The notes under the pieces: model-generated | Told to the model about the DNA's origin: nothing | What the model saw: the letters and a program-made list of their open reading frames with translations, nothing else | Database searches by the model: none | Part shown: piece by piece, positions 1-64,000 of the stretch | How the letters are laid out: the number at the start of each line of letters is the position of its first letter | Numbering within the stretch: the first letter of the stretch is position 1 | Translations under genes and position numbers: made by a program | Assembly: GCF_022045235.1 (NCBI RefSeq) | Contig: NW_027266330.1 | Coordinates: forward strand, 43,028,001 to 43,092,000 | Length of the DNA: 64,000 nt | From: Haliotis cracherodii | Lineage: Eukaryota | Direction of reading: 5' to 3'

Positions 1-71
1 ATAATCGATTGATTAGTAATGTATCTCGATTTCATATTTAAGTTATGATATAGTATCATTGTATATTTAAT

Positions 72-781
72 ATGTATGTTACACTCCCGGGAATAACAAA
101 TGCCAGTCTATTGAACTGCTTAATACAATCGATAACTCGGATGGACAACTCGAAGTAGCTCTATGCGATGTAACATATTACCAACGGTGGACCAATATAA
201 GTGCTGCGAGAGGTAATAATGAGATATTTAGAATAGATGACCAAAATAGTATTAATAGAATTATTACTATACCTGATGGGTATTACAGCGTAAGCTCACT
301 CAATGATGAATTTTTTAAGTCTAATGATGAATTTTTTAATCCTATTGGAATAAGTCTCACACAAAATGAGGCGACTAAGACAGTGAAAATCTACAATGAA
401 GGATCAAATATACTTATTGGTAGGAACTTAGCAATTACACTTGGATTGAATCGGGCAATAACATTACCACACGGCTCAACAGTGATTGCAACGAATAACG
501 TACCTGATTTAGTTCCCTTTAAAGATTTGTTCATTCATCTTGATCAAATAAGCACGACGGATAATATTCAACTAGAAAGTCCTTCAACTCTGCTCAGAAG
601 TGTTCCAGTGAAAGATGAAAAATATAATAGTGGTAGAACGGAATCTTTCTCTTTATTACAATATAAAAAATTGAAGCGTGGTATTATTTCAGACCTCAAA
701 ATTTCTGTATTAGATGTAAAACACCAACCTGTACATATAGGATACTTAAGTGTAACACTCCATATTATAAATAATGGTTGA
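72..781 (+). pseudogene. Polinton minor capsid (penton)-like gene, copy 1, 1-nt frameshift near 102
   Basis: ATG at 72 (MYVTLPGITN). After restoring one base it reads QSIELLNTIDNSDGQLEVALCDVTYYQRWTNIS... continuously into the 383..781 ORF, with the C-terminal LLRSVPV...F..LQYKKL...LKISVLD...SVTLHI pattern typical of Polinton pentons. Confidence 0.7.
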
Positions 782-823
782 TTCCATATTTAAGTTATGG
801 TATAGTATCATTGTATATTTGAT

Positions 824-1494
824 ATGTATGTTACACTCCTGGGAATAACAAATGGTCAGTCTATTCAACTGCTTCGTACTATCGATAACTCGGATGGACA
901 ACTCGAAGTCGCTCTATGCGATGTAACGTATTTTACCCTAGGTGGACCAATATAAGTGCTGCGAGAGGTAATAATAATGAGACAATAATAAATGGTCAAA
1001 AATACATTATACCTGATGGGTATTACAGCGTATGCTCACTCAATGATGAATTTTTTAAGCCTAATGGAATTAGTCTCACACAAAATGAGTCAAATGGGTT
1101 ACTGATTTTAAACGCTGGAAAAAAGGATGTAAAGCTTTACGAGAACATAGCATACACACTTGGATGGAGAGGAGAAATAACATTACTCAAGACATCAGAT
1201 CAGGGACTCAATTTACCCAATTTAGTTCCCTATAAAGAGTTGTGCATCCATCTTGATGAAATCAGTACGACGGATAATATTCAACAAGAAAGTCCTTCAA
1301 CTCTACTCAGAAGTGTTCCAGTGAAAGATGAAAAATACAATAGCGGTAGAACGGAATCTTTTTCAACATTACAATATAAAAAATTAAAGCGGGGTATTAT
1401 TTCAGACCTCAAAATTTCTGTATTAGATGTAAAACACCAACCTGTATATATAAGATACTTAAGTGTAACACTCCATACCATAAATAATGGTTGA
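824..1494 (+). pseudogene. Polinton minor capsid (penton)-like gene, copy 2, frameshift near 931
   Basis: ATG at 824 reads MYVTLLGITNGQSIQLLRTIDNSDGQLEVALCDVTYF, then shifts at TATTTTACC (TATTACC in copy 1) into the 916..1494 frame; clear paralogue of copy 1. Confidence 0.7.
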
Positions 1495-2206
1495 TGCATC
1501 AGGCCCTGGAACAATAAGACAATGTAATACAATTGCGCTTTCCGATCTCGGAGACACGGAAGGATTCGGTAAACCCGGTACCAATGGTAAGTTATACGCT
1601 TTACACTTACACGATAATGTATACAAGCGGAAAGAAGTCACATTCACGGGTAATCTAGAAGATTTAAGAGATGTCGACGTTAGTAGACTCCTTAAAACCA
1701 CTCCATACAATATCATTTACAACAGTGAGAATAAATGGACTATGGTCGAAGCAAACATCAAGTGGCTACTGAATATCGTCATTACCCCACCTTATGCGAT
1801 GATGGGTAAGGGACATAATTTAACTAAGATAATAAATAGTGGCATCGTACTCGCGGCCTATATCCCGTCAAAACGAAAAAGTGTGTTAGTCTCTCCCCTG
1901 CCAGAAAAACCAGGTCATATGTTATATAGTCGTCCGGCAATCCAAAATGTTAGTTTAAATTTGGTTACAGAATTCGATGATATTAAAGTTAACTTGAGTG
2001 CAATACCTAATATTTCTACGCTTATTATTGAAGTCTTGTTCGGAGATGCACCGGTAGATGCCTTCGAAATATTACCAGGCCTATCGATTAAATGGCTCAA
2101 GAAACACGAGCTTCAACGTTGCAGTATTATTCTTGTCGGAGCATCACCCGTTGCAACCCTCGAGGGGGTTCAAATTATTAAAAGTGACAGAATTTCTCTT
2201 TCTTAG
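1487..2206 (+). CDS. Polinton hypothetical protein (239 aa)
   Basis: Long intact ORF in AT-rich DNA whose ATG overlaps the penton stop (ATGGTTGA), a compact viral-type gene layout; no motif recognised. Confidence 0.65.
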   Translation: MVDASGPGTIRQCNTIALSDLGDTEGFGKPGTNGKLYALHLHDNVYKRKEVTFTGNLEDLRDVDVSRLLKTTPYNIIYNSENKWTMVEANIKWLLNIVITPPYAMMGKGHNLTKIINSGIVLAAYIPSKRKSVLVSPLPEKPGHMLYSRPAIQNVSLNLVTEFDDIKVNLSAIPNISTLIIEVLFGDAPVDAFEILPGLSIKWLKKHELQRCSIILVGASPVATLEGVQIIKSDRISLS

Positions 2207-2307
2207 ATATTCTTGCCGTATAATATACATTTGATAAGGTTGATGTATACTATCAAAACATTTAGGCAAGACCAATTAAAGACTATTATATATTCGTAAT
2301 ATACACT

Positions 2308-2922
2308 ATGAGTTTATATCCAGCGCTCGATGAAGCAATTGAAAAGATGGAAACTGTTGATGGATTTCGATTACATCAAATAAGCGACATAAAACATCGA
2401 ATAGAAAAGGATAGGGAGTTGAGACTTGGATTGTATAAAAAGTATCGCAGAGCCGTGAATGCTCTGGACGGAGTTGACACCGCTCTTGTAGTAGCTGGCA
2501 TGGGACTCGGTGTAGCCGGTGTCGGTTTACTATCAACTATAATCGCCGCGCCTATCGTGCTCGGCATGGAAATAACCGCCGGAGTCTCGGGACTGGCAGG
2601 AATAGCGATAAAATTCATTTCTCGTAGGTTACAAAAGAAAGCATTAAAACACGATAGTATTCGGATACTCGCCGAAGCAAAGTTGAACAGCATTGAGGAT
2701 CATATTTCGACAGCAATGGCCGATTGTAAGATATCCGAGGATGAGTTTCGTTTAGTGCTGTCGGAACTCACCAAATACAACGTAATGAAGCAGGAGATTC
2801 GATCAAAATCTCGTAAGACCAATGGTATTAGCGAAGACGAGAAAAAAAAGTTCATAGAACAAGGGAGGCAACAAGCGCGTCAATTATTCCGTGCCAAAAC
2901 CAAAGAACTGGTTGGAGATTAA
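2308..2922 (+). CDS. Polinton/adintovirus membrane-helix protein (probably the family annotated 'GasderminX'), intact 204 aa
   Basis: LYP..FRLHQISDI..LYKKYRR, Gly-rich hydrophobic hairpin, KH..I..LAE.KLNSI...IS.A..D.KISEDEF: a pattern common in animal Polintons. The family name is from memory, not a search. Confidence 0.65.
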   Translation: MSLYPALDEAIEKMETVDGFRLHQISDIKHRIEKDRELRLGLYKKYRRAVNALDGVDTALVVAGMGLGVAGVGLLSTIIAAPIVLGMEITAGVSGLAGIAIKFISRRLQKKALKHDSIRILAEAKLNSIEDHISTAMADCKISEDEFRLVLSELTKYNVMKQEIRSKSRKTNGISEDEKKKFIEQGRQQARQLFRAKTKELVGD

Positions 2923-2983
2923 AAATAAATTGCTTACTATCGTGTGATTACATTTAGACAAATGCTTACATAAATATATAATA

Positions 2984-3241
2984 ATGGAGAAAACTATTAA
3001 ATGGAGAGAATTACCACAAGGTTTTTATTATATCAGTGATGTCAAACCAACCAAATACGGTAATCAATTGTTTCTTATCAATTTACAAGAAGAGTGTAGT
3101 TATATAGTCTGGTCTCCTGGTAAAATGAACGAAGAACTTAATAAAAATGTTGAATATCGCTTTATCGATAAAAATAATGAAGAATATTTTTATTACCATT
3201 TAGGCTCATCTAAAGCAATGATTGGCCCCAGGTATTGGTGA
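2984..3241 (+). CDS. Small Polinton protein (85 aa)
   Basis: ORF between the membrane-protein gene and the TIR; KW.EL..G.Y.I....TKYG pattern. Confidence 0.55.
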   Translation: MEKTIKWRELPQGFYYISDVKPTKYGNQLFLINLQEECSYIVWSPGKMNEELNKNVEYRFIDKNNEEYFYYHLGSSKAMIGPRYW

Positions 3242-3250
3242 GCTAGAGCT

Positions 3251-3377
3251 GAATCTCATGACTATCGTTGAATCGCATAATCATTTTGGCATAAAAAATT
3301 CCATCTGTCGTAGCAGTATAGGTATATGAATCCAGCTCCAGTGGAAGTGGTCCAGAACCCCCATTACCTATACTACT
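3251..3377. repeat. Polinton right TIR (unit 1)
   Basis: Reverse complement closely matches 63618-63745; ends in ACTACT. Confidence 0.85.
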
Positions 3378-3784
3378 CAAGGTCTCAGCCGGTCGCTTTT
3401 CGCTTTCGTGCAACTCTTATCAGGCTGAGCCCCAAACACGCCTTTATTTATGTCTGACAAATTCATTTATACTTCCAACCTCTTTGCAATGCCAAAGTCT
3501 ATCTGCCTATACATTTTTATTCCGTTCCGACTATTTTTGGTTTTTGCCGAAAAGACAGCTATCTGTTAAGCCGTTTTGGCTGTATTTTAGCCACCATTGT
3601 TGAGTGAATTAAGAAGTTTTTGGATCATTCTCGGATCTTTGCCATGGAAGTTTCTTGTCAATTAACGAGGTCTTAGCCGGTCATTTTTCACTTTCGCACA
3701 ACTCTCATCGGCCATGTTGGGAGCCCCCAAACACCCCTTTCTTTAACTTCCAACCTCTTTGCTATGCTAAGGTCTACCTATCTA

Positions 3785-4043
3785 GACCCGTGAAGATTCT
3801 GGGGTAGAATACCCATGCTTGCCTTAAAAGGCGACTATGCTTGTCGTAAAAGGCGACTAACGGGATCGGCTGGTCAGACTCGCTGACTTAGTTGATGCAT
3901 GTCATCGATCCCAATTGCGCTGATCGATGCTCATGATATAAATCACTTGATTGTCTGGTCAAGAATTGATTATTTTACAGACCACCATCATATAGATGGA
4001 GTATTGCTGAGTGTGGCGTTAAACAACAAACCAATCCAAACCA
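3785..4043 (+). mobile_element. SINE fragment (Nin/Deu-domain type, mollusc-like)
   Basis: ACCCATGCTTGTCGTAAAAGGCGACTAA-like core and a 3' tail GTGGCGTTAAACAACAAACCAA with (CAAA)-type repeats; 22-bp internal tandem duplication. Confidence 0.7.
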
Positions 4044-4045
4044 CA

Positions 4046-7000
4046 GACAAAAAGTTCAAGTCGCTTTATGTATTTTCAGTGCCTTGTGATTTTTAATGGA
4101 ATTCATTGTGTATCGGACATCTAAGACTGCATCCATGCACCAAATTTGTTTTGTATACTGAGACTGATACTTTCTGGTTAGCTTGTGTAAAAGTCAAGTT
4201 GCTGAAGTATTTTCAGTGATGAGTATCAGACATCTAATTCATCCACATACACAATATGATATTCTTCCCGAGGACGTATCCTTTCGAAGATGTAAAAGTC
4301 ATGCACATGACAAAAAGTTCATGTCGGTGTATGTATTTTCAGTGCCTTGTGATTTTTAATGGAATTCATCTGTGTCGGACATCTAAGACTGCATCCATGC
4401 ACCAAATTTGTTTTGTATACTGAGACTGATACTTTCTGGTTAGCTTGTAGAAAAAACAAGTCGCTTTATGTATTTCCAGTGCCTTTTGATTTTTAATGGA
4501 ATTCATTGTGTGTCGGACATCTAAGACTGGGTCCATGCACCAAATTTGTTTTGTATACTGAGACTGATACTTTCTGGTTAGCTTGTAGAAAAAACAAGTC
4601 GCTTTATGTATTTCCAGTGCCTTTTGATTTTTAATGGAATTCATTGTGTGTCGGACATCTAAGACTACATCCATGCACAAAATTTGTTTTGTATACTGAG
4701 ACTGATACTTTCAGGTTAGATTGTGGAAAAGTCAAGTTGTTGATGTATTTTCAGTGCCTTGTGATTTTTAATGGAATTCATTATGTGGCGGACATCTAAG
4801 ACTGCATCCATGCACCAAATTTGTTTTGTATACTGAGACTGATACTTTGTGGTTAGCTTGTGGAAAAGTCAGGTTTGCTGAGACATCTAAGAAATCTTCC
4901 ACATACACAATATGATATTCTTCCCGAGGATGTAAAAGTCATGCACATGACAAAAAGTTCAAGTCGCTTTATGTATTTTCAGTGCCTTTTGAATTTTTAA
5001 TGGAATTCAGTGTGTGTCGGACATCTAAGACTGCATCCATGCACCAAATTTGTTTTGTATATTGAGACTGATAATTTAAGGTTAGTTTGTGGAAAAGTCA
5101 AGTTGCTGATGTATTTTCAGTGATGAGTGTCAGACATAAATATGATATTCCTGAGGATGGATTCTTTCCAAAGATGTTAAAGTCATGCACATGACAAAAA
5201 GTTCAAGTCGCTTTATGTATTTTCAGTGCCTTTTGATTTTTAATGGAATTCATTGTGTGTCGGACATCTAAGACTGCATCCATGCACCAAATTTGTTTTG
5301 TATACTGAGACTGATACTTTGAGGTTAGCTTGTAGAAAAGTCAGGTTGCTGAGACATCTAAGAAATCTTCCACATACACAATATGATATTCTTCCCGAGG
5401 ATGTAAAAGTCATGCACATGACAAAACGTTCAAGTTGCTTTATGTATTTTCAGTGCCTTTTGAATTTTTAATGGAATTCATTGTGTGTCGGACATCTAAG
5501 ACTGCATCCATGCACCAAATTTGTTTTGTATATTGAGACTGATAATTTAAGGTTGGTTTGTGGAAAAGTCAAGTTGCTGATGTATTTTCAGTGATGAGTG
5601 TCAGACATAAATATGATATTCCTGAGGATGGATTCTTTCCAAAGATGTTAAAGTCATGCACATGACAAAAAGTTCAAGTCGCTTTATGTATTTTCAGTGC
5701 CTTTTGATTTTTAATGGAATTCATTGTGTGTCGGACATCTAAGACTGCATCCATGCACAAAATTTGATTGTATACTAAGACAGATACTTTGAGGTTAGCT
5801 TGTGGAAAAGTCAAGTTGTTGATATATTTTCAGTGCCTTGTGATTTTTAATGGAATTCATTATGTGTCGGACATCTAAGACTGCATCCATGCACCAAATT
5901 TGTTTTGTATACTGAGACGGATACTTTGTGGTTAGCTTGTGTAAAAGTCAAGTTGCTAAAGTATTTTCAGTGATGAGTGTCAGACATCTAATTCATCCAC
6001 ATACACAATATGATATTCTTCCCGAGGACGTATCCTTTCGAAGATGTAAAAGTCATGCACATGACAAAAAGTTCATGTCGGTGTATGTATTTTCAGTGCC
6101 TTGTGATTTTTAATGGAATTCATCTGTGTCGGACATCTAAGACTGCATCCATGCACCAAATTTGTTTTGTATACTGAGACTGATACTTTCTGGTTAGCTT
6201 GTAGAACAAACAAGTCGCTTTATGTATTTCCAGTGACTTTTGATTTTTAATGGAATTCATTGTGTGTCTGACATCTAAGACTGCGTCCATGCACCAAATT
6301 TGTTTTGTATACTGAGACTGATACTTTCTGGTTAGCTTGTGGAAAGGTCAAGTCGCTTTATGTATTTCCAGTGCCTTTTGATTTTTAATGGAATTCATTG
6401 TGTATTGGACATCTAAGACTGCATCCATGCACAAAATTTGATTGTATACTAAGACTGATACTTTGAGGTTAGCTTGTGGAAAAGTCAAGTTGTTGATGTA
6501 TTTTCAGTGCCTTGTGATTTTTAATGGAATTCATTGTGTGTCGGACATCTAAGACTGCATCCATGCACCAAATTTGTTTTGTATACTGAGACTGATACTT
6601 TGTGGTTAGCTTGTGGAAAAGTCAGGTTGCTGAGACATCTAAGAATTCTTCCACATACACAATATGATATTCTTCCCGAGGATGTAAAAGTCATGCACCT
6701 GACAAAAAGTTCAAGTCGCTTTATGTATTTTCAGTGCCTTGTGATTTTTAATGGAATTCATCTGTGTCGGACATCTAAGACTGCATCCATGCACAAAATT
6801 TGATTGTATACTAAGACTGATACTTTGAGGTTAGTTTGTGGAAAAGTCAAGTTGTTGATGTATTTTCAGTGCCTTGTGATTTTTAATGGAATTCATTATG
6901 TGTCGGACATCTAAGACTGCATCCATGCACAATATTTGATTGTATACTAAGACTGATACTTTGAGGTTAGTTTGTGGAAAAGTCAAGTTGCTGATGTATT

Positions 7001-7625
7001 TTCAGTGATGAGTGTCAGACATCTAATTCATCCACATACACAATATGATATTCTTCCTGAGGACGTATCCTTTCGAAGATGTAAAAGTCATGCACATGAC
7101 AAAAAGTTCATGTCGGTGTATGTATTTTCAGTGCCTTGTGATTTTTAATGGAATTCATCTGTGTCGGGCATCTAAGACTGCATCCATGCACCAAATTTGT
7201 TTTGTATACTGAGACTGATACTTTCTGGTTAGCTTGTAGAAAAAACAAGTCGCTTTATGTATTTCCAGTGACTTTTGATTTTTAATGGAATTCATTGTGT
7301 GTCGGACATCTAAGACTGCGTCTATGCACCAAATTTGATTGTATACTGAGACTGATACTTTGAGGTTAGCTTGTGGAAAAGTCAAGTTGCTGATGTATTT
7401 TCAGAGATGAGTGTCAGACATCTAAATACAAAATATGATAGTCCTGAGGATGGATTCTTTCCGAAGATGTTAAAGTCATGCACATGACAAAAAGTTCAAG
7501 TCGCTTTATGTATTTTCAATGCCTTTTGAATTTTTAAAGGAATTCATTGTGTGTCGGACCTCTAAGACTGCATCCATGCACCAAATTTGTTTTGTATACT
7601 GAGACTGATAATTTAAGGTTAGTTT
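4046..7625. repeat. Modular EcoRI satellite array (unit 1)
   Basis: GGAATTC-containing monomers spaced ~137, ~228, ~243 and ~263 bp that share a common core. Confidence 0.95.
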
Positions 7626-7801
7626 GTGTAGTGACGTCATGGGAGAAATGACGTATGTTGCCATGGGGAGTATATTGGCGTGTCTTGTGAAAGGAGAATG
7701 TTTGTAAACAAATGGTGGAAAATGGTAAATGGGAATAGTTACTAGTATTGTTTATGAGGAGCTGACCATAAACCGATTTAGCTAAATAATGCTAAATCAT
7801 A
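7626..7801 (-). repeat. Ngaro direct repeat A2 (copy 1)
   Basis: Near-identical to 13023-13197. Confidence 0.9.
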
Positions 7802-8303
7802 TTATGTTCAGACTACCTCCGATGAAAAGATTAACAAACAATGATGTTTTGTGGGATATAATGGGCAGAGTGTGGATGAGGCAGTCGGGGGGATAAGCAA
7901 GGTCCTACCGCGGACTAGAAATCGCATACAGCCCCTATCGCGGGTCAAGTTGTCCCTCCACCGTGCTTGGCAGACAGGACCCACAGCAAAGATACTATCA
8001 CTCCCCCCGCGGAAACAGCGGGCAGAAGAATTTGGGCTCCCACTGTAATTAGCAGGCAGCCAGAGTATCATACACACACCAGCATGGTGTTAAACCAAAT
8101 CCCCCGACTGCACCATGCCAAACAGCGGGGTGCAAAATGTATAAATACACTATGCACACCGCTGACATCCACACATTATATTATATTTGCATTAAATTAT
8201 GATGTGGAAGGGAGATGGGGAGTGGATAAGAGACTGGGAAGGAAAAGAAAATTATGCGCCTCCCCCCAAAGTGAAGTTATACATACTTACCCGAACAGTA
8301 CCT

Positions 8304-8836
8304 TTACTCATCACTAAACAATGTCCTGCGTACATTTGATTTAAAATGGGCCATGCCCGACCGGTTTAAATGAACTCCCCGAGGAGTATAAAATGGAGCA
8401 TCATGTTTGATCTGAGGGTGGGTACACCTTAGACCCCCCTCTTCCCTGATCACTCCCGCAATCCGCCTATTAATCAATTTTCTTTTCAGTTCAATCCTTT
8501 TAACATTGCTGGCTCCTCGCCAGGTTTGTCGAGGCAACATGTCAGACCATACCAATTTGGTATTCGGGAGTTTAAGTTGAGCGTATGTTATGTCCAGATA
8601 CATGTTTTCATAAAGTTCCTTTGTCCCCTTTGTACACAGATCATTTGATCCAAGGTGGATAAACAGAAGCTTCGGCTGGGGATGGCGGGCAACAAGTGTA
8701 TCCACTGCCTTGCGGAATTCCCCCCACTTCATTCCGCCCTTTGCATGCCAGCGGGTACCCGTCAGTAGGGAGTCCGATGTAGTGGCCAGATGGTCGTGGA
8801 ATCGGACCATATAACTGGACCCGATACACCATACAT
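8304..8836 (-). CDS. SGNH/GDSL hydrolase-like exon (copy 1)
   Basis: VWCIGSSY (block I, upstream of the track's ATG at 8810), KGG (II), HLGSND (III), GVHLN (V); preceded by a TTTCAG acceptor-like site. Confidence 0.85.
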
Positions 8837-9163
8837 CTGAAACTTAAAACACACTAGCAGCATCTTTGTTATAATAACATCTGCTTTATCTTTACCTANN
8901 NNNNNNNNNNNNNNNNNNNNNNNNNNNNNNNNNNNNNNNNNNNNNNNNNNNNNNNNNNNNNNNNNNNNNNNNNNNNNNNNNNNNNNNNNNNNNNNNNNNN
9001 NNNNNNNNNNNNNNNNNNNNNNNNNNNNNNNNNNNNNNNNNNNNNNNNNNNNNNNNNNNNNNNTAGAGTTAGTGAAAAAGTATGTATTATCCCGTTACCC
9101 CCGTGGAACCGCAACAGGCAGGAACGGCTGGTGAGTCTGTGTTTGTTTCTGCTAGGTATACTG

Positions 9164-10159
9164 TTAAGTGGTGAGTTGAGTAATGCGGATATATTTGCTG
9201 TAACAGTTTGATTTCCAACGCCCATATTTCTGAATCTGCTTGGAACTAACCCCATTAATTGCTGCTGTGGTAGCCGCTCCAATGCGAAAAGAGTGTGACG
9301 AAAACAAATGAAGATTGAGGTGTGGTAAAGAAAATGACAGGGCCTTTCTTAACATTGACTGAAATTGGAATCTATTTAAAGGACGTCCATCAAAATGGAC
9401 GAACACATGACCGTGCACTGGTGGTCTGATGGATAGAAACTGTTGCATTGCTCTGACAGGACACAGTCTAGAGTGAAGGATAGCTGTTATTTGTATTTGC
9501 ACACCTCTGCCGCCCTGATCCGTTTTGGATGAGCGTAAACATATCGTTATGTGACTTATATCTGCTGCCACATGAATATCAGACAAAAGACACGCCTTAT
9601 GCGAGAAATCCTTGGCTGACCCTGCCACCAGCTCGCTGATTCTAAAGAATCCAAAAAATGCAAGCAGGTATGCAGCTGTGAAAAGAGACGTTTCGTAAAC
9701 TGAAGCACAAACTACCGGTAATGCTGTGACAATAACAGACAATAAGTCAACTGTAATTGGGAGTCGAGTGTCAGCCTTCTGTTTCTGTCTGACAAATCCA
9801 ATCAAGGCTTTCTGAATAAGAAAATGGGATGTTAGGTCATGCATACCATGTAACTTTTGCCATGTTGTTAATGCTGATATATACGACTTTGCCGTGCGAG
9901 GAGATTTTCCTGTTAAGGAGAGATGAGCGATAAAATGCATAAGGTGATCAACCGGGGTGGGCCAAATGTGTGGCAGGCTGAAAGAGATGCGAAAAACATT
10001 AAATGACTTTAGTGCAGACTCATACAGGTTCCATGTGTTGAGTGCTAGAGAAGACTGCACTAGACGTTGCACCTCTGTCGTCAGATCTGCCATATGTCCT
10101 GTGGTATGTGTGCTGGTATCTCGTCTGCCTGCGGTGCTGCTTCTTTGAACCTGGACCAC
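9164..10159 (-). CDS. Tyrosine recombinase (copy 1)
   Basis: FFRISEL, SKTDQ, HSFRIGAAT, GRWKS and YIR: the full catalytic set. Confidence 0.95.
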   Translation of the reverse strand: MVQVQRSSTAGRRDTSTHTTGHMADLTTEVQRLVQSSLALNTWNLYESALKSFNVFRISFSLPHIWPTPVDHLMHFIAHLSLTGKSPRTAKSYISALTTWQKLHGMHDLTSHFLIQKALIGFVRQKQKADTRLPITVDLLSVIVTALPVVCASVYETSLFTAAYLLAFFGFFRISELVAGSAKDFSHKACLLSDIHVAADISHITICLRSSKTDQGGRGVQIQITAILHSRLCPVRAMQQFLSIRPPVHGHVFVHFDGRPLNRFQFQSMLRKALSFSLPHLNLHLFSSHSFRIGAATTAAINGVSSKQIQKYGRWKSNCYSKYIRITQLTT

Positions 10160-12003
10160 TGAAATCTCGAAAGTGCATCAGCTATAACGTTTGCATGCGT
10201 AGGAATATACGATGCTTTGAACAAGATATTATGTTGTAAACAGAGGAGTATCAGGCGCCTAAGCAACGACATAACTCGTGGTGGTTTTGCTGTTTGTTTA
10301 TTGATAATTGCTACCACTGCTTGGTTGTCACAAACAAACAACACTCGCTTATTTCGTAGATGTCTGCCCCACAGTCTTACTGCCAATACAATTGGAAAAA
10401 GCTCTAGCATAGTGATGTCTTTAGTCCATCCATTCTGCACCCACTCGTTAGGCCATCTGCCATTGGCCCATCTGCCCATGAAAAAGGCTCCGAAACCATG
10501 GTTACCTGACGCGTCGGTAAACAAATGTGTATCCGATGAATTGATCCACTCTGAATCTATAAATTCAGTAGTGCCATTGTGGTTTTGAAGAAATTGCCGC
10601 CATAAATTGAGGTCCTCGCGTATGCCTTGTGTTATCCTTATTCTGTGGTGAGGTTTTGACCCTCCGCGCTGTGCGTCAATGAGGCGTCTTAAAAAGGCGC
10701 GACCAATCGGAATTGCCCTACATACAAAATTAAGTTTCCCAAACAAGGACTGCAAGTAGTTTAATGTTGTTTTCTTCTTAAAAGGTGATAAAAGAGTATC
10801 TATTTCCTGCGTAAGCGGCACTACCTTATCCCTCGGTATGCTAATTTGCGCTTTGACTGTGTCTATTGTGATACCCAGGAACGTCATGTTTGTTGTAGGT
10901 AGAACCGTTTTGTCCTTTGCGACGGGAACGCCCATGTTTTGTAATAACTCCAGAGAGGACTGGAGAGTTTGTTGACACTTATTAGAGGCTAGTGCTGCCA
11001 ATGCAAAATCATCCAAATAATGTTGTATGTTATCATTTTTGGTGTATTTCCTGAGTACCCACTGCAAAAATGTGCTAAACTTTTCAAATGTTGCACATGA
11101 TATGGAACAGCCAAATGGAAGACATTTGTCAAAGTAGAAATTATGTTTGAATTGTATGCCCAGAAATTTAAAGTCATCTGGTCGTATAGGTATGAGGCGA
11201 AATGCAGACTTTATATCAAATTTTGCCATGTATGCACCCTTGCCTAATCCTTGTATCGCGGATAGCACCTGGTCAAAGCTAGTGTACTTGACTGTTGACA
11301 CCTCGTGTGATATGTAGTCGTTTACAGACTCTCCCTCAGGGTATGACAGATGGTGAATAAGTCTGAACGTTTGCTGAACTTGTTGATTATTGTGATTTGA
11401 CTTCTTCGGAACGAGACCGATTGGAGAAACTATCATATCTTGAAATGGTGGTGCTGTAAATGGACCTGCAATTCTACCTAGATCAACTTCTTTTTGTAGC
11501 ATTGTTGCCACCATGTTAGGATGTTGTTGTGCGGATTTTAAATTGTATGCCATTCTAGGACCCGGTGGACCCGTGTACTGTAGTGGAAAACCTCGAGAAA
11601 AACCTTCCGATAAAAACATAGCATCTGATGCGTAAAAGGGGGTGTAAATACTGAGTCTATGTGACAATACACGCATACTAATGGGTGTTGGCACTAGGCC
11701 TTGAGTTGGTATTGTTTGGGTTGGGTTTTGTTTGAGTACGGGGGGTTTTAACGCCCCCTTTTTGACGAAAGCATGTGTGTGCGCCGTGTGCAGTGCTGTC
11801 ACATGTGATGCATTTGTGTGCATATCGGCAGAAAGACCTTGTACATCCGAATTTGTTAAAATCCCAGCAAAACTTTGGGGTGCTACCGGTATTTGCGCTA
11901 TCCGCGTTGAGATTGCTGCGGTTGGTGGTAGTGGTGGTGTTTGTGACGCGCGCGTGTGCTGCTTGTTGATTTGGAAGCATATGTTGTAACCATAAATGGC
12001 CAT
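10081..12003 (-). CDS. Reverse transcriptase-RNase H (copy 1)
   Basis: DIKSAFR, LPFG, YLDDF; RNase H FTDAS, LEL, CDN, NVIADALSR. Confidence 0.95.
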   Translation of the reverse strand: MAIYGYNICFQINKQHTRASQTPPLPPTAAISTRIAQIPVAPQSFAGILTNSDVQGLSADMHTNASHVTALHTAHTHAFVKKGALKPPVLKQNPTQTIPTQGLVPTPISMRVLSHRLSIYTPFYASDAMFLSEGFSRGFPLQYTGPPGPRMAYNLKSAQQHPNMVATMLQKEVDLGRIAGPFTAPPFQDMIVSPIGLVPKKSNHNNQQVQQTFRLIHHLSYPEGESVNDYISHEVSTVKYTSFDQVLSAIQGLGKGAYMAKFDIKSAFRLIPIRPDDFKFLGIQFKHNFYFDKCLPFGCSISCATFEKFSTFLQWVLRKYTKNDNIQHYLDDFALAALASNKCQQTLQSSLELLQNMGVPVAKDKTVLPTTNMTFLGITIDTVKAQISIPRDKVVPLTQEIDTLLSPFKKKTTLNYLQSLFGKLNFVCRAIPIGRAFLRRLIDAQRGGSKPHHRIRITQGIREDLNLWRQFLQNHNGTTEFIDSEWINSSDTHLFTDASGNHGFGAFFMGRWANGRWPNEWVQNGWTKDITMLELFPIVLAVRLWGRHLRNKRVLFVCDNQAVVAIINKQTAKPPRVMSLLRRLILLCLQHNILFKASYIPTHANVIADALSRFQWSRFKEAAPQADEIPAHIPQDIWQI

Positions 12004-12879
12004 CTATTGCCCACCAGGATCGAGACGGGTCACGTTGCATCCTTTGTCTGAAACTACGGTCATATTGCAACCATGAATCTCCGCCGAACCTAATAGCAGC
12101 TCCCCTGATTGTTTCGCTGTAGGTAAGCAGATCCTGTATCTTATCCGGGTGTTTTTCTATGTATACGCTCATGTAGACGTTAAACGCCGATGTCCATGCG
12201 CCAATGCCTAATGGACGCGTTTGTTGTTGTTTGGGTTTAAAAATAATCTGACCTGTGGCGTCGAGCGCCAATGTAAATGCCGACATCTCTTGGGGTGTCT
12301 GATTTTGGGCCGATATTAGTTGTTTTAGCTCAATGAATTCGCCGTTGTGTATTTTTTCCCGTAGTTGTTGGGAAACATGTGATCCGATGTGTTCCGCTCT
12401 GATGTTTAACTGTATAGACAGGGTGTATTTGTCGCGGGTATGCCAAACATGGTTGGATCGTTTATATTCATAGTTGTGAAAGGATTGGGTGTTTGTGTTT
12501 GCTGTTGGGACGGATGCGTGTTATGTGCGTTTTCGCGTGCTAATGTACTAATGTTTATGTGCCCTTCATTGTTTGAAGACCTATCCCCAGTCGGCATCTG
12601 CGTGTCCCCGTTTGTGAGCGTGCTGTTAGCAAGCCTTGCCGTATTTGTAGGAAGCACTGTGTTAGCCGAGTTTGCATTATGCATAATATTGCTCGAATTG
12701 ATAAAAACAAAATCACTATCCAACGTACCTGCAGTGTATTGTGGTACTCCGCTGATCAGTCGTGAGCCAATTGGCGCATCCAAGTCTCTTCTATCCACAT
12801 TTCTGCTAACCCCCGTCCTACTGGCTTTCGGACCCTTCACCAGTCGGTGGGTCAGCGCCGCTTTCCTTTTAGGAGGCAT
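11678..12879 (-). pseudogene. gag-like gene split by a -1 frameshift (copy 1)
   Basis: MPPKRK ORF (12879-12406) and a -1-frame continuation IGSHVSQQLREKIHNGEFIEL...W..YD..FR...CWDFN..C....C...H.C..C....H....C (Zn fingers). Confidence 0.85.
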
Positions 12880-13019
12880 CCCAAACGAAGTAATGAGGTG
12901 AGGTGAAAACGCTATAGAGGTGAAACCGTAAGAGGTGAAATGCTAACCGCCGGACGCGTTGTGTTGTGTTGTTAGAATGACTTGACGGTTGGGGAGTAAA
13001 AGAAGTGACATCACGAGAC

Positions 13020-13052
13020 CACGTGTAGTGACGTCATGGGAGAAATGACGTA
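13020..13052. promoter_or_regulatory. E-box plus CRE cluster at the Ngaro 5' repeat
   Basis: CACGTG (13020-13025), perfect CRE palindrome TGACGTCA (13029-13036) and a second TGACGTA site; function inferred. Confidence 0.4.
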
Positions 13053-13197
13053 TGTTGCCATGGGGAGTATATTGGCGTGTCTTGTGAAAGGAAATGTTTG
13101 TAAACAAATGGTGGAAAATGGTAAATGGGAATACTTACTAGTATTGTTTATGCGGAGCTGACCATAAACCGATTTAGCTAAATAATGCTAAATCATA
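13023..13197 (-). repeat. Ngaro direct repeat A1 (5' terminus, copy 1)
   Basis: Matches 7626-7801; joins the Polinton gene at the position equivalent to 2435. Confidence 0.9.
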
Positions 13198-13685
13198 ATA
13201 AAAAGTATCGCAGAGCCGTGAATGCTCTGGACGGAGTTGACACCGCTCTTGTAGTAGCTGGCATGGGACTCGGTGTAGCCGGTGTCGGTTTACTATCAAC
13301 TATAATCGCCGCGCCTATCGTGCTCGGCATGGAAATAACCGCCGGAGTCTCGGGACTGGCAGGAATAGCGATAAAATTCATTTCTCGTAGGTTACAAAAG
13401 AAAGCATTAAAACACGATAGTATTCGGATACTCGCCGAAGCAAAGTTGAACAGCATTGAGGATCATATTTCGACAGCAATGGCCGATTGTAAGATATCCG
13501 AGGATGAGTTTCGTTTAGTGCTGTCGGAACTCACCAAATACAACGTAATGAAGCAGGAGATTCGATCAAAATCTCGTAAGACCAATGGTATTAGCGAAGA
13601 CGAGAAAAAAAAGTTCATAGAACAAGGGAGGCAACAAGCGCGTCAATTATTCCGTGCCAAAACCAAAGAACTGGTTGGAGATTAA
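13185..13685 (+). CDS. Chimeric ORF: Ngaro-repeat ATG fused to 5'-truncated Polinton membrane protein (166 aa)
   Basis: ATG CTA AAT CAT from the repeat is in frame with KKYRRAV... of the 2308..2922 gene; expression unknown. Confidence 0.4.
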   Translation: MLNHNKKYRRAVNALDGVDTALVVAGMGLGVAGVGLLSTIIAAPIVLGMEITAGVSGLAGIAIKFISRRLQKKALKHDSIRILAEAKLNSIEDHISTAMADCKISEDEFRLVLSELTKYNVMKQEIRSKSRKTNGISEDEKKKFIEQGRQQARQLFRAKTKELVGD

Positions 13686-13746
13686 AAATAAATTGCTTAC
13701 TATCGTGTGATTACATTTAGACAAATGCTTACATAAATATATAATA

Positions 13747-14004
13747 ATGGAGAAAACTATTAAATGGAGAGAATTACCACAAGGTTTTTATTATATCAGT
13801 GATGTCAAACCAACCAAATACGGTAATCAATTGTTTCTTATCAATTTACAAGAAGAGTGTAGTTATATAGTCTGGTCTCCTGGTAAAATGAACGAAGAAC
13901 TTAATAAAAATGTTGAATATCGCTTTATCGATAAAAATAATGAAGAATATTTTTATTACCATTTAGGCTCATCTAAAGCAATGATTGGCCCCAGGTATTG
14001 GTGA
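13747..14004 (+). CDS. Small Polinton protein (85 aa), duplicate
   Basis: Identical protein to 2984..3241. Confidence 0.5.
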   Translation: MEKTIKWRELPQGFYYISDVKPTKYGNQLFLINLQEECSYIVWSPGKMNEELNKNVEYRFIDKNNEEYFYYHLGSSKAMIGPRYW

Positions 14005-14013
14005 GCTAGAGCT

Positions 14014-14140
14014 GAATCTCATGACTATCGTTGAATCGCATAATCATTTTGGCATAAAAAATTCCATCTGTCGTAGCAGTATAGGTATATGAATCCAGCT
14101 CCAGTGGAAGTGGTCCAGAACCCCCATTACCTATACTACT
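14014..14140. repeat. Polinton right TIR (unit 2)
   Basis: Copy of 3251-3377. Confidence 0.85.
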
Positions 14141-14547
14141 CAAGGTCTCAGCCGGTCGCTTTTCGCTTTCGTGCAACTCTTATCAGGCTGAGCCCCAAAC
14201 ACGCCTTTATTTATGTCTGACAAATTCATTTATACTTCCAACCTCTTTGCAATGCCAAAGTCTATCTGCCTATACATTTTTATTCCGTTCCGACTATTTT
14301 TGGTTTTTGCCGAAAAGACAGCTATCTGTTAAGCCGTTTTGGCTGTATTTTAGCCACCATTGTTGAGTGAATTAAGAAGTTTTTGGATCATTCTCGGATC
14401 TTTGCCATGGAAGTTTCTTGTCAATTAACGAGGTCTTAGCCGGTCATTTTTCACTTTCGCACAACTCTCATCGGCCATGTTGGGAGCCCCCAAACACCCC
14501 TTTCTTTAACTTCCAACCTCTTTGCTATGCTAAGGTCTACCTATCTA

Positions 14548-14806
14548 GACCCGTGAAGATTCTGGGGTAGAATACCCATGCTTGCCGTAAAAGGCGACTA
14601 TGCTTGTCGTAAAAGGCGACTAACGGGATCGGCTGGTCAGACTCGCTGACTTAGTTGATGCATGTCATCGATCCAAATTGCGCTGATCGATGCTCATGAT
14701 ATAAATCACTTGATTGTCTGGTCAAGAATTGATTATTTTACAGACCACCATCATATAGATGGAGTATTGCTGAGTGTGGCGTTAAACAACAAACCAATCC
14801 AAACCA
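14548..14806 (+). mobile_element. SINE fragment (unit 2)
   Basis: Copy of 3785-4043. Confidence 0.7.
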
Positions 14807-14808
14807 CA

Positions 14809-17434
14809 GACAAAAAGTTCAAGTCGCTTTATGTATTTTCAGTGCCTTGTGATTTTTAATGGAATTCATTGTGTATCGGACATCTATGACTGCATCCATG
14901 CACCAAATTTGTTTTGTATACTGAGACTGATACTTTCTGGTTAGCTTGTGTAAAAGTCAAGTTGCTGAAGTATTTTCAGTGATGAGTGTCAGACATCTAA
15001 TTCATCCACATACACAATATGATATTCTTCCCGAGGACGTATCCTTTCGAAGATGTAAAAGTCATGCACATGACAAAAAGTTCATGTCGGTGTATGTATT
15101 TTCAGTGCCTTGTGATTTTTAATGGAATTCATCTGTGTCGGACATCTAAGACTGCATCCATGCACCAAATTTGTTTTGTATACTGAGACTGATACTTTCT
15201 GGTTAGCTTGTAGAAAAAACAAGTCGCTTTATGTATTTCCAGTGACTTTTGATTTTTAATGGAATTCATTGTGTGTCTGACATCTAAGACTGCGTCCATG
15301 CACCAAATTTGTTTTGTATACTGAGTCTGATACTTTCTGGTTAGCTTGTGGAAAGGTCAAGTCGCTTTATGTATTTTCAGTGCCTTTTGATTTTTAATGG
15401 AATTCATTATGTGGCGGACATCTAAGACTGCATCCATGCACCAAATTTGTTTTGTATACTGAGACTGATACTTTCTGGTTAGCTTGTGGAAAAGTCAGGT
15501 TGCTGAGACATCTAAGAAATCTTCCACATACACAATATGATATTCTTCCTGAGGATGTAAAAGTCATGCACATGACAAAAAGTTCAAGTCGCTTTATGTA
15601 TTTTCAGTGCCTTTTGAATTTTTAATGGAATTCATCTGTGTCGGACATCTAAGACTGCATCCATGCACCAAATTTGTTTTGTATACTGAGACTGATAATT
15701 TAAGGTTAGTTTGTGGAAAAGTCAAGTTGCTGATGTATTTTCAGTGATGAGTGTCAGACATAAATATGATATTCCTGAGGATGGATTCTTTCCAAAGATG
15801 TTAAAGTCATGCACATGACAAAAAATTCAAGTCGCTTTATGTATTTTCAGTGCCTTGTGATTTTTAATGGAATTCATTGTGTGTCGGACATCTAAGACTG
15901 CATCCATGCACCAAATTTGTTTTGTATACTGAGACTGATACTTTGTGGTTAGCTTGTAGAAAAGTCAGGTTGCTGAGACATCTAAGAATTCTTCCAAATA
16001 CACAATATGATATTCTTCCCGAGGATGTAAAAGTCATGCACCTGTCAAAAAGTTCAAGTCGCTTTATGTACTTTCAGTGCCTTGTGATTTTTAATGGAAT
16101 TCATTATGTGTCGGACATCTAAGACTGCATCCATGCACCAAATTTGTTTTGTATACTGAGACTGATACTTTCTGGTTAGCTTGTGTAAAAGTCAAGTTGC
16201 TAAAGTATTTTCAGTGATGAGTATCAGACATCTAATTCATCCACATACACAATATGATATTCTTCCCGAGGACGTATCCTTTCGAAGATGTAAAAGTCAT
16301 GCACATGACAAAAAGTTCATGTCGGTGTATGTATTTTCAGTGCCTTGTGATTTTTAATGGAATTCATCTGTGTCGGACATCTAAGACTGCATCCATGCAC
16401 CAAATTTGTTTTGTATACTGAGACTGATACTTTCTGGTTAGCTTGTAGAACAAACAAGTCGCTTTATGTATTTCCAGTGACTTTTGATTTTTAATGGAAT
16501 TCATTGTGTCTTGGACATCTAAGACTGCATCCATGCACCAAATTTGATTGTATACTAAGACTGATACTTTGAGGTTAGCTTGTGGAAAAGTCAAGTTGTT
16601 GATGTATTTTCAGTGCCTTGTGATTTTTAATGGAATTCATTGTGTGTCGGACATCTAAGACTGCATCCATGCACCAAATTTGTTTTGTATACTGAGACTG
16701 ATACTTTCTGGTTAGCTTGTGGAAAAGTCAGGTTGCTGAGACATCTAAGAATTCTTCCACATACACAATATGATATTCTTCCTGAGGATGTAAAAGTCAT
16801 GCACCTGACAAAAAGTTCAAGTCGCTTTATGTATTTTCAGTGCCTTGTGATTTTTAATGGAATTCATCTGTGTCGGACATCTAAGACTGCATCCATGCAC
16901 AAAATTTGATTGTATACTAAGACTGATACTTTGAGGTTAGTTTGTGGAAAAGTCAAGTTGCTGATGTATTTTCAGTGATGAGTGTCAGACATCTAATTCA
17001 TCCACATACACAATATGATATTCTTCCTGAGGACGTATCCTTTCGAAGATGTAAAAGTCATGCACATGACAAAAAGTTCATGTCGGTGTATGTATTTTCA
17101 GTGCCTTGTGATTTTTAATGGAATTCATTATGTGGCGGACATCTAAGACTGCATCCATGCACCAAATTTGTTTTGTATACTGAGACTGATACTTTCTGGT
17201 TAGCTTGTGGAAAGGTCAGGTTGCTGAGACATCTAAGAAATCTTCCACATACACAATATGATATTCTTCCCGAGGATGTAAAAGTCATGCACATGACAAA
17301 AAGTTCAAGTCGCTTTATGTATTTTCAGTGCCTTTTGAATTTTTAATGGAATTCATTGTGTGTCGGACATCTAAGACTGCATCCATGCACCAAATTTGTT
17401 TTGTATACTGAGACTGATAATTTAAGGTTAGTTT
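14809..17434. repeat. Modular EcoRI satellite array (unit 2)
   Basis: Same monomers, ~2.63-kb block. Confidence 0.95.
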
Positions 17435-18112
17435 GTGTAGTGACGTCATGGGAGAAATGACGTATGTTGCCATGGGGAGTATATTGGCGTGTCTTGTGAA
17501 AGGAGAATGTTTGTAAACAAATGGTGGAAAATGGTAAATGGGAATAGTTACTAGTATTGTTTATGAGGAGCTGACCATAAACCGATTTAGCTAAATAATG
17601 CTAAATCATATTATGTTCAGACTACCTCCGATGAAAAGATTAACAAACAATGATGTTTTGTGGGATATAATGGGCAGAGTGTGGATGAGGCAGTCGGGGG
17701 GATAAGCAAGGTCCTACCGCGGACTAGAAATCGCATACAGCCCCTATCGCGGGTCAAGTTGTCCCTCCACCGTGCTTGGCAGACAGGACCCACAGCAAAG
17801 ATACTATCACTCCCCCCGCGGAAACAGCGGGCAGAAGAATTTGGGCTCCCACTGTAATTAGCAGGCAGCCAGAGTATCATACACACACCAGCATGGTGTT
17901 AAACCAAATCCCCCGACTGCACCATGCCAAACAGCGGGGTGCAAAATGTATAAATACACTATGCACACCGCTGACATCCACACATTATATTATATTTGCA
18001 TTAAATTATGATGTGGAAGGGAGATGGGGAGTGGATAAGAGACTGGGAAGGAAAAGAAAATTATGCGCCTCCCCCCAAAGTGAAGTTATACATACTTACC
18101 CGAACAGTACCT

Positions 18113-18645
18113 TTACTCATCACTAAACAATGTCCTGCGTACATTTGATTTAAAATGGGCCATGCCCGACCGGTTTAAATGAACTCCCCGAGGAGTATAA
18201 AACGGAGCATCATGTTTGATCTGAGGGTGGGTACACCTTAGACCCCCCTCTTCCCTGATCACTCCCGCAATCCGCCTATTAATCAATTTTCTTTTCAGTT
18301 CAATCCTTTTAACATTGCTGGCTCCTCGCCAGGTTTGTCGAGGCAACATGTCAGACCATACCAATTTGGTATTCGGGAGTTTAAGTTGAGCGTATGTTAT
18401 GTCCAGATACATGTTTTCATAAAGTTCCTTTGTCCCCTTTGTACACAGATCATTTGATCCAAGGTGGATAACCAGAAGCTTCGGCTGGGGATGGCGGGCA
18501 ACAAGTGTATCCACTGCCTTGCGGAATTCCCCCCACTTCATTCCGCCCTTTGCATGCCAGCGGGTACCCGTCAGTAGGGAGTCCGATGTAGTGGCCAGAT
18601 GGTCGTGGAATTGGACCATATTACTGGACCCGATACACCATACAT
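18113..18645 (-). CDS. SGNH hydrolase-like exon (copy 2)
   Basis: As copy 1 (GSSN variant). Confidence 0.85.
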
Positions 18646-18964
18646 CTGAAACTTAAAACACACTAGCAGCATCTTTGTTATAATAACATCTGCTTTATCT
18701 TTACCTANNNNNNNNNNNNNNNNNNNNNNNNNNNNNNNNNNNNNNNNNNNNNNNNNNNNNNNNNNNNNNNNNNNNNNNNNNNNNNNNNNNNNNNNNNNNN
18801 NNNNNNNNNNNNNNNNNNNNNNNNNNNNNNNNNNNNNNNNNNNNNNNNNNNNNNNNNNNNNNNNNAGAGTTAGTGAAAAAGTATGTATTATCCCGTTACC
18901 CCCGTGGAACCGCAACAGGCAGGAACGGCTGGTGAGTCTGTGTTTGTTTCTGCTAGGTATACTG

Positions 18965-19960
18965 TTAAGTGGTGAGTTGAGTAATGCGGATATATTTGCT
19001 GTAACAGTTTGATTTCCAACGCCCATATTTCTGAATCTGCTTGGAACTAACCCCATTAATTGCTGCTGTGGTAGCCGCTCCAATGCGAAAAGAGTGTGAC
19101 GAAAACAAATGAAGATTGAGGTGTGGTAAAGAAAATGACAGGGCCTTTCTTAACATTGACTGAAATTGGAATCTATTTAAAGGACGTCCATCAAAATGGA
19201 CGAACACATGACCGTGCACTGGTGGTCTGATGGATAGAAACTGTTGCATTGCTCTGACAGGACACAGTCTAGAGTGAAGGATAGCTGTTATTTGTATTTG
19301 CACACCTCTGCCGCCCTGATCCGTTTTGGATGAGCGTAAACATATCGTTATGTGACTTATATCTGCTGCCACATGAATATCAGACAAAAGACACGCCTTA
19401 TGCGAGAAATCCTTGGCTGACCCTGCCACCAGCTCGCTGATTCTAAAGAATCCAAAAAATGCAAGCAGGTATGCAGCTGTGAAAAGAGACGTTTCGTAAA
19501 CTGAAGCACAAACTACCGGTAATGCTGTGACAATAACAGACAATAAGTCAACTGTAATTGGGAGTCGAGTGTCAGCCTTCTGTTTCTGTCTGACAAATCC
19601 AATCAAGGCTTTCTGAATAAGAAAATGGGATGTTAGGTCATGCATACCATGTAACTTTTGCCATGTTGTTAATGCTGATATATACGACTTTGCCGTGCGA
19701 GGAGATTTTCCTGTTAAGGAGAGATGAGCGATAAAATGCATAAGGTGATCAACCGGGGCGGGCCAAATGTGTGGCAGGCTGAAAGAGATGCGGAAAACAT
19801 TAAATGACTTTAGTGCAGACTCATACAGGTTCCATGTGTTGAGTGCTAGAGAAGACTGCACTAGACGTTGCACCTCTGTCGTCAGATCTGCCATATGTCC
19901 TGTGGTATGTGTGCTGGTATCTCGTCTGCCTGCGGTGCTGCTTCTTTGAACCTGGACCAC
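18965..19960 (-). CDS. Tyrosine recombinase (copy 2)
   Basis: As copy 1. Confidence 0.95.
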   Translation of the reverse strand: MVQVQRSSTAGRRDTSTHTTGHMADLTTEVQRLVQSSLALNTWNLYESALKSFNVFRISFSLPHIWPAPVDHLMHFIAHLSLTGKSPRTAKSYISALTTWQKLHGMHDLTSHFLIQKALIGFVRQKQKADTRLPITVDLLSVIVTALPVVCASVYETSLFTAAYLLAFFGFFRISELVAGSAKDFSHKACLLSDIHVAADISHITICLRSSKTDQGGRGVQIQITAILHSRLCPVRAMQQFLSIRPPVHGHVFVHFDGRPLNRFQFQSMLRKALSFSLPHLNLHLFSSHSFRIGAATTAAINGVSSKQIQKYGRWKSNCYSKYIRITQLTT

Positions 19961-21813
19961 TGAAATCTCGAAAGTGCATCAGCTATAACGTTTGCATGCG
20001 TTGGAATATACGATGCTTTGAACAAGATATCATGTTGTAAACAGAGGAGTATCAGGCGCCTAAGCAACGACATAACTCGTGGTGGTTTTGCTGTTTGTTT
20101 ATTGATAATTGCTACCACTGCTTGGTTGTCACAAACAAACAACACTCGCTTATTTCGTAGATGTCTGCCCCACAGTCTTACTGCCAATACAATTGGAAAA
20201 AGCTCTAGCATAGTGATGTCTTTAGTCCATCCATTCTGCACCCACTCGTTAGGCCATCTGCCATTGGCCCATCTGCCCATGAAAAAGGCTCCGAAACCAT
20301 GGTTACCTGACGCGTCGGTAAACAAATGTGTATCCGATGAATTGATCCACTCTGAATCTATAAATTCAGTAGTGCCATTGTGGTTTTGAAGAAATTGCCG
20401 CCATAAATTGAGGTCCTCGCGTATGCCTTGTGTTATCCTTATTCTGTGGTGAGGTTTTGACCCTCCGCGCTGTGCGTCAATGAGGCGTCTTAAAAAGGCG
20501 CGACCAATCGGAATTGCCCTACATACAAAATTAAGTTTCCCAAACAAGGACTGCAAGTAGTGTAATGTTGTTTTCTTCTTAAAAGGTGATAAAAGAGTAT
20601 CTATTTCCTGCGTAAGCGGCACTACCTTATCCCTCGGTATGCTAATTTGCGCTTTGACTGTGTCTATTGTGATACCCAGGAACGTCATGTTTGTTGTAGG
20701 TAGAACCGTTTTGTCCTTTGCGACGGGAACGCCCATGTTTTGTAATAACTCCAGAGAGGACTGGAGAGTTTGTTGACACTTATTAGAGGCTAGTGCTGCC
20801 AATGCAAAATCATCCAAATAATGTTGTATGTTATCATTTTTGGTGTATTTCCTGAGTACCCACTGCAAAAATGTGCTAAACTTTTCAAATGTTGCACATG
20901 ATATGGAACAGCCAAATGGAAGACATTTGTCAAAGTAGAAATTATGTTTGAATTGTATGCCCAGAAATTTAAAGTCATCTGGTCGTATAGGTATGAGGCG
21001 AAATGCAGACTTTATATCAAATTTTGCCATGTATGCACCCTTGCCTAATCCTTGTATCGCGGATAGCACCTGGTCAAAGCTAGTGTACTTGACTGTTGAC
21101 ACCTCGTGTGATATGTAGTCGTTTACAGACTCTCCCTCAGGGTATGACAGATGGTGAATAAGTCTGAACGTTTGCTGAACTTGTTGATTATTGTGATTTG
21201 ACTTCTTCGGAACGAGACCGATTGGAGAAACTATCATATCTTGAAATGGTGGTGCTGTAAATGGACCTGCAATTCTACCTAGATCAACTTCTTTTTGTAG
21301 CATTGTTGCCACCATGTTAGGATGTTGTTGTGCGGATTTTAAATTGTATGCCATTCTAGGACCCGGTGGACCCGGTGGACCCGTGTACTGTAGTGGAAAA
21401 CCTCGAGAAAAACCTTCCGATAAAAACATAGCATCTGATGCGTAAAAGGGGGTGTAAATACTGAGCCAATGTGACAATACACGCATACTAATGGGTGTTG
21501 GCACTAGGCCTTGAGTTGGTATTGTTTGGGTTGGGTTTTGTTTGAGTACGGGGGGTTTTAACGCCCCCTTTTTGACGAAAGCATGTGTGTGCGCCGTGTG
21601 CAGTGCTGTCACATGTGATGCATTTGTGTGCATATCGGCAGAAAGACCTTGTACATCCGAATTTGTTAAAATCCCAGCAAAACTTTGGGGTGCTACCGGT
21701 ATTTGCGCTATCCGCGTTGAGATTGCTGCGGTTGGTGGTAGTGGTGGTGTTTGTGACGCGCGCGTGTGCTGCTTGTTGATTTGGAAGCATATGTTGTAAC
21801 CATAAATGGCCAT
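19882..21813 (-). CDS. RT-RNase H (copy 2; 9-bp in-frame GPP duplication)
   Basis: As copy 1, with GPPGPPGPR. Confidence 0.95.
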   Translation of the reverse strand: MAIYGYNICFQINKQHTRASQTPPLPPTAAISTRIAQIPVAPQSFAGILTNSDVQGLSADMHTNASHVTALHTAHTHAFVKKGALKPPVLKQNPTQTIPTQGLVPTPISMRVLSHWLSIYTPFYASDAMFLSEGFSRGFPLQYTGPPGPPGPRMAYNLKSAQQHPNMVATMLQKEVDLGRIAGPFTAPPFQDMIVSPIGLVPKKSNHNNQQVQQTFRLIHHLSYPEGESVNDYISHEVSTVKYTSFDQVLSAIQGLGKGAYMAKFDIKSAFRLIPIRPDDFKFLGIQFKHNFYFDKCLPFGCSISCATFEKFSTFLQWVLRKYTKNDNIQHYLDDFALAALASNKCQQTLQSSLELLQNMGVPVAKDKTVLPTTNMTFLGITIDTVKAQISIPRDKVVPLTQEIDTLLSPFKKKTTLHYLQSLFGKLNFVCRAIPIGRAFLRRLIDAQRGGSKPHHRIRITQGIREDLNLWRQFLQNHNGTTEFIDSEWINSSDTHLFTDASGNHGFGAFFMGRWANGRWPNEWVQNGWTKDITMLELFPIVLAVRLWGRHLRNKRVLFVCDNQAVVAIINKQTAKPPRVMSLLRRLILLCLQHDILFKASYIPTHANVIADALSRFQWSRFKEAAPQADEIPAHIPQDIWQI

Positions 21814-22689
21814 CTATTGCCCACCAGGATCGAGACGGGTCACGTTGCATCCTTTGTCTGAAACTACGGTCATATTGCAACCATGAATCTCCGCCGAACC
21901 TAATAGCAGCTCCCCTGATTGTTTCGCTGTAGGTAAGCAGATCCTGTATCTTATCCGGGTGTTTTTCTATGTATACGCTCATGTAGACGTTAAACGCCGA
22001 TGTCCATGCGCCAATGCCTAATGGACGCGTTTGTTGTTGTTTGGGTTTAAAAATAATCTGACCTGTGGCGTCGAGCGCCAATGTAAATGCCGACATCTCT
22101 TGGGGTGTCTGATTTTGGGCCGATATTAGTTGTTTTAGCTCAATGAATTCGCCGTTGTGTATTTTTTCCCGTAGTTGTTGGGAAACATGTGATCCGATGT
22201 GTTCCGCTCTGATGTTTAACTGTATAGACAGGGTGTATTTGTCGCGGGTATGCCAAACATGGTTGGATCGTTTATATTCATAGTTGCGAAAGGATTGGGT
22301 GTTTGTGTTTGCTGTTGGGACGGATGCGTGTTATGTGCGTTTTCGCGTGCTAATGTACTAATGTTTATGTGCCCTTCATTGTTTGAAGACCTATCCCCAG
22401 TCGGCATCTGCGTGTCCCCGTTTGTGAGCGTGCTGTTAGCAAGCCTTGCCGTATTTGTAGGAAGCACTGTGTTAGCCGAGTTTGCATTATGCATAATATT
22501 GCTCGAATTGATAAAAACAAAATCACTATCCAACGTACCTGCAGTGTTCTGTGGTACTCCGCTGATCAGTCGTGAGCCAATTGGCGCATCCAAGTCTCTT
22601 CTATCCACATTTCTGCTAACCCCCGTCCTACTGGCTTTCGGACCCTTCACCAGTCGGTGGGTCAGCGCCGCTTTCCTTTTAGGAGGCAT
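21488..22689 (-). pseudogene. gag-like gene, frameshifted (copy 2)
   Basis: Same split as copy 1. Confidence 0.85.
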
Positions 22690-22995
22690 CCCAAACGAAG
22701 TAATGAGGTGAGGTGAAAACGCTATAGAGGTGAAACCGTAAGAGGTGAAATGCTAACCGCCGGACGCGTTGTGTTGTGTTGTTAGAATGACTTGACGGTT
22801 GGGGAGTAAAAGAAGTGACATCACGAGACCACGTGTAGTGACGTCATGGGAGAAATGACGTATGTTGCCATGGGGAGTATATTGGCGTGTCTTGTGAAAG
22901 GAGAATGTTTGTAAACAAATGGTGGAAAATGGTAAATGGGAATAGTTACTAGTATTGTTTATGCGGAGCTGACCATAAACCGATTTAGCTAAATA

Positions 22996-23494
22996 ATGCT
23001 AAATCATAATAAAAAGTATCGCAGAGCCGTGAATGCTCTGGACGGAGTTGACACCGCTCTTGTAGTAGCTGGCATGGGACTCGGTGTAGCCGGTGTCGGT
23101 TTACTATCAACTATAATCGCCGCGCCTATCGTGCTCGGCATGGAAATAACCGCCGGAGTCTCGGGACTGGCAGGAATAGCGATAAAATTCATTTCTCGTA
23201 GGTTACAAAAGAAAGCATTAAAACACGATAGTATTCGGATACTCGCCGAAGCAAAGTTGAACAGCATTGAGGATCATATTTCGACAGCAATGGCCGATTG
23301 TAAGATATCCGAGGAGGAGTTTCGTTTAGTGCTGTCGGAACTCACCAAATACAACGTAATGAAGCAGGAGATTCGATCAAAATCTCGTAAGACCAATGGT
23401 ATTCGGAAGACGAGAAAAAAAAGTTCATAGAACAAGGGAGGCAACAAGCGCGTCAATTATTCCGTGCCAAAACCAAAGAACTGGTTGGAGATTA
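22996..23494 (+). pseudogene. Chimeric truncated Polinton membrane-protein ORF with late frameshift
   Basis: ATTCGGAAGACG here versus ATTAGCGAAGACG in other copies gives an early stop at 23430. Confidence 0.6.
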
Positions 23495-23556
23495 AAAATA
23501 AATTGCTTACTATCGTGTGATTACATTTAGACAAATGCTTACATAAATATATAATA

Positions 23557-23814
23557 ATGGAGAAAACTATTAAATGGAGAGAATTACCACAAGGTTTTTA
23601 TTATATCAGTGATGTCAAACCAACCAAATACGGTAATCAATTGTTTCTTATCAATTAACAAGAAGAGTGTAGTTATATAGTCTGGTCTCCTGGTAAAATG
23701 AACGAAGAACTTAATAAAAATGTTGAATATCGCTTTATCGATAAAAATAATGAAGAATATTTTTATTACCATTTAGGCTCATCTAAAGCAATGATTGGCC
23801 CCAGGTATTGGTGA
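23557..23814 (+). pseudogene. 85-aa Polinton ORF with TTA>TAA nonsense
   Basis: CAATTAACAAG versus CAATTTACAAG. Confidence 0.6.
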
Positions 23815-23823
23815 GCTAGAGCT

Positions 23824-23950
23824 GAATCTCATGACTATCGTTGAATCGCATAATCATTTTGGCATAAAAAATTCCATCTGTCGTAGCAGTATAGGTATAT
23901 GAATCCAGCTCCAGTGGAAGTGGTCCAGAACCCCCATTACCTATACTACT
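23824..23950. repeat. Polinton right TIR (unit 3)
   Basis: Copy of 3251-3377. Confidence 0.85.
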
Positions 23951-24357
23951 CAAGGTCTCAGCCGGTCGCTTTTCGCTTTCGTGCAACTCTTATCAGGCTG
24001 AGCCCCAAACACGCCTTTATTTATGTCTGACAAATTCATTTATACTTCCAACCTCTTTGCAATGCCAAAGTCTATCTGCCTATACATTTTTATTCCGTTC
24101 CGACTATTTTTGGTTTTTGCCGAAAAGACAGCTATCTGTTAAGCCGTTTTGGCTGTATTTTAGCCACCATTGTTGAGTGAATTAAGAAGTTTTTGGATCA
24201 TTCTCGGATCTTTGCCATGGAAGTTTCTTGTCAATTAACGAGGTCTTAGCCGGTCATTTTTCACTTTCGCACAACTCTCATCGGCCATGTTGGGAGCCCC
24301 CAAACACCCCTTTCTTTAACTTCCAACCTCTTTGCTATGCTAAGGTCTACCTATCTA

Positions 24358-24400
24358 GACCCGTGAAGATTCTGGGGTAGAATACCCATGCTTGCCTTAA
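24358..24400 (+). mobile_element. SINE fragment, 5' part (unit 3; interrupted)
   Basis: Continues at 29316. Confidence 0.7.
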
Positions 24401-27400
24401 CCTTTAGCCTGCTGAATTGTTTTCAGACTTCTTGGCCCTGCCTGCTGGATTAATTTTAGCATAAGGCGATGTAAAGAGGGTGGGTGATTTCAAACAGCTG
24501 GTGCTTCATTATACAAGGGCCAATTGAAGAAATATTTTGCACATTTATTCCTGACAGAAAAATACACATTACTATGTAAAAAAATCCTGATGTTTTCAAT
24601 CATACCAAGGTTAAGACCAAAACGAACACAAAATTTGTAAATTTTCGTAATCTTGCCTGAATTACGATATTGAAGGTGGTTTACGTTTCATGTTAGGAAC
24701 CTTTCTAAATCGTTAAATTTGTGCTAATTGATTTCAATAATCAGATCACCGATATCTTAATTTTAACTGAGTATAAATTCGATGTTTTTTATTGGTAAGT
24801 AACAGCGCGGTGGTAAATTATGAACCATTTCTGTAAATTTATTATCAAAACGTTAAACAGAAAAAAAACTAAATTTTCGAGGTCACCATGTCAGTTGCAG
24901 AAATACGAACATTCGAGTTAATCTAACATGTCACGTTATCAAATTTGCAGGAAACAATAAATGACTCATGAATATTCACCAATCCTTATTTCATGTGTTT
25001 TGGTTGAATATTTACGATATACGAAAATACAAATACCGTGTCATGATGCTAGCAGACGTTCGAACATCAAACATGGCGCGCTTCGCCCGACCTCGTCGTA
25101 ACTTATTGCTATTTTAATATCAACAAAGTTTACACTGTCTTCATGTTTATAACTTGGCGAAAGTTGACGATCTTCTCAATCGAAGATTCTTTCATTTGTC
25201 ATTTTCCGTTTAATATGACGAGAGAAAAATGAAAATAAAGATCGTAAATTCTGACAGCAATATTTCAGTTTGCGCAAAGGTCACCGGATGTGATGTCACA
25301 GACAGGGGTAGTCTGCTGATAATCTTTCGAAACAAAACAATTTCAGTCAATTTTGAAATATTTCGCCTGTATTATAAAGAATAAACACAAATCACTACAT
25401 ACTATCAGTAATCGCTACTAACATGAAATTACAAAGTGATTTTCACGATATAATTGACGTATTTTTTAATCCGTTGGACCTTGCATGCTCCCGTGACCCG
25501 GAAACACGCCACATGCAAGTTTCTCGGTATCTTTTATTTGAACTTTTGTTGATACATAAGGATCACCATTCCATGTTACGTTGAATATAAAGTGATATGA
25601 TTCATGTATCTGCGATGTATATGTTGATTACTTTGTTTTCACTATAATAATTATGTGTTTGAAGCAATAAGTCCATAGAAATCGTCGATCGACAACGATC
25701 ACACCCCACAACAGGTGCGCGATAATAGGCGTCACAAAACGTGTTTCAAAATAGCATTCATGCGATGCCGAATATGGTAGGATATACGCAGGTGGGTGAT
25801 GTAAATATATATATTAAAAAATACGATATACATATTTTCAGTGTTAGTTTCTAATTAAATGTGGGATATTTAAATATTTTTTCCTTTTATAATTTAATAC
25901 ATTTATCGATTCTAGATCTAGCATGATTTTACAACAATTCATGGATCATCTTAAAATTTATTCCATCAATATAGAGACCGCCATGATTGCGTATTGATGA
26001 TAGATTTGTTAATGTTTAATTATATACATCTGTTCACAGCTTCTAAAATATTAAGTTATATTTAGTATCTATTTTTTCCACAATGATTATGTGTATGGAT
26101 ACTAAATATTGGTCAACAGGTCAATGCATCAGCACAGTGTAACTGATCAGACTTTAATTACATATTTTATTCAACAATTGTCTTCTTTCACCTGAACATA
26201 AATTATGTGAATAAGTAACTATTTGATGTCATTATTTAAGTTTAGTATTTCATAAAATAATATAGAAATAGATAAGATCCTTATATGAACCTATACATAC
26301 ACAACTCATATGGACATTAATCTTGTGTATGAAGTTGTTTGTTTCCAAAAAACTAATTCTTAAATATAATTGTAATATGAATACGATACATTAATTTCTT
26401 GTAACAGAACATGATATTTTTGTTTGTTTAATCACAAGAACCAGGGTGGCACTTAGCTGGTGAGTTAGCCATATCGTATATTTATAAGAGAATGTTATCT
26501 TTTGAAAAAGGAATAGGGCACATATACATACATTGACAATTCTTGCAGTTCTGTTCGGTTGGAGAAATGTACATGGAAATATCCTACCTTATGTATTTTT
26601 TCAGGGTTCTCACCAATGAAACAATGTGTAATTAGTGTGGCAGGACTTTCCAGGTTTGTTGCAGTATGCTCTAGTGTGCTTGACAGTGACACTCATGCAT
26701 GTCCCCTGAAGGAACATGAACCATTGTGAAATGTGATCAACAGGTTTTCGTCTTCAGTCAATATAATGTACAAAAATTCTAAATAAATGCAGATCATCAC
26801 CAGCTTTGGATCTGACATCCTTAATCATTTTGATGGGTTTCTGAATATACAGTCAGTATAGGTCCTTATGTTCTTTGTGTCTCAGCCTTCTGGATGGAAT
26901 GAAAAGAAATGTCCCTGTATACATGATTACCTTTGTCAGATGTATTTTGTCCTGTCAGCCACACCCCCTGACTTTATTTCACCTTATGTGGTTAATTTTC
27001 GCATACATGTACTGCTGCAAACCTGTTTTTCCCTTGTATATGCAATCACAGTATCAAACTTAATCAGCTGGTGTGTCACTAGTTCCTCAGTTGGTGTGTA
27101 TAAAAGTGCCCTTGCCATCATGAAACAAGAAATGCCAAAAACCAAAGCATTTGCAATAACAAAAAACCCACATTTGTCCTTTCTTGAATAATCTTAGGAT
27201 TAGTGCTTCAAATTTTTTGTGTCATAAATTAATTATTAAATTTCCTAAGGATTTTTCTTTGATGGACCAATATCAAACCATCTGACAAGTTAGACTGAAT
27301 TATTACTTTAAAAGCCCTCATTTCTGAGGTGTCCATATTTTTTTTCTACTTTTAGGACAACATGAGCCGTCTACCTGAGCTTGGTTACGTAAACAAATAC

Positions 27401-29315
27401 TTGTTTAAAATGTGAAATGGAATTCCACTGATTAGATATCTTTTTTTTTATCTCATTGTTCTATGAAATCCATTTGAAATGTGCTTTTTTGTACGTAAAA
27501 TGTCTTGAGAGCTTGTACCCAAACAGGTATGTGCTTTTGTGCCCAGAATATTTTTGTATTACAGTTTTGTAGTTTCAAACTTACACATTGCTTTTTATAT
27601 GAAAAAAGTTAATTTATTATCACTTTTCTGTCAATTCGCTAGATCTACAATTACCTTACGGTTTACCAATTTACTGGCCTCTTCTCTTCACAAGAATTTA
27701 TTACTTTCCTATCACAATCAGTCAATTTGAGTTGTGCCAATGTGGACTGACTACACTCAAGGACCACGTACATTTAGGTTAGTCATATTATTGATGAAAT
27801 GTTTTACCATAATGTTCAGCTCATTGTTTGCAATAAACATGAAAAAATAAATATGATCAACAAGATTTAGTTTAGTTTTTTGGGTACAAAATCATCAAGT
27901 GCTTTGGGTACAATTTTGTTTTGGGTACAAAATCACATAGGCCCTACATTTATCCAGTCGACGTGAGTACCTACTTCCATCCGTTCTGAAGATTGGGGAG
28001 GGGGAGTAAACGTTCTAAAAACAATCCTTAATATTCTAAATTGTCCTTCTTGCAATGACAGACCAATAACAATCTTCTGTTGTTATTATTATGGCATATT
28101 AATATGTTAAATCGCTCTCCGCTGTCGTCGTTTTCAGAAAATAATTTTAAAATCATCGAACGCGGAATCCTTTACGGTTTCGGATTTAGACTTACAAATT
28201 TGGTGTTACGCATCGGCGGCAATCACGTATAAATATGAAACAAATAGGAGTGAAGACTGCTATCCAGATCAATAAATAGTAAACAAATGTCGAAAAAAAG
28301 TAAACTATGTATTTTCTTTTGAATTTGAATCTATTTCGGAATTTGTTTTATGATCGCTTACCAACTTTTGCATATTTTGCTTCGATGTGTCATGCGGTAC
28401 GTGCTTCCGGTTTCAGAAATGATAGGTTAAATTGCAAGTATTTCGATTATTTTCCGTAAACTGCATTATATTGCTATTGCATGATTTACCTAGAATGTAT
28501 AACAGTTCAGATTTTGCGTATCATCCAATATTTGTCATTATTTGCAGTGTTTGTTGACTTTATTCAACTACACAAATCGCGAGTTAGGCCACGCCCAAAC
28601 GTATCACCGACGTTTGTCGGCTTGTTGATGTGTCCGAAAGTTTATCAAACGAAATCATTTGAAAACTCTATAAAAATGATATGTTTTTACACAGATTTAT
28701 ACATTCGTGTCAATAATTCTAGAAAATGAAGTTAGATGTAACAAAATTATTATAATAGTCTTACGGGATCATTATGCATGTGGAGTTGTTTGTTTACCGC
28801 CGTTGCCATGATCGCACAAGTTTCATCCAATCGATGATGTTACGATTCAGATTGTTTTTGTTTATAATTAATTACTTCGAAAATTGCTAATTTTTAGAAA
28901 TTAAGGAACTTGAGTGTGTTCCTTTCGTCGGCAAACAATAAATTATGATCGATTGTGAAAAGTCATAACATTATAAAGAAAATATCGGACTGCATGCCGA
29001 TCAGCGTGAAGTGCCAAAAGTCAACAATGCCGTTTGTGGTAGTTGTGTGCCGCGAAGTTTGGCTGAAACTTTTTAAACTCGCGATATTTTCTTTTTGAGG
29101 TAAATACACTACTGAAAGTTTTGATATTGAGCAAGCTGAGCATTTATGCATGCCATACGTAATTTAAATGTAACGCAAAGCCTTCTTGGTAAATAGATAT
29201 GGCGAGTTTTGTTTGTGGGTGTCCTAATGCTATTCGCCTGTCGAACTGGTTCGACAGTAGCAACACTGGTAGTGACAAACTCTGTCGAACTGGTTCGACA
29301 GTAGCATTGAGAGCT
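24401..29315. mobile_element. 4.9-kb TTAA-site DNA transposon insertion, non-autonomous or decayed (possibly Crypton-like)
   Basis: Absent from the other five units; TTAA at 24397-24400 and 29316-29319 where the empty site has a single TTAA; no long ORF. Confidence 0.85.
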
Positions 29316-29535
29316 TTAAAAGGCGACTATGCTTGTCGTAAAAGGCGACTAACGGGATCGGCTGGTCAGACTCGCTGACTTAGTTGATGCATGTCATCGA
29401 TCCCAATTGCGCTGATCGATGCTCATGATATAAATCACTTGATTGTCTGGTCAAGAATTGATTATTTTACAGACCGCCATCATATAGATGGAGTATTGCT
29501 GAGTGTGGCGTTAAACAACAAACCAATCCAAACCA
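29316..29535 (+). mobile_element. SINE fragment, 3' part (unit 3)
   Basis: Resumes at TTAAAAGGCGACT. Confidence 0.7.
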
Positions 29536-29537
29536 CA

Positions 29538-32164
29538 GACAAAAAGTTCAAGTCGCTTTATGTATTTTCAGTGCCTTGTGATTTTTAATGGAATTCATTG
29601 TGTATCGGACATCTAAGACTGCATCCATGCACCAAATTTGTTTTGTATACTGAGACTGATACTTTCTGGTTAGCTTGTGTAAAAGTCAAGTTGCTGAAGT
29701 ATTTTCAGTGATGAGTGTCAGACATCTAATTCATCCACATACACAATATGATATTCTTCCCGAGGACGTATCCTTTCGAAGATGTAAAAGTCATGCACAT
29801 GACAAAAAGTTCATGTCGGTGTATGTATTTTCAGTGCCTTGTGATTTTTAATGGAATTCATCTGTGTCGGACATCTAAGACTGCATCCATGCACCAAATT
29901 TGTTTTGTATACTGAGACTGATACTTTCTGGTTAGCTTGTAGAAAAAACAAGTCGCTTTATGTATTTCCAGTGACTTTTGATTTTTAATGGAATTCATTG
30001 TGTGTCTGACATCTAAGACTGCATCCATGCACCAAATTTGTTTTGTATACTGAGACTGATACTTTCTGGTTAGCTTGTGGAAAGGTCAAGTCGCTTTATG
30101 TATTTTCAGTGCCTTTTGATTTTTAATGGAATTCATTATGTGGCGGACATCTAAGACTGCATCCATGCACCAAATTTGTTTTGTATACTGAGACTGATAC
30201 TTTGTGGTTAGCTTGTGGAAAAGTCAGGTTGCTGAGACATCTAAGAAATCTTCCACATACACAATATGATATTCTTCCCGAGGATGTAAAAGTCATGCAC
30301 ATGACAAAAAGTTCAAGTCGCTTTATGTATTTTCAGTGCCTTTTGAATTTTTAATGGAATTCATTATGTGTCGGACATCTAAGACTGCATCCATGCACCA
30401 AATTTGTTTTGTATACTGAGACTGATAATTTAAGGTTAGTTTGTGGAAAAGTCAAGTTGCTGATGTATTTTCAGTGATGAGTGTCAGACATAAATATGAT
30501 ATTCCTGAGGATGGATTCTTTCCAAAGATGTTAAAGTCATGCACATGACAAAAAATTCAAGTCGCTTTATGTATTTTCAGTGCCTTGTGATTTTTAATGG
30601 AATTCATTGTGTGTCGGACATCTAAGACTGCATCCATGCACCAAATTTGTTTTGTATACTGAGACTGATACTTTGTGGTTAGCTTGTAGAAAAGTCAGGT
30701 TGCTGAGACATCTAAGAATTCTTCCAAATATACAATATGATATTCTTCCCGAGGATGTAAAAGTCATGCACCTGTCAAAAAGTTCAAGTCGCTTTATGTA
30801 TTTTCAGTGCCTTGTGATTTTTAATGGAATTCATTATGTGTCGGACATCTAAGACTGCATCCATGCACCAAATTTGTTTTGTATACTGAAACTGATACTT
30901 TCTGGTTAGCTTGTGTAAAAGTCAAGTTGCTAAAGTATTTTCAGTGATGAGTATCAGACATCTAATTCATCCACATACACAATATGATATTCTTCCCGAG
31001 GACGTATCCTTTCGAAGATGTAAAAGTCATGCACATGACAAAAAGTTCATGTCGGTGTATGTATTTTCAGTGCCTTGTGATTTTTAATGGAATTCATCTG
31101 TGTCGGACATCTAAGACTGCATCCATGCACCAAATTTGTTTTGTATACTGAGACTGATACTTTCTGGTTAGCTTGTAGAACAAACAAGTCGCTTTATGTA
31201 TTTCCAGTGACTTTTGATTTTTAATGGAATTCATTGTGTCTTGGACATCTAAGACTGCATCCATGCACAAAATTTGATTGTATACTAAGACTGATACTTT
31301 GAGGTTAGCTTGTGGAAAAGTCAAGTTGTTGATGTATTTTCAGTGCCTTGTGATTTTTAATGGAATTCATTGTGTGTCGGACATCTAAGACTGCATCCAT
31401 GCACCAAATTTGTTTTGTATACTGAGACTGATACTTTCAGGTTAGCTTGTGGAAAAGTCAGGTTGCTGAGACATCTAAGAATTCTTCCACATACACAATA
31501 TGATATTCTTCCTGAGGATGTAAAAGTCATGCACCTGACAAAAAGTTCAAGTCGCTTTATGTATTTTCAGTGCCTTGTGATTTTTAATGGAATTCATCTG
31601 TGTCGGACATCTAAGACTGCATCCATGCACAAAATTTGATTGTATACTAAGACTGATACTTTGAGGTTAGCTTGTGGAAAAGTCAAGTTGCTGATGTATT
31701 TTCAGTGATGAGTGTCAGACATCTAATTCATCCACATACACAATATGATATTCTTCCTGAGGACGTATCCTTTCGAAGATGTAAAAGTCATGCACATGAC
31801 AAAAAGTTCATGTCGGTGTATGTATTTTCAGTGCCTTGTGATTTTTAATGGAATTCATTATGTGGCGGACATCTAAGACTGCATCCATGCACCAAATTTG
31901 TTTTGTATACTGAGACTGATACTTTGTGGTTAGCTTGTGGAAAGGTCAGGTTGCTGAGACATCTAAGAAATCTTCCACATACACAATATGATATTCTTCC
32001 CGAGGATGTAAAAGTCATGCACATGACAAAAAGTTCAAGTCGCTTTATGTATTTTCAGTGCCTTTTGAATTTTTAATGGAATTCATTGTGTGTCGGACAT
32101 CTAAGACTGCATCCATGCACCAAATTTGTTTTGTATACTGAGACTGATAATTTAAGGTTAGTTT
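29538..32164. repeat. Modular EcoRI satellite array (unit 3)
   Basis: Same monomer order as unit 2. Confidence 0.95.
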
Positions 32165-32842
32165 GTGTAGTGACGTCATGGGAGAAATGACGTATGTTGC
32201 CATGGGGAGTATATTGGCGTGTCTTGTGAAAGGAGAATGTTTGTAAACAAATGGTGGAAAATGGTAAATGGGAATAGTTACTAGTATTGTTTATGCGGAG
32301 CTGACCATAAACCGATTTAGCTAAATAATGCTAAATCATATTATGTTCAGACTACCTCCGATGAAAAGATTAACAAACAATGACGTTTTGTGGGATATAA
32401 TGGGCAGAGTGTGGATGAGGCAGTCGGGGGGATAAGCAAGGTCCTACCGCGGACTAGAAATCGCATACAGCCCCTATCGCGGGTCAAGTTGTCCCTCCAC
32501 CGTGCTTGGCAGACAGGACCCACAGCAAAGATACTATCACTCCCCCCGCGGAAACAGCGGGCAGAAGAATTTGGGCTCCCGCTGTAATTAGCAGGCAGCC
32601 AGAGTATCATACACACACCAGCATGGTGTTAAACCAAATCCCCCGACTGCACCATGCCAAACAGCGGGGTGCAAAATGTATAAATACACTATGCACACCG
32701 CTGACATCCACACATTATATTATATTTGCATTAAATTATGATGTGGAAGGGAGATGGGGAGTGGATAAGAGACTGGGAAGGAAAAGAAAATTATGCGCCT
32801 CCCCCCAAAGTGAAGTTATACATACTTACCCGAACAGTACCT

Positions 32843-33375
32843 TTACTCATCACTAAACAATGTCCTGCGTACATTTGATTTAAAATGGGCCATGCCCGAC
32901 CGGTTTAAATGAACTCCCCGAGGAGTATAAAACGGAGCATCATGTTTGATCTGAGGGTGGGTACACCTTAGACCCCCCTCTTCCCTGATCACTCCCGCAA
33001 TCCGCCTATTAATCAATTTTCTTTTCAGTTCAATCCTTTTAACATTGCTGGCTCCTCGCCAGGTTTGTCGAGGCAACATGTCAGACCATACCAATTTGGT
33101 ATTCGGGAGTTTAAGTTGAGCGTATGTTATGTCCAGATACATGTTTTCATAAAGTTCCTTTGTCCCCTTTGTACACAGATCATTTGATCCAAGGTGGATA
33201 AACAGAAGCTTCGGCTGGGGATGGCGGGCAACAAGTGTATCCACTGCCTTGCAGAATTCCCCCCACTTCATTCCGCCCTTTGCATGCCAGCGGGTACCCG
33301 TCAGTAGGGAGTCCGATGTAGTGGCCAGATGGTCGTGGAATCGGACCATATAACTGGACCCGATACACCATACAT
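32843..33375 (-). CDS. SGNH hydrolase-like exon (copy 3)
   Basis: As copy 1. Confidence 0.85.
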
Positions 33376-33702
33376 CTGAAACTTAAAACACACTAGCAGC
33401 ATCTTTGTTATAATAACATCTGCTTTATCTTTACCTANNNNNNNNNNNNNNNNNNNNNNNNNNNNNNNNNNNNNNNNNNNNNNNNNNNNNNNNNNNNNNN
33501 NNNNNNNNNNNNNNNNNNNNNNNNNNNNNNNNNNNNNNNNNNNNNNNNNNNNNNNNNNNNNNNNNNNNNNNNNNNNNNNNNNNNNNNNNNNNNNNNNNNN
33601 NNNNNAGTTATTGAAAAAGTATGTATTATCCCGTTACCCCCGTGGAACCGCAACAGGCAGGAACGGCTGGTGAGTCTGTGTTTGTTTCTGCTAGGTATAC
33701 TG

Positions 33703-34698
33703 TTAAGTGGTGAGTTGAGTAATGCGGATATATTTGCTGTAACAGTTTGATTTCCAACGCCCATATTTCTGAATCTGCTTGGAACTAACCCCATTAATTG
33801 CTGCTGTGGTAGCCGCTCCAATGCGAAAAGAGTGTGACGAAAACAAATGAAGATTGAGGTGTGGTAAAGAAAATGACAGGGCCTTTCTTAACATTGACTG
33901 AAATTGGAATCTATTTAAAGGACGTCCATCAAAATGGACGAACACATGACCGTGCACTGGTGGTCTGATGGATAGAAACTGTTGCATTGCTCTGACAGGA
34001 CACAGTCTAGAGTGAAGGATAGCTGTTATTTGTATTTGCACACCTCTGCCGCCCTGATCCGTTTTGGATGAGCGTAAACATATCGTTATGTGACTTATAT
34101 CTGCTGCCACATGAATATCAGACAAAAGACACGCCTTATGCGAGAAATCCTTGGCTGACCCTGCCACCAGCTCGCTGATTCTAAAGAATCCAAAAAATGC
34201 AAGCAGGTATGCAGCTGTGAAAAGAGACGTTTCGTAAACTGAAGCACAAACTACCGGTAATGCTGTGACAATAACAGACAATAAGTCAACTGTAATTGGG
34301 AGTCGAGTGTCAGCCTTCTGTTTCTGTCTGACAAATCCAATCAAGGCTTTCTGAATAAGAAAATGGGATGTTAGGTCATGCATACCATGTAACTTTTGCC
34401 ATGTTGTTAATGCTGATATATACGACTTTGCCGTGCGAGGAGATTTTCCTGTTAAGGAGAGATGAGCGATAAAATGCATAAGGTGATCAACCGGGGCGGG
34501 CCAAATGTGTGGCAGGCTGAAAGAGATGCGGAAAACATTAAATGACTTTAGTGCAGACTCATACAGGTTCCATGTGTTGAGTGCTAGAGAAGACTGCACT
34601 AGACGTTGCACCTCTGTCGTCAGATCTGCCATATGTCCTGTGGTATGTGTGCTGGTATCTCGTCTGCCTGCGGTGCTGCTTCTTTGAACCTGGACCAC
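33703..34698 (-). CDS. Tyrosine recombinase (copy 3)
   Basis: As copy 1. Confidence 0.95.
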   Translation of the reverse strand: MVQVQRSSTAGRRDTSTHTTGHMADLTTEVQRLVQSSLALNTWNLYESALKSFNVFRISFSLPHIWPAPVDHLMHFIAHLSLTGKSPRTAKSYISALTTWQKLHGMHDLTSHFLIQKALIGFVRQKQKADTRLPITVDLLSVIVTALPVVCASVYETSLFTAAYLLAFFGFFRISELVAGSAKDFSHKACLLSDIHVAADISHITICLRSSKTDQGGRGVQIQITAILHSRLCPVRAMQQFLSIRPPVHGHVFVHFDGRPLNRFQFQSMLRKALSFSLPHLNLHLFSSHSFRIGAATTAAINGVSSKQIQKYGRWKSNCYSKYIRITQLTT

Positions 34699-36542
34699 TG
34701 AAATCTCGAAAGTGCATCAGCTATAACGTTTGCATGCGTTGGAATATACGATGCTTTGAACAAGATATCATGTTGTAAACAGAGGAGTATCAGGCGCCTA
34801 AGCAACGACATAACTCGTGGTGGTTTTGCTGTTTGTTTATTGATAATTGCTACCACTGCTTGGTTGTCACAAACAAACAACACTCGCTTATTTCGTAGAT
34901 GTCTGCCCCACAGTCTTACTGCCAATACAATTGGAAAAAGCTCTAGCATAGTGATGTCTTTAGTCCATCCATTCTGCACCCACTCGTTAGGCCATCTGCC
35001 ATTGGCCCATCTGCCCATGAAAAAGGCTCCGAAACCATGGTTACCTGACGCGTCGGTAAACAAATGTGTATCCGATGAATTGATCCACTCTGAATCTATA
35101 AATTCAGTAGTGCCATTGTGGTTTTGAAGAAATTGCCGCCATAAATTGAGGTCCTCGCGTATGCCTTGTGTTATCCTTATTCTGTGGTGAGGTTTTGACC
35201 CTCCGCGCTGTGCGTCAATGAGGCGTCTTAAAAAGGCGCGACCAATCGGAATTGCCCTACATACAAAATTAAGTTTCCCAAACAAGGACTGCAAGTAGTG
35301 TAATGTTGTTTTCTTCTTAAAAGGTGATAAAAGAGTATCTATTTCCTGCGTAAGCGGCACTACCTTATCCCTCGGTATGCTAATTTGCGCTTTGACTGTG
35401 TCTATTGTGATACCCAGGAACGTCATGTTTGTTGTAGGTAGAACCGTTTTGTCCTTTGCGACGGGAACGCCCATGTTTTGTAATAACTCCAGAGAGGACT
35501 GGAGAGTTTGTTGACACTTATTAGAGGCTAGTGCTGCCAATGCAAAATCATCCAAATAATGTTGTATGTTATCATTTTTGGTGTATTTCCTGAGTACCCA
35601 CTGCAAAAATGTGCTAAACTTTTCAAATGTTGCACATGATATGGAACAGCCAAATGGAAGACATTTGTCAAAGTAGAAATTAGGTTTGAATTGTATGCCC
35701 AGAAATTTAAAGTCATCTGGTCGTATAGGTATGAGGCGAAATGCAGACTTTATATCAAATTTTGCCATGTATGCACCCTTGCCTAATCCTTGTATCGCGG
35801 ATAGCACCTGGTCAAAGCTAGTGTACTTGACTGTTGACACCTCGTGTGATATGTAGTCGTTTACAGACTCTCCCTCAGGGTATGACAGATGGTGAATAAG
35901 TCTGAACGTTTGCTGAACTTGTTGATTATTGTGATTTGACTTCTTCGGAACGAGACCGATTGGAGAAACTATCATATCTTGAAATGGTGGTGCTGTAAAT
36001 GGACCTGCAATTCTACCTAGATCAACTTCTTTTTGTAGCATTGTTGCCACCATGTTAGGATGTTGTTGTGCGGATTTTAAATTGTATGCCATTCTAGGAC
36101 CCGGTGGACCCGTGTACTGTAGTGGAAAACCTCGAGAAAAACCTTCCGATAAAAACATAGCATCTGATGCGTAAAAGGGGGTGTAAATACTGAGCCAATG
36201 TGACAATACACGCATACTAATGGGTGTTGGCACTAGGCCTTGAGTTGGTATTGTTTGGGTTGGGTTTTGTTTGAGTACGGGGGGTTTTAACGCCCCCTTT
36301 TTGACGAAAGCATGTGTGTGCGCCGTGTGCAGTGCTGTCACATGTGATGCATTTGTGTGCATATCGGCAGAAAGACCTTGTACATCCGAATTTGTTAAAA
36401 TCCCAGCAAAACTTTGGGGTGCTACCGGTATTTGCGCTATCCGCGTTGAGATTGCTGCGGTTGGTGGTAGTGGTGGTGTTTGTGACGCGCGCGTGTGCTG
36501 CTTGTTGATTTGGAAGCATATGTTGTAACCATAAATGGCCAT
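34620..36542 (-). CDS. RT-RNase H (copy 3)
   Basis: As copy 1. Confidence 0.95.
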   Translation of the reverse strand: MAIYGYNICFQINKQHTRASQTPPLPPTAAISTRIAQIPVAPQSFAGILTNSDVQGLSADMHTNASHVTALHTAHTHAFVKKGALKPPVLKQNPTQTIPTQGLVPTPISMRVLSHWLSIYTPFYASDAMFLSEGFSRGFPLQYTGPPGPRMAYNLKSAQQHPNMVATMLQKEVDLGRIAGPFTAPPFQDMIVSPIGLVPKKSNHNNQQVQQTFRLIHHLSYPEGESVNDYISHEVSTVKYTSFDQVLSAIQGLGKGAYMAKFDIKSAFRLIPIRPDDFKFLGIQFKPNFYFDKCLPFGCSISCATFEKFSTFLQWVLRKYTKNDNIQHYLDDFALAALASNKCQQTLQSSLELLQNMGVPVAKDKTVLPTTNMTFLGITIDTVKAQISIPRDKVVPLTQEIDTLLSPFKKKTTLHYLQSLFGKLNFVCRAIPIGRAFLRRLIDAQRGGSKPHHRIRITQGIREDLNLWRQFLQNHNGTTEFIDSEWINSSDTHLFTDASGNHGFGAFFMGRWANGRWPNEWVQNGWTKDITMLELFPIVLAVRLWGRHLRNKRVLFVCDNQAVVAIINKQTAKPPRVMSLLRRLILLCLQHDILFKASYIPTHANVIADALSRFQWSRFKEAAPQADEIPAHIPQDIWQI

Positions 36543-37418
36543 CTATTGCCCACCAGGATCGAGACGGGTCACGTTGCATCCTTTGTCTGAAACTACGGTC
36601 ATATTGCAACCATGAATCTCCGCCGAACCTAATAGCAGCTCCCCTGATTGTTTCGCTGTAGGTAAGCAGATCCTGTATCTTATCCGGGTGTTTTTCTATG
36701 TATACGCTCATGTAGACGTTAAACGCCGATGTCCATGCGCCAATGCCTAATGGACGCGTTTGTTGTTGTTTGGGTTTAAAAATAATCTGACCTGTGGCGT
36801 CGAGCGCCAATGTAAATGCCGACATCTCTTGGGGTGTCTGATTTTGGGCCGATATTAGTTGTTTTAGCTCAATGAATTCGCCGTTGTGTATTTTTTCCCG
36901 TAGTTGTTGGGAAACATGTGATCCGATGTGTTCCGCTCTGATGTTTAACTGTATAGACAGGGTGTATTTGTCGCGGGTATGCCAAACATGGTTGGATCGT
37001 TTATATTCATAGTTGCGAAAGGATTGGGTGTTTGTGTTTGCTGTTGGGACGGATGCGTGTTATGTGCGTTTTCGCGTGCTAATGTACTAATGTTTATGTG
37101 CCCTTCATTGTTTGAAGACCTATCCCCAGTCGGCATCTGCGTGTCCCCGTTTGTGAGCGTGCTGTTAGCAAGCCTTGCCGTATTTGTAGGAAGCACTGTG
37201 TTAGCCGAGTTTGCATTATGCATAATATTGCTCGAATTGATAAAAACAAAATCACTATCCAACGTACCTGCAGTGTTCTGTGGTACTCCGCTGATCAGTC
37301 GTGAGCCAATTGGCGCATCCAAGTCTCTTCTATCCACATTTCTGCTAACCCCCGTCCTACTGGCTTTCGGACCCTTCACCAGTCGGTGGGTCAGCGCCGC
37401 TTTCCTTTTAGGAGGCAT
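36217..37418 (-). pseudogene. gag-like gene, frameshifted (copy 3)
   Basis: Same split as copy 1. Confidence 0.85.
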
Positions 37419-37725
37419 CCCAAACGAAGTAATGAGGTGAGGTGAAAACGCTATAGAGGTGAAACCGTAAGAGGTGAAATGCTAACCGCCGGACGCGTTG
37501 TGTTGTGTTGTTAGAATGACTTGACGGTTTTGGGAGTAAAAGAAGTGACATCACGAGACCACGTGTAGTGACGTCATGGGAGAAATGACGTATGTTGCCA
37601 TGGGGAGTATATTGGCGTGTCTTGTGAAAGGAGAATGTTTGTAAACAAATGGTGGAAAATGGTAAATGGGAATAGTTACTAGTATTGTTTATGCGGAGCT
37701 GACCATAAACCGATTTAGCTAAATA

Positions 37726-38226
37726 ATGCTAAATCATAATAAAAAGTATCGCAGAGCCGTGAATGCTCTGGACGGAGTTGACACCGCTCTTGTAGTAGCT
37801 GGCATGGGACTCGGTGTAGCCGGTGTCGGTTTACTATCAACTATAATCGCCGCGCCTATCGTGCTCGGCATGGAAATAACCGCCGGAGTCTCGGGACTGG
37901 CAGGAATAGCGATAAAATTCATTTCTCGTAGGTTACAAAAGAAAGCATTAAAACACGATAGTATTCGGATACTCGCCGAAGCAAAGTTGAACAGCATTGA
38001 GGATCATATTTCGACAGCAATGGCCGATTGTAAGATATCCGAGGATGAGTTTCGTTTAGTGCTGTCGGAACTCACCAAATACAACGTAATGAAGCAGGAG
38101 ATTCGATCAAAATCTCGTAAGACCAATGGTATTAGCGAAGACGAGAAAAAAAAGTTCATAGAACAAGGGAGGCAACAAGCGCGTCAATTATTCCGTGCCA
38201 AAACCAAAGAACTGGTTGGAGATTAA
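37726..38226 (+). CDS. Chimeric truncated Polinton membrane-protein ORF (166 aa)
   Basis: As 13185..13685. Confidence 0.4.
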   Translation: MLNHNKKYRRAVNALDGVDTALVVAGMGLGVAGVGLLSTIIAAPIVLGMEITAGVSGLAGIAIKFISRRLQKKALKHDSIRILAEAKLNSIEDHISTAMADCKISEDEFRLVLSELTKYNVMKQEIRSKSRKTNGISEDEKKKFIEQGRQQARQLFRAKTKELVGD

Positions 38227-38287
38227 AAATAAATTGCTTACTATCGTGTGATTACATTTAGACAAATGCTTACATAAATATATAATA

Positions 38288-38545
38288 ATGGAGAAAACTA
38301 TTAAATGGAGAGAATTACCACAAGGTTTTTATTATATCAGTGATGTCAAACCAACCAAATACGGTAATCAATTGTTTCTTATCAATTAACAAGAAGAGTG
38401 TAGTTATATAGTCTGGTCTCCTGGTAAAATGAACGAAGAACTTAATAAAAATGTTGAATATCGCTTTATCGATAAAAATAATGAAGAATATTTTTATTAC
38501 CATTTAGGCTCATCTAAAGCAATGATTGGCCCCAGGTATTGGTGA
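38288..38545 (+). pseudogene. 85-aa Polinton ORF with TTA>TAA nonsense
   Basis: Same nonsense as unit 3. Confidence 0.6.
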
Positions 38546-38554
38546 GCTAGAGCT

Positions 38555-38681
38555 GAATCTCATGACTATCGTTGAATCGCATAATCATTTTGGCATAAAA
38601 AATTCCATCTGTCGTAGCAGTATAGGTATATGAATCCAGCTCCAGTGGAAGTGGTCCAGAACCCCCATTACCTATACTACT
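38555..38681. repeat. Polinton right TIR (unit 4)
   Basis: Copy of 3251-3377. Confidence 0.85.
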
Positions 38682-39088
38682 CAAGGTCTCAGCCGGTCGC
38701 TTTTCGCTTTCGTGCAACTCTTATCAGGCTGAGCCCCAAACACGCCTTTATTTATGTCTGACAAATTCATTTATACTTCCAACCTCTTTGCAATGCCAAA
38801 GTCTATCTGCCTATACATTTTTATTCCGTTCCGACTATTTTTGGTTTTTGCCGAAAAGACAGCTATCTGTTAAGCCGTTTTGGCTGTATTTTAGCCACCA
38901 TTGTTGAGTGAATTAAGAAGTTTTTGGATCATTCTCGGATCTTTGCCATGGAAGTTTCTTGTCAATTAACGAGGTCTTAGCCGGTCATTTTTCACTTTCG
39001 CACAACTCTCATCGGCCATGTTGGGAGCCCCCAAACACCCCTTTCTTTAACTTCCAACCTCTTTGCTATGCTAAGGTCTACCTATCTA

Positions 39089-39347
39089 GACCCGTGAAGA
39101 TTCTGGGGTAGAATACCCATGCTTGCCTTAAAAGGCGACTATGCTTGTCGTAAAAGGCGACTAACGGGATCGGCTGGTCAGACTCGCTGACTTAGTTGAT
39201 GCATGTCATCGATCCCAATTGCGCTGATCGATGCTCATGATATAAATCACTTGATTGTCTGGTCAAGAATTGATTATTTTACAGACCGCCATCATATAGA
39301 TGGAGTATTGCTGAGTGTGGCGTTAAACAACAAACCAATCCAAACCA
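39089..39347 (+). mobile_element. SINE fragment (unit 4)
   Basis: Copy of 3785-4043. Confidence 0.7.
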
Positions 39348-39349
39348 CA

Positions 39350-41976
39350 GACAAAAAGTTCAAGTCGCTTTATGTATTTTCAGTGCCTTGTGATTTTTAA
39401 TGGAATTCATTGTGTATCGGACATCTAAGACTGCATCCATGCACCAAATTTGTTTTGTATACTGAGACTGATACTTTCTGGTTAGCTTGTGTAAAAGTCA
39501 AGTTGCTGAAGTATTTTCAGTGATGAGTGTCAGACATCTAATTCATCCACATACACAATATGATATTCTTCCCGAGGACGTATCCTTTCGAAGATGTAAA
39601 AGTCATGCACATGACAAAAAGTTCATGTCGGTGTATGTATTTTCAGTGCCTTGTGATTTTTAATGGAATTCATCTGTGTCGGACATCTAAGACTGCATCC
39701 ATGCACCAAATTTGTTTTGTATACTGAGACTGATACTTTCTGGTTAGCTTGTAGAAAAAACAAGTCGCTTTATGTATTTCCAGTGACTTTTGATTTTTAA
39801 TGGAATTCATTGTGTGTCTGACATCTAAGACTGCATCCATGCACCAAATTTGTTTTGTATACTGAGACTGATACTTTCTGGTTAGCTTGTGGAAAGGTCA
39901 AGTCGCTTTATGTATTTTCAGTGCCTTTTGATTTTTAATGGAATTCATTATGTGTCGGACATCTAAGACTGCATCCATGCACCAAATTTGTTTTGTATAC
40001 TGAGACTGATACTTTGTGGTTAGCTTGTGGAAAAGTCAGGTTGCTGAGACATCTAAGAAATCTTCCACATACACAATATGATATTCTTCCCGAGGATGTA
40101 AAAGTCATGCACATGACAAAAAGTTCAAGTCGCTTTATGTATTTTCAGTGCCTTTTGAATTTTTAATGGAATTCATTGTGTGTCGGACATCTAAGACTGC
40201 ATCCATGCACCAAATTTGTTTTGTATACTGAGACTGATAATTTAAGGTTAGTTTGTGGAAAAGTCAAGTTGCTGATGTATTTTCAGTGATGAGTGTCAGA
40301 CATAAATATGATATTCCTGAGGATGGATTCTTTCCAAAGATGTTAAAGTCATGCACATGACAAAAAATTCAAGTCGCTTTATGTATTTTCAGTGCCTTGT
40401 GATTTTTAATGGAATTCATTGTGTGTCGGACATCTAAGACTGCATCCATGCACCAAATTTGTTTTGTATACTGAGACTGATACTTTGTGGTTAGCTTGTA
40501 GAAAAGTCAGGTTGCTGAGACATCTAAGAATTCTTCCAAATATACAATATGATATTCTTCCCGAGGATGTAAAAGTCATGCACCTGTCAAAAAGTTCAAG
40601 TCGCTTTATGTATTTTCAGTGCCTTGTGATTTTTAATGGAATTCATTATGTGTCGGACATCTAAGACTGCATCCATGCACCAAATTTGTTTTGTATACTG
40701 AAACTGATACTTTCTGGTTAGCTTGTGTAAAAGTCAAGTTGCTAAAGTATTTTCAGTGATGAGTATCAGACATCTAATTCATCCACATACACAATATGAT
40801 ATTCTTCCCGAGGACGTATCCTTTCGAAGATGTAAAAGTCATGCACATGACAAAAAGTTCATGTCGGTGTATGTATTTTCAGTGCCTTGTGATTTTTAAT
40901 GGAATTCATCTGTGTCGGACATCTAAGACTGCATCCATGCACCAAATTTGTTTTGTATACTGAGACTGATACTTTCTGGTTAGCTTGTAGAACAAACAAG
41001 TCGCTTTATGTATTTCCAGTGACTTTTGATTTTTAATGGAATTCATTGTGTCTTGGACATCTAAGACTGCATCCATGCACAAAATTTGATTGTATACTAA
41101 GACTGATACTTTGAGGTTAGCTTGTGGAAAAGTCAAGTTGTTGATGTATTTTCAGTGCCTTGTGATTTTTAATGGAATTCATTGTGTGTCGGACATCTAA
41201 GACTGCATCCATGCACCAAATTTGTTTTGTATACTGAGACTGATACTTTCAGGTTAGCTTGTGGAAAAGTCAGGTTGCTGAGACATCTAAGAATTCTTCC
41301 ACATACACAATATGATATTCTTCCTGAGGATGTAAAAGTCATGCACCTGACAAAAAGTTCAAGTCGCTTTATGTATTTTCAGTGCCTTGTGATTTTTAAT
41401 GGAATTCATCTGTGTCGGACATCTAAGACTGCATCCATGCACAAAATTTGATTGTATACTAAGACTGATACTTTGAGGTTAGCTTGTGGAAAAGTCAAGT
41501 TGCTGATGTATTTTCAGTGATGAGTGTCAGACATCTAATTCATCCACATACACAATATGATATTCTTCCTGAGGACGTATCCTTTCGAAGATGTAAAAGT
41601 CATGCACATGACAAAAAGTTCATGTCGGTGTATGTATTTTCAGTGCCTTGTGATTTTTAATGGAATTCATTATGTGGCGGACATCTAAGACTGCATCCAT
41701 GCACCAAATTTGTTTTGTATACTGAGACTGATACTTTCTGGTTAGCTTGTGGAAAGGTCAGGTTGCTGAGACATCTAAGAAATCTTCCACATACACAATA
41801 TGATATTCTTCCCGAGGATGTAAAAGTCATGCACATGACAAAAAGTTCAAGTCGCTTTATGTATTTTCAGTGCCTTTTGAATTTTTAATGGAATTCATTG
41901 TGTGTCGGACATCTAAGACTGCATCCATGCACCAAATTTGTTTTGTATACTGAGACTGATAATTTAAGGTTAGTTT
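39350..41976. repeat. Modular EcoRI satellite array (unit 4)
   Basis: Same monomer order as unit 3. Confidence 0.95.
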
Positions 41977-42654
41977 GTGTAGTGATGTCATGGGAGAAAT
42001 GACGTATGTTGCCATGGGGAGTATATTGGCGTGTCTTGTGAAAGGAGAATGTTTGTAAACAAATGGTGGAAAATGGTAAATGGGAATAGTTACTAGTATT
42101 GTTTATGCGGAGCTGACCATAAACCGATTTAGCTAAATAATGCTAAATCATATTATGTTCAGACTACCTCCGATGAAAAGATTAACAAACAATGATGTTT
42201 TGTGGGATATAATGGGCAGAGTGTGGATGAGGCAGTCGGGGGGATAAGCAAGGTCCTACCGCGGACTAGAAATCGCATACAGCCCCTATCGCGGGTCAAG
42301 TTGTCCCTCCACCGTGCTTGGCAGACAGGACCCACAGCAAAGATACTATCACTCCCCCCGCGGAAACAGCGGGCAGAAGAATTTGGGCTCCCACTGTAAT
42401 TAGCAGGCAGCCAGAGTATCATACACACACCAGCATGGTGTTAAACCAAATCCCCCGACTGCACCATGCCAAACAGCGGGGTGCAAAATGTATAAATACA
42501 CTATGCACACCGCTGACATCCACACATTATATTATATTTGCATTAAATTATGATGTGGAAGGGAGATGGGGAGTGGATAAGAGACTGGGAAGGAAAAGAA
42601 AATTATGCGCCTCCCCCCAAAGTGAAGTTATACATACTTACCCGAACAGTACCT

Positions 42655-43187
42655 TTACTCATCACTAAACAATGTCCTGCGTACATTTGATTTAAAATGG
42701 GCCATGCCCGACCGGTTTAAATGAACTCCCCGAGGAGTATAAAATGGAGCATCATGTTTGATCTGAGGGTGGGTACACCTTAGACCCCCCTCTTCCCTGA
42801 TCACTCCCGCAATCCGCCTATTAATCAATTTTCTTTTCAGTTCAATCCTTTTAACATTGCTGGCTCCTCGCCAGGTTTGTCGAGGCAACATGTCAGACCA
42901 TACCAATTTGGTATTCGGGAGTTTAAGTTGAGCGTATGTTATGTCCAGATACATGTTTTCATAAAGTTCCTTTGTCCCCTTTGTACACAGATCATTTGAT
43001 CCAAGGTGGATAACCAGAAGCTTCGGCTGGGGATGGCGGGCAACAAGTGTATCCACTGCCTTGCGGAATTCCCCCCACTTCATTCCGCCCTTTGCATGCC
43101 AGCGGGTACCCGTCAGTAGGGAGTCCGATGTAGTGGCCAGATGGTCGTGGAATCGGACCATATTACTGGACCCGATACACCATACAT
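42655..43187 (-). CDS. SGNH hydrolase-like exon (copy 4)
   Basis: As copy 1. Confidence 0.85.
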
Positions 43188-43537
43188 CTGAAACTTAAAA
43201 CACACTAGCAGCATCTTTGTTATAATAACATCTGCTTTATCTTTACCTANNNNNNNNNNNNNNNNNNNNNNNNNNNNNNNNNNNNNNNNNNNNNNNNNNN
43301 NNNNNNNNNNNNNNNNNNNNNNNNNNNNNNNNNNNNNNNNNNNNNNNNNNNNNNNNNNNNNNNNNNNNNNNNNNNNNNNNNNNNNNNNNNNNNNNNNNNN
43401 NNNNNNNNNNNNNNNNNNNNNNNNNNNNNNNNNNNNNNNNAGTTAGTGAAAAAGTATGTATTATCCCGTTACCCCCGTGGAACCGCAACAGGCAGGAACG
43501 GCTGGTGAGTCTGTGTTTGTTTCTGCTAGGTATACTG

Positions 43538-44533
43538 TTAAGTGGTGAGTTGAGTAATGCGGATATATTTGCTGTAACAGTTTGATTTCCAACGCCCATA
43601 TTTCTGAATCTGCTTGGAACTAACCCCATTAATTGCTGCTGTGGTAGCCGCTCCAATGCGAAAAGAGTGTGACGAAAACAAATGAAGATTGAGGTGTGGT
43701 AAAGAAAATGACAGGGCCTTTCTTAACATTGACTGAAATTGGAATCTATTTAAAGGACGTCCATCAAAATGGACGAACACATGACCGTGCACTGGTGGTC
43801 TGATGGATAGAAACTGTTGCATTGCTCTGACAGGACACAGTCTAGAGTGAAGGATAGCTGTTATTTGTATTTGCACACCTCTGCCGCCCTGATCCGTTTT
43901 GGATGAGCGTAAACATATCGTTATGTGACTTATATCTGCTGCCACATGAATATCAGACAAAAGACACGCCTTATGCGAGAAATCCTTGGCTGACCCTGCC
44001 ACCAGCTCGCTGATTCTAAAGAATCCAAAAAATGCAAGCAGGTATGCAGCTGTGAAAAGAGACGTTTCGTAAACTGAAGCACAAACTACCGGTAATGCTG
44101 TGACAATAACAGACAATAAGTCAACTGTAATTGGGAGTCGAGTGTCAGCCTTCTGTTTCTGTCTGACAAATCCAATCAAGGCTTTCTGAATAAGAAAATG
44201 GGATGTTAGGTCATGCATACCATGTAACTTTTGCCATGTTGTTAATGCTGATATATACGACTTTGCCGTGCGAGGAGATTTTCCTGTTAAGGAGAGATGA
44301 GCGATAAAATGCATAAGGTGATCAACCGGGGCGGGCCAAATGTGTGGCAGGCTGAAAGAGATGCGGAAAACATTAAATGACTTTAGTGCAGACTCATACA
44401 GGTTCCATGTGTTGAGTGCTAGAGAAGACTGCACTAGACGTTGCACCTCTGTCGTCAGATCTGCCATATGTCCTGTGGTATGTGTGCTGGTATCTCGTCT
44501 GCCTGCGGTGCTGCTTCTTTGAACCTGGACCAC
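43538..44533 (-). CDS. Tyrosine recombinase (copy 4)
   Basis: As copy 1. Confidence 0.95.
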   Translation of the reverse strand: MVQVQRSSTAGRRDTSTHTTGHMADLTTEVQRLVQSSLALNTWNLYESALKSFNVFRISFSLPHIWPAPVDHLMHFIAHLSLTGKSPRTAKSYISALTTWQKLHGMHDLTSHFLIQKALIGFVRQKQKADTRLPITVDLLSVIVTALPVVCASVYETSLFTAAYLLAFFGFFRISELVAGSAKDFSHKACLLSDIHVAADISHITICLRSSKTDQGGRGVQIQITAILHSRLCPVRAMQQFLSIRPPVHGHVFVHFDGRPLNRFQFQSMLRKALSFSLPHLNLHLFSSHSFRIGAATTAAINGVSSKQIQKYGRWKSNCYSKYIRITQLTT

Positions 44534-46377
44534 TGAAATCTCGAAAGTGCATCAGCTATAACGTTTGCATGCGTTGGAATATACGATGCTTTGAACAAGA
44601 TATCATGTTGTAAACAGAGGAGTATCAGGCGCCTAAGCAACGACATAACTCGTGGTGGTTTTGCTGTTTGTTTATTGATAATTGCTACCACTGCTTGGTT
44701 GTCACAAACAAACAACACTCGCTTATTTCGTAGATGTCTGCCCCACAGTCTTACTGCCAATACAATTGGAAAAAGCTCTAGCATAGTGATGTCTTTAGTC
44801 CATCCATTCTGCACCCACTCGTTAGGCCATCTGCCATTGGCCCATCTGCCCATGAAAAAGGCTCCGAAACCATGGTTACCTGACGCGTCGGTAAACAAAT
44901 GTGTATCCGATGAATTGATCCACTCTGAATCTATAAATTCAGTAGTGCCATTGTGGTTTTGAAGAAATTGCCGCCATAAATTGAGGTCCTCGCGTATGCC
45001 TTGTGTTATCCTTATTCTGTGGTGAGGTTTTGACCCTCCGCGCTGTGCGTCAATGAGGCGTCTTAAAAAGGCGCGACCAATCGGAATTGCCCTACATACA
45101 AAATTAAGTTTCCCAAACAAGGACTGCAAGTAGTGTAATGTTGTTTTCTTCTTAAAAGGTGATAAAAGAGTATCTATTTCCTGCGTAAGCGGCACTACCT
45201 TATCCCTCGGTATGCTAATTTGCGCTTTGACTGTGTCTATTGTGATACCCAGGAACGTCATGTTTGTTGTAGGTAGAACCGTTTTGTCCTTTGCGACGGG
45301 AACGCCCATGTTTTGTAATAACTCCAGAGAGGACTGGAGAGTTTGTTGACACTTATTAGAGGCTAGTGCTGCCAATGCAAAATCATCCAAATAATGTTGT
45401 ATGTTATCATTTTTGGTGTATTTCCTGAGTACCCACTGCAAAAATGTGCTAAACTTTTCAAATGTTGCACATGATATGGAACAGCCAAATGGAAGACATT
45501 TGTCAAAGTAGAAATTATGTTTGAATTGTATGCCCAGAAATTTAAAGTCATCTGGTCGTATAGGTATGAGGCGAAATGCAGACTTTATATCAAATTTTGC
45601 CATGTATGCACCCTTGCCTAATCCTTGTATAGCGGATAGCACCTGGTCAAAGCTAGTGTACTTGACTGTTGACACCTCGTGTGATATGTAGTCGTTTACA
45701 GACTCTCCCTCAGGGTATGACAGATGGTGAATAAGTCTGAACGTTTGCTGAACTTGTTGATTATTGTGATTTGACTTCTTCGGAACGAGACCGATTGGAG
45801 AAACTATCATATCTTGAAATGGTGGTGCTGTAAATGGACCTGCAATTCTACCTAGATCAACTTCTTTTTGTAGCATTGTTGCCACCATGTTAGGATGTTG
45901 TTGTGCGGATTTTAAATTGTATGCCATTCTAGGACCCGGTGGACCCGTGTACTGTAGTGGAAAACCTCGAGAAAAACCTTCCGATAAAAACATAGCATCT
46001 GATGCGTAAAAGGGGGTGTAAATACTGAGCCAATGTGACAATACACGCATACTAATGGGTGTTGGCACTAGGCCTTGAGTTGGTATTGTTTGGGTTGGGT
46101 TTTGTTTGAGTACGGGGGGTTTTAACGCCCCCTTTTTGACGAAAGCATGTGTGTGGGCCGTGTGCAGTGCTGTCACATGTGATGCATTTGTGTGCATATC
46201 GGCAGAAAGACCTTGTACATCCGAATTTGTTAAAATCCCAGCAAAACTTTGGGGTGCTACCGGTATTTGCGCTATCCGCGTTGAGATTGCTGCGGTTGGT
46301 GGTAGTGGTGGTGTTTGTGACGCGCGCGTGTGCTGCTTGTTGATTTGGAAGCATATGTTGTAACCATAAATGGCCAT
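44455..46377 (-). CDS. RT-RNase H (copy 4)
   Basis: As copy 1. Confidence 0.95.
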   Translation of the reverse strand: MAIYGYNICFQINKQHTRASQTPPLPPTAAISTRIAQIPVAPQSFAGILTNSDVQGLSADMHTNASHVTALHTAHTHAFVKKGALKPPVLKQNPTQTIPTQGLVPTPISMRVLSHWLSIYTPFYASDAMFLSEGFSRGFPLQYTGPPGPRMAYNLKSAQQHPNMVATMLQKEVDLGRIAGPFTAPPFQDMIVSPIGLVPKKSNHNNQQVQQTFRLIHHLSYPEGESVNDYISHEVSTVKYTSFDQVLSAIQGLGKGAYMAKFDIKSAFRLIPIRPDDFKFLGIQFKHNFYFDKCLPFGCSISCATFEKFSTFLQWVLRKYTKNDNIQHYLDDFALAALASNKCQQTLQSSLELLQNMGVPVAKDKTVLPTTNMTFLGITIDTVKAQISIPRDKVVPLTQEIDTLLSPFKKKTTLHYLQSLFGKLNFVCRAIPIGRAFLRRLIDAQRGGSKPHHRIRITQGIREDLNLWRQFLQNHNGTTEFIDSEWINSSDTHLFTDASGNHGFGAFFMGRWANGRWPNEWVQNGWTKDITMLELFPIVLAVRLWGRHLRNKRVLFVCDNQAVVAIINKQTAKPPRVMSLLRRLILLCLQHDILFKASYIPTHANVIADALSRFQWSRFKEAAPQADEIPAHIPQDIWQI

Positions 46378-47253
46378 CTATTGCCCACCAGGATCGGGAC
46401 GGGTCACGTTGCATCCTTTGTCTGAAACTACGGTCATATTGCAACCATGAATCTCCGCCGAACCTAATAGCAGCTCCCCTGATTGTTTCGCTGTAGGTAA
46501 GCAGATCCTGTATCTTATCCGGGTGTTTTTCTATGTATACGCTCATGTAGACGTTAAACGCCGATGTCCATGCGCCAATGCCTAATGGACGCGTTTGTTG
46601 TTGTTTGGGTTTAAAAATAATCTGACCTGTGGCGTCGAGCGCCAATGTAAATGCCGACATCTCTTGGGGTGTCTGATTTTGGGCCGATATTAGTTGTTTT
46701 AGCTCAATGAATTCGCCGTTGTGTATTTTTTCCCGTAGTTGTTGGGAAACATGTGATCCGATGTGTTCCGCTCTGATGTTTAACTGTATAGACAGGGTGT
46801 ATTTGTCGCGGGTATGCCAAACATGGTTGGATCGTTTATATTCATAGTTGCGAAAGGATTGGGTGTTTGTGTTTGCTGTTGGGACGGATGCGTGTTATGT
46901 GCGTTTTCGCGTGCTAATGTACTAATGTTTATGTGCCCTTCATTGTTTGAAGACCTATCCCCAGTCGGCATCTGCGTGTCCCCGTTTGTGAGCGTGCTGT
47001 TAGCAAGCCTTGCCGTATTTGTAGGAAGCACTGTGTTAGCCGAGTTTGCATTATGCATAATATTGCTCGAATTGATAAAAACAAAATCACTATCCAACGT
47101 ACCTGCAGTGTTCTGTGGTACTCCGCTGATCAGTCGTGAGCCAATTGGCGCATCCAAGTCTCTTCTATCCACATTTCTGCTAACCCCCGTCCTACTGGCT
47201 TTCGGACCCTTCACCAGTCGGTGGGTCAGCGCCGCTTTCCTTTTAGGAGGCAT
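46052..47253 (-). pseudogene. gag-like gene, frameshifted (copy 4)
   Basis: Same split as copy 1. Confidence 0.85.
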
Positions 47254-47560
47254 CCCAAACGAAGTAATGAGGTGAGGTGAAAACGCTATAGAGGTGAAAC
47301 CGTAAGAGGTGAAATGCTAACCGCCGGACGCGTTGTGTTGTGTTGTTAGAATGACTTGACGGTTTTGGGAGTAAAAGAAGTGACATCACGAGACCACGTG
47401 TAGTGACGTCATGGGAGAAATGACGTATGTTGCCATGGGGAGTATATTGGCGTGTCTTGTGAAAGGAGAATGTTTGTAAACAAATGGTGGAAAATGGTAA
47501 ATGGGAATAGTTACTAGTATTGTTTATGCGGAGCTGACCATAAACCGATTTAGCTAAATA

Positions 47561-48061
47561 ATGCTAAATCATAATAAAAAGTATCGCAGAGCCGTGAATG
47601 CTCTGGACGGAGTTGACACCGCTCTTGTAGTAGCTGGCATGGGACTCGGTGTAGCCGGTGTCGGTTTACTATCAACTATAATCGCCGCGCCTATCGTGCT
47701 CGGCATGGAAATAACCGCCGGAGTCTCGGGACTGGCAGGAATAGCGATAAAATTCATTTCTCGTAGGTTACAAAAGAAAGCATTAAAACACGATAGTATT
47801 CGGATACTCGCCGAAGCAAAGTTGAACAGCATTGAGGATCATATTTCGACAGCAATGGCCGATTGTAAGATATCCGAGGATGAGTTTCGTTTAGTGCTGT
47901 CGGAACTCACCAAATACAACGTAATGAAGCAGGAGATTCGATCAAAATCTCGTAAGACCAATGGTATTAGCGAAGACGAGAAAAAAAAGTTCATAGAACA
48001 AGGGAGGCAACAAGCGCGTCAATTATTCCGTGCCAAAACCAAAGAACTGGTTGGAGATTAA
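47561..48061 (+). CDS. Chimeric truncated Polinton membrane-protein ORF (166 aa)
   Basis: As 13185..13685. Confidence 0.4.
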   Translation: MLNHNKKYRRAVNALDGVDTALVVAGMGLGVAGVGLLSTIIAAPIVLGMEITAGVSGLAGIAIKFISRRLQKKALKHDSIRILAEAKLNSIEDHISTAMADCKISEDEFRLVLSELTKYNVMKQEIRSKSRKTNGISEDEKKKFIEQGRQQARQLFRAKTKELVGD

Positions 48062-48122
48062 AAATAAATTGCTTACTATCGTGTGATTACATTTAGACAA
48101 ATGCTTACATAAATATATAATA

Positions 48123-48380
48123 ATGGAGAAAACTATTAAATGGAGAGAATTACCACAAGGTTTTTATTATATCAGTGATGTCAAACCAACCAAATACGGT
48201 AATCAATTGTTTCTTATCAATTAACAAGAAGAGTGTAGTTATATAGTCTGGTCTCCTGGTAAAATGAACGAAGAACTTAATAAAAATGTTGAATATCGCT
48301 TTATCGATAAAAATAATGAAGAATATTTTTATTACCATTTAGGCTCATCTAAAGCAATGATTGGCCCCAGGTATTGGTGA
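48123..48380 (+). pseudogene. 85-aa Polinton ORF with TTA>TAA nonsense
   Basis: Same nonsense as units 3 and 4. Confidence 0.6.
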
Positions 48381-48389
48381 GCTAGAGCT

Positions 48390-48516
48390 GAATCTCATGA
48401 CTATCGTTGAATCGCATAATCATTTTGGCATAAAAAATTCCATCTGTCGTAGCAGTATAGGTATATGAATCCAGCTCCAGTGGAAGTGGTCCAGAACCCC
48501 CATTACCTATACTACT
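48390..48516. repeat. Polinton right TIR (unit 5)
   Basis: Copy of 3251-3377. Confidence 0.85.
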
Positions 48517-48923
48517 CAAGGTCTCAGCCGGTCGCTTTTCGCTTTCGTGCAACTCTTATCAGGCTGAGCCCCAAACACGCCTTTATTTATGTCTGACAAA
48601 TTCATTTATACTTCCAACCTCTTTGCAATGCCAAAGTCTATCTGCCTATACATTTTTATTCCGTTCCGACTATTTTTGGTTTTTGCCGAAAAGACAGCTA
48701 TCTGTTAAGCCGTTTTGGCTGTATTTTAGCCACCATTGTTGAGTGAATTAAGAAGTTTTTGGATCATTCTCGGATCTTTGCCATGGAAGTTTCTTGTCAA
48801 TTAACGAGGTCTTAGCCGGTCATTTTTCACTTTCGCACAACTCTCATCGGCCATGTTGGGAGCCCCCAAACACCCCTTTCTTTAACTTCCAACCTCTTTG
48901 CTATGCTAAGGTCTACCTATCTA

Positions 48924-49182
48924 GACCCGTGAAGATTCTGGGGTAGAATACCCATGCTTGCCTTAAAAGGCGACTATGCTTGTCGTAAAAGGCGACTAAC
49001 GGGATCGGCTGGTCAGACTCGCTGACTTAGTTGATGCATGTCATCGATCCCAATTGCGCTGATCGATGCTCATGATATAAATCACTTGATTGTCTGGTCA
49101 AGAATTGATTATTTTACAGACCGCCATCATATAGATGGAGTATTGCTGAGTGTGGCGTTAAACAACAAACCAATCCAAACCA
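48924..49182 (+). mobile_element. SINE fragment (unit 5)
   Basis: Copy of 3785-4043. Confidence 0.7.
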
Positions 49183-49184
49183 CA

Positions 49185-51811
49185 GACAAAAAGTTCAAGT
49201 CGCTTTATGTATTTTCAGTGCCTTGTGATTTTTAATGGAATTCATTGTGTATCGGACATCTAAGACTGCATCCATGCACCAAATTTGTTTTGTATACTGA
49301 GACTGATACTTTCTGGTTAGCTTGTGTAAAAGTCAAGTTGCTGAAGTATTTTCAGTGATGAGTGTCAGACATCTAATTCATCCACATACACAATATGATA
49401 TTCTTCCCGAGGACGTATCCTTTCGAAGATGTAAAAGTCATGCACATGACAAAAAGTTCATGTCGGTGTATGTATTTTCAGTGCCTTGTGATTTTTAATG
49501 GAATTCATCTGTGTCGGACATCTAAGACTGCATCCATGCACCAAATTTGTTTTGTATACTGAGACTGATACTTTCTGGTTAGCTTGTAGAAAAAACAAGT
49601 CGCTTTATGTATTTCCAGTGACTTTTGATTTTTAATGGAATTCATTGTGTGTCTGACATCTAAGACTGCATCCATGCACCAAATTTGTTTTGTATACTGA
49701 GACTGATACTTTCTGGTTAGCTTGTGGAAAGGTCAAGTCGCTTTATGTATTTTCAGTGCCTTTTGATTTTTAATGGAATTCATTATGTGGCGGACATCTA
49801 AGACTGCATCCATGCACCAAATTTGTTTTGTATACTGAGACTGATACTTTGTGGTTAGCTTGTGGAAAAGTCAGGTTGCTGAGACATCTAAGAAATCTTC
49901 CACATACACAATATGATATTCTTCCCGAGGATGTAAAAGTCATGCACATGACAAAAAGTTCAAGTCGCTTTATGTATTTTCAGTGCCTTTTGAATTTTTA
50001 ATGGAATTCATTGTGTGTCGGACATCTAAGACTGCATCCATGCACCAAATTTGTTTTGTATACTGAGACTGATAATTTAAGGTTAGTTTGTGGAAAAGTC
50101 AAGTTGCTGATGTATTTTCAGTGATGAGTGTCAGACATAAATATGATATTCCTGAGGATGGATTCTTTCCAAAGATGTTAAAGTCATGCACATGACAAAA
50201 AATTCAAGTCGCTTTATGTATTTTCAGTGCCTTGTGATTTTTAATGGAATTCATTGTGTGTCGGACATCTAAGACTGCATCCATGCACCAAATTTGTTTT
50301 GTATACTGAGACTGATACTTTGTGGTTAGCTTGTAGAAAAGTCAGGTTGCTGAGACATCTAAGAATTCTTCCAAATATACAATATGATATTCTTCCCGAG
50401 GATGTAAAAGTCATGCACCTGTCAAAAAGTTCAAGTCGCTTTATGTATTTTCAGTGCCTTGTGATTTTTAATGGAATTCATTATGTGTCGGACATCTAAG
50501 ACTGCATCCATGCACCAAATTTGTTTTGTATACTGAAACTGATACTTTCTGGTTAGCTTGTGTAAAAGTCAAGTTGCTAAAGTATTTTCAGTGATGAGTA
50601 TCAGACATCTAATTCATCCACATACACAATATGATATTCTTCCCGAGGACGTATCCTTTCGAAGATGTAAAAGTCATGCACATGACAAAAAGTTCATGTC
50701 GGTGTATGTATTTTCAGTGCCTTGTGATTTTTAATGGAATTCATCTGTGTCGGACATCTAAGACTGCATCCATGCACCAAATTTGTTTTGTATACTGAGA
50801 CTGATACTTTCTGGTTAGCTTGTAGAACAAACAAGTCGCTTTATGTATTTCCAGTGACTTTTGATTTTTAATGGAATTCATTGTGTCTTGGACATCTAAG
50901 ACTGCATCCATGCACAAAATTTGATTGTATACTAAGACTGATACTTTGAGGTTAGCTTGTGGAAAAGTCAAGTTGTTGATGTATTTTCAGTGCCTTGTGA
51001 TTTTTAATGGAATTCATTGTGTGTCGGACATCTAAGACTGCATCCATGCACCAAATTTGTTTTGTATACTGAGACTGATACTTTCAGGTTAGCTTGTGGA
51101 AAAGTCAGGTTGCTGAGACATCTAAGAATTCTTCCACATACACAATATGATATTCTTCCTGAGGATGTAAAAGTCATGCACCTGACAAAAAGTTCAAGTC
51201 GCTTTATGTATTTTCAGTGCCTTGTGATTTTTAATGGAATTCATCTGTGTCGGACATCTAAGACTGCATCCATGCACAAAATTTGATTGTATACTAAGAC
51301 TGATACTTTGAGGTTAGCTTGTGGAAAAGTCAAGTTGCTGATGTATTTTCAGTGATGAGTGTCAGACATCTAATTCATCCACATACACAATATGATATTC
51401 TTCCTGAGGACGTATCCTTTCGAAGATGTAAAAGTCATGCACATGACAAAAAGTTCATGTCGGTGTATGTATTTTCAGTGCCTTGTGATTTTTAATGGAA
51501 TTCATTATGTGGCGGACATCTAAGACTGCATCCATGCACCAAATTTGTTTTGTATACTGAGACTGATACTTTCTGGTTAGCTTGTGGAAAGGTCAGGTTG
51601 CTGAGACATCTAAGAAATCTTCCACATACACAATATGATATTCTTCCCGAGGATGTAAAAGTCATGCACATGACAAAAAGTTCAAGTCGCTTTATGTATT
51701 TTCAGTGCCTTTTGAATTTTTAATGGAATTCATTGTGTGTCGGACATCTAAGACTGCATCCATGCACCAAATTTGTTTTGTATACTGAGACTGATAATTT
51801 AAGGTTAGTTT
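49185..51811. repeat. Modular EcoRI satellite array (unit 5)
   Basis: Same monomer order as unit 4. Confidence 0.95.
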
Positions 51812-52489
51812 GTGTAGTGATGTCATGGGAGAAATGACGTATGTTGCCATGGGGAGTATATTGGCGTGTCTTGTGAAAGGAGAATGTTTGTAAACAAATG
51901 GTGGAAAATGGTAAATGGGAATAGTTACTAGTATTGTTTATGCGGAGCTGACCATAAACCGATTTAGCTAAATAATGCTAAATCATATTATGTTCAGACT
52001 ACCTCCGATGAAAAGATTAACAAACAATGATGTTTTGTGGGATATAATGGGCAGAGTGTGGATGAGGCAGTCGGGGGGATAAGCAAGGTCCTACCGCGGA
52101 CTAGAAATCGCATACAGCCCCTATCGCGGGTCAAGTTGTCCCTCCACCGTGCTTGGCAGACAGGACCCACAGCAAAGATACTATCACTCCCCCCGCGGAA
52201 ACAGCGGGCAGAAGAATTTGGGCTCCCACTGTAATTAGCAGGCAGCCAGAGTATCATACACACACCAGCATGGTGTTAAACCAAATCCCCCGACTGCACC
52301 ATGCCAAACAGCGGGGTGCAAAATGTATAAATACACTATGCACACCGCTGACATCCACACATTATATTATATTTGCATTAAATTATGATGTGGAAGGGAG
52401 ATGGGGAGTGGATAAGAGACTGGGAAGGAAAAGAAAATTATGCGCCTCCCCCCAAAGTGAAGTTATACATACTTACCCGAACAGTACCT

Positions 52490-53022
52490 TTACTCATCAC
52501 TAAACAATGTCCTGCGTACATTTGATTTAAAATGGGCCATGCCCGACCGGTTTAAATGAACTCCCCGAGGAGTATAAAATGGAGCATCATGTTTGATCTG
52601 AGGGTGGGTACACCTTAGACCCCCCTCTTCCCTGATCACTCCCGCAATCCGCCTATTAATCAATTTTCTTTTCAGTTCAATCCTTTTAACATTGCTGGCT
52701 CCTCGCCAGGTTTGTCGAGGCAACATGTCAGACCATACCAATTTGGTATTCGGGAGTTTAAGTTGAGCGTATGTTATGTCCAGATACATGTTTTCATAAA
52801 GTTCCTTTGTCCCCTTTGTACACAGATCATTTGATCCAAGGTGGATAACCAGAAGCTTCGGCTGGGGATGGCGGGCAACAAGTGTATCCACTGCCTTGCG
52901 GAATTCCCCCCACTTCATTCCGCCCTTTGCATGCCAGCGGGTACCCGTCAGTAGGGAGTCCGATGTAGTGGCCAGATGGTCGTGGAATCGGACCATATTA
53001 CTGGACCCGATACACCATACAT
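52490..53022 (-). CDS. SGNH hydrolase-like exon (copy 5)
   Basis: As copy 1. Confidence 0.85.
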
Positions 53023-53367
53023 CTGAAACTTAAAACACACTAGCAGCATCTTTGTTATAATAACATCTGCTTTATCTTTACCTANNNNNNNNNNNNNNNN
53101 NNNNNNNNNNNNNNNNNNNNNNNNNNNNNNNNNNNNNNNNNNNNNNNNNNNNNNNNNNNNNNNNNNNNNNNNNNNNNNNNNNNNNNNNNNNNNNNNNNNN
53201 NNNNNNNNNNNNNNNNNNNNNNNNNNNNNNNNNNNNNNNNNNNNNNNNNNNNNNNNNNNNNNNNNNNNNNAGTTAGTGAAAAAGTATGTATTATCCCGTT
53301 ACCCCCGTGGAACCGCAACAGGCAGGAACGGCTGGTGAGTCTGTGTTTGTTTCTGCTAGGTATACTG

Positions 53368-54363
53368 TTAAGTGGTGAGTTGAGTAATGCGGATATATTT
53401 GCTGTAACAGTTTGATTTCCAACGCCCATATTTCTGAATCTGCTTGGAACTAACCCCATTAATTGCTGCTGTGGTAGCCGCTCCAATGCGAAAAGAGTGT
53501 GACGAAAACAAATGAAGATTGAGGTGTGGTAAAGAAAATGACAGGGCCTTTCTTAACATTGACTGAAATTGGAATCTATTTAAAGGACGTCCATCAAAAT
53601 GGACGAACACATGACCGTGCACTGGTGGTCTGATGGATAGAAACTGTTGCATTGCTCTGACAGGACACAGTCTAGAGTGAAGGATAGCTGTTATTTGTAT
53701 TTGCACACCTCTGCCGCCCTGATCCGTTTTGGATGAGCGTAAACATATCGTTATGTGACTTATATCTGCTGCCACATGAATATCAGACAAAAGACACGCC
53801 TTATGCGAGAAATCCTTGGCTGACCCTGCCACCAGCTCGCTGATTCTAAAGAATCCAAAAAATGCAAGCAGGTATGCAGCTGTGAAAAGAGACGTTTCGT
53901 AAACTGAAGCACAAACTACCGGTAATGCTGTGACAATAACAGACAATAAGTCAACTGTAATTGGGAGTCGAGTGTCAGCCTTCTGTTTCTGTCTGACAAA
54001 TCCAATCAAGGCTTTCTGAATAAGAAAATGGGATGTTAGGTCATGCATACCATGTAACTTTTGCCATGTTGTTAATGCTGATATATACGACTTTGCCGTG
54101 CGAGGAGATTTTCCTGTTAAGGAGAGATGAGCGATAAAATGCATAAGGTGATCAACCGGGGCGGGCCAAATGTGTGGCAGGCTGAAAGAGATGCGGAAAA
54201 CATTAAATGACTTTAGTGCAGACTCATACAGGTTCCATGTGTTGAGTGCTAGAGAAGACTGCACTAGACGTTGCACCTCTGTCGTCAGATCTGCCATATG
54301 TCCTGTGGTATGTGTGCTGGTATCTCGTCTGCCTGCGGTGCTGCTTCTTTGAACCTGGACCAC
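53368..54363 (-). CDS. Tyrosine recombinase (copy 5)
   Basis: As copy 1. Confidence 0.95.
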   Translation of the reverse strand: MVQVQRSSTAGRRDTSTHTTGHMADLTTEVQRLVQSSLALNTWNLYESALKSFNVFRISFSLPHIWPAPVDHLMHFIAHLSLTGKSPRTAKSYISALTTWQKLHGMHDLTSHFLIQKALIGFVRQKQKADTRLPITVDLLSVIVTALPVVCASVYETSLFTAAYLLAFFGFFRISELVAGSAKDFSHKACLLSDIHVAADISHITICLRSSKTDQGGRGVQIQITAILHSRLCPVRAMQQFLSIRPPVHGHVFVHFDGRPLNRFQFQSMLRKALSFSLPHLNLHLFSSHSFRIGAATTAAINGVSSKQIQKYGRWKSNCYSKYIRITQLTT

Positions 54364-56207
54364 TGAAATCTCGAAAGTGCATCAGCTATAACGTTTGCAT
54401 GCGTTGGAATATACGATGCTTTGAACAAGATATCATGTTGTAAACAGAGGAGTATCAGGCGCCTAAGCAACGACATAACTCGTGGTGGTTTTGCTGTTTG
54501 TTTATTGATAATTGCTACCACTGCTTGGTTGTCACAAACAAACAACACTCGCTTATTTCGTAGATGTCTGCCCCACAGTCTTACTGCCAATACAATTGGA
54601 AAAAGCTCTAGCATAGTGATGTCTTTAGTCCATCCATTCTGCACCCACTCGTTAGGCCATCTGCCATTGGCCCATCTGCCCATGAAAAAGGCTCCGAAAC
54701 CATGGTTACCTGACGCGTCGGTAAACAAATGTGTATCCGATGAATTGATCCACTCTGAATCTATAAATTCAGTAGTGCCATTGTGGTTTTGAAGAAATTG
54801 CCGCCATAAATTGAGGTCCTCGCGTATGCCTTGTGTTATCCTTATTCTGTGGTGAGGTTTTGACCCTCCGCGCTGTGCGTCAATGAGGCGTCTTAAAAAG
54901 GCGCGACCAATCGGAATTGCCCTACATACAAAATTAAGTTTCCCAAACAAGGACTGCAAGTAGTGTAATGTTGTTTTCTTCTTAAAAGGTGATAAAAGAG
55001 TATCTATTTCCTGCGTAAGCGGCACTACCTTATCCCTCGGTATGCTAATTTGCGCTTTGACTGTGTCTATTGTGATACCCAGGAACGTCATGTTTGTTGT
55101 AGGTAGAACCGTTTTGTCCTTTGCGACGGGAACGCCCATGTTTTGTAATAACTCCAGAGAGGACTGGAGAGTTTGTTGACACTTATTAGAGGCTAGTGCT
55201 GCCAATGCAAAATCATCCAAATAATGTTGTATGTTATCATTTTTGGTGTATTTCCTGAGTACCCACTGCAAAAATGTGCTAAACTTTTCAAATGTTGCAC
55301 ATGATATGGAACAGCCAAATGGAAGACATTTGTCAAAGTAGAAATTATGTTTGAATTGTATGCCCAGAAATTTAAAGTCATCTGGTCGTATAGGTATGAG
55401 GCGAAATGCAGACTTTATATCAAATTTTGCCATGTATGCACCCTTGCCTAATCCTTGTATAGCGGATAGCACCTGGTCAAAGCTAGTGTACTTGACTGTT
55501 GACACCTCGTGTGATATGTAGTCGTTTACAGACTCTCCCTCAGGGTATGACAGATGGTGAATAAGTCTGAACGTTTGCTGAACTTGTTGATTATTGTGAT
55601 TTGACTTCTTCGGAACGAGACCGATTGGAGAAACTATCATATCTTGAAATGGTGGTGCTGTAAATGGACCTGCAATTCTACCTAGATCAACTTCTTTTTG
55701 TAGCATTGTTGCCACCATGTTAGGATGTTGTTGTGCGGATTTTAAATTGTATGCCATTCTAGGACCCGGTGGACCCGTGTACTGTAGTGGAAAACCTCGA
55801 GAAAAACCTTCCGATAAAAACATAGCATCTGATGCGTAAAAGGGGGTGTAAATACTGAGCCAATGTGACAATACACGCATACTAATGGGTGTTGGCACTA
55901 GGCCTTGAGTTGGTATTGTTTGGGTTGGGTTTTGTTTGAGTACGGGGGGTTTTAACGCCCCCTTTTTGACGAAAGCATGTGTGTGGGCCGTGTGCAGTGC
56001 TGTCACATGTGATGCATTTGTGTGCATATCGGCAGAAAGACCTTGTACATCCGAATTTGTTAAAATCCCAGCAAAACTTTGGGGTGCTACCGGTATTTGC
56101 GCTATCCGCGTTGAGATTGCTGCGGTTGGTGGTAGTGGTGGTGTTTGTGACGCGCGCGTGTGCTGCTTGTTGATTTGGAAGCATATGTTGTAACCATAAA
56201 TGGCCAT
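54285..56207 (-). CDS. RT-RNase H (copy 5)
   Basis: As copy 1. Confidence 0.95.
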   Translation of the reverse strand: MAIYGYNICFQINKQHTRASQTPPLPPTAAISTRIAQIPVAPQSFAGILTNSDVQGLSADMHTNASHVTALHTAHTHAFVKKGALKPPVLKQNPTQTIPTQGLVPTPISMRVLSHWLSIYTPFYASDAMFLSEGFSRGFPLQYTGPPGPRMAYNLKSAQQHPNMVATMLQKEVDLGRIAGPFTAPPFQDMIVSPIGLVPKKSNHNNQQVQQTFRLIHHLSYPEGESVNDYISHEVSTVKYTSFDQVLSAIQGLGKGAYMAKFDIKSAFRLIPIRPDDFKFLGIQFKHNFYFDKCLPFGCSISCATFEKFSTFLQWVLRKYTKNDNIQHYLDDFALAALASNKCQQTLQSSLELLQNMGVPVAKDKTVLPTTNMTFLGITIDTVKAQISIPRDKVVPLTQEIDTLLSPFKKKTTLHYLQSLFGKLNFVCRAIPIGRAFLRRLIDAQRGGSKPHHRIRITQGIREDLNLWRQFLQNHNGTTEFIDSEWINSSDTHLFTDASGNHGFGAFFMGRWANGRWPNEWVQNGWTKDITMLELFPIVLAVRLWGRHLRNKRVLFVCDNQAVVAIINKQTAKPPRVMSLLRRLILLCLQHDILFKASYIPTHANVIADALSRFQWSRFKEAAPQADEIPAHIPQDIWQI

Positions 56208-57083
56208 CTATTGCCCACCAGGATCGGGACGGGTCACGTTGCATCCTTTGTCTGAAACTACGGTCATATTGCAACCATGAATCTCCGCCGAACCTAATAG
56301 CAGCTCCCCTGATTGTTTCGCTGTAGGTAAGCAGATCCTGTATCTTATCCGGGTGTTTTTCTATGTATACGCTCATGTAGACGTTAAACGCCGATGTCCA
56401 TGCGCCAATGCCTAATGGACGCGTTTGTTGTTGTTTGGGTTTAAAAATAATCTGACCTGTGGCGTCGAGCGCCAATGTAAATGCCGACATCTCTTGGGGT
56501 GTCTGATTTTGGGCCGATATTAGTTGTTTTAGCTCAATGAATTCGCCGTTGTGTATTTTTTCCCGTAGTTGTTGGGAAACATGTGATCCGATGTGTTCCG
56601 CTCTGATGTTTAACTGTATAGACAGGGTGTATTTGTCGCGGGTATGCCAAACATGGTTGGATCGTTTATATTCATAGTTGTGAAAGGATTGGGTGTTTGT
56701 GTTTGCTGTTGGGACGGATGCGTGTTATGTGCGTTTTCGCGTGCTAATGTACTAATGTTTATGTGCCCTTCATTGTTTGAAGACCTGTCCCCAGTCGGCA
56801 TCTGCGTGTCCCCGTTTGTGAGCGTGCTGTTAGCAAGCCTTGCCGTATTTGTAGGAAGCACTGTGTTAGCCGAGTTTGCATTATGCATAATATTGCTCGA
56901 ATTGATAAAAACAAAATCACTATCAAACGTACCTGCAGTGTTCTGTGGTACTCCGCTGATCAGTCGTGAGCCAATTGGCGCATCCAAGTCTCTTCTATCC
57001 ACATTTCTGCTAACCCCCGTCCTACTGGCTTTCGGACCCTTCACCAGTCGGTGGGTCAGCGCCGCTTTCCTTTTAGGAGGCAT
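55882..57083 (-). pseudogene. gag-like gene, frameshifted (copy 5)
   Basis: Same split as copy 1. Confidence 0.85.
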
Positions 57084-57389
57084 CCCAAACGAAGTAATGA
57101 GGTGAGGTGAAAACGCTATAGAGGTGAAACCGTAAGAGGTGAAATGCTAACCGCCGGACGCGTTGTGTTGTGTTGTTAGAATGACTTGACGGTTGGGGAG
57201 TAAAAGAAGTGACATCACGAGACCACGTGTAGTGACGTCATGGGAGAAATGACGTATGTTGCCATGGGGAGTATATTGGCGTGTCTTGTGAAAGGAGAAT
57301 GTTTGTAAACAAATGGTGGAAAATGGTAAATGGGAATACTTACTAGTATTGTTTATGCGGAGCTGACCATAAACCGATTTAGCTAAATA

Positions 57390-57890
57390 ATGCTAAATCA
57401 TAATAAAAAGTATCGCAGAGCCGTGAATGCTCTGGACGGAGTTGACACCGCTCTTGTAGTAGCTGGCATGGGACTCGGTGTAGCCGGTGTCGGTTTACTA
57501 TCAACTATAATCGCCGCGCCTATCGTGCTCGGCATGGAAATAACCGCCGGAGTCTCGGGACTGGCAGGAATAGCGATAAAATTCATTTCTCGTAGGTTAC
57601 AAAAGAAAGCATTAAAACACGATAGTATTCGGATACTCGCCGAAGTAAAGTTGAACAGCATTGAGGATCATATTTCGACAGCAATGGCCGATTGTAAGAT
57701 ATCCGAGGATGAGTTTCGTTTAGTGCTGTCGGAACTCACCAAATACAACGTAATGAAGCAGGAGATTCGATCAAAATCTCGTAAGACCAATGGTATTAGC
57801 GAAGACGAGAAAAAAAAGTTCATAGAACAAGGGAGGCAACAAGCGCGTCAATTATTCCGTGCCAAAACCAAAGAACTGGTTGGAGATTAA
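57390..57890 (+). CDS. Chimeric truncated Polinton membrane-protein ORF (166 aa)
   Basis: As 13185..13685, with one A>V change. Confidence 0.4.
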   Translation: MLNHNKKYRRAVNALDGVDTALVVAGMGLGVAGVGLLSTIIAAPIVLGMEITAGVSGLAGIAIKFISRRLQKKALKHDSIRILAEVKLNSIEDHISTAMADCKISEDEFRLVLSELTKYNVMKQEIRSKSRKTNGISEDEKKKFIEQGRQQARQLFRAKTKELVGD

Positions 57891-57951
57891 AAATAAATTG
57901 CTTACTATCGTGTGATTACATTTAGACAAATGCTTACATAAATATATAATA

Positions 57952-58209
57952 ATGGAGAAAACTATTAAATGGAGAGAATTACCACAAGGTTTTTATTATA
58001 TCAGTGATGTCAAACCAACCAAATACGGTAATCAATTGTTTCTTATCAATTTACAAGAAGAGTGTAGTTATATAGTCTGGTCTCCTGGTAAAATGAACGA
58101 AGAACTTAATAAAAATGTTGAATATCGCTTTATCGATAAAAATAATGAAGAATATTTTTATTACCATTTAGGCTCATCTAAAGCAATGATTGGCCCCAGG
58201 TATTGGTGA
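57952..58209 (+). CDS. Small Polinton protein (85 aa), duplicate
   Basis: Identical protein to 2984..3241. Confidence 0.5.
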   Translation: MEKTIKWRELPQGFYYISDVKPTKYGNQLFLINLQEECSYIVWSPGKMNEELNKNVEYRFIDKNNEEYFYYHLGSSKAMIGPRYW

Positions 58210-58218
58210 GCTAGAGCT

Positions 58219-58345
58219 GAATCTCATGACTATCGTTGAATCGCATAATCATTTTGGCATAAAAAATTCCATCTGTCGTAGCAGTATAGGTATATGAATC
58301 CAGCTCCAGTGGAAGTGGTCCAGAACCCCCATTACCTATACTACT
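58219..58345. repeat. Polinton right TIR (unit 6)
   Basis: Copy of 3251-3377. Confidence 0.85.
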
Positions 58346-58752
58346 CAAGGTCTCAGCCGGTCGCTTTTCGCTTTCGTGCAACTCTTATCAGGCTGAGCCC
58401 CAAACACGCCTTTATTTATGTCTGACAAATTCATTTATACTTCCAACCTCTTTGCAATGCCAAAGTCTATCTGCCTATACATTTTTATTCCGTTCCGACT
58501 ATTTTTGGTTTTTGCCGAAAAGACAGCTATCTGTTAAGCCGTTTTGGCTGTATTTTAGCCACCATTGTTGAGTGAATTAAGAAGTTTTTGGATCATTCTC
58601 GGATCTTTGCCATGGAAGTTTCTTGTCAATTAACGAGGTCTTAGCCGGTCATTTTTCACTTTCGCACAACTCTCATCGGCCATGTTGGGAGCCCCCAAAC
58701 ACCCCTTTCTTTAACTTCCAACCTCTTTGCTATGCTAAGGTCTACCTATCTA

Positions 58753-59011
58753 GACCCGTGAAGATTCTGGGGTAGAATACCCATGCTTGCCTTAAAAGGC
58801 GACTATGCTTGTCGTAAAAGGCGACTAACGGGATCGGCTGGTCAGACTCGCTGACTTAGTTGATGCATGTCATCGATCCCAATTGCGCTGATCGATGCTC
58901 ATGATATAAATCACTTGATTGTCTGGTCAAGAATTGATTATTTTACAGACCGCCATCATATAGATGGAGTATTGCTGAGTGTGGCGTTAAACAACAAACC
59001 AATCCAAACCA
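58753..59011 (+). mobile_element. SINE fragment (unit 6)
   Basis: Copy of 3785-4043. Confidence 0.7.
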
Positions 59012-59013
59012 CA

Positions 59014-62000
59014 GACAAAAAGTTCAAGTCGCTTTATGTATTTTCAGTGCCTTGTGATTTTTAATGGAATTCATTGTGTATCGGACATCTAAGACTGCAT
59101 CCATGCACCAAATTTGTTTTGTATACTGAGACTGATACTTTCTGGTTAGCTTGTGTAAAAGTCAAGTTGCTGAAGTATTTTCAGTGATGAGTATCAGACA
59201 TCTAATTCATCCACATACACAATATGATATTCTTCCCGAGGACGTATCCTTTCGAAGATGTAAAAGTCATGCACATGACAAAAAGTTCATGTCGGTGTAT
59301 GTATTTTCAGTGCCTTGTGATTTTTAATGGAATTCATCTGTGTCGGACATCTAAGACTGCATCCATGCACCAAATTTGTTTTGTATACTGAGACTGATAC
59401 TTTCTGGTTAGCTTGTAGAAAAAACAAGTCGCTTTATGTATTTCCAGTGCCTTTTGATTTTTAATGGAATTCATTGTGTGTCGGACATCTAAGACTGGGT
59501 CCATGCACCAAATTTGTTTTGTATACTGAGACTGATACTTTCTGGTTAGCTTGTAGAAAAAACAAGTCGCTTTATGTATTTCCAGTGCCTTTTGATTTTT
59601 AATGGAATTCATTGTGTGTCGGACATCTAAGACTACATCCATGCACCAAATTTGTTTTGTATACTGAGACTGATACTTTCTGGTTAGCTTGTGGAAAAGT
59701 CAGGTTGCTGAGACATCTAAGAATTCTTCCAAATACACAATATGATATTCTTCCCGAGGATGTAAAAGTCATGCACATGACAAAAAGTTCAAGTCGCTTT
59801 ATGCATTTTCAGTGCCTTGTGATTTTTAATGGAATTCATCTGTGTCGGACATCTAAGACTGCATCCATGCACAAAATTTGATTGTATACTAAGACTGATA
59901 CTTTGTGGTTAGCTTGTATAAAAGTCAAGTCGCTGATGTATTTTTAGTGATGAGTGTCAGACATCTAATTCATCCACATCCACAATATGATATTCTTCCC
60001 AAGGACGTATCCTTCCGAATGCACATGACAAAAAGTTCAAGTCGCTTTATGTATTTTCAGTGCCTTTTGATTTTTAATGGAATTCATTGTGTATCAGACA
60101 TCTAAGACTGCATTCATGCACCAAATTTGTTTTGTATACTGAGACTGATAATTTAAGGTTATTTTGTGGAAAAGTTGAAGTTGCTGATGTATTTTCAGTG
60201 ATGAGTGTCAGACATAAATATGATAGTCCTGAGGATTGCTTCTTTCCGAAGATGTTAAAGTAATGCACATGACAAAAAGTTCAAGACGCTTTATGTATTT
60301 TCAGTGCCTTGTGATTTTTAATGGAATTTATTGTGTATCGGACATCTAAGATGCATCCATGCACCAAACTTGTTTTGTATACTGAGACTGATACTTTCTG
60401 GTTAGCTTGTGGAAATGTCAAGTCGCTTTTATGTATTTTCAGTGCCTTGTGATTTTTAATGGAATTCATTGTGTGTGGGACATCTAAGACTGCATCCATG
60501 CACCAAATTTGATTGTATACTGAGACTGATACTTTGAGGTTAGCTTGTATAAAAGTCAAGTTGCTGATGTATTTTTAGTGATGAGTGTCAGACATCTAAT
60601 TCATCCACATGCACAATATGATATTCTTCCCAAGGACGTATCCTTTCGAATGCACATGACAAAAAGTTCAAGTCGCTTTATGTATTTTCAGTGCCTTTTG
60701 ATTTTTAATGGAATTCATCTGTGTTGGACATCTAAGACTGCATCCTTGCACCAAATTTGTTTTCTATACTGAGACTGATAATTTAAGGTTAGCTTGTGGA
60801 AATGTCAAGTCGCTTTATGTATTTTCAGTGCCTTGTGATTTTTAATGGAATTTATTGTGTATCGGACATCTAAGACTGCATCCGTGCACCAAACTTGTTT
60901 TGTATACTGAGACTGATACTTTCTGGTTAGTTTGTGGAAATGTCAAGTCGCTTTTATGTATTTTCAGTGCCTTTTGATTTTTAATGGAAATAATCTGTGT
61001 CGGACATCTAAGACCGCATCCATGCACCAAATTTGTTTTCTATACTAAGACTGATACTTTCTGGATAGCTTGTTGAAATTTCAAGTCGCTTTATGTATTT
61101 TCAGTGCCTTTTGATTTTTAATGGAATTCATTGTGTATCAGACATCTAAGACTGCATTCATGCACCAAATTTGTTTTGTATACTGAGACTGATAATTTAA
61201 GGTTAGTTTGTGGAAAAGTTGAAGTTGCTGATGTATTTTCAGTGATGAGTGTCAGACATAAATATGATAGTCCTGAGGATTGCTTCTTTCCGAAGATGTT
61301 AAAGTCATGCACATGACAAAAAGTTCAAGACGCTTTATGTATTTTCAGTGCCTTGTGATTTTTAATGGAATTTATTGTGTATCGGACATCTAAGACTGCA
61401 TCCATGCACCAAATTTGTTTTCTATACTAAGACTGATACTTTGTGGTTAGCTTGTTGAAAAGTCAAGTCGCTTTTATGTATTTTCAGTGCCTTGTGATTT
61501 TTAATGGAAATCATCTGTGTCGGACATCTAAGACTGCATCTATGCACCAAATTTGATTGTATACTGAGACTGATACTTTGAGGTTAGCTTGTATAAAAGT
61601 CAAGTTGCTGATGTATTTTTAGTGATGAGTGTCAGACATCTAATTCATCCACATGCACAATATGATATTCTTCCCAAGGACGTATCCTTTCGAATGCACA
61701 TGACAAAAAGTTCAAGTCGCTTTATGTATTTTCAGTGCCTTTTGATTTTTAATGGAATTCATCTGTGTTGGACATCTAAGACTGCATCCTTGCACCAAAT
61801 TTGTTTTCTATACTGAGACTGATAATTTAAGGTTAGCTTGTGGAAATGTCAAGTCGCTTTATGTATTTTCAGTGCCTTGTGATTTTTAATGGAATTTATT
61901 GTGTATCGGACATCTAAGACTGCATCCGTGCACCAAACTTGTTTTGTATACTGAGACTGATACTTTCTGGTTAGTTTGTGGAAATGTCAAGTCGCTTTTA

Positions 62001-63617
62001 TGTATTTTCAGTGCCTTTTCATTTTTAATGGAAATAATCTGTGTCGGACATCTAAGACCGCATCCATGCACCAAATTTGTTTTCTATACTAAGACTGATA
62101 CTTTCTGGATAGCTTGTTGAAAAGTCAAGTCGCTTTTATGTATTTTCAGTGCCTTGTGATTTTTAATGGAAATCATCTGTGTCGGACATCTAAGACTGCA
62201 TCTATGCACCAAATTTGATTGTATACTGAGACTGATACTTTCTGGTTAGCTTGTGGAAATGTCAAGTAGCTTTATTTATTTTCAGTGCCTTTTGATTTTT
62301 AATGGAATTCATCTGTGTATCAGACATCTAAGACTGCATCCATGCACCAAATTTGTTTTGTATACTAACACTGATACTTTCTGGTTAGCTTGTGGAAATG
62401 TCAAGTCGATTTTATGTATTTTCAGTGCCTTGTGATTTTTAATGGAATTTATTGTGTATCGGACATCTAAGACTGCACCCATGCACCAAATTTGTTTTCT
62501 ATACTAAGACTGATACTTTGTGGTTAGCTTGTGGAAATGTCAAGTCGATTTTATGTATTTTCAGTGCCTTGTGATTTTTAATGGAAATCATCTGTGTTGG
62601 ACATCTAAGACTGCATCCATGCACCAAATTTGATTGTATGCTGAGACTGATACTTTGTGGTTAGCTTGTGGAAAAGTCAAGTCGCTTTTATCTATTTTCA
62701 GTGCCTTGTGATTTTTAATGGAATTCATTGTGTCAGACATCTAAGACTGCATCCATGCACCAAATTTGATTGTATACTGAGACTGATACTTTCTGGTTAG
62801 CTTGTGTAAAAGTCAAGTTGCTAAAGTATTTTCAGTGATGAGTGTCAGACATCTAATTCATCCACATACACAATATGATATTCTTCCCGAGGACGTATCC
62901 TTTCGAAGATGTAAAAGTCATGCACATGACAAAAAGTTCATGTCGGTGTATGTATTTTCAGTGCCTTGTGATTTTTAATGGAATTCATCTGTGTCGGACA
63001 TCTAAGACTGCATCCATGCACCAAATTTGTTTTGTATACTGAGACTGATTCTTTCTGGTTAGCTTGTAGAAAAAACAAGTCGCTTTATGTATTTCCAGTG
63101 ACTTTTGATTTTTAATGGAATTCATTGTGTGTCTGACATCTAAGTCTGCGTCCATATACCAAATTTGTTTTGTATACTGAGACTGATACTTTCTGGTTAG
63201 CTTGTGGAAAGGTCAAGTCGCTTTATGTATTTTCAGTGCCTTTTGATTTTTAATGGAATTCATTGTGTTTCGGACATCTAAGACTGTGTCCATGCACCAA
63301 ATTTGTTTGGTATACTGAGACTGATACTTTCAGGTTAGCTTGTGGAAAAGTCAAGTTGTTGATGTATTTTCAGTGCCTTGTGATTTTTAATGGAATTCAT
63401 TGTGTGTCGGACATCTAAGACTGCATCCATGCACCAAATTTGTTTTGTATACTGAGACTCATACTTTCTGGTTAGCTTGTGGAAAAGTCAAGTCGCTTTA
63501 TGTATTTTCAGTGCCTTTTGATTTTTAATGGAATTCATTGTGTATCGGACATCTAAGACTGCATCCATGCACCAAATTTGTTTTGTATACTGAGACTGAT
63601 ACTTTCTGGTTAGCTTG
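59014..63617. repeat. Modular EcoRI satellite array (final, longer and more diverged block)
   Basis: Same monomers; contains a ~1044-bp higher-order duplication (same ORF at 60545 and 61589). Confidence 0.95.
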
Positions 63618-64000
63618 AGTAGTATAGGTAATGATGGTTCTGGCTCACTTCCACTGGAGCTGGATTCATATACCTATACTGCTACTACAGGTAGCATTTT
63701 TTATGTGTAAATGATTATGCGATTTAATGATAGTCATGAGATTAAACTAAATTGACCACCACCTGGAGTCTATTATATAAATTTTTATAGGTAATGGGGG
63801 TTCTGGCTCACTTCCACTGGAGGTGGATTCATATACCTATACTGCTACTACAGGTAGCATTTTTTATGCGTAAATGACTATGCGATTCAACGATAGTCAT
63901 GATTTGTATTAAACGAAACATCAATATTAATTAATAATGAATAAAATTTACTATAGCCCCCGAGGATATTGGAAAGGTATAGGAGCAATAAAAAAATTAG
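63618..64000 (+). mobile_element. Second Polinton/Maverick, left end
   Basis: Begins AGTAGTATAGGTA, the inverted match to the 3251-3377 TIR, interrupting a satellite monomer; followed by an integrase-like start. Confidence 0.85.
63937..64000 (+). CDS. Polinton retroviral-type integrase, N-terminus (runs off window)
   Basis: MNKIYYSPRGYWKGIGAIKKL matches the KIYY.P.G..G...L N-terminus of Polinton integrases; only 21 codons visible. Confidence 0.7.
   Translation, partial: MNKIYYSPRGYWKGIGAIKKL

Follow-up and report, generated by a model that had tools for sequence, protein, structure and literature searches.

A five-unit array in Haliotis cracherodii with a Ngaro-type element at its seams, consistent with a transposon-bridged tandem duplication

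Several Drosophila tandem duplications, among them Bar1 (roo), the white/roo exchange, and px1 (DM412 between 1.5-kb duplicates), are described as having one retrotransposon at the seam (PMC13322080, PMC7003089). The locus analyzed here resembles them in that the flanks of the element do not match, the outer copy is intact, and copy number appears to change by unequal exchange (PMC13322080, PMC7003089). It differs in that the bridge is a tyrosine-recombinase element lacking the terminal repeat B2, in that there are five seams, and in that mobile and satellite sequences make up the duplicated DNA. The tandem duplication bridged by L1 in the PCAWG tumor data is also similar, one insertion having joined distant breakpoints across sister chromatids (PMC7058536). 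However, that event was somatic, is ascribed to target-primed reverse transcription, and duplicated 22.6 Mb (PMC7058536), whereas at the present locus a recombinase may have acted.

The repeated element compares best with the Ngaros of Xenopus (DIRS-53_XT and DIRS-54_XT) and of the Cafeteria EMALEs, with which it shares the order gag, RT/RH, YR, SGNH, direct A repeats, and the lack of a methyltransferase match (PMC9210276, PMC8547959). Unlike these, it has no B1/B2 pair and forms a periodic array with foreign spacer DNA. According to the same sources, Ngaros have inserted into Polinton-like viruses and have lost terminal repeats (PMC9210276, PMC8547959). Kilobase-sized units and unequal exchange are likewise features of transposable element (TE)-derived arrays (hobo, R1, and Bari1) and of the macrosatellites D4Z4 and DXZ4 (PMC5932611, PMC8122249). 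The dimers of hobo, R1, and Bari1 are attributed to double insertion at one site or to LTR recombination (PMC5932611), but here 4.2 kb of nonelement DNA lies between copies, and DXZ4 is given as 12 to 100 units (PMC8122249) against five here. In the literature we found no example of a transposon-bridged duplication involving a Ngaro element.

Architecture of the array

In the window (the whole 64,000-nucleotide stretch that was analyzed), six segments that we call Y, each made up of a Polinton-like right end, a SINE, and satellite, alternate with five Ngaro-type copies, N1 to N5. All Y segments lie on the forward strand and all Ngaro-type copies on the reverse strand, with Y first and last. 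The outer left segment, Y1 (2435-7628; satellite at 4042-7628), is followed by N1 (7629-13197), the most divergent of the five copies, and then by Y2 (13198-17437) and N2 (17438-23008). Y3 (23009-32167), which carries a 4,915-bp insert, precedes N3 (32168-37738), Y4 (37739-41979), and the chimeric copy N4 (41980-47573). Y5 (47574-51814), one substitution away from Y4, N5 (51815-57402), and the outer right segment, Y6 (57403-63617), complete the array. The Y-[Ngaro-Y]x5 structure proposed in the earlier note is therefore present, with six Y, five Ngaro, and one shared junction pair; its span of 2435..59700 stops short, since the right limit is 63,617, where a second Polinton-like end starts.

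Repeat identities of 98 to 99.9% extend across kilobases, far above chance. The Ngaro start-to-start periods are 9809, 14730, 9812, and 9835, so that a unit of ~9.8 kb, as first suggested, describes three of the four; the 14730 period is explained by the insert in Y3. Kilobase-long head-to-tail units with a 9809-9835 spacing in three of four intervals are what a macrosatellite would have, but macrosatellites also have many copies that vary among individuals, and the present units number five and are bounded on both sides. To say that the composite is becoming a macrosatellite, with a direction of change, overstates the case for a bounded array of five units. Each Ngaro copy contains one N run of 158 to 191 nt at a homologous place, and contiguity across these runs is as assembled. 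A host function for the array is not evident.

To the left of the array, three forward-strand ORFs of a Polinton-like element were called at 71..2206. The first and second are paralogues with 66% identity across 205 aligned positions, and a penton-like role is possible; atlas look-alikes at 0.98 include Preplasmiviricota clusters. The target gene of the same element (2308..2922, forward strand) is uninterrupted, the sequence reading through 2434/2435 as the earlier note had it, while its copies in Y2 to Y6 lack the 5' part and the Y3 copy has an additional 1-bp deletion. It has 177 relatives out of 1,340 candidates, none of the 120 listed being named beyond "hypothetical," and scores 0.94 in the atlas with Preplasmiviricota and mollusc clusters at a low recognition score. 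Searches of the Polinton-like genes gave no Pfam or NCBIfam family and no convincing PDB match. The right terminal inverted repeat of this first element (3228..3377) ends in ACTACT and aligns over ~150 bp with the start of the second element, whose left end (63618..64000, forward strand) has an AGTAGT start, the terminal repeat twice, and an ORF start. Polintons/Mavericks have terminal inverted repeats that start 5'-AG; the two related ~150-bp ends with AGTAGT, a terminus that we assume to mark Polintons, belong to two different elements. The other Polinton/Maverick hallmarks (pPolB, integrase, ATPase, protease, and capsid genes and a 6-bp target duplication) would fall outside the window.

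The SINE (3785..4041, forward strand), recognized by its sequence and tail, may be akin to the gastropod MetaSINEs (HalSINE1-like). MetaSINEs are defined by a tRNA-derived head and a 66-bp Meta domain (PMC4824008); Rfam (bases 1-30000 of 64000) and ARAGORN (whole window) returned no matches, leaving the SINE without a tRNA or Rfam match. The single-copy insert of Y3 (24401..29315) lies inside the SINE and is flanked by duplicated TTAA. Its ends are not mutual inverted repeats and it contains no ORF of >109 amino acids; an attempt to type it from its ends failed, as the termini do not match.

The satellite monomer consists of a 137-bp core plus spacers and occurs in three arrangements, with 19 monomers in Y1, 13 in each of the internal segments Y2 to Y5, and 26, mostly more diverged, in Y6. 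Y1 and Y6 differ at 2 positions across 2,244 shared bases and are identical over the first 637 satellite bases, past which their monomer order is unrelated. Y4, the internal copy tested, tracks this satellite start for ~440 bases only, and Y2 and Y4 differ at 14 satellite sites. That a single crossover turned the Y1 satellite into the internal one was rejected, painting requiring many jumps.

Content and ends of the Ngaro-type copies

The order in N1 is A1-ORF0-gag-RT/RH-YR-SGNH-A2, and the five ORFs are open in all five copies, with frameshifts in 0 of 25 ORF copies. Profile matches were RVT_1 (E 2.4e-17), Phage_integrase (E 8.9e-07), RT_RNaseH (E 0.0014, under its curated cutoff), and, for the SGNH ORF, Lipase_GDSL_2 (E 2.1e-04, under cutoff). 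RT/RNase H is thus combined with a tyrosine recombinase in place of a DDE integrase, a putative SGNH hydrolase (optional in Ngaros) follows YR, and no methyltransferase family was among the matches of the five ORFs, all as in Ngaros. The best named YR matches are uncharacterized Haliotis proteins at 56% and lower, with no named Ngaro references among the matches.

The canonical Ngaro has split direct repeats in the order A1-B1-A2-B2, the ORFs following A1 (PMC9210276). Only A1 and A2 were found here. In N1, on the reverse strand, A2 (7626..7801) spans 176 bp, including a 3-bp microhomology with the satellite, and is 98 to 100% identical to the A1 copies; A1 (13023..13197) abuts gene base 2435 with no overlap. 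A comparison of the region inside A2 with three 400-bp flanks revealed no B1/B2 pair, the longest exact match being 8 to 10 bp. We therefore read the copies as truncated and call them Ngaro-type, a family without B2 being possible. In a bacterial and archaeal contig collection, which is uninformative on this point, none of 54 pattern matches was confirmed as an intact copy of the family, and an A-repeat motif had no exact match. Judged from their ORFs, they can still encode all proteins; by analogy with the canonical model, they are probably unable to rebuild their own ends. We speculate that five open-frame copies without B2 could supply proteins in trans and that antisense read-through RNA against the Polinton-like gene could come from them. 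An initiator-like motif was uninformative as proof of a truncated A2, since its consensus has a fit within A (151) as well as one past the repeat (219).

Open ORFs throughout, and A repeats flanking both modules, might also suggest that Ngaro plus Y is a single mobile unit, in which, for lack of B2, read-through transcripts (A1 to A2 to Y to the next A1) are reverse transcribed and reenter by recombinase or homology. The 3' region of the element has neither AATAAA nor ATTAAA on its strand, as read-through would favor. However, ATTAAA is present on that strand in each of 13 satellite monomers, and the array starts and ends with Y, without termini of its own. We regard such a unit as scarcely credible.

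Junctions and the founding step

All five Ngaro 5' ends are joined to gene base 2435 by identical junctions, as the earlier note had claimed, and all five 3' ends meet a single type of satellite monomer, each at the same base. The claim of a common 3' position holds fully for Y2 to Y5; the Y1 junction monomer has a different upstream neighbor, carries three changes of its own, and matches the internal monomers exactly in its last 68 bp alone. One junction pair common to all five copies indicates a single founding event. Both junctions lie inside the terminal repeats and leave all ORFs open, an arrangement that a randomly captured fragment would seldom show.

The gene-side join is blunt and has no target duplication. 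At the satellite side, a microhomology of at least 3 bp was found in 6.3% of 200,000 random pairs. Short microhomology is described as frequent at the nonenzymatic end of L1 insertions, and L1-mediated deletion junctions had microhomologies of 1 to 5 bp (median, 3) in 47 of 63 cases (PMC7058536). The gene-side junction agrees at only two of three bases with the shared-trinucleotide rule given for DIRS (PMC7192593). The A1 end is not demonstrable as a natural terminus, because the B1|A2 boundary without B2 rests on the same match and the argument is circular. A palindrome at the inner A2 edge was discarded as proof of a recombinase site, 701 of 5,304 positions being equally good.

We consider it probable (about 0.6) that the array arose by a transposon-bridged tandem duplication, giving Y-Ngaro-Y, followed by amplification through unequal exchange. 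The element lies at the seam of a duplicated segment, its flanks do not match, and the outer copies are free of it. For the founding step, we infer that the A1 end became attached at 2434/2435 in the Polinton-like gene, the element's own tyrosine recombinase being the probable agent. The other end would have been trimmed of B2, and probably of some of A2, and would have joined a satellite break several kilobases downstream through the 3-bp microhomology. The left flank would derive from an uninserted copy of the locus, which is why the first gene is whole. That copy may have lain on the sister chromatid as integration failed or on an empty homologue, the latter entering at a template switch or via a later ordinary crossover in Y. 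The unrelated order of Y1 and Y6 past 637 bp, together with the 68-bp match at the junction flank, means that extra exchanges are needed. The inference that no single clean insertion could give the array is correct, and Bar/roo and the L1-bridged duplications supply known answers. Recombination between an inserted and an empty allele, one of the two origins first offered, agrees with the duplication that we favor, except that the empty copy may instead be a sister chromatid, given that just 2 of 2,244 bases separate Y1 from Y6.

The gene site and the uninterrupted satellite break site are alike at 11 of 18 bases, in register. A bridged duplication does not predict this gene-like break site. 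Equal similarity to the gene site was found at 154 of 16,264 satellite positions, and over six window choices the share of such positions was 0.6 to 3.0%; the windows in this comparison were picked after the sites were seen, and positions within the satellite are not independent of one another. When the two sites were combined into a motif, it found the gene site and otherwise solely that monomer position (66 matches), a result circular by construction.

Such similarity would be expected if, as in Bar1, a gene insertion and a satellite insertion, in the same orientation and at similar motifs but on different chromatids, had recombined into one hybrid copy with nonmatching flanks between two Y, with unequal exchange following. 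In a variant, a single recombinase reaction would attach the two ends of the element to two sites of similar sequence. Bar1 is reported to have arisen in this way through roo (PMC13322080), and for one VIPER copy a repeat set in another order, with A2 last, is described (PMC6681497). The earlier note left out this route and precedent in general. Against it, another monomer site resembles the gene site more closely (14 of 18), and the route requires either a family without B2 or a B2 deletion beginning exactly at the insertion point. The private changes of N1 are all on the gene-side half and none on the satellite side, so that they carry no trace of a separate satellite insertion; such an insertion behind N1 was rejected on this ground. 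We hold two insertions to be possible, if unlikely.

It is rather more doubtful that the family ends naturally at A2, with plain direct repeats and no B2, or that its recombinase joins ends to two look-alike sites with a TTGT|RNAAAA-type preference. The Polinton-like gene has a single motif of this type, as does each satellite monomer. If either were true, a Ngaro recombinase would itself make segmental duplications and seed macrosatellites; we found no description in the literature of segmental duplications made by the recombinase of tyrosine-recombinase retrotransposons. The bridged duplication would extend a process known for Drosophila LTR elements and tumor L1 to a Ngaro-type element, here at one locus in one assembly. 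Having an empty target and a joined end on one molecule is also informative about Ngaro integration, the specificity of which has been little studied; for DIRS-1, it is called not yet investigated (PMC7192593).

Divergence among copies and unequal exchange

The Ngaro copies differ by 0.11 to 0.39%. All 10 pairs are distinct. The number of changes per pair ranges from 6 to 21 and the pattern is nested; the variant sites comprise 35 substitutions and 4 indels. Because the differences are mostly substitutions in mosaic blocks, several real copies are indicated. The four-gamete test was failed by 26 of 55 site pairs. Purifying selection could not establish N1 as a separate active copy, as four of its nine private substitutions are silent in a per-site codon test and the sites are too few.

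The youngest repeat step (36563-46850 versus 46398-56680) has 1 substitution in 10,097 compared bases. It is flanked by 5 differences in 2,957 bases on the left and 6 in 723 on the right, which place its breakpoint in gag. This is the signature of unequal exchange, here visible at base resolution, and N4 correspondingly resembles N5 toward its 3' end and N3 toward its 5' end. This step could be a false duplication.

Part or all of the array might likewise be an assembly artifact, in which one or two real units were multiplied or strung together, perhaps at the N runs, which lie at the same place in each unit; the 1 substitution in 10.1 kb would fit this, and mixed haplotypes can yield mosaic variants. 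However, the differences among all 10 pairs exceed what two alleles supply, substitutions far outnumber indels, and no ORF copy is frameshifted. Y3 carries a unique insert with a target duplication, and N4 and N5 have derived alleles in common to the left and to the right of the N run. The uneven lengths of the runs also seem unlike fixed-size scaffold gaps. An artifact is therefore highly improbable.

The earlier note's other proposal, a circle of 9.8 kb that closed where satellite meets A2 and was amplified and reintegrated, is disfavored; rolling-circle replication would have copied it. A microhomology junction can close a circle, Y2 to Y5 have a single satellite arrangement, and Y1 joins the internal arrangement within its last 68 bp, as expected for a crossover into satellite; rolling-circle concatemers have been proposed as a route to TE arrays (PMC5932611). 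A single crossover, however, predicts that Y1, or Y6 where it starts, has the internal arrangement, and neither does. The divergence is nested, not star-like, and the youngest step breaks in gag. We judge a circle very unlikely; a founding circle could have been erased by later exchange.

After a bridged duplication, out-of-register exchange and conversion between units would have produced the five units and shuffled the satellite. Such exchange is shown for the youngest step and inferred for earlier ones. The 4.9-kb insert would have landed in one unit after amplification.

Layout of the array and divergence of its copies

Self-comparison and junction read-outs showed six Y segments alternating with five copies of the Ngaro-type element from 2435 to 63,617, the Y-[Ngaro-Y]x5 layout that the earlier note had proposed, although it had placed the end of the array at 59,700. 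All five element 5′ ends joined base 2435 of the target gene, a Polinton-like ORF at 2308-2922, with zero overlap, and all five 3′ ends joined one base of a single satellite monomer type through a shared 3-bp GTG. The first copy of the gene was indeed uninterrupted, its frame staying open across the 2434/2435 site. The element periods were 9809, 14730, 9812, and 9835 bases, the second being longer because the third Y segment carries a single-copy insert of 4915 bp (24401-29315) within its SINE. The insert has a duplicated TTAA but no terminal inverted repeats, its two ends being unlike: we take one to be piggyBac-like and the other Kolobok-like. Near its right end lie two copies of a 25-bp near-palindromic repeat, and it perhaps represents nested or end-swapped elements.

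Every pair of element copies differed (10/10), by 6 to 21 changes per ~5400 bases. Outside the satellite, the variant sites comprised 35 substitutions (16 transitions) and four indels, a tally that excludes one splice-derived indel of the third Y segment. Since this divergence, together with the unique insert, is more than could come from two alleles or from errors in the reads, the assembled sequence indicates that several copies with identical junctions exist. A misassembly of one or two units, which the earlier note had considered, is thus opposed by the differing copies, while their tandem arrangement and their number, five, are as assembled. Each element copy contains one N run of 158 to 191 nt at the same place, either a mask or a gap.

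The Polinton-like segment and the Ngaro-type element

Each Y segment carries a Polinton-like right end, followed by a spacer, a SINE, and a satellite whose monomers share a 137-bp core. The Polinton-like terminal repeat ends at 3377 and is related to a second end beginning at 63,618. Atlas look-alikes of the first Polinton-like ORF included Preplasmiviricota clusters (0.98), as did those of the target gene (0.94, with a low recognition score). No Polinton core gene was identified among the window ORFs with Pfam, NCBIfam, and PDB, and the provisional label "Polinton-like" is drawn from the ends and the Preplasmiviricota look-alikes. Insertion of Ngaro in Polinton-like viruses has been described for Cafeteria EMALEs (PMC8547959).

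Tandem paralogous genes of the Polinton-like element occupy 28-1495 (80% alike in DNA, 66% in protein), and close to its start the second seems to be in a shifted frame compared with the first. The target gene product has a long hydrophobic, glycine-rich stretch; the automatic name of its atlas cluster mentions RTX, a lead that comes without a Pfam family. The spacer (3378-3790) holds a diverged internal repeat (67% alike, offset 288). In the second Polinton-like element, the terminal repeat is present twice, ~170 bp apart (63618-63920), and an ORF starting near 63937 contributes 21 residues to the window, which we take to resemble the starts of Polinton integrases. CTTG adjoins both Polinton-like ends, and the two elements appear to lie head to tail.

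The Ngaro-type element reads, on the minus strand, A1, a short ORF, a gag-like ORF, RT/RNase H, a tyrosine recombinase, an SGNH hydrolase, and A2, with all five ORFs open in all five copies. Relatives of the tyrosine recombinase numbered 612 among 2897 candidates, the best named being Haliotis proteins (56% and 47%). A1 and A2 match across 176 bp. A B1/B2 pair was absent: when three 400-bp flanks were compared with the region inside A2, exact matches reached no more than 8 to 10 bp. Canonical Ngaro elements have the order A1-ORFs-B1-A2-B2; they lack a methyltransferase, may or may not include an SGNH ORF, and frequently occur as copies that have lost terminal repeats (all PMC9210276). Because the ORF plan fits and such losses are common, the element is best read as a 3′-truncated Ngaro that works like one, though lacking one defining feature, the B1/B2 pair.

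In the second element copy, the RT ORF is three residues longer through a 9-bp tandem expansion that keeps the frame (21359-21383). At the A1 edge (22810-22845, and likewise in the other copies), the 3′ junction lies inside a CACGTG flanked by two palindromes that we take to be CRE-like and that, where A1 is intact, make up an imperfect inverted repeat. These palindromes are candidates for a promoter or a hairpin-prone break site.

The founding step

Both junctions lie inside terminal repeats, so at least one of them is probably a true element end. The inner A2 boundary is circular as proof of such an end, since, B2 being absent, it is defined by the same A1/A2 match. A palindrome at that edge was also considered as proof and set aside as common, 701 of 5304 positions being as good. 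The shared-trinucleotide rule of DIRS integration (PMC7192593) was fitted by the junction at two of three bases, and 6.3% of random pairs reach the 3-bp microhomology of the satellite junction.

Our preferred reading, to which we give a probability of about 60%, is that a Ngaro-type copy inserted once, at the target gene, that its other end was trimmed and joined to the satellite by microhomology, and that an uninserted sister or homologue supplied the left flank. An analogous insertion-bridged event is described for L1 in tumors (PMC7058536). Between the satellite break site and the gene site, 11 of 18 bases agree, a likeness equaled at 154 of 16,264 satellite positions (0.6 to 3.0% over six windows chosen after the sites had been seen). 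This counts against the preferred reading and keeps alive an unlikely alternative, documented in Drosophila for roo (PMC13322080; PMC7003089), in which two Ngaro insertions recombined with each other. Such a route requires either that B2 be missing or that its loss begin precisely where the element inserted, and a better satellite match (14/18) exists unused. Quite improbable is the bolder idea that the recombinase has a target motif and either works without B2 or joins two sites.

Amplification and the satellite

The intervals 36563-46850 and 46398-56680 differed by 1 substitution per 10,097 compared bases, whereas their flanks showed 5 differences in 2957 and 6 in 723. Read from these alignments, the fourth element copy is a chimera with its breakpoint in gag, which matches unequal exchange between element copies, although a false duplication of that unit would look identical. 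The 11 shared sites form 55 pairs, of which 26 failed the four-gamete test, pointing to repeated exchange or conversion. The most diverged block was the first element copy with the second Y segment, and the nested divergence argues against a single rolling-circle burst. The founding circle raised in the earlier note, if re-integrated by a single crossover, is very improbable, since it predicts the internal satellite arrangement in an outer Y segment, where it was not seen.

Transposon-bridged duplications and transposon arrays enlarged by unequal exchange (PMC5932611) are already established, and the locus looks real and of this known type. None of the papers listed, drawn from a literature with few subscription titles, described a comparable array bridged by a Ngaro or DIRS element; similar copies, truncated or in tandem, may be present in the Ngaro tables of PMC8547959 and PMC9210276. 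The nearest tyrosine recombinase case was the tandem TATE clusters in telomeric repeats (PMC6681497).

The Y satellites showed three arrangements, of 19, 13, and 26 monomers. The first and last Y segments differed at 2 of 2244 shared bases, beyond which their satellites diverge in arrangement, and the internal arrangement is a mosaic of pieces like those of the first. The junctions, held by the earlier note to be common to all copies, are so at the joined bases but not in their context: the junction monomer of the first Y segment has a different neighbor and three private changes, while its last 68 bp are identical to those of the internal ones. Whichever context is older, these alignments imply that an out-of-register exchange inside the junction monomer is needed. 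An older part of the last satellite carries a 1044-bp higher-order duplication (60032-62287, 96.7%). At 63617/63618, the second Polinton-like element begins at the monomer phase of the Ngaro 3′ junction, within GTG microhomology and in a monomer of a different type; this common phase possibly marks a shared hotspot or arose by chance (roughly 2%, by our own estimate).

Follow-up and report, generated by a model that had tools for sequence, protein, structure and literature searches.

A single phase-1 splice donor in the gag leader of a Ngaro-type retrotransposon from the abalone Haliotis cracherodii is likely joined alternatively to two phase-1 acceptors, one before an SGNH esterase and the other before the tyrosine recombinase (YR), a reading to which we assign a probability of about 0.87. 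The element was analyzed in a 64,000-nucleotide stretch of the genome (contig NW_027266330.1, positions 43,028,001 to 43,092,000; the window), and all features described below lie on its minus strand. Judged by its repeat layout and ORF content, the element is a Ngaro-type YR retrotransposon. One strand holds the gag, RT/RNase H, and recombinase ORFs (PF00078, E 2.4e-17; PF00589, E 8.9e-7), with weak Pfam matches for the CCCH finger and RNase H, and an SGNH hydrolase ORF is present downstream of the YR, as in animal Ngaro forms. The pol frame (10084..12003; RT, thumb, and RNase H) stops right after RNase H, and no Pfam match to a methyltransferase domain was found in it at that position. Split direct repeats with the layout A1...B1-A2-B2 are complete in the dispersed copies L031 and L032 (A, 270–272 bp; B, 317–324 bp). 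The window copy has A1 (12930..13197, approximately 270 bp, full length according to L031 and L032 and with its inner edge set by the joint at 12930), B1 (7797..8119, positioned from L032), and a truncated A2 (7626..7804, a repeat of segment 13023–13200), after which B2 is absent and satellite follows. The joints 13197–7810 and 8119–12930 found in sequencing-run contigs are those expected from the A/B repeat layout. Four more tandem copies lie at 17435..57405 (gag AUGs at 22689, 37418, 47253, and 57083; esterase exon starts at 18645, 33375, 43187, and 53022).

The gag gene with its CCCH finger (11681..12879) begins with an AUG at 12879. It is split into two frames in this copy (12879–12409 and 12520–11681) and forms one 399-amino acid frame in L031 and L032. 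The first-pass annotation had proposed that the spliced product bypasses the gag frameshift; this did not hold, because gag is unbroken in the dispersed copies. The frameshift is a lesion of the array, any bypass is incidental, and we rejected it as a trait of the family. Within the shared first exon, the coding portion (12729..12879) comprises the AUG plus 50 codons and 1 nt of a Lys/Arg-rich Gag leader and ends, 151 nt past the AUG and in phase 1, at the donor CAG|GTACGT (12723..12731; first intron base 12728), in agreement with the first-pass annotation. This donor had the top score (5.8 bits; runner-up 3.7, using generic weights) among the 205 GT dinucleotides between the element 5' end and the esterase acceptor. 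An RNA-binding role of the basic leader would be as likely as a nuclear localization signal.

The esterase exon (8304..8836) contains a 176-codon open frame that starts at 8834 and closes with a stop ending at 8304. It keeps the block I Ser, the GSND motif, and the His, has Arg at the position of the triad Asp, and matches PF13472 with an E of 2e-4, under the curated cut-off. As the first-pass annotation had noted, block I has no upstream in-frame AUG: an in-frame TAA lies 3 codons upstream of it, and the first in-frame AUG (8810) is downstream of the catalytic Ser. The predicted acceptor, ...TTTTAAGTTTCAG| (8836..8856; splice joint 8837/8836, first exon base 8836), is also in phase 1 and ranks ninth among 247 AGs; no other AG within 150 nt of block I scores as high. 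Because donor and acceptor are both in phase 1, their joining predicts a product of 50 + 1 + 176 = 227 amino acids, with an intron that by arithmetic measures 3892 nt; both figures match those first given (227 amino acids and approximately 3.9 kb). The 2 sites are indeed present in all 5 copies of the window, as claimed, but this conservation carries no weight as evidence, since the copies are tandem units that are 99.5–99.8% identical.

Conservation was scored across Ngaro families, whose counts are not independent of each other because the families share ancestry. A phase-1 YAG whose last base lies at −2 or +1 relative to the Val codon of block I occurred in all 14 families sampled in the genome (7 of them first defined in a later batch of loci) and in 75 of 80 loci, the misses being L036, L090, L100, L106, and L107, with L038 and L050 counted as passes by accident; locus L087 had no block I match. 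The density of YAG upstream of block I was 0.032 per nt. On the donor side, the gag AUG could be located in 10 families, and 9 of these had a phase-1 donor of at least 4.5 bits within 300 nt, a count that leaves out families T, V, W, and X, represented by broken copies without a locatable AUG. The best early donor of family B was in phase 0, and that of family U was weak (3.3 bits). Other coding sequence contained 0.29 such phase-1 donors per 300 nt (24 in 24,456 nt), and synonymous resampling of 7 families gave an expectation of 0.02–0.20 per family; phase 1 is the commonest phase among strong donors in these coding sequences anyway (24 of 38). Of the residues expected in an active esterase (the Ser-Asp-His triad and the oxyanion Gly/Asn), Ser, Asn, and His were kept, and the Asp position held Arg in the window family, Glu in 2 families, and Asp in 6 others, with 5 families unparsed. 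Among PDB entries, the esterase profile matched the esterase of ZfL2-1 ORF1p best (PDB 4C1B; E 1.5e-9). Vertebrate esterase proteins with basic leaders were also found, although these leaders could not be linked to Gag.

The first-pass annotation overlooked a second probable use of the gag donor, its joining to an acceptor ahead of the recombinase. This predicted second phase-1 acceptor (10158..10175; first exon base 10158) lies within the RNase H "SRFQ" codons and is in frame with the recombinase (9164..10177). A phase-1 CAG was found upstream of the YR in all 12 scorable families (the table leaves out 9 of 28 loci, so that families W and X are unscored). In sister-family copies L061 and L100, which use the homologous site, exactly the segment corresponding to L058 2936–5269 is missing, a stretch that opens with the GT of the predicted donor, closes with the AG preceding the YR, and is in phase 1. 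These were the only 2 gaps bounded by GT and AG among 41 gaps in 69 copy comparisons, and 2 of 13 genomic matches spanned the leader-YR join. For family A, all 10 matches to this join were unspliced, and the lone family-B match proved to be a point change and not a splice. Genomic copies spliced from leader to esterase were not found either: none of 82 family-B exon starts lacked the acceptor A, and family A gave no matches. Searching DNA for the family-B leader gave 114 candidates, of which only the best 40 were scored; all of these were unspliced, which made the search uninformative.

Joined forms were also observed in databases. The RefSeq protein P0006 (XP_071093596.1, H. cracherodii, 3 loci) consists of the 42-amino acid leader of family P joined to the esterase at the scored sites, and in P0015 (Haliotis rufescens) the family-Y leader is fused to the esterase in the same way. 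An oyster-type leader ending in ...QGSTA continues into Gag in P0169 (Logan, 65 members), into the esterase in P0063, P0167, and P0171 (RefSeq) and in P0154 and P0178 (on Logan contigs measuring 1136 and 1168 bp), and into the RT frame in P0172–P0174. A sister leader, that of Gag P0177, continues into the recombinase in P0176, which is encoded on a 1073-bp Logan contig and matches the window YR with an E of 6e-16. The RefSeq models are predictions, and P0157 and its relatives use the same donor in implausible five-exon mosaics; the Logan fusion contigs (1073–1168 bp) are so short that the skipped part cannot fit in them. The spliced Gag-leader::esterase message first proposed is thus supported by the conserved phase-1 sites, the RefSeq joins of sister families, and the short Logan contigs; it was unseen for the window family itself. 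A protein search with the window esterase (1 match among 18 candidates) returned no leader::esterase protein of that family. A third acceptor, for the RT, is possible: the leader::RT join appears in oyster gene models alone, no acceptor conserved across families was found, and the window family has no clear one in its pol frame.

Sequencing-run contigs were searched for the joints 12729-to-8836 and 12729-to-10158, and neither occurred in the 4 runs examined of 24 listed (X1, X5, X6, and X21), in contigs only, which drop rare forms; X1, X5, and X6 are RNA by guess, X21 is of unknown kind, and no listed run is recorded as RNA. Contigs running unspliced across the esterase acceptor occurred in all 4 runs, and across the donor in X1, X5, and X21; in neither X1 nor X5 was the esterase covered more deeply than the YR. 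Because related elements occur in spliced form, retrovirus-style alternative splicing is nevertheless likely in the window element, and we infer that the window family uses exactly the sites at 12729, 8836, and 10158.

The absence of the predicted junctions from these contigs would also fit a family that has stopped splicing, or one in which a real acceptor receives another upstream exon, ending at 8895 or 9098, at a pol or YR donor, or coming from a trans-spliced leader. There is a TAG|GTAAAG 59 nt upstream of the esterase acceptor (2.9 bits), and weak phase-1 donors occur in pol (10505) and the YR (9504 and 9846). However, none of the other 205 GTs scored matches the 12728 donor in strength, the 8895 donor is preceded in dispersed copies by an A-rich stretch closed in frame, the 9098 site scores below 2 bits, and sister families use the gag donor, so we regard this explanation as quite improbable. 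Less credible still, and largely refuted, is that the sites are there by chance, the esterase being either untranslated or made by re-initiation or from a non-AUG start, and the database fusions being gene-prediction artefacts. Some RefSeq models of these elements are indeed mosaics, and some families have upstream in-frame AUGs within the open frame; but the phase-1 YAG is found in 14 of 14 families even though the open frame upstream of block I spans from 3 to more than 70 codons, the fusion is encoded on 1.1-kb Logan contigs, and GT-AG-exact genomic deletions exist.

A somewhat better case, though still an unlikely one, can be made for an esterase spliced as predicted together with a recombinase that starts at an AUG of its own or is reached by ribosomal frameshifting off the RT frame, the splice in L061 and L100 being a cryptic side product. 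Frameshifting is the published proposal for YR-element recombinases (Poulter and Butler review, as quoted in the part of PMC13003380 consulted). An AUG at the YR start is present in 6 of 12 families, including the window family (10093), and the YR acceptor, which doubles as the RNase H Gln codon, scores low in several families (−1.9 to 6.2 bits). Against this, the AUG is missing in the other 6 families and so is not conserved; in the 2 families that have lost the usual Gln codon, the phase-1 CAG is displaced 6 nt downstream with its phase kept; and the splice is seen in two genomic copies (91% alike) and in a Logan-derived oyster-type leader::YR protein.

With alternative splicing from the gag donor, one gag AUG would give rise to a 227-amino acid leader::esterase and a 381-amino acid leader::recombinase, and the RNA left unspliced would both encode Gag and provide the template for reverse transcription. 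Retroviral and errantiviral env and foamy-virus pol are made from spliced subgenomic RNA, and copia, BARE, and EVADE make a spliced gag RNA. The abalone element resembles retroviral-type systems in its single 5' donor, its alternative acceptors for downstream genes, and its presumed use of unspliced RNA as genome, but it belongs to the YR retrotransposons, has neither LTRs nor env, and appears to make even its recombinase by splicing. Because the Ngaro donor lies 100–250 nt inside gag, each product would carry a basic Gag leader of 33–84 residues, which probably tags each enzyme for the RNA particle of the element or for the nucleus. Fusion to this leader would recreate the arginine-rich motif plus esterase layout of the ORF1 proteins of CR1/L2-type elements. 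In ZfL2-1 ORF1p, according to the sections of PMC3905857 consulted, an arginine-rich motif likewise precedes the SGNH domain, but there a single ORF encodes the whole protein without splicing, and the protein includes a coiled coil and keeps the Ser-Asp-His triad intact. The window family would instead acquire its basic segment from Gag through a splice, and it has Arg where the triad Asp would be.

The closest described systems are animal Ngaro retrotransposons in which an SGNH hydrolase ORF is present, namely the Xenopus elements DIRS-53_XT and DIRS-54_XT, which share the order gag, RT/RNase H, YR, SGNH and the split repeats A1...B1-A2-B2 (PMC9210276). That article gives no proven function for the hydrolase and contains no occurrence of "splic", "intron", or "subgenomic"; for the abalone element, a splice route to hydrolase and recombinase is supported here. 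No description of such splicing in YR retrotransposons was found in the literature searched, in which it appears to be undescribed for this group. It is an even bet whether Ngaro elements from protists to molluscs and vertebrates share a one-donor, three-acceptor program (RT, recombinase, and esterase) run from the gag AUG in the manner of complex retroviruses, in which the same basic Gag tag would recruit each enzyme to the element RNA, and the ORF overlaps that have long been interpreted as frameshift sites would be positions of acceptors.

Spliced expression is familiar in other retroelements, and the mechanism is not categorically new. It addresses the question of how the second, third, and fourth ORFs of YR retrotransposons are translated, and the conserved donor and acceptors provide exact junctions that can be checked in existing RNA reads. 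The N-termini of recombinase and esterase would be redefined, which is relevant to any biochemistry of these enzymes. Non-autonomous copies such as L061 would be explained as reverse-transcribed spliced RNA, and a set of mollusc RefSeq genes labeled "uncharacterized" as transposon isoforms.

On its minus strand, the window carries 5 copies of an element 5.6 kb long. They are 99.5% to 99.8% identical to each other and arranged with satellite DNA in tandem units of approximately 9.8 kb. Pfam detected a reverse transcriptase (RT) and a tyrosine recombinase (YR) in this element and gave weak matches to RNase H and GDSL/SGNH, and, among solved structures, the one most closely related to the esterase profile was that of the ZfL2-1 ORF1 esterase. 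Because dispersed copies elsewhere in the genome (L031 and L032) contain full A1...B1-A2-B2 repeats and a single 399-aa gag frame, the window element belongs to the Ngaro type, with a split gag that is peculiar to the window array. Bypass of a gag frameshift, which the first-pass annotation had held in favor of splicing, thus carries no weight, and neither does conservation of the splice sites in 5 near-identical tandem copies. Named proteins matching a sister family of this genome at 98% to 100% come from Haliotis, which makes an abalone the probable host. The array (window 2435–57405) combines the tandem element, the satellite and a fragment of the gene at 2266–2919 (weak DUF4781), and one of its unit spacings is 14.7 kb, not 9.8 kb. 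ORFs at window 71–2919, without Pfam support, have what we take to be a Polinton-like look.

The first-pass annotation had proposed that a basic gag leader is spliced to the esterase, and its splice coordinates (donor 12729/12728, acceptor 8837/8836) and phases were correct when rechecked on the window sequence. Using generic weights, the gag donor scored as the strongest among the 205 GTs between the 5' end of the window element and the esterase acceptor, and the esterase acceptor as the best AG near block I, the motif containing the catalytic Ser; the sole in-frame AUG near the esterase start falls after this Ser. An AG/GT is present 59 nt before the acceptor (window 8895; GTAAAG there, GTAAGT in the 2 older copies L034 and L036), with no coding exon evident upstream of it. 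In the dispersed family-A copies L031–L037 (the family of the window), an AATAAA-rich tract lies upstream of the esterase acceptor and could terminate YR messages ahead of the esterase exon.

To compare families, we used 80 usable loci from 2 genome searches (each scoring 150 of approximately 390 candidates), which form 14 families at 70% identity, 3 singletons being placed with family A. Among these best-scored candidates, a phase-1 YAG whose last letter is at −2 or +1 relative to the Val codon of block I was found in 75 of the 80 loci (L038 and L050 pass by accident) and in all 14 families, with just 2 letters free at +1, where the G is part of the Val codon. The YAG is missing from L036, L090, L100, L106 and L107. 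The pyrimidine fraction just upstream of it is 0.64 to 0.82; the sequence upstream of block I is AT-rich and weakly alike between families, and its open frame differs widely in length. In 9 of the 10 families whose gag AUG could be located, a phase-1 donor of at least 4.5 bits was found at +100 to +253 (p ~3e-5, by hand, assuming independence of the families, which is not fully true). The background rate was 0.29 per 300 nt (24 donors of this phase and strength in 24,456 nt). Phase 1 on its own is weak evidence because 24 of 38 background donors share it, which makes it the commonest phase there too. Phase-0 donors are also present in family B, at +294 and stronger than the phase-1 donor, and in family C, at +39 and weaker; family U has no better site than one of 3.3 bits.

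At E 0.001 or better, a profile search matched 4245 proteins, and the 150 best of these were considered. Two RefSeq models, hence predictions, join leader to esterase: P0006 for family P, at sites scored beforehand, and P0015 for family Y. Further family-P models are mosaics using the same donor. Among the best 150 of the 4245 proteins, a basic, disordered leader was present in 13 of the 56 single-domain matches having leaders of 30 to 260 residues. In oyster-type proteins, one leader runs on into Gag, esterase or the frame of RT; a sister of this leader runs on into either Gag or recombinase. Three oyster-type fusions come from Logan contigs of 1073 to 1168 bp, which cannot hold the skipped gag core and RT, in the gene order that we infer for the oyster genomic element from homology; the joined form exists whether the Logan runs are RNA or DNA. 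Altogether, the sister-family RefSeq joins, the Logan fusions and the conserved sites support the spliced leader–esterase reading. Gene models from lizard, snake, frog and fish (P0071, P0112, P0155, P0105, P0119, P0069) carry the same esterase after longer leaders, some of them basic, and some have multiple isoforms, possibly reflecting the same splice in vertebrates. P0002–P0005, P0007 and P0008 (1300–3100 aa), with 4 to 6 stretches matching the Ngaro esterase profile, may be gene-model chains or host genes.

A predicted second acceptor lies before the recombinase. In loci L061 and L100 (91% alike), the missing sequence begins precisely at the family-O gag donor and ends at an AG within the 'SRFQ' codons of RNase H; the joint stays in phase with YR and has a single letter of microhomology. 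These two are the sole GT-AG-bounded gaps among 41 (some counted more than once, being insertions in the reference), and the best interpretation of the two copies is that they are reverse-transcribed spliced RNA. Before YR, 10 families have the homologous CAG in phase 1 and 2 others have it 6 nt further downstream; 6 of these 12 families lack a YR AUG at the corresponding start. In the window this site is 10158, and the predicted leader–recombinase product has 381 aa. No conserved RT acceptor was found in the abalone families. L108 and L111 (family O), whose nearly identical internal deletions of 2.5 kb do not coincide with splice sites, are a second non-autonomous lineage.

None of the predicted joints occurred in contigs of 4 sequencing runs; contigs from all 4 runs extend unspliced across the esterase acceptor, and those from 3 runs across the donor. 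Since contigs lose minor forms and the RNA status of 3 runs is a guess, this result speaks, at the most, against predominance of the spliced form in those runs. Pattern searches in families A and B detected no genomic copies carrying the esterase splice. In run X6, a single contig leaves out 146 nt of YR (window 9555–9700) out of frame, with GT...AG ends on the element strand and 3 other letters between. For YR, Poulter and Butler (2015), as quoted in an excerpt of PMC13003380, propose ribosomal frameshifting. Splicing of Ngaro ORFs is not described in the available portions of that paper or of PMC9210276, PMC7192593, PMC9341512, PMC4157794, PMC3905857, PMC3783388, PMC8547959 and PMC12477816, and literature searches found nothing closer. 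We estimate the probability of spliced expression of the esterase and recombinase at roughly 0.87; a full programme with 3 acceptors is about an even bet.

Most likely, one transcript would start from A1, its whole form serving as Gag message and genome, and its leader donor would alternatively be joined to the acceptor of either YR or the esterase. For RT, the route may be a third acceptor, an internal AUG or a frameshift. The likely role of the basic leader is that of a shared tag. According to excerpts of PMC3905857, ZfL2-1 ORF1p carries an arginine-rich motif, a fragment with this motif is cited there for RNA cross-linking, and the ZfL2-1 esterase binds liposomes despite active-site mutations. 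This binding without an intact active site fits the window family, which has Arg at the position of the triad Asp (window 8370–8385), as does the ENA protein P0001; families B and P have Glu. In our view, spliced expression is real and, for this known family of elements, an apparently undescribed scheme.
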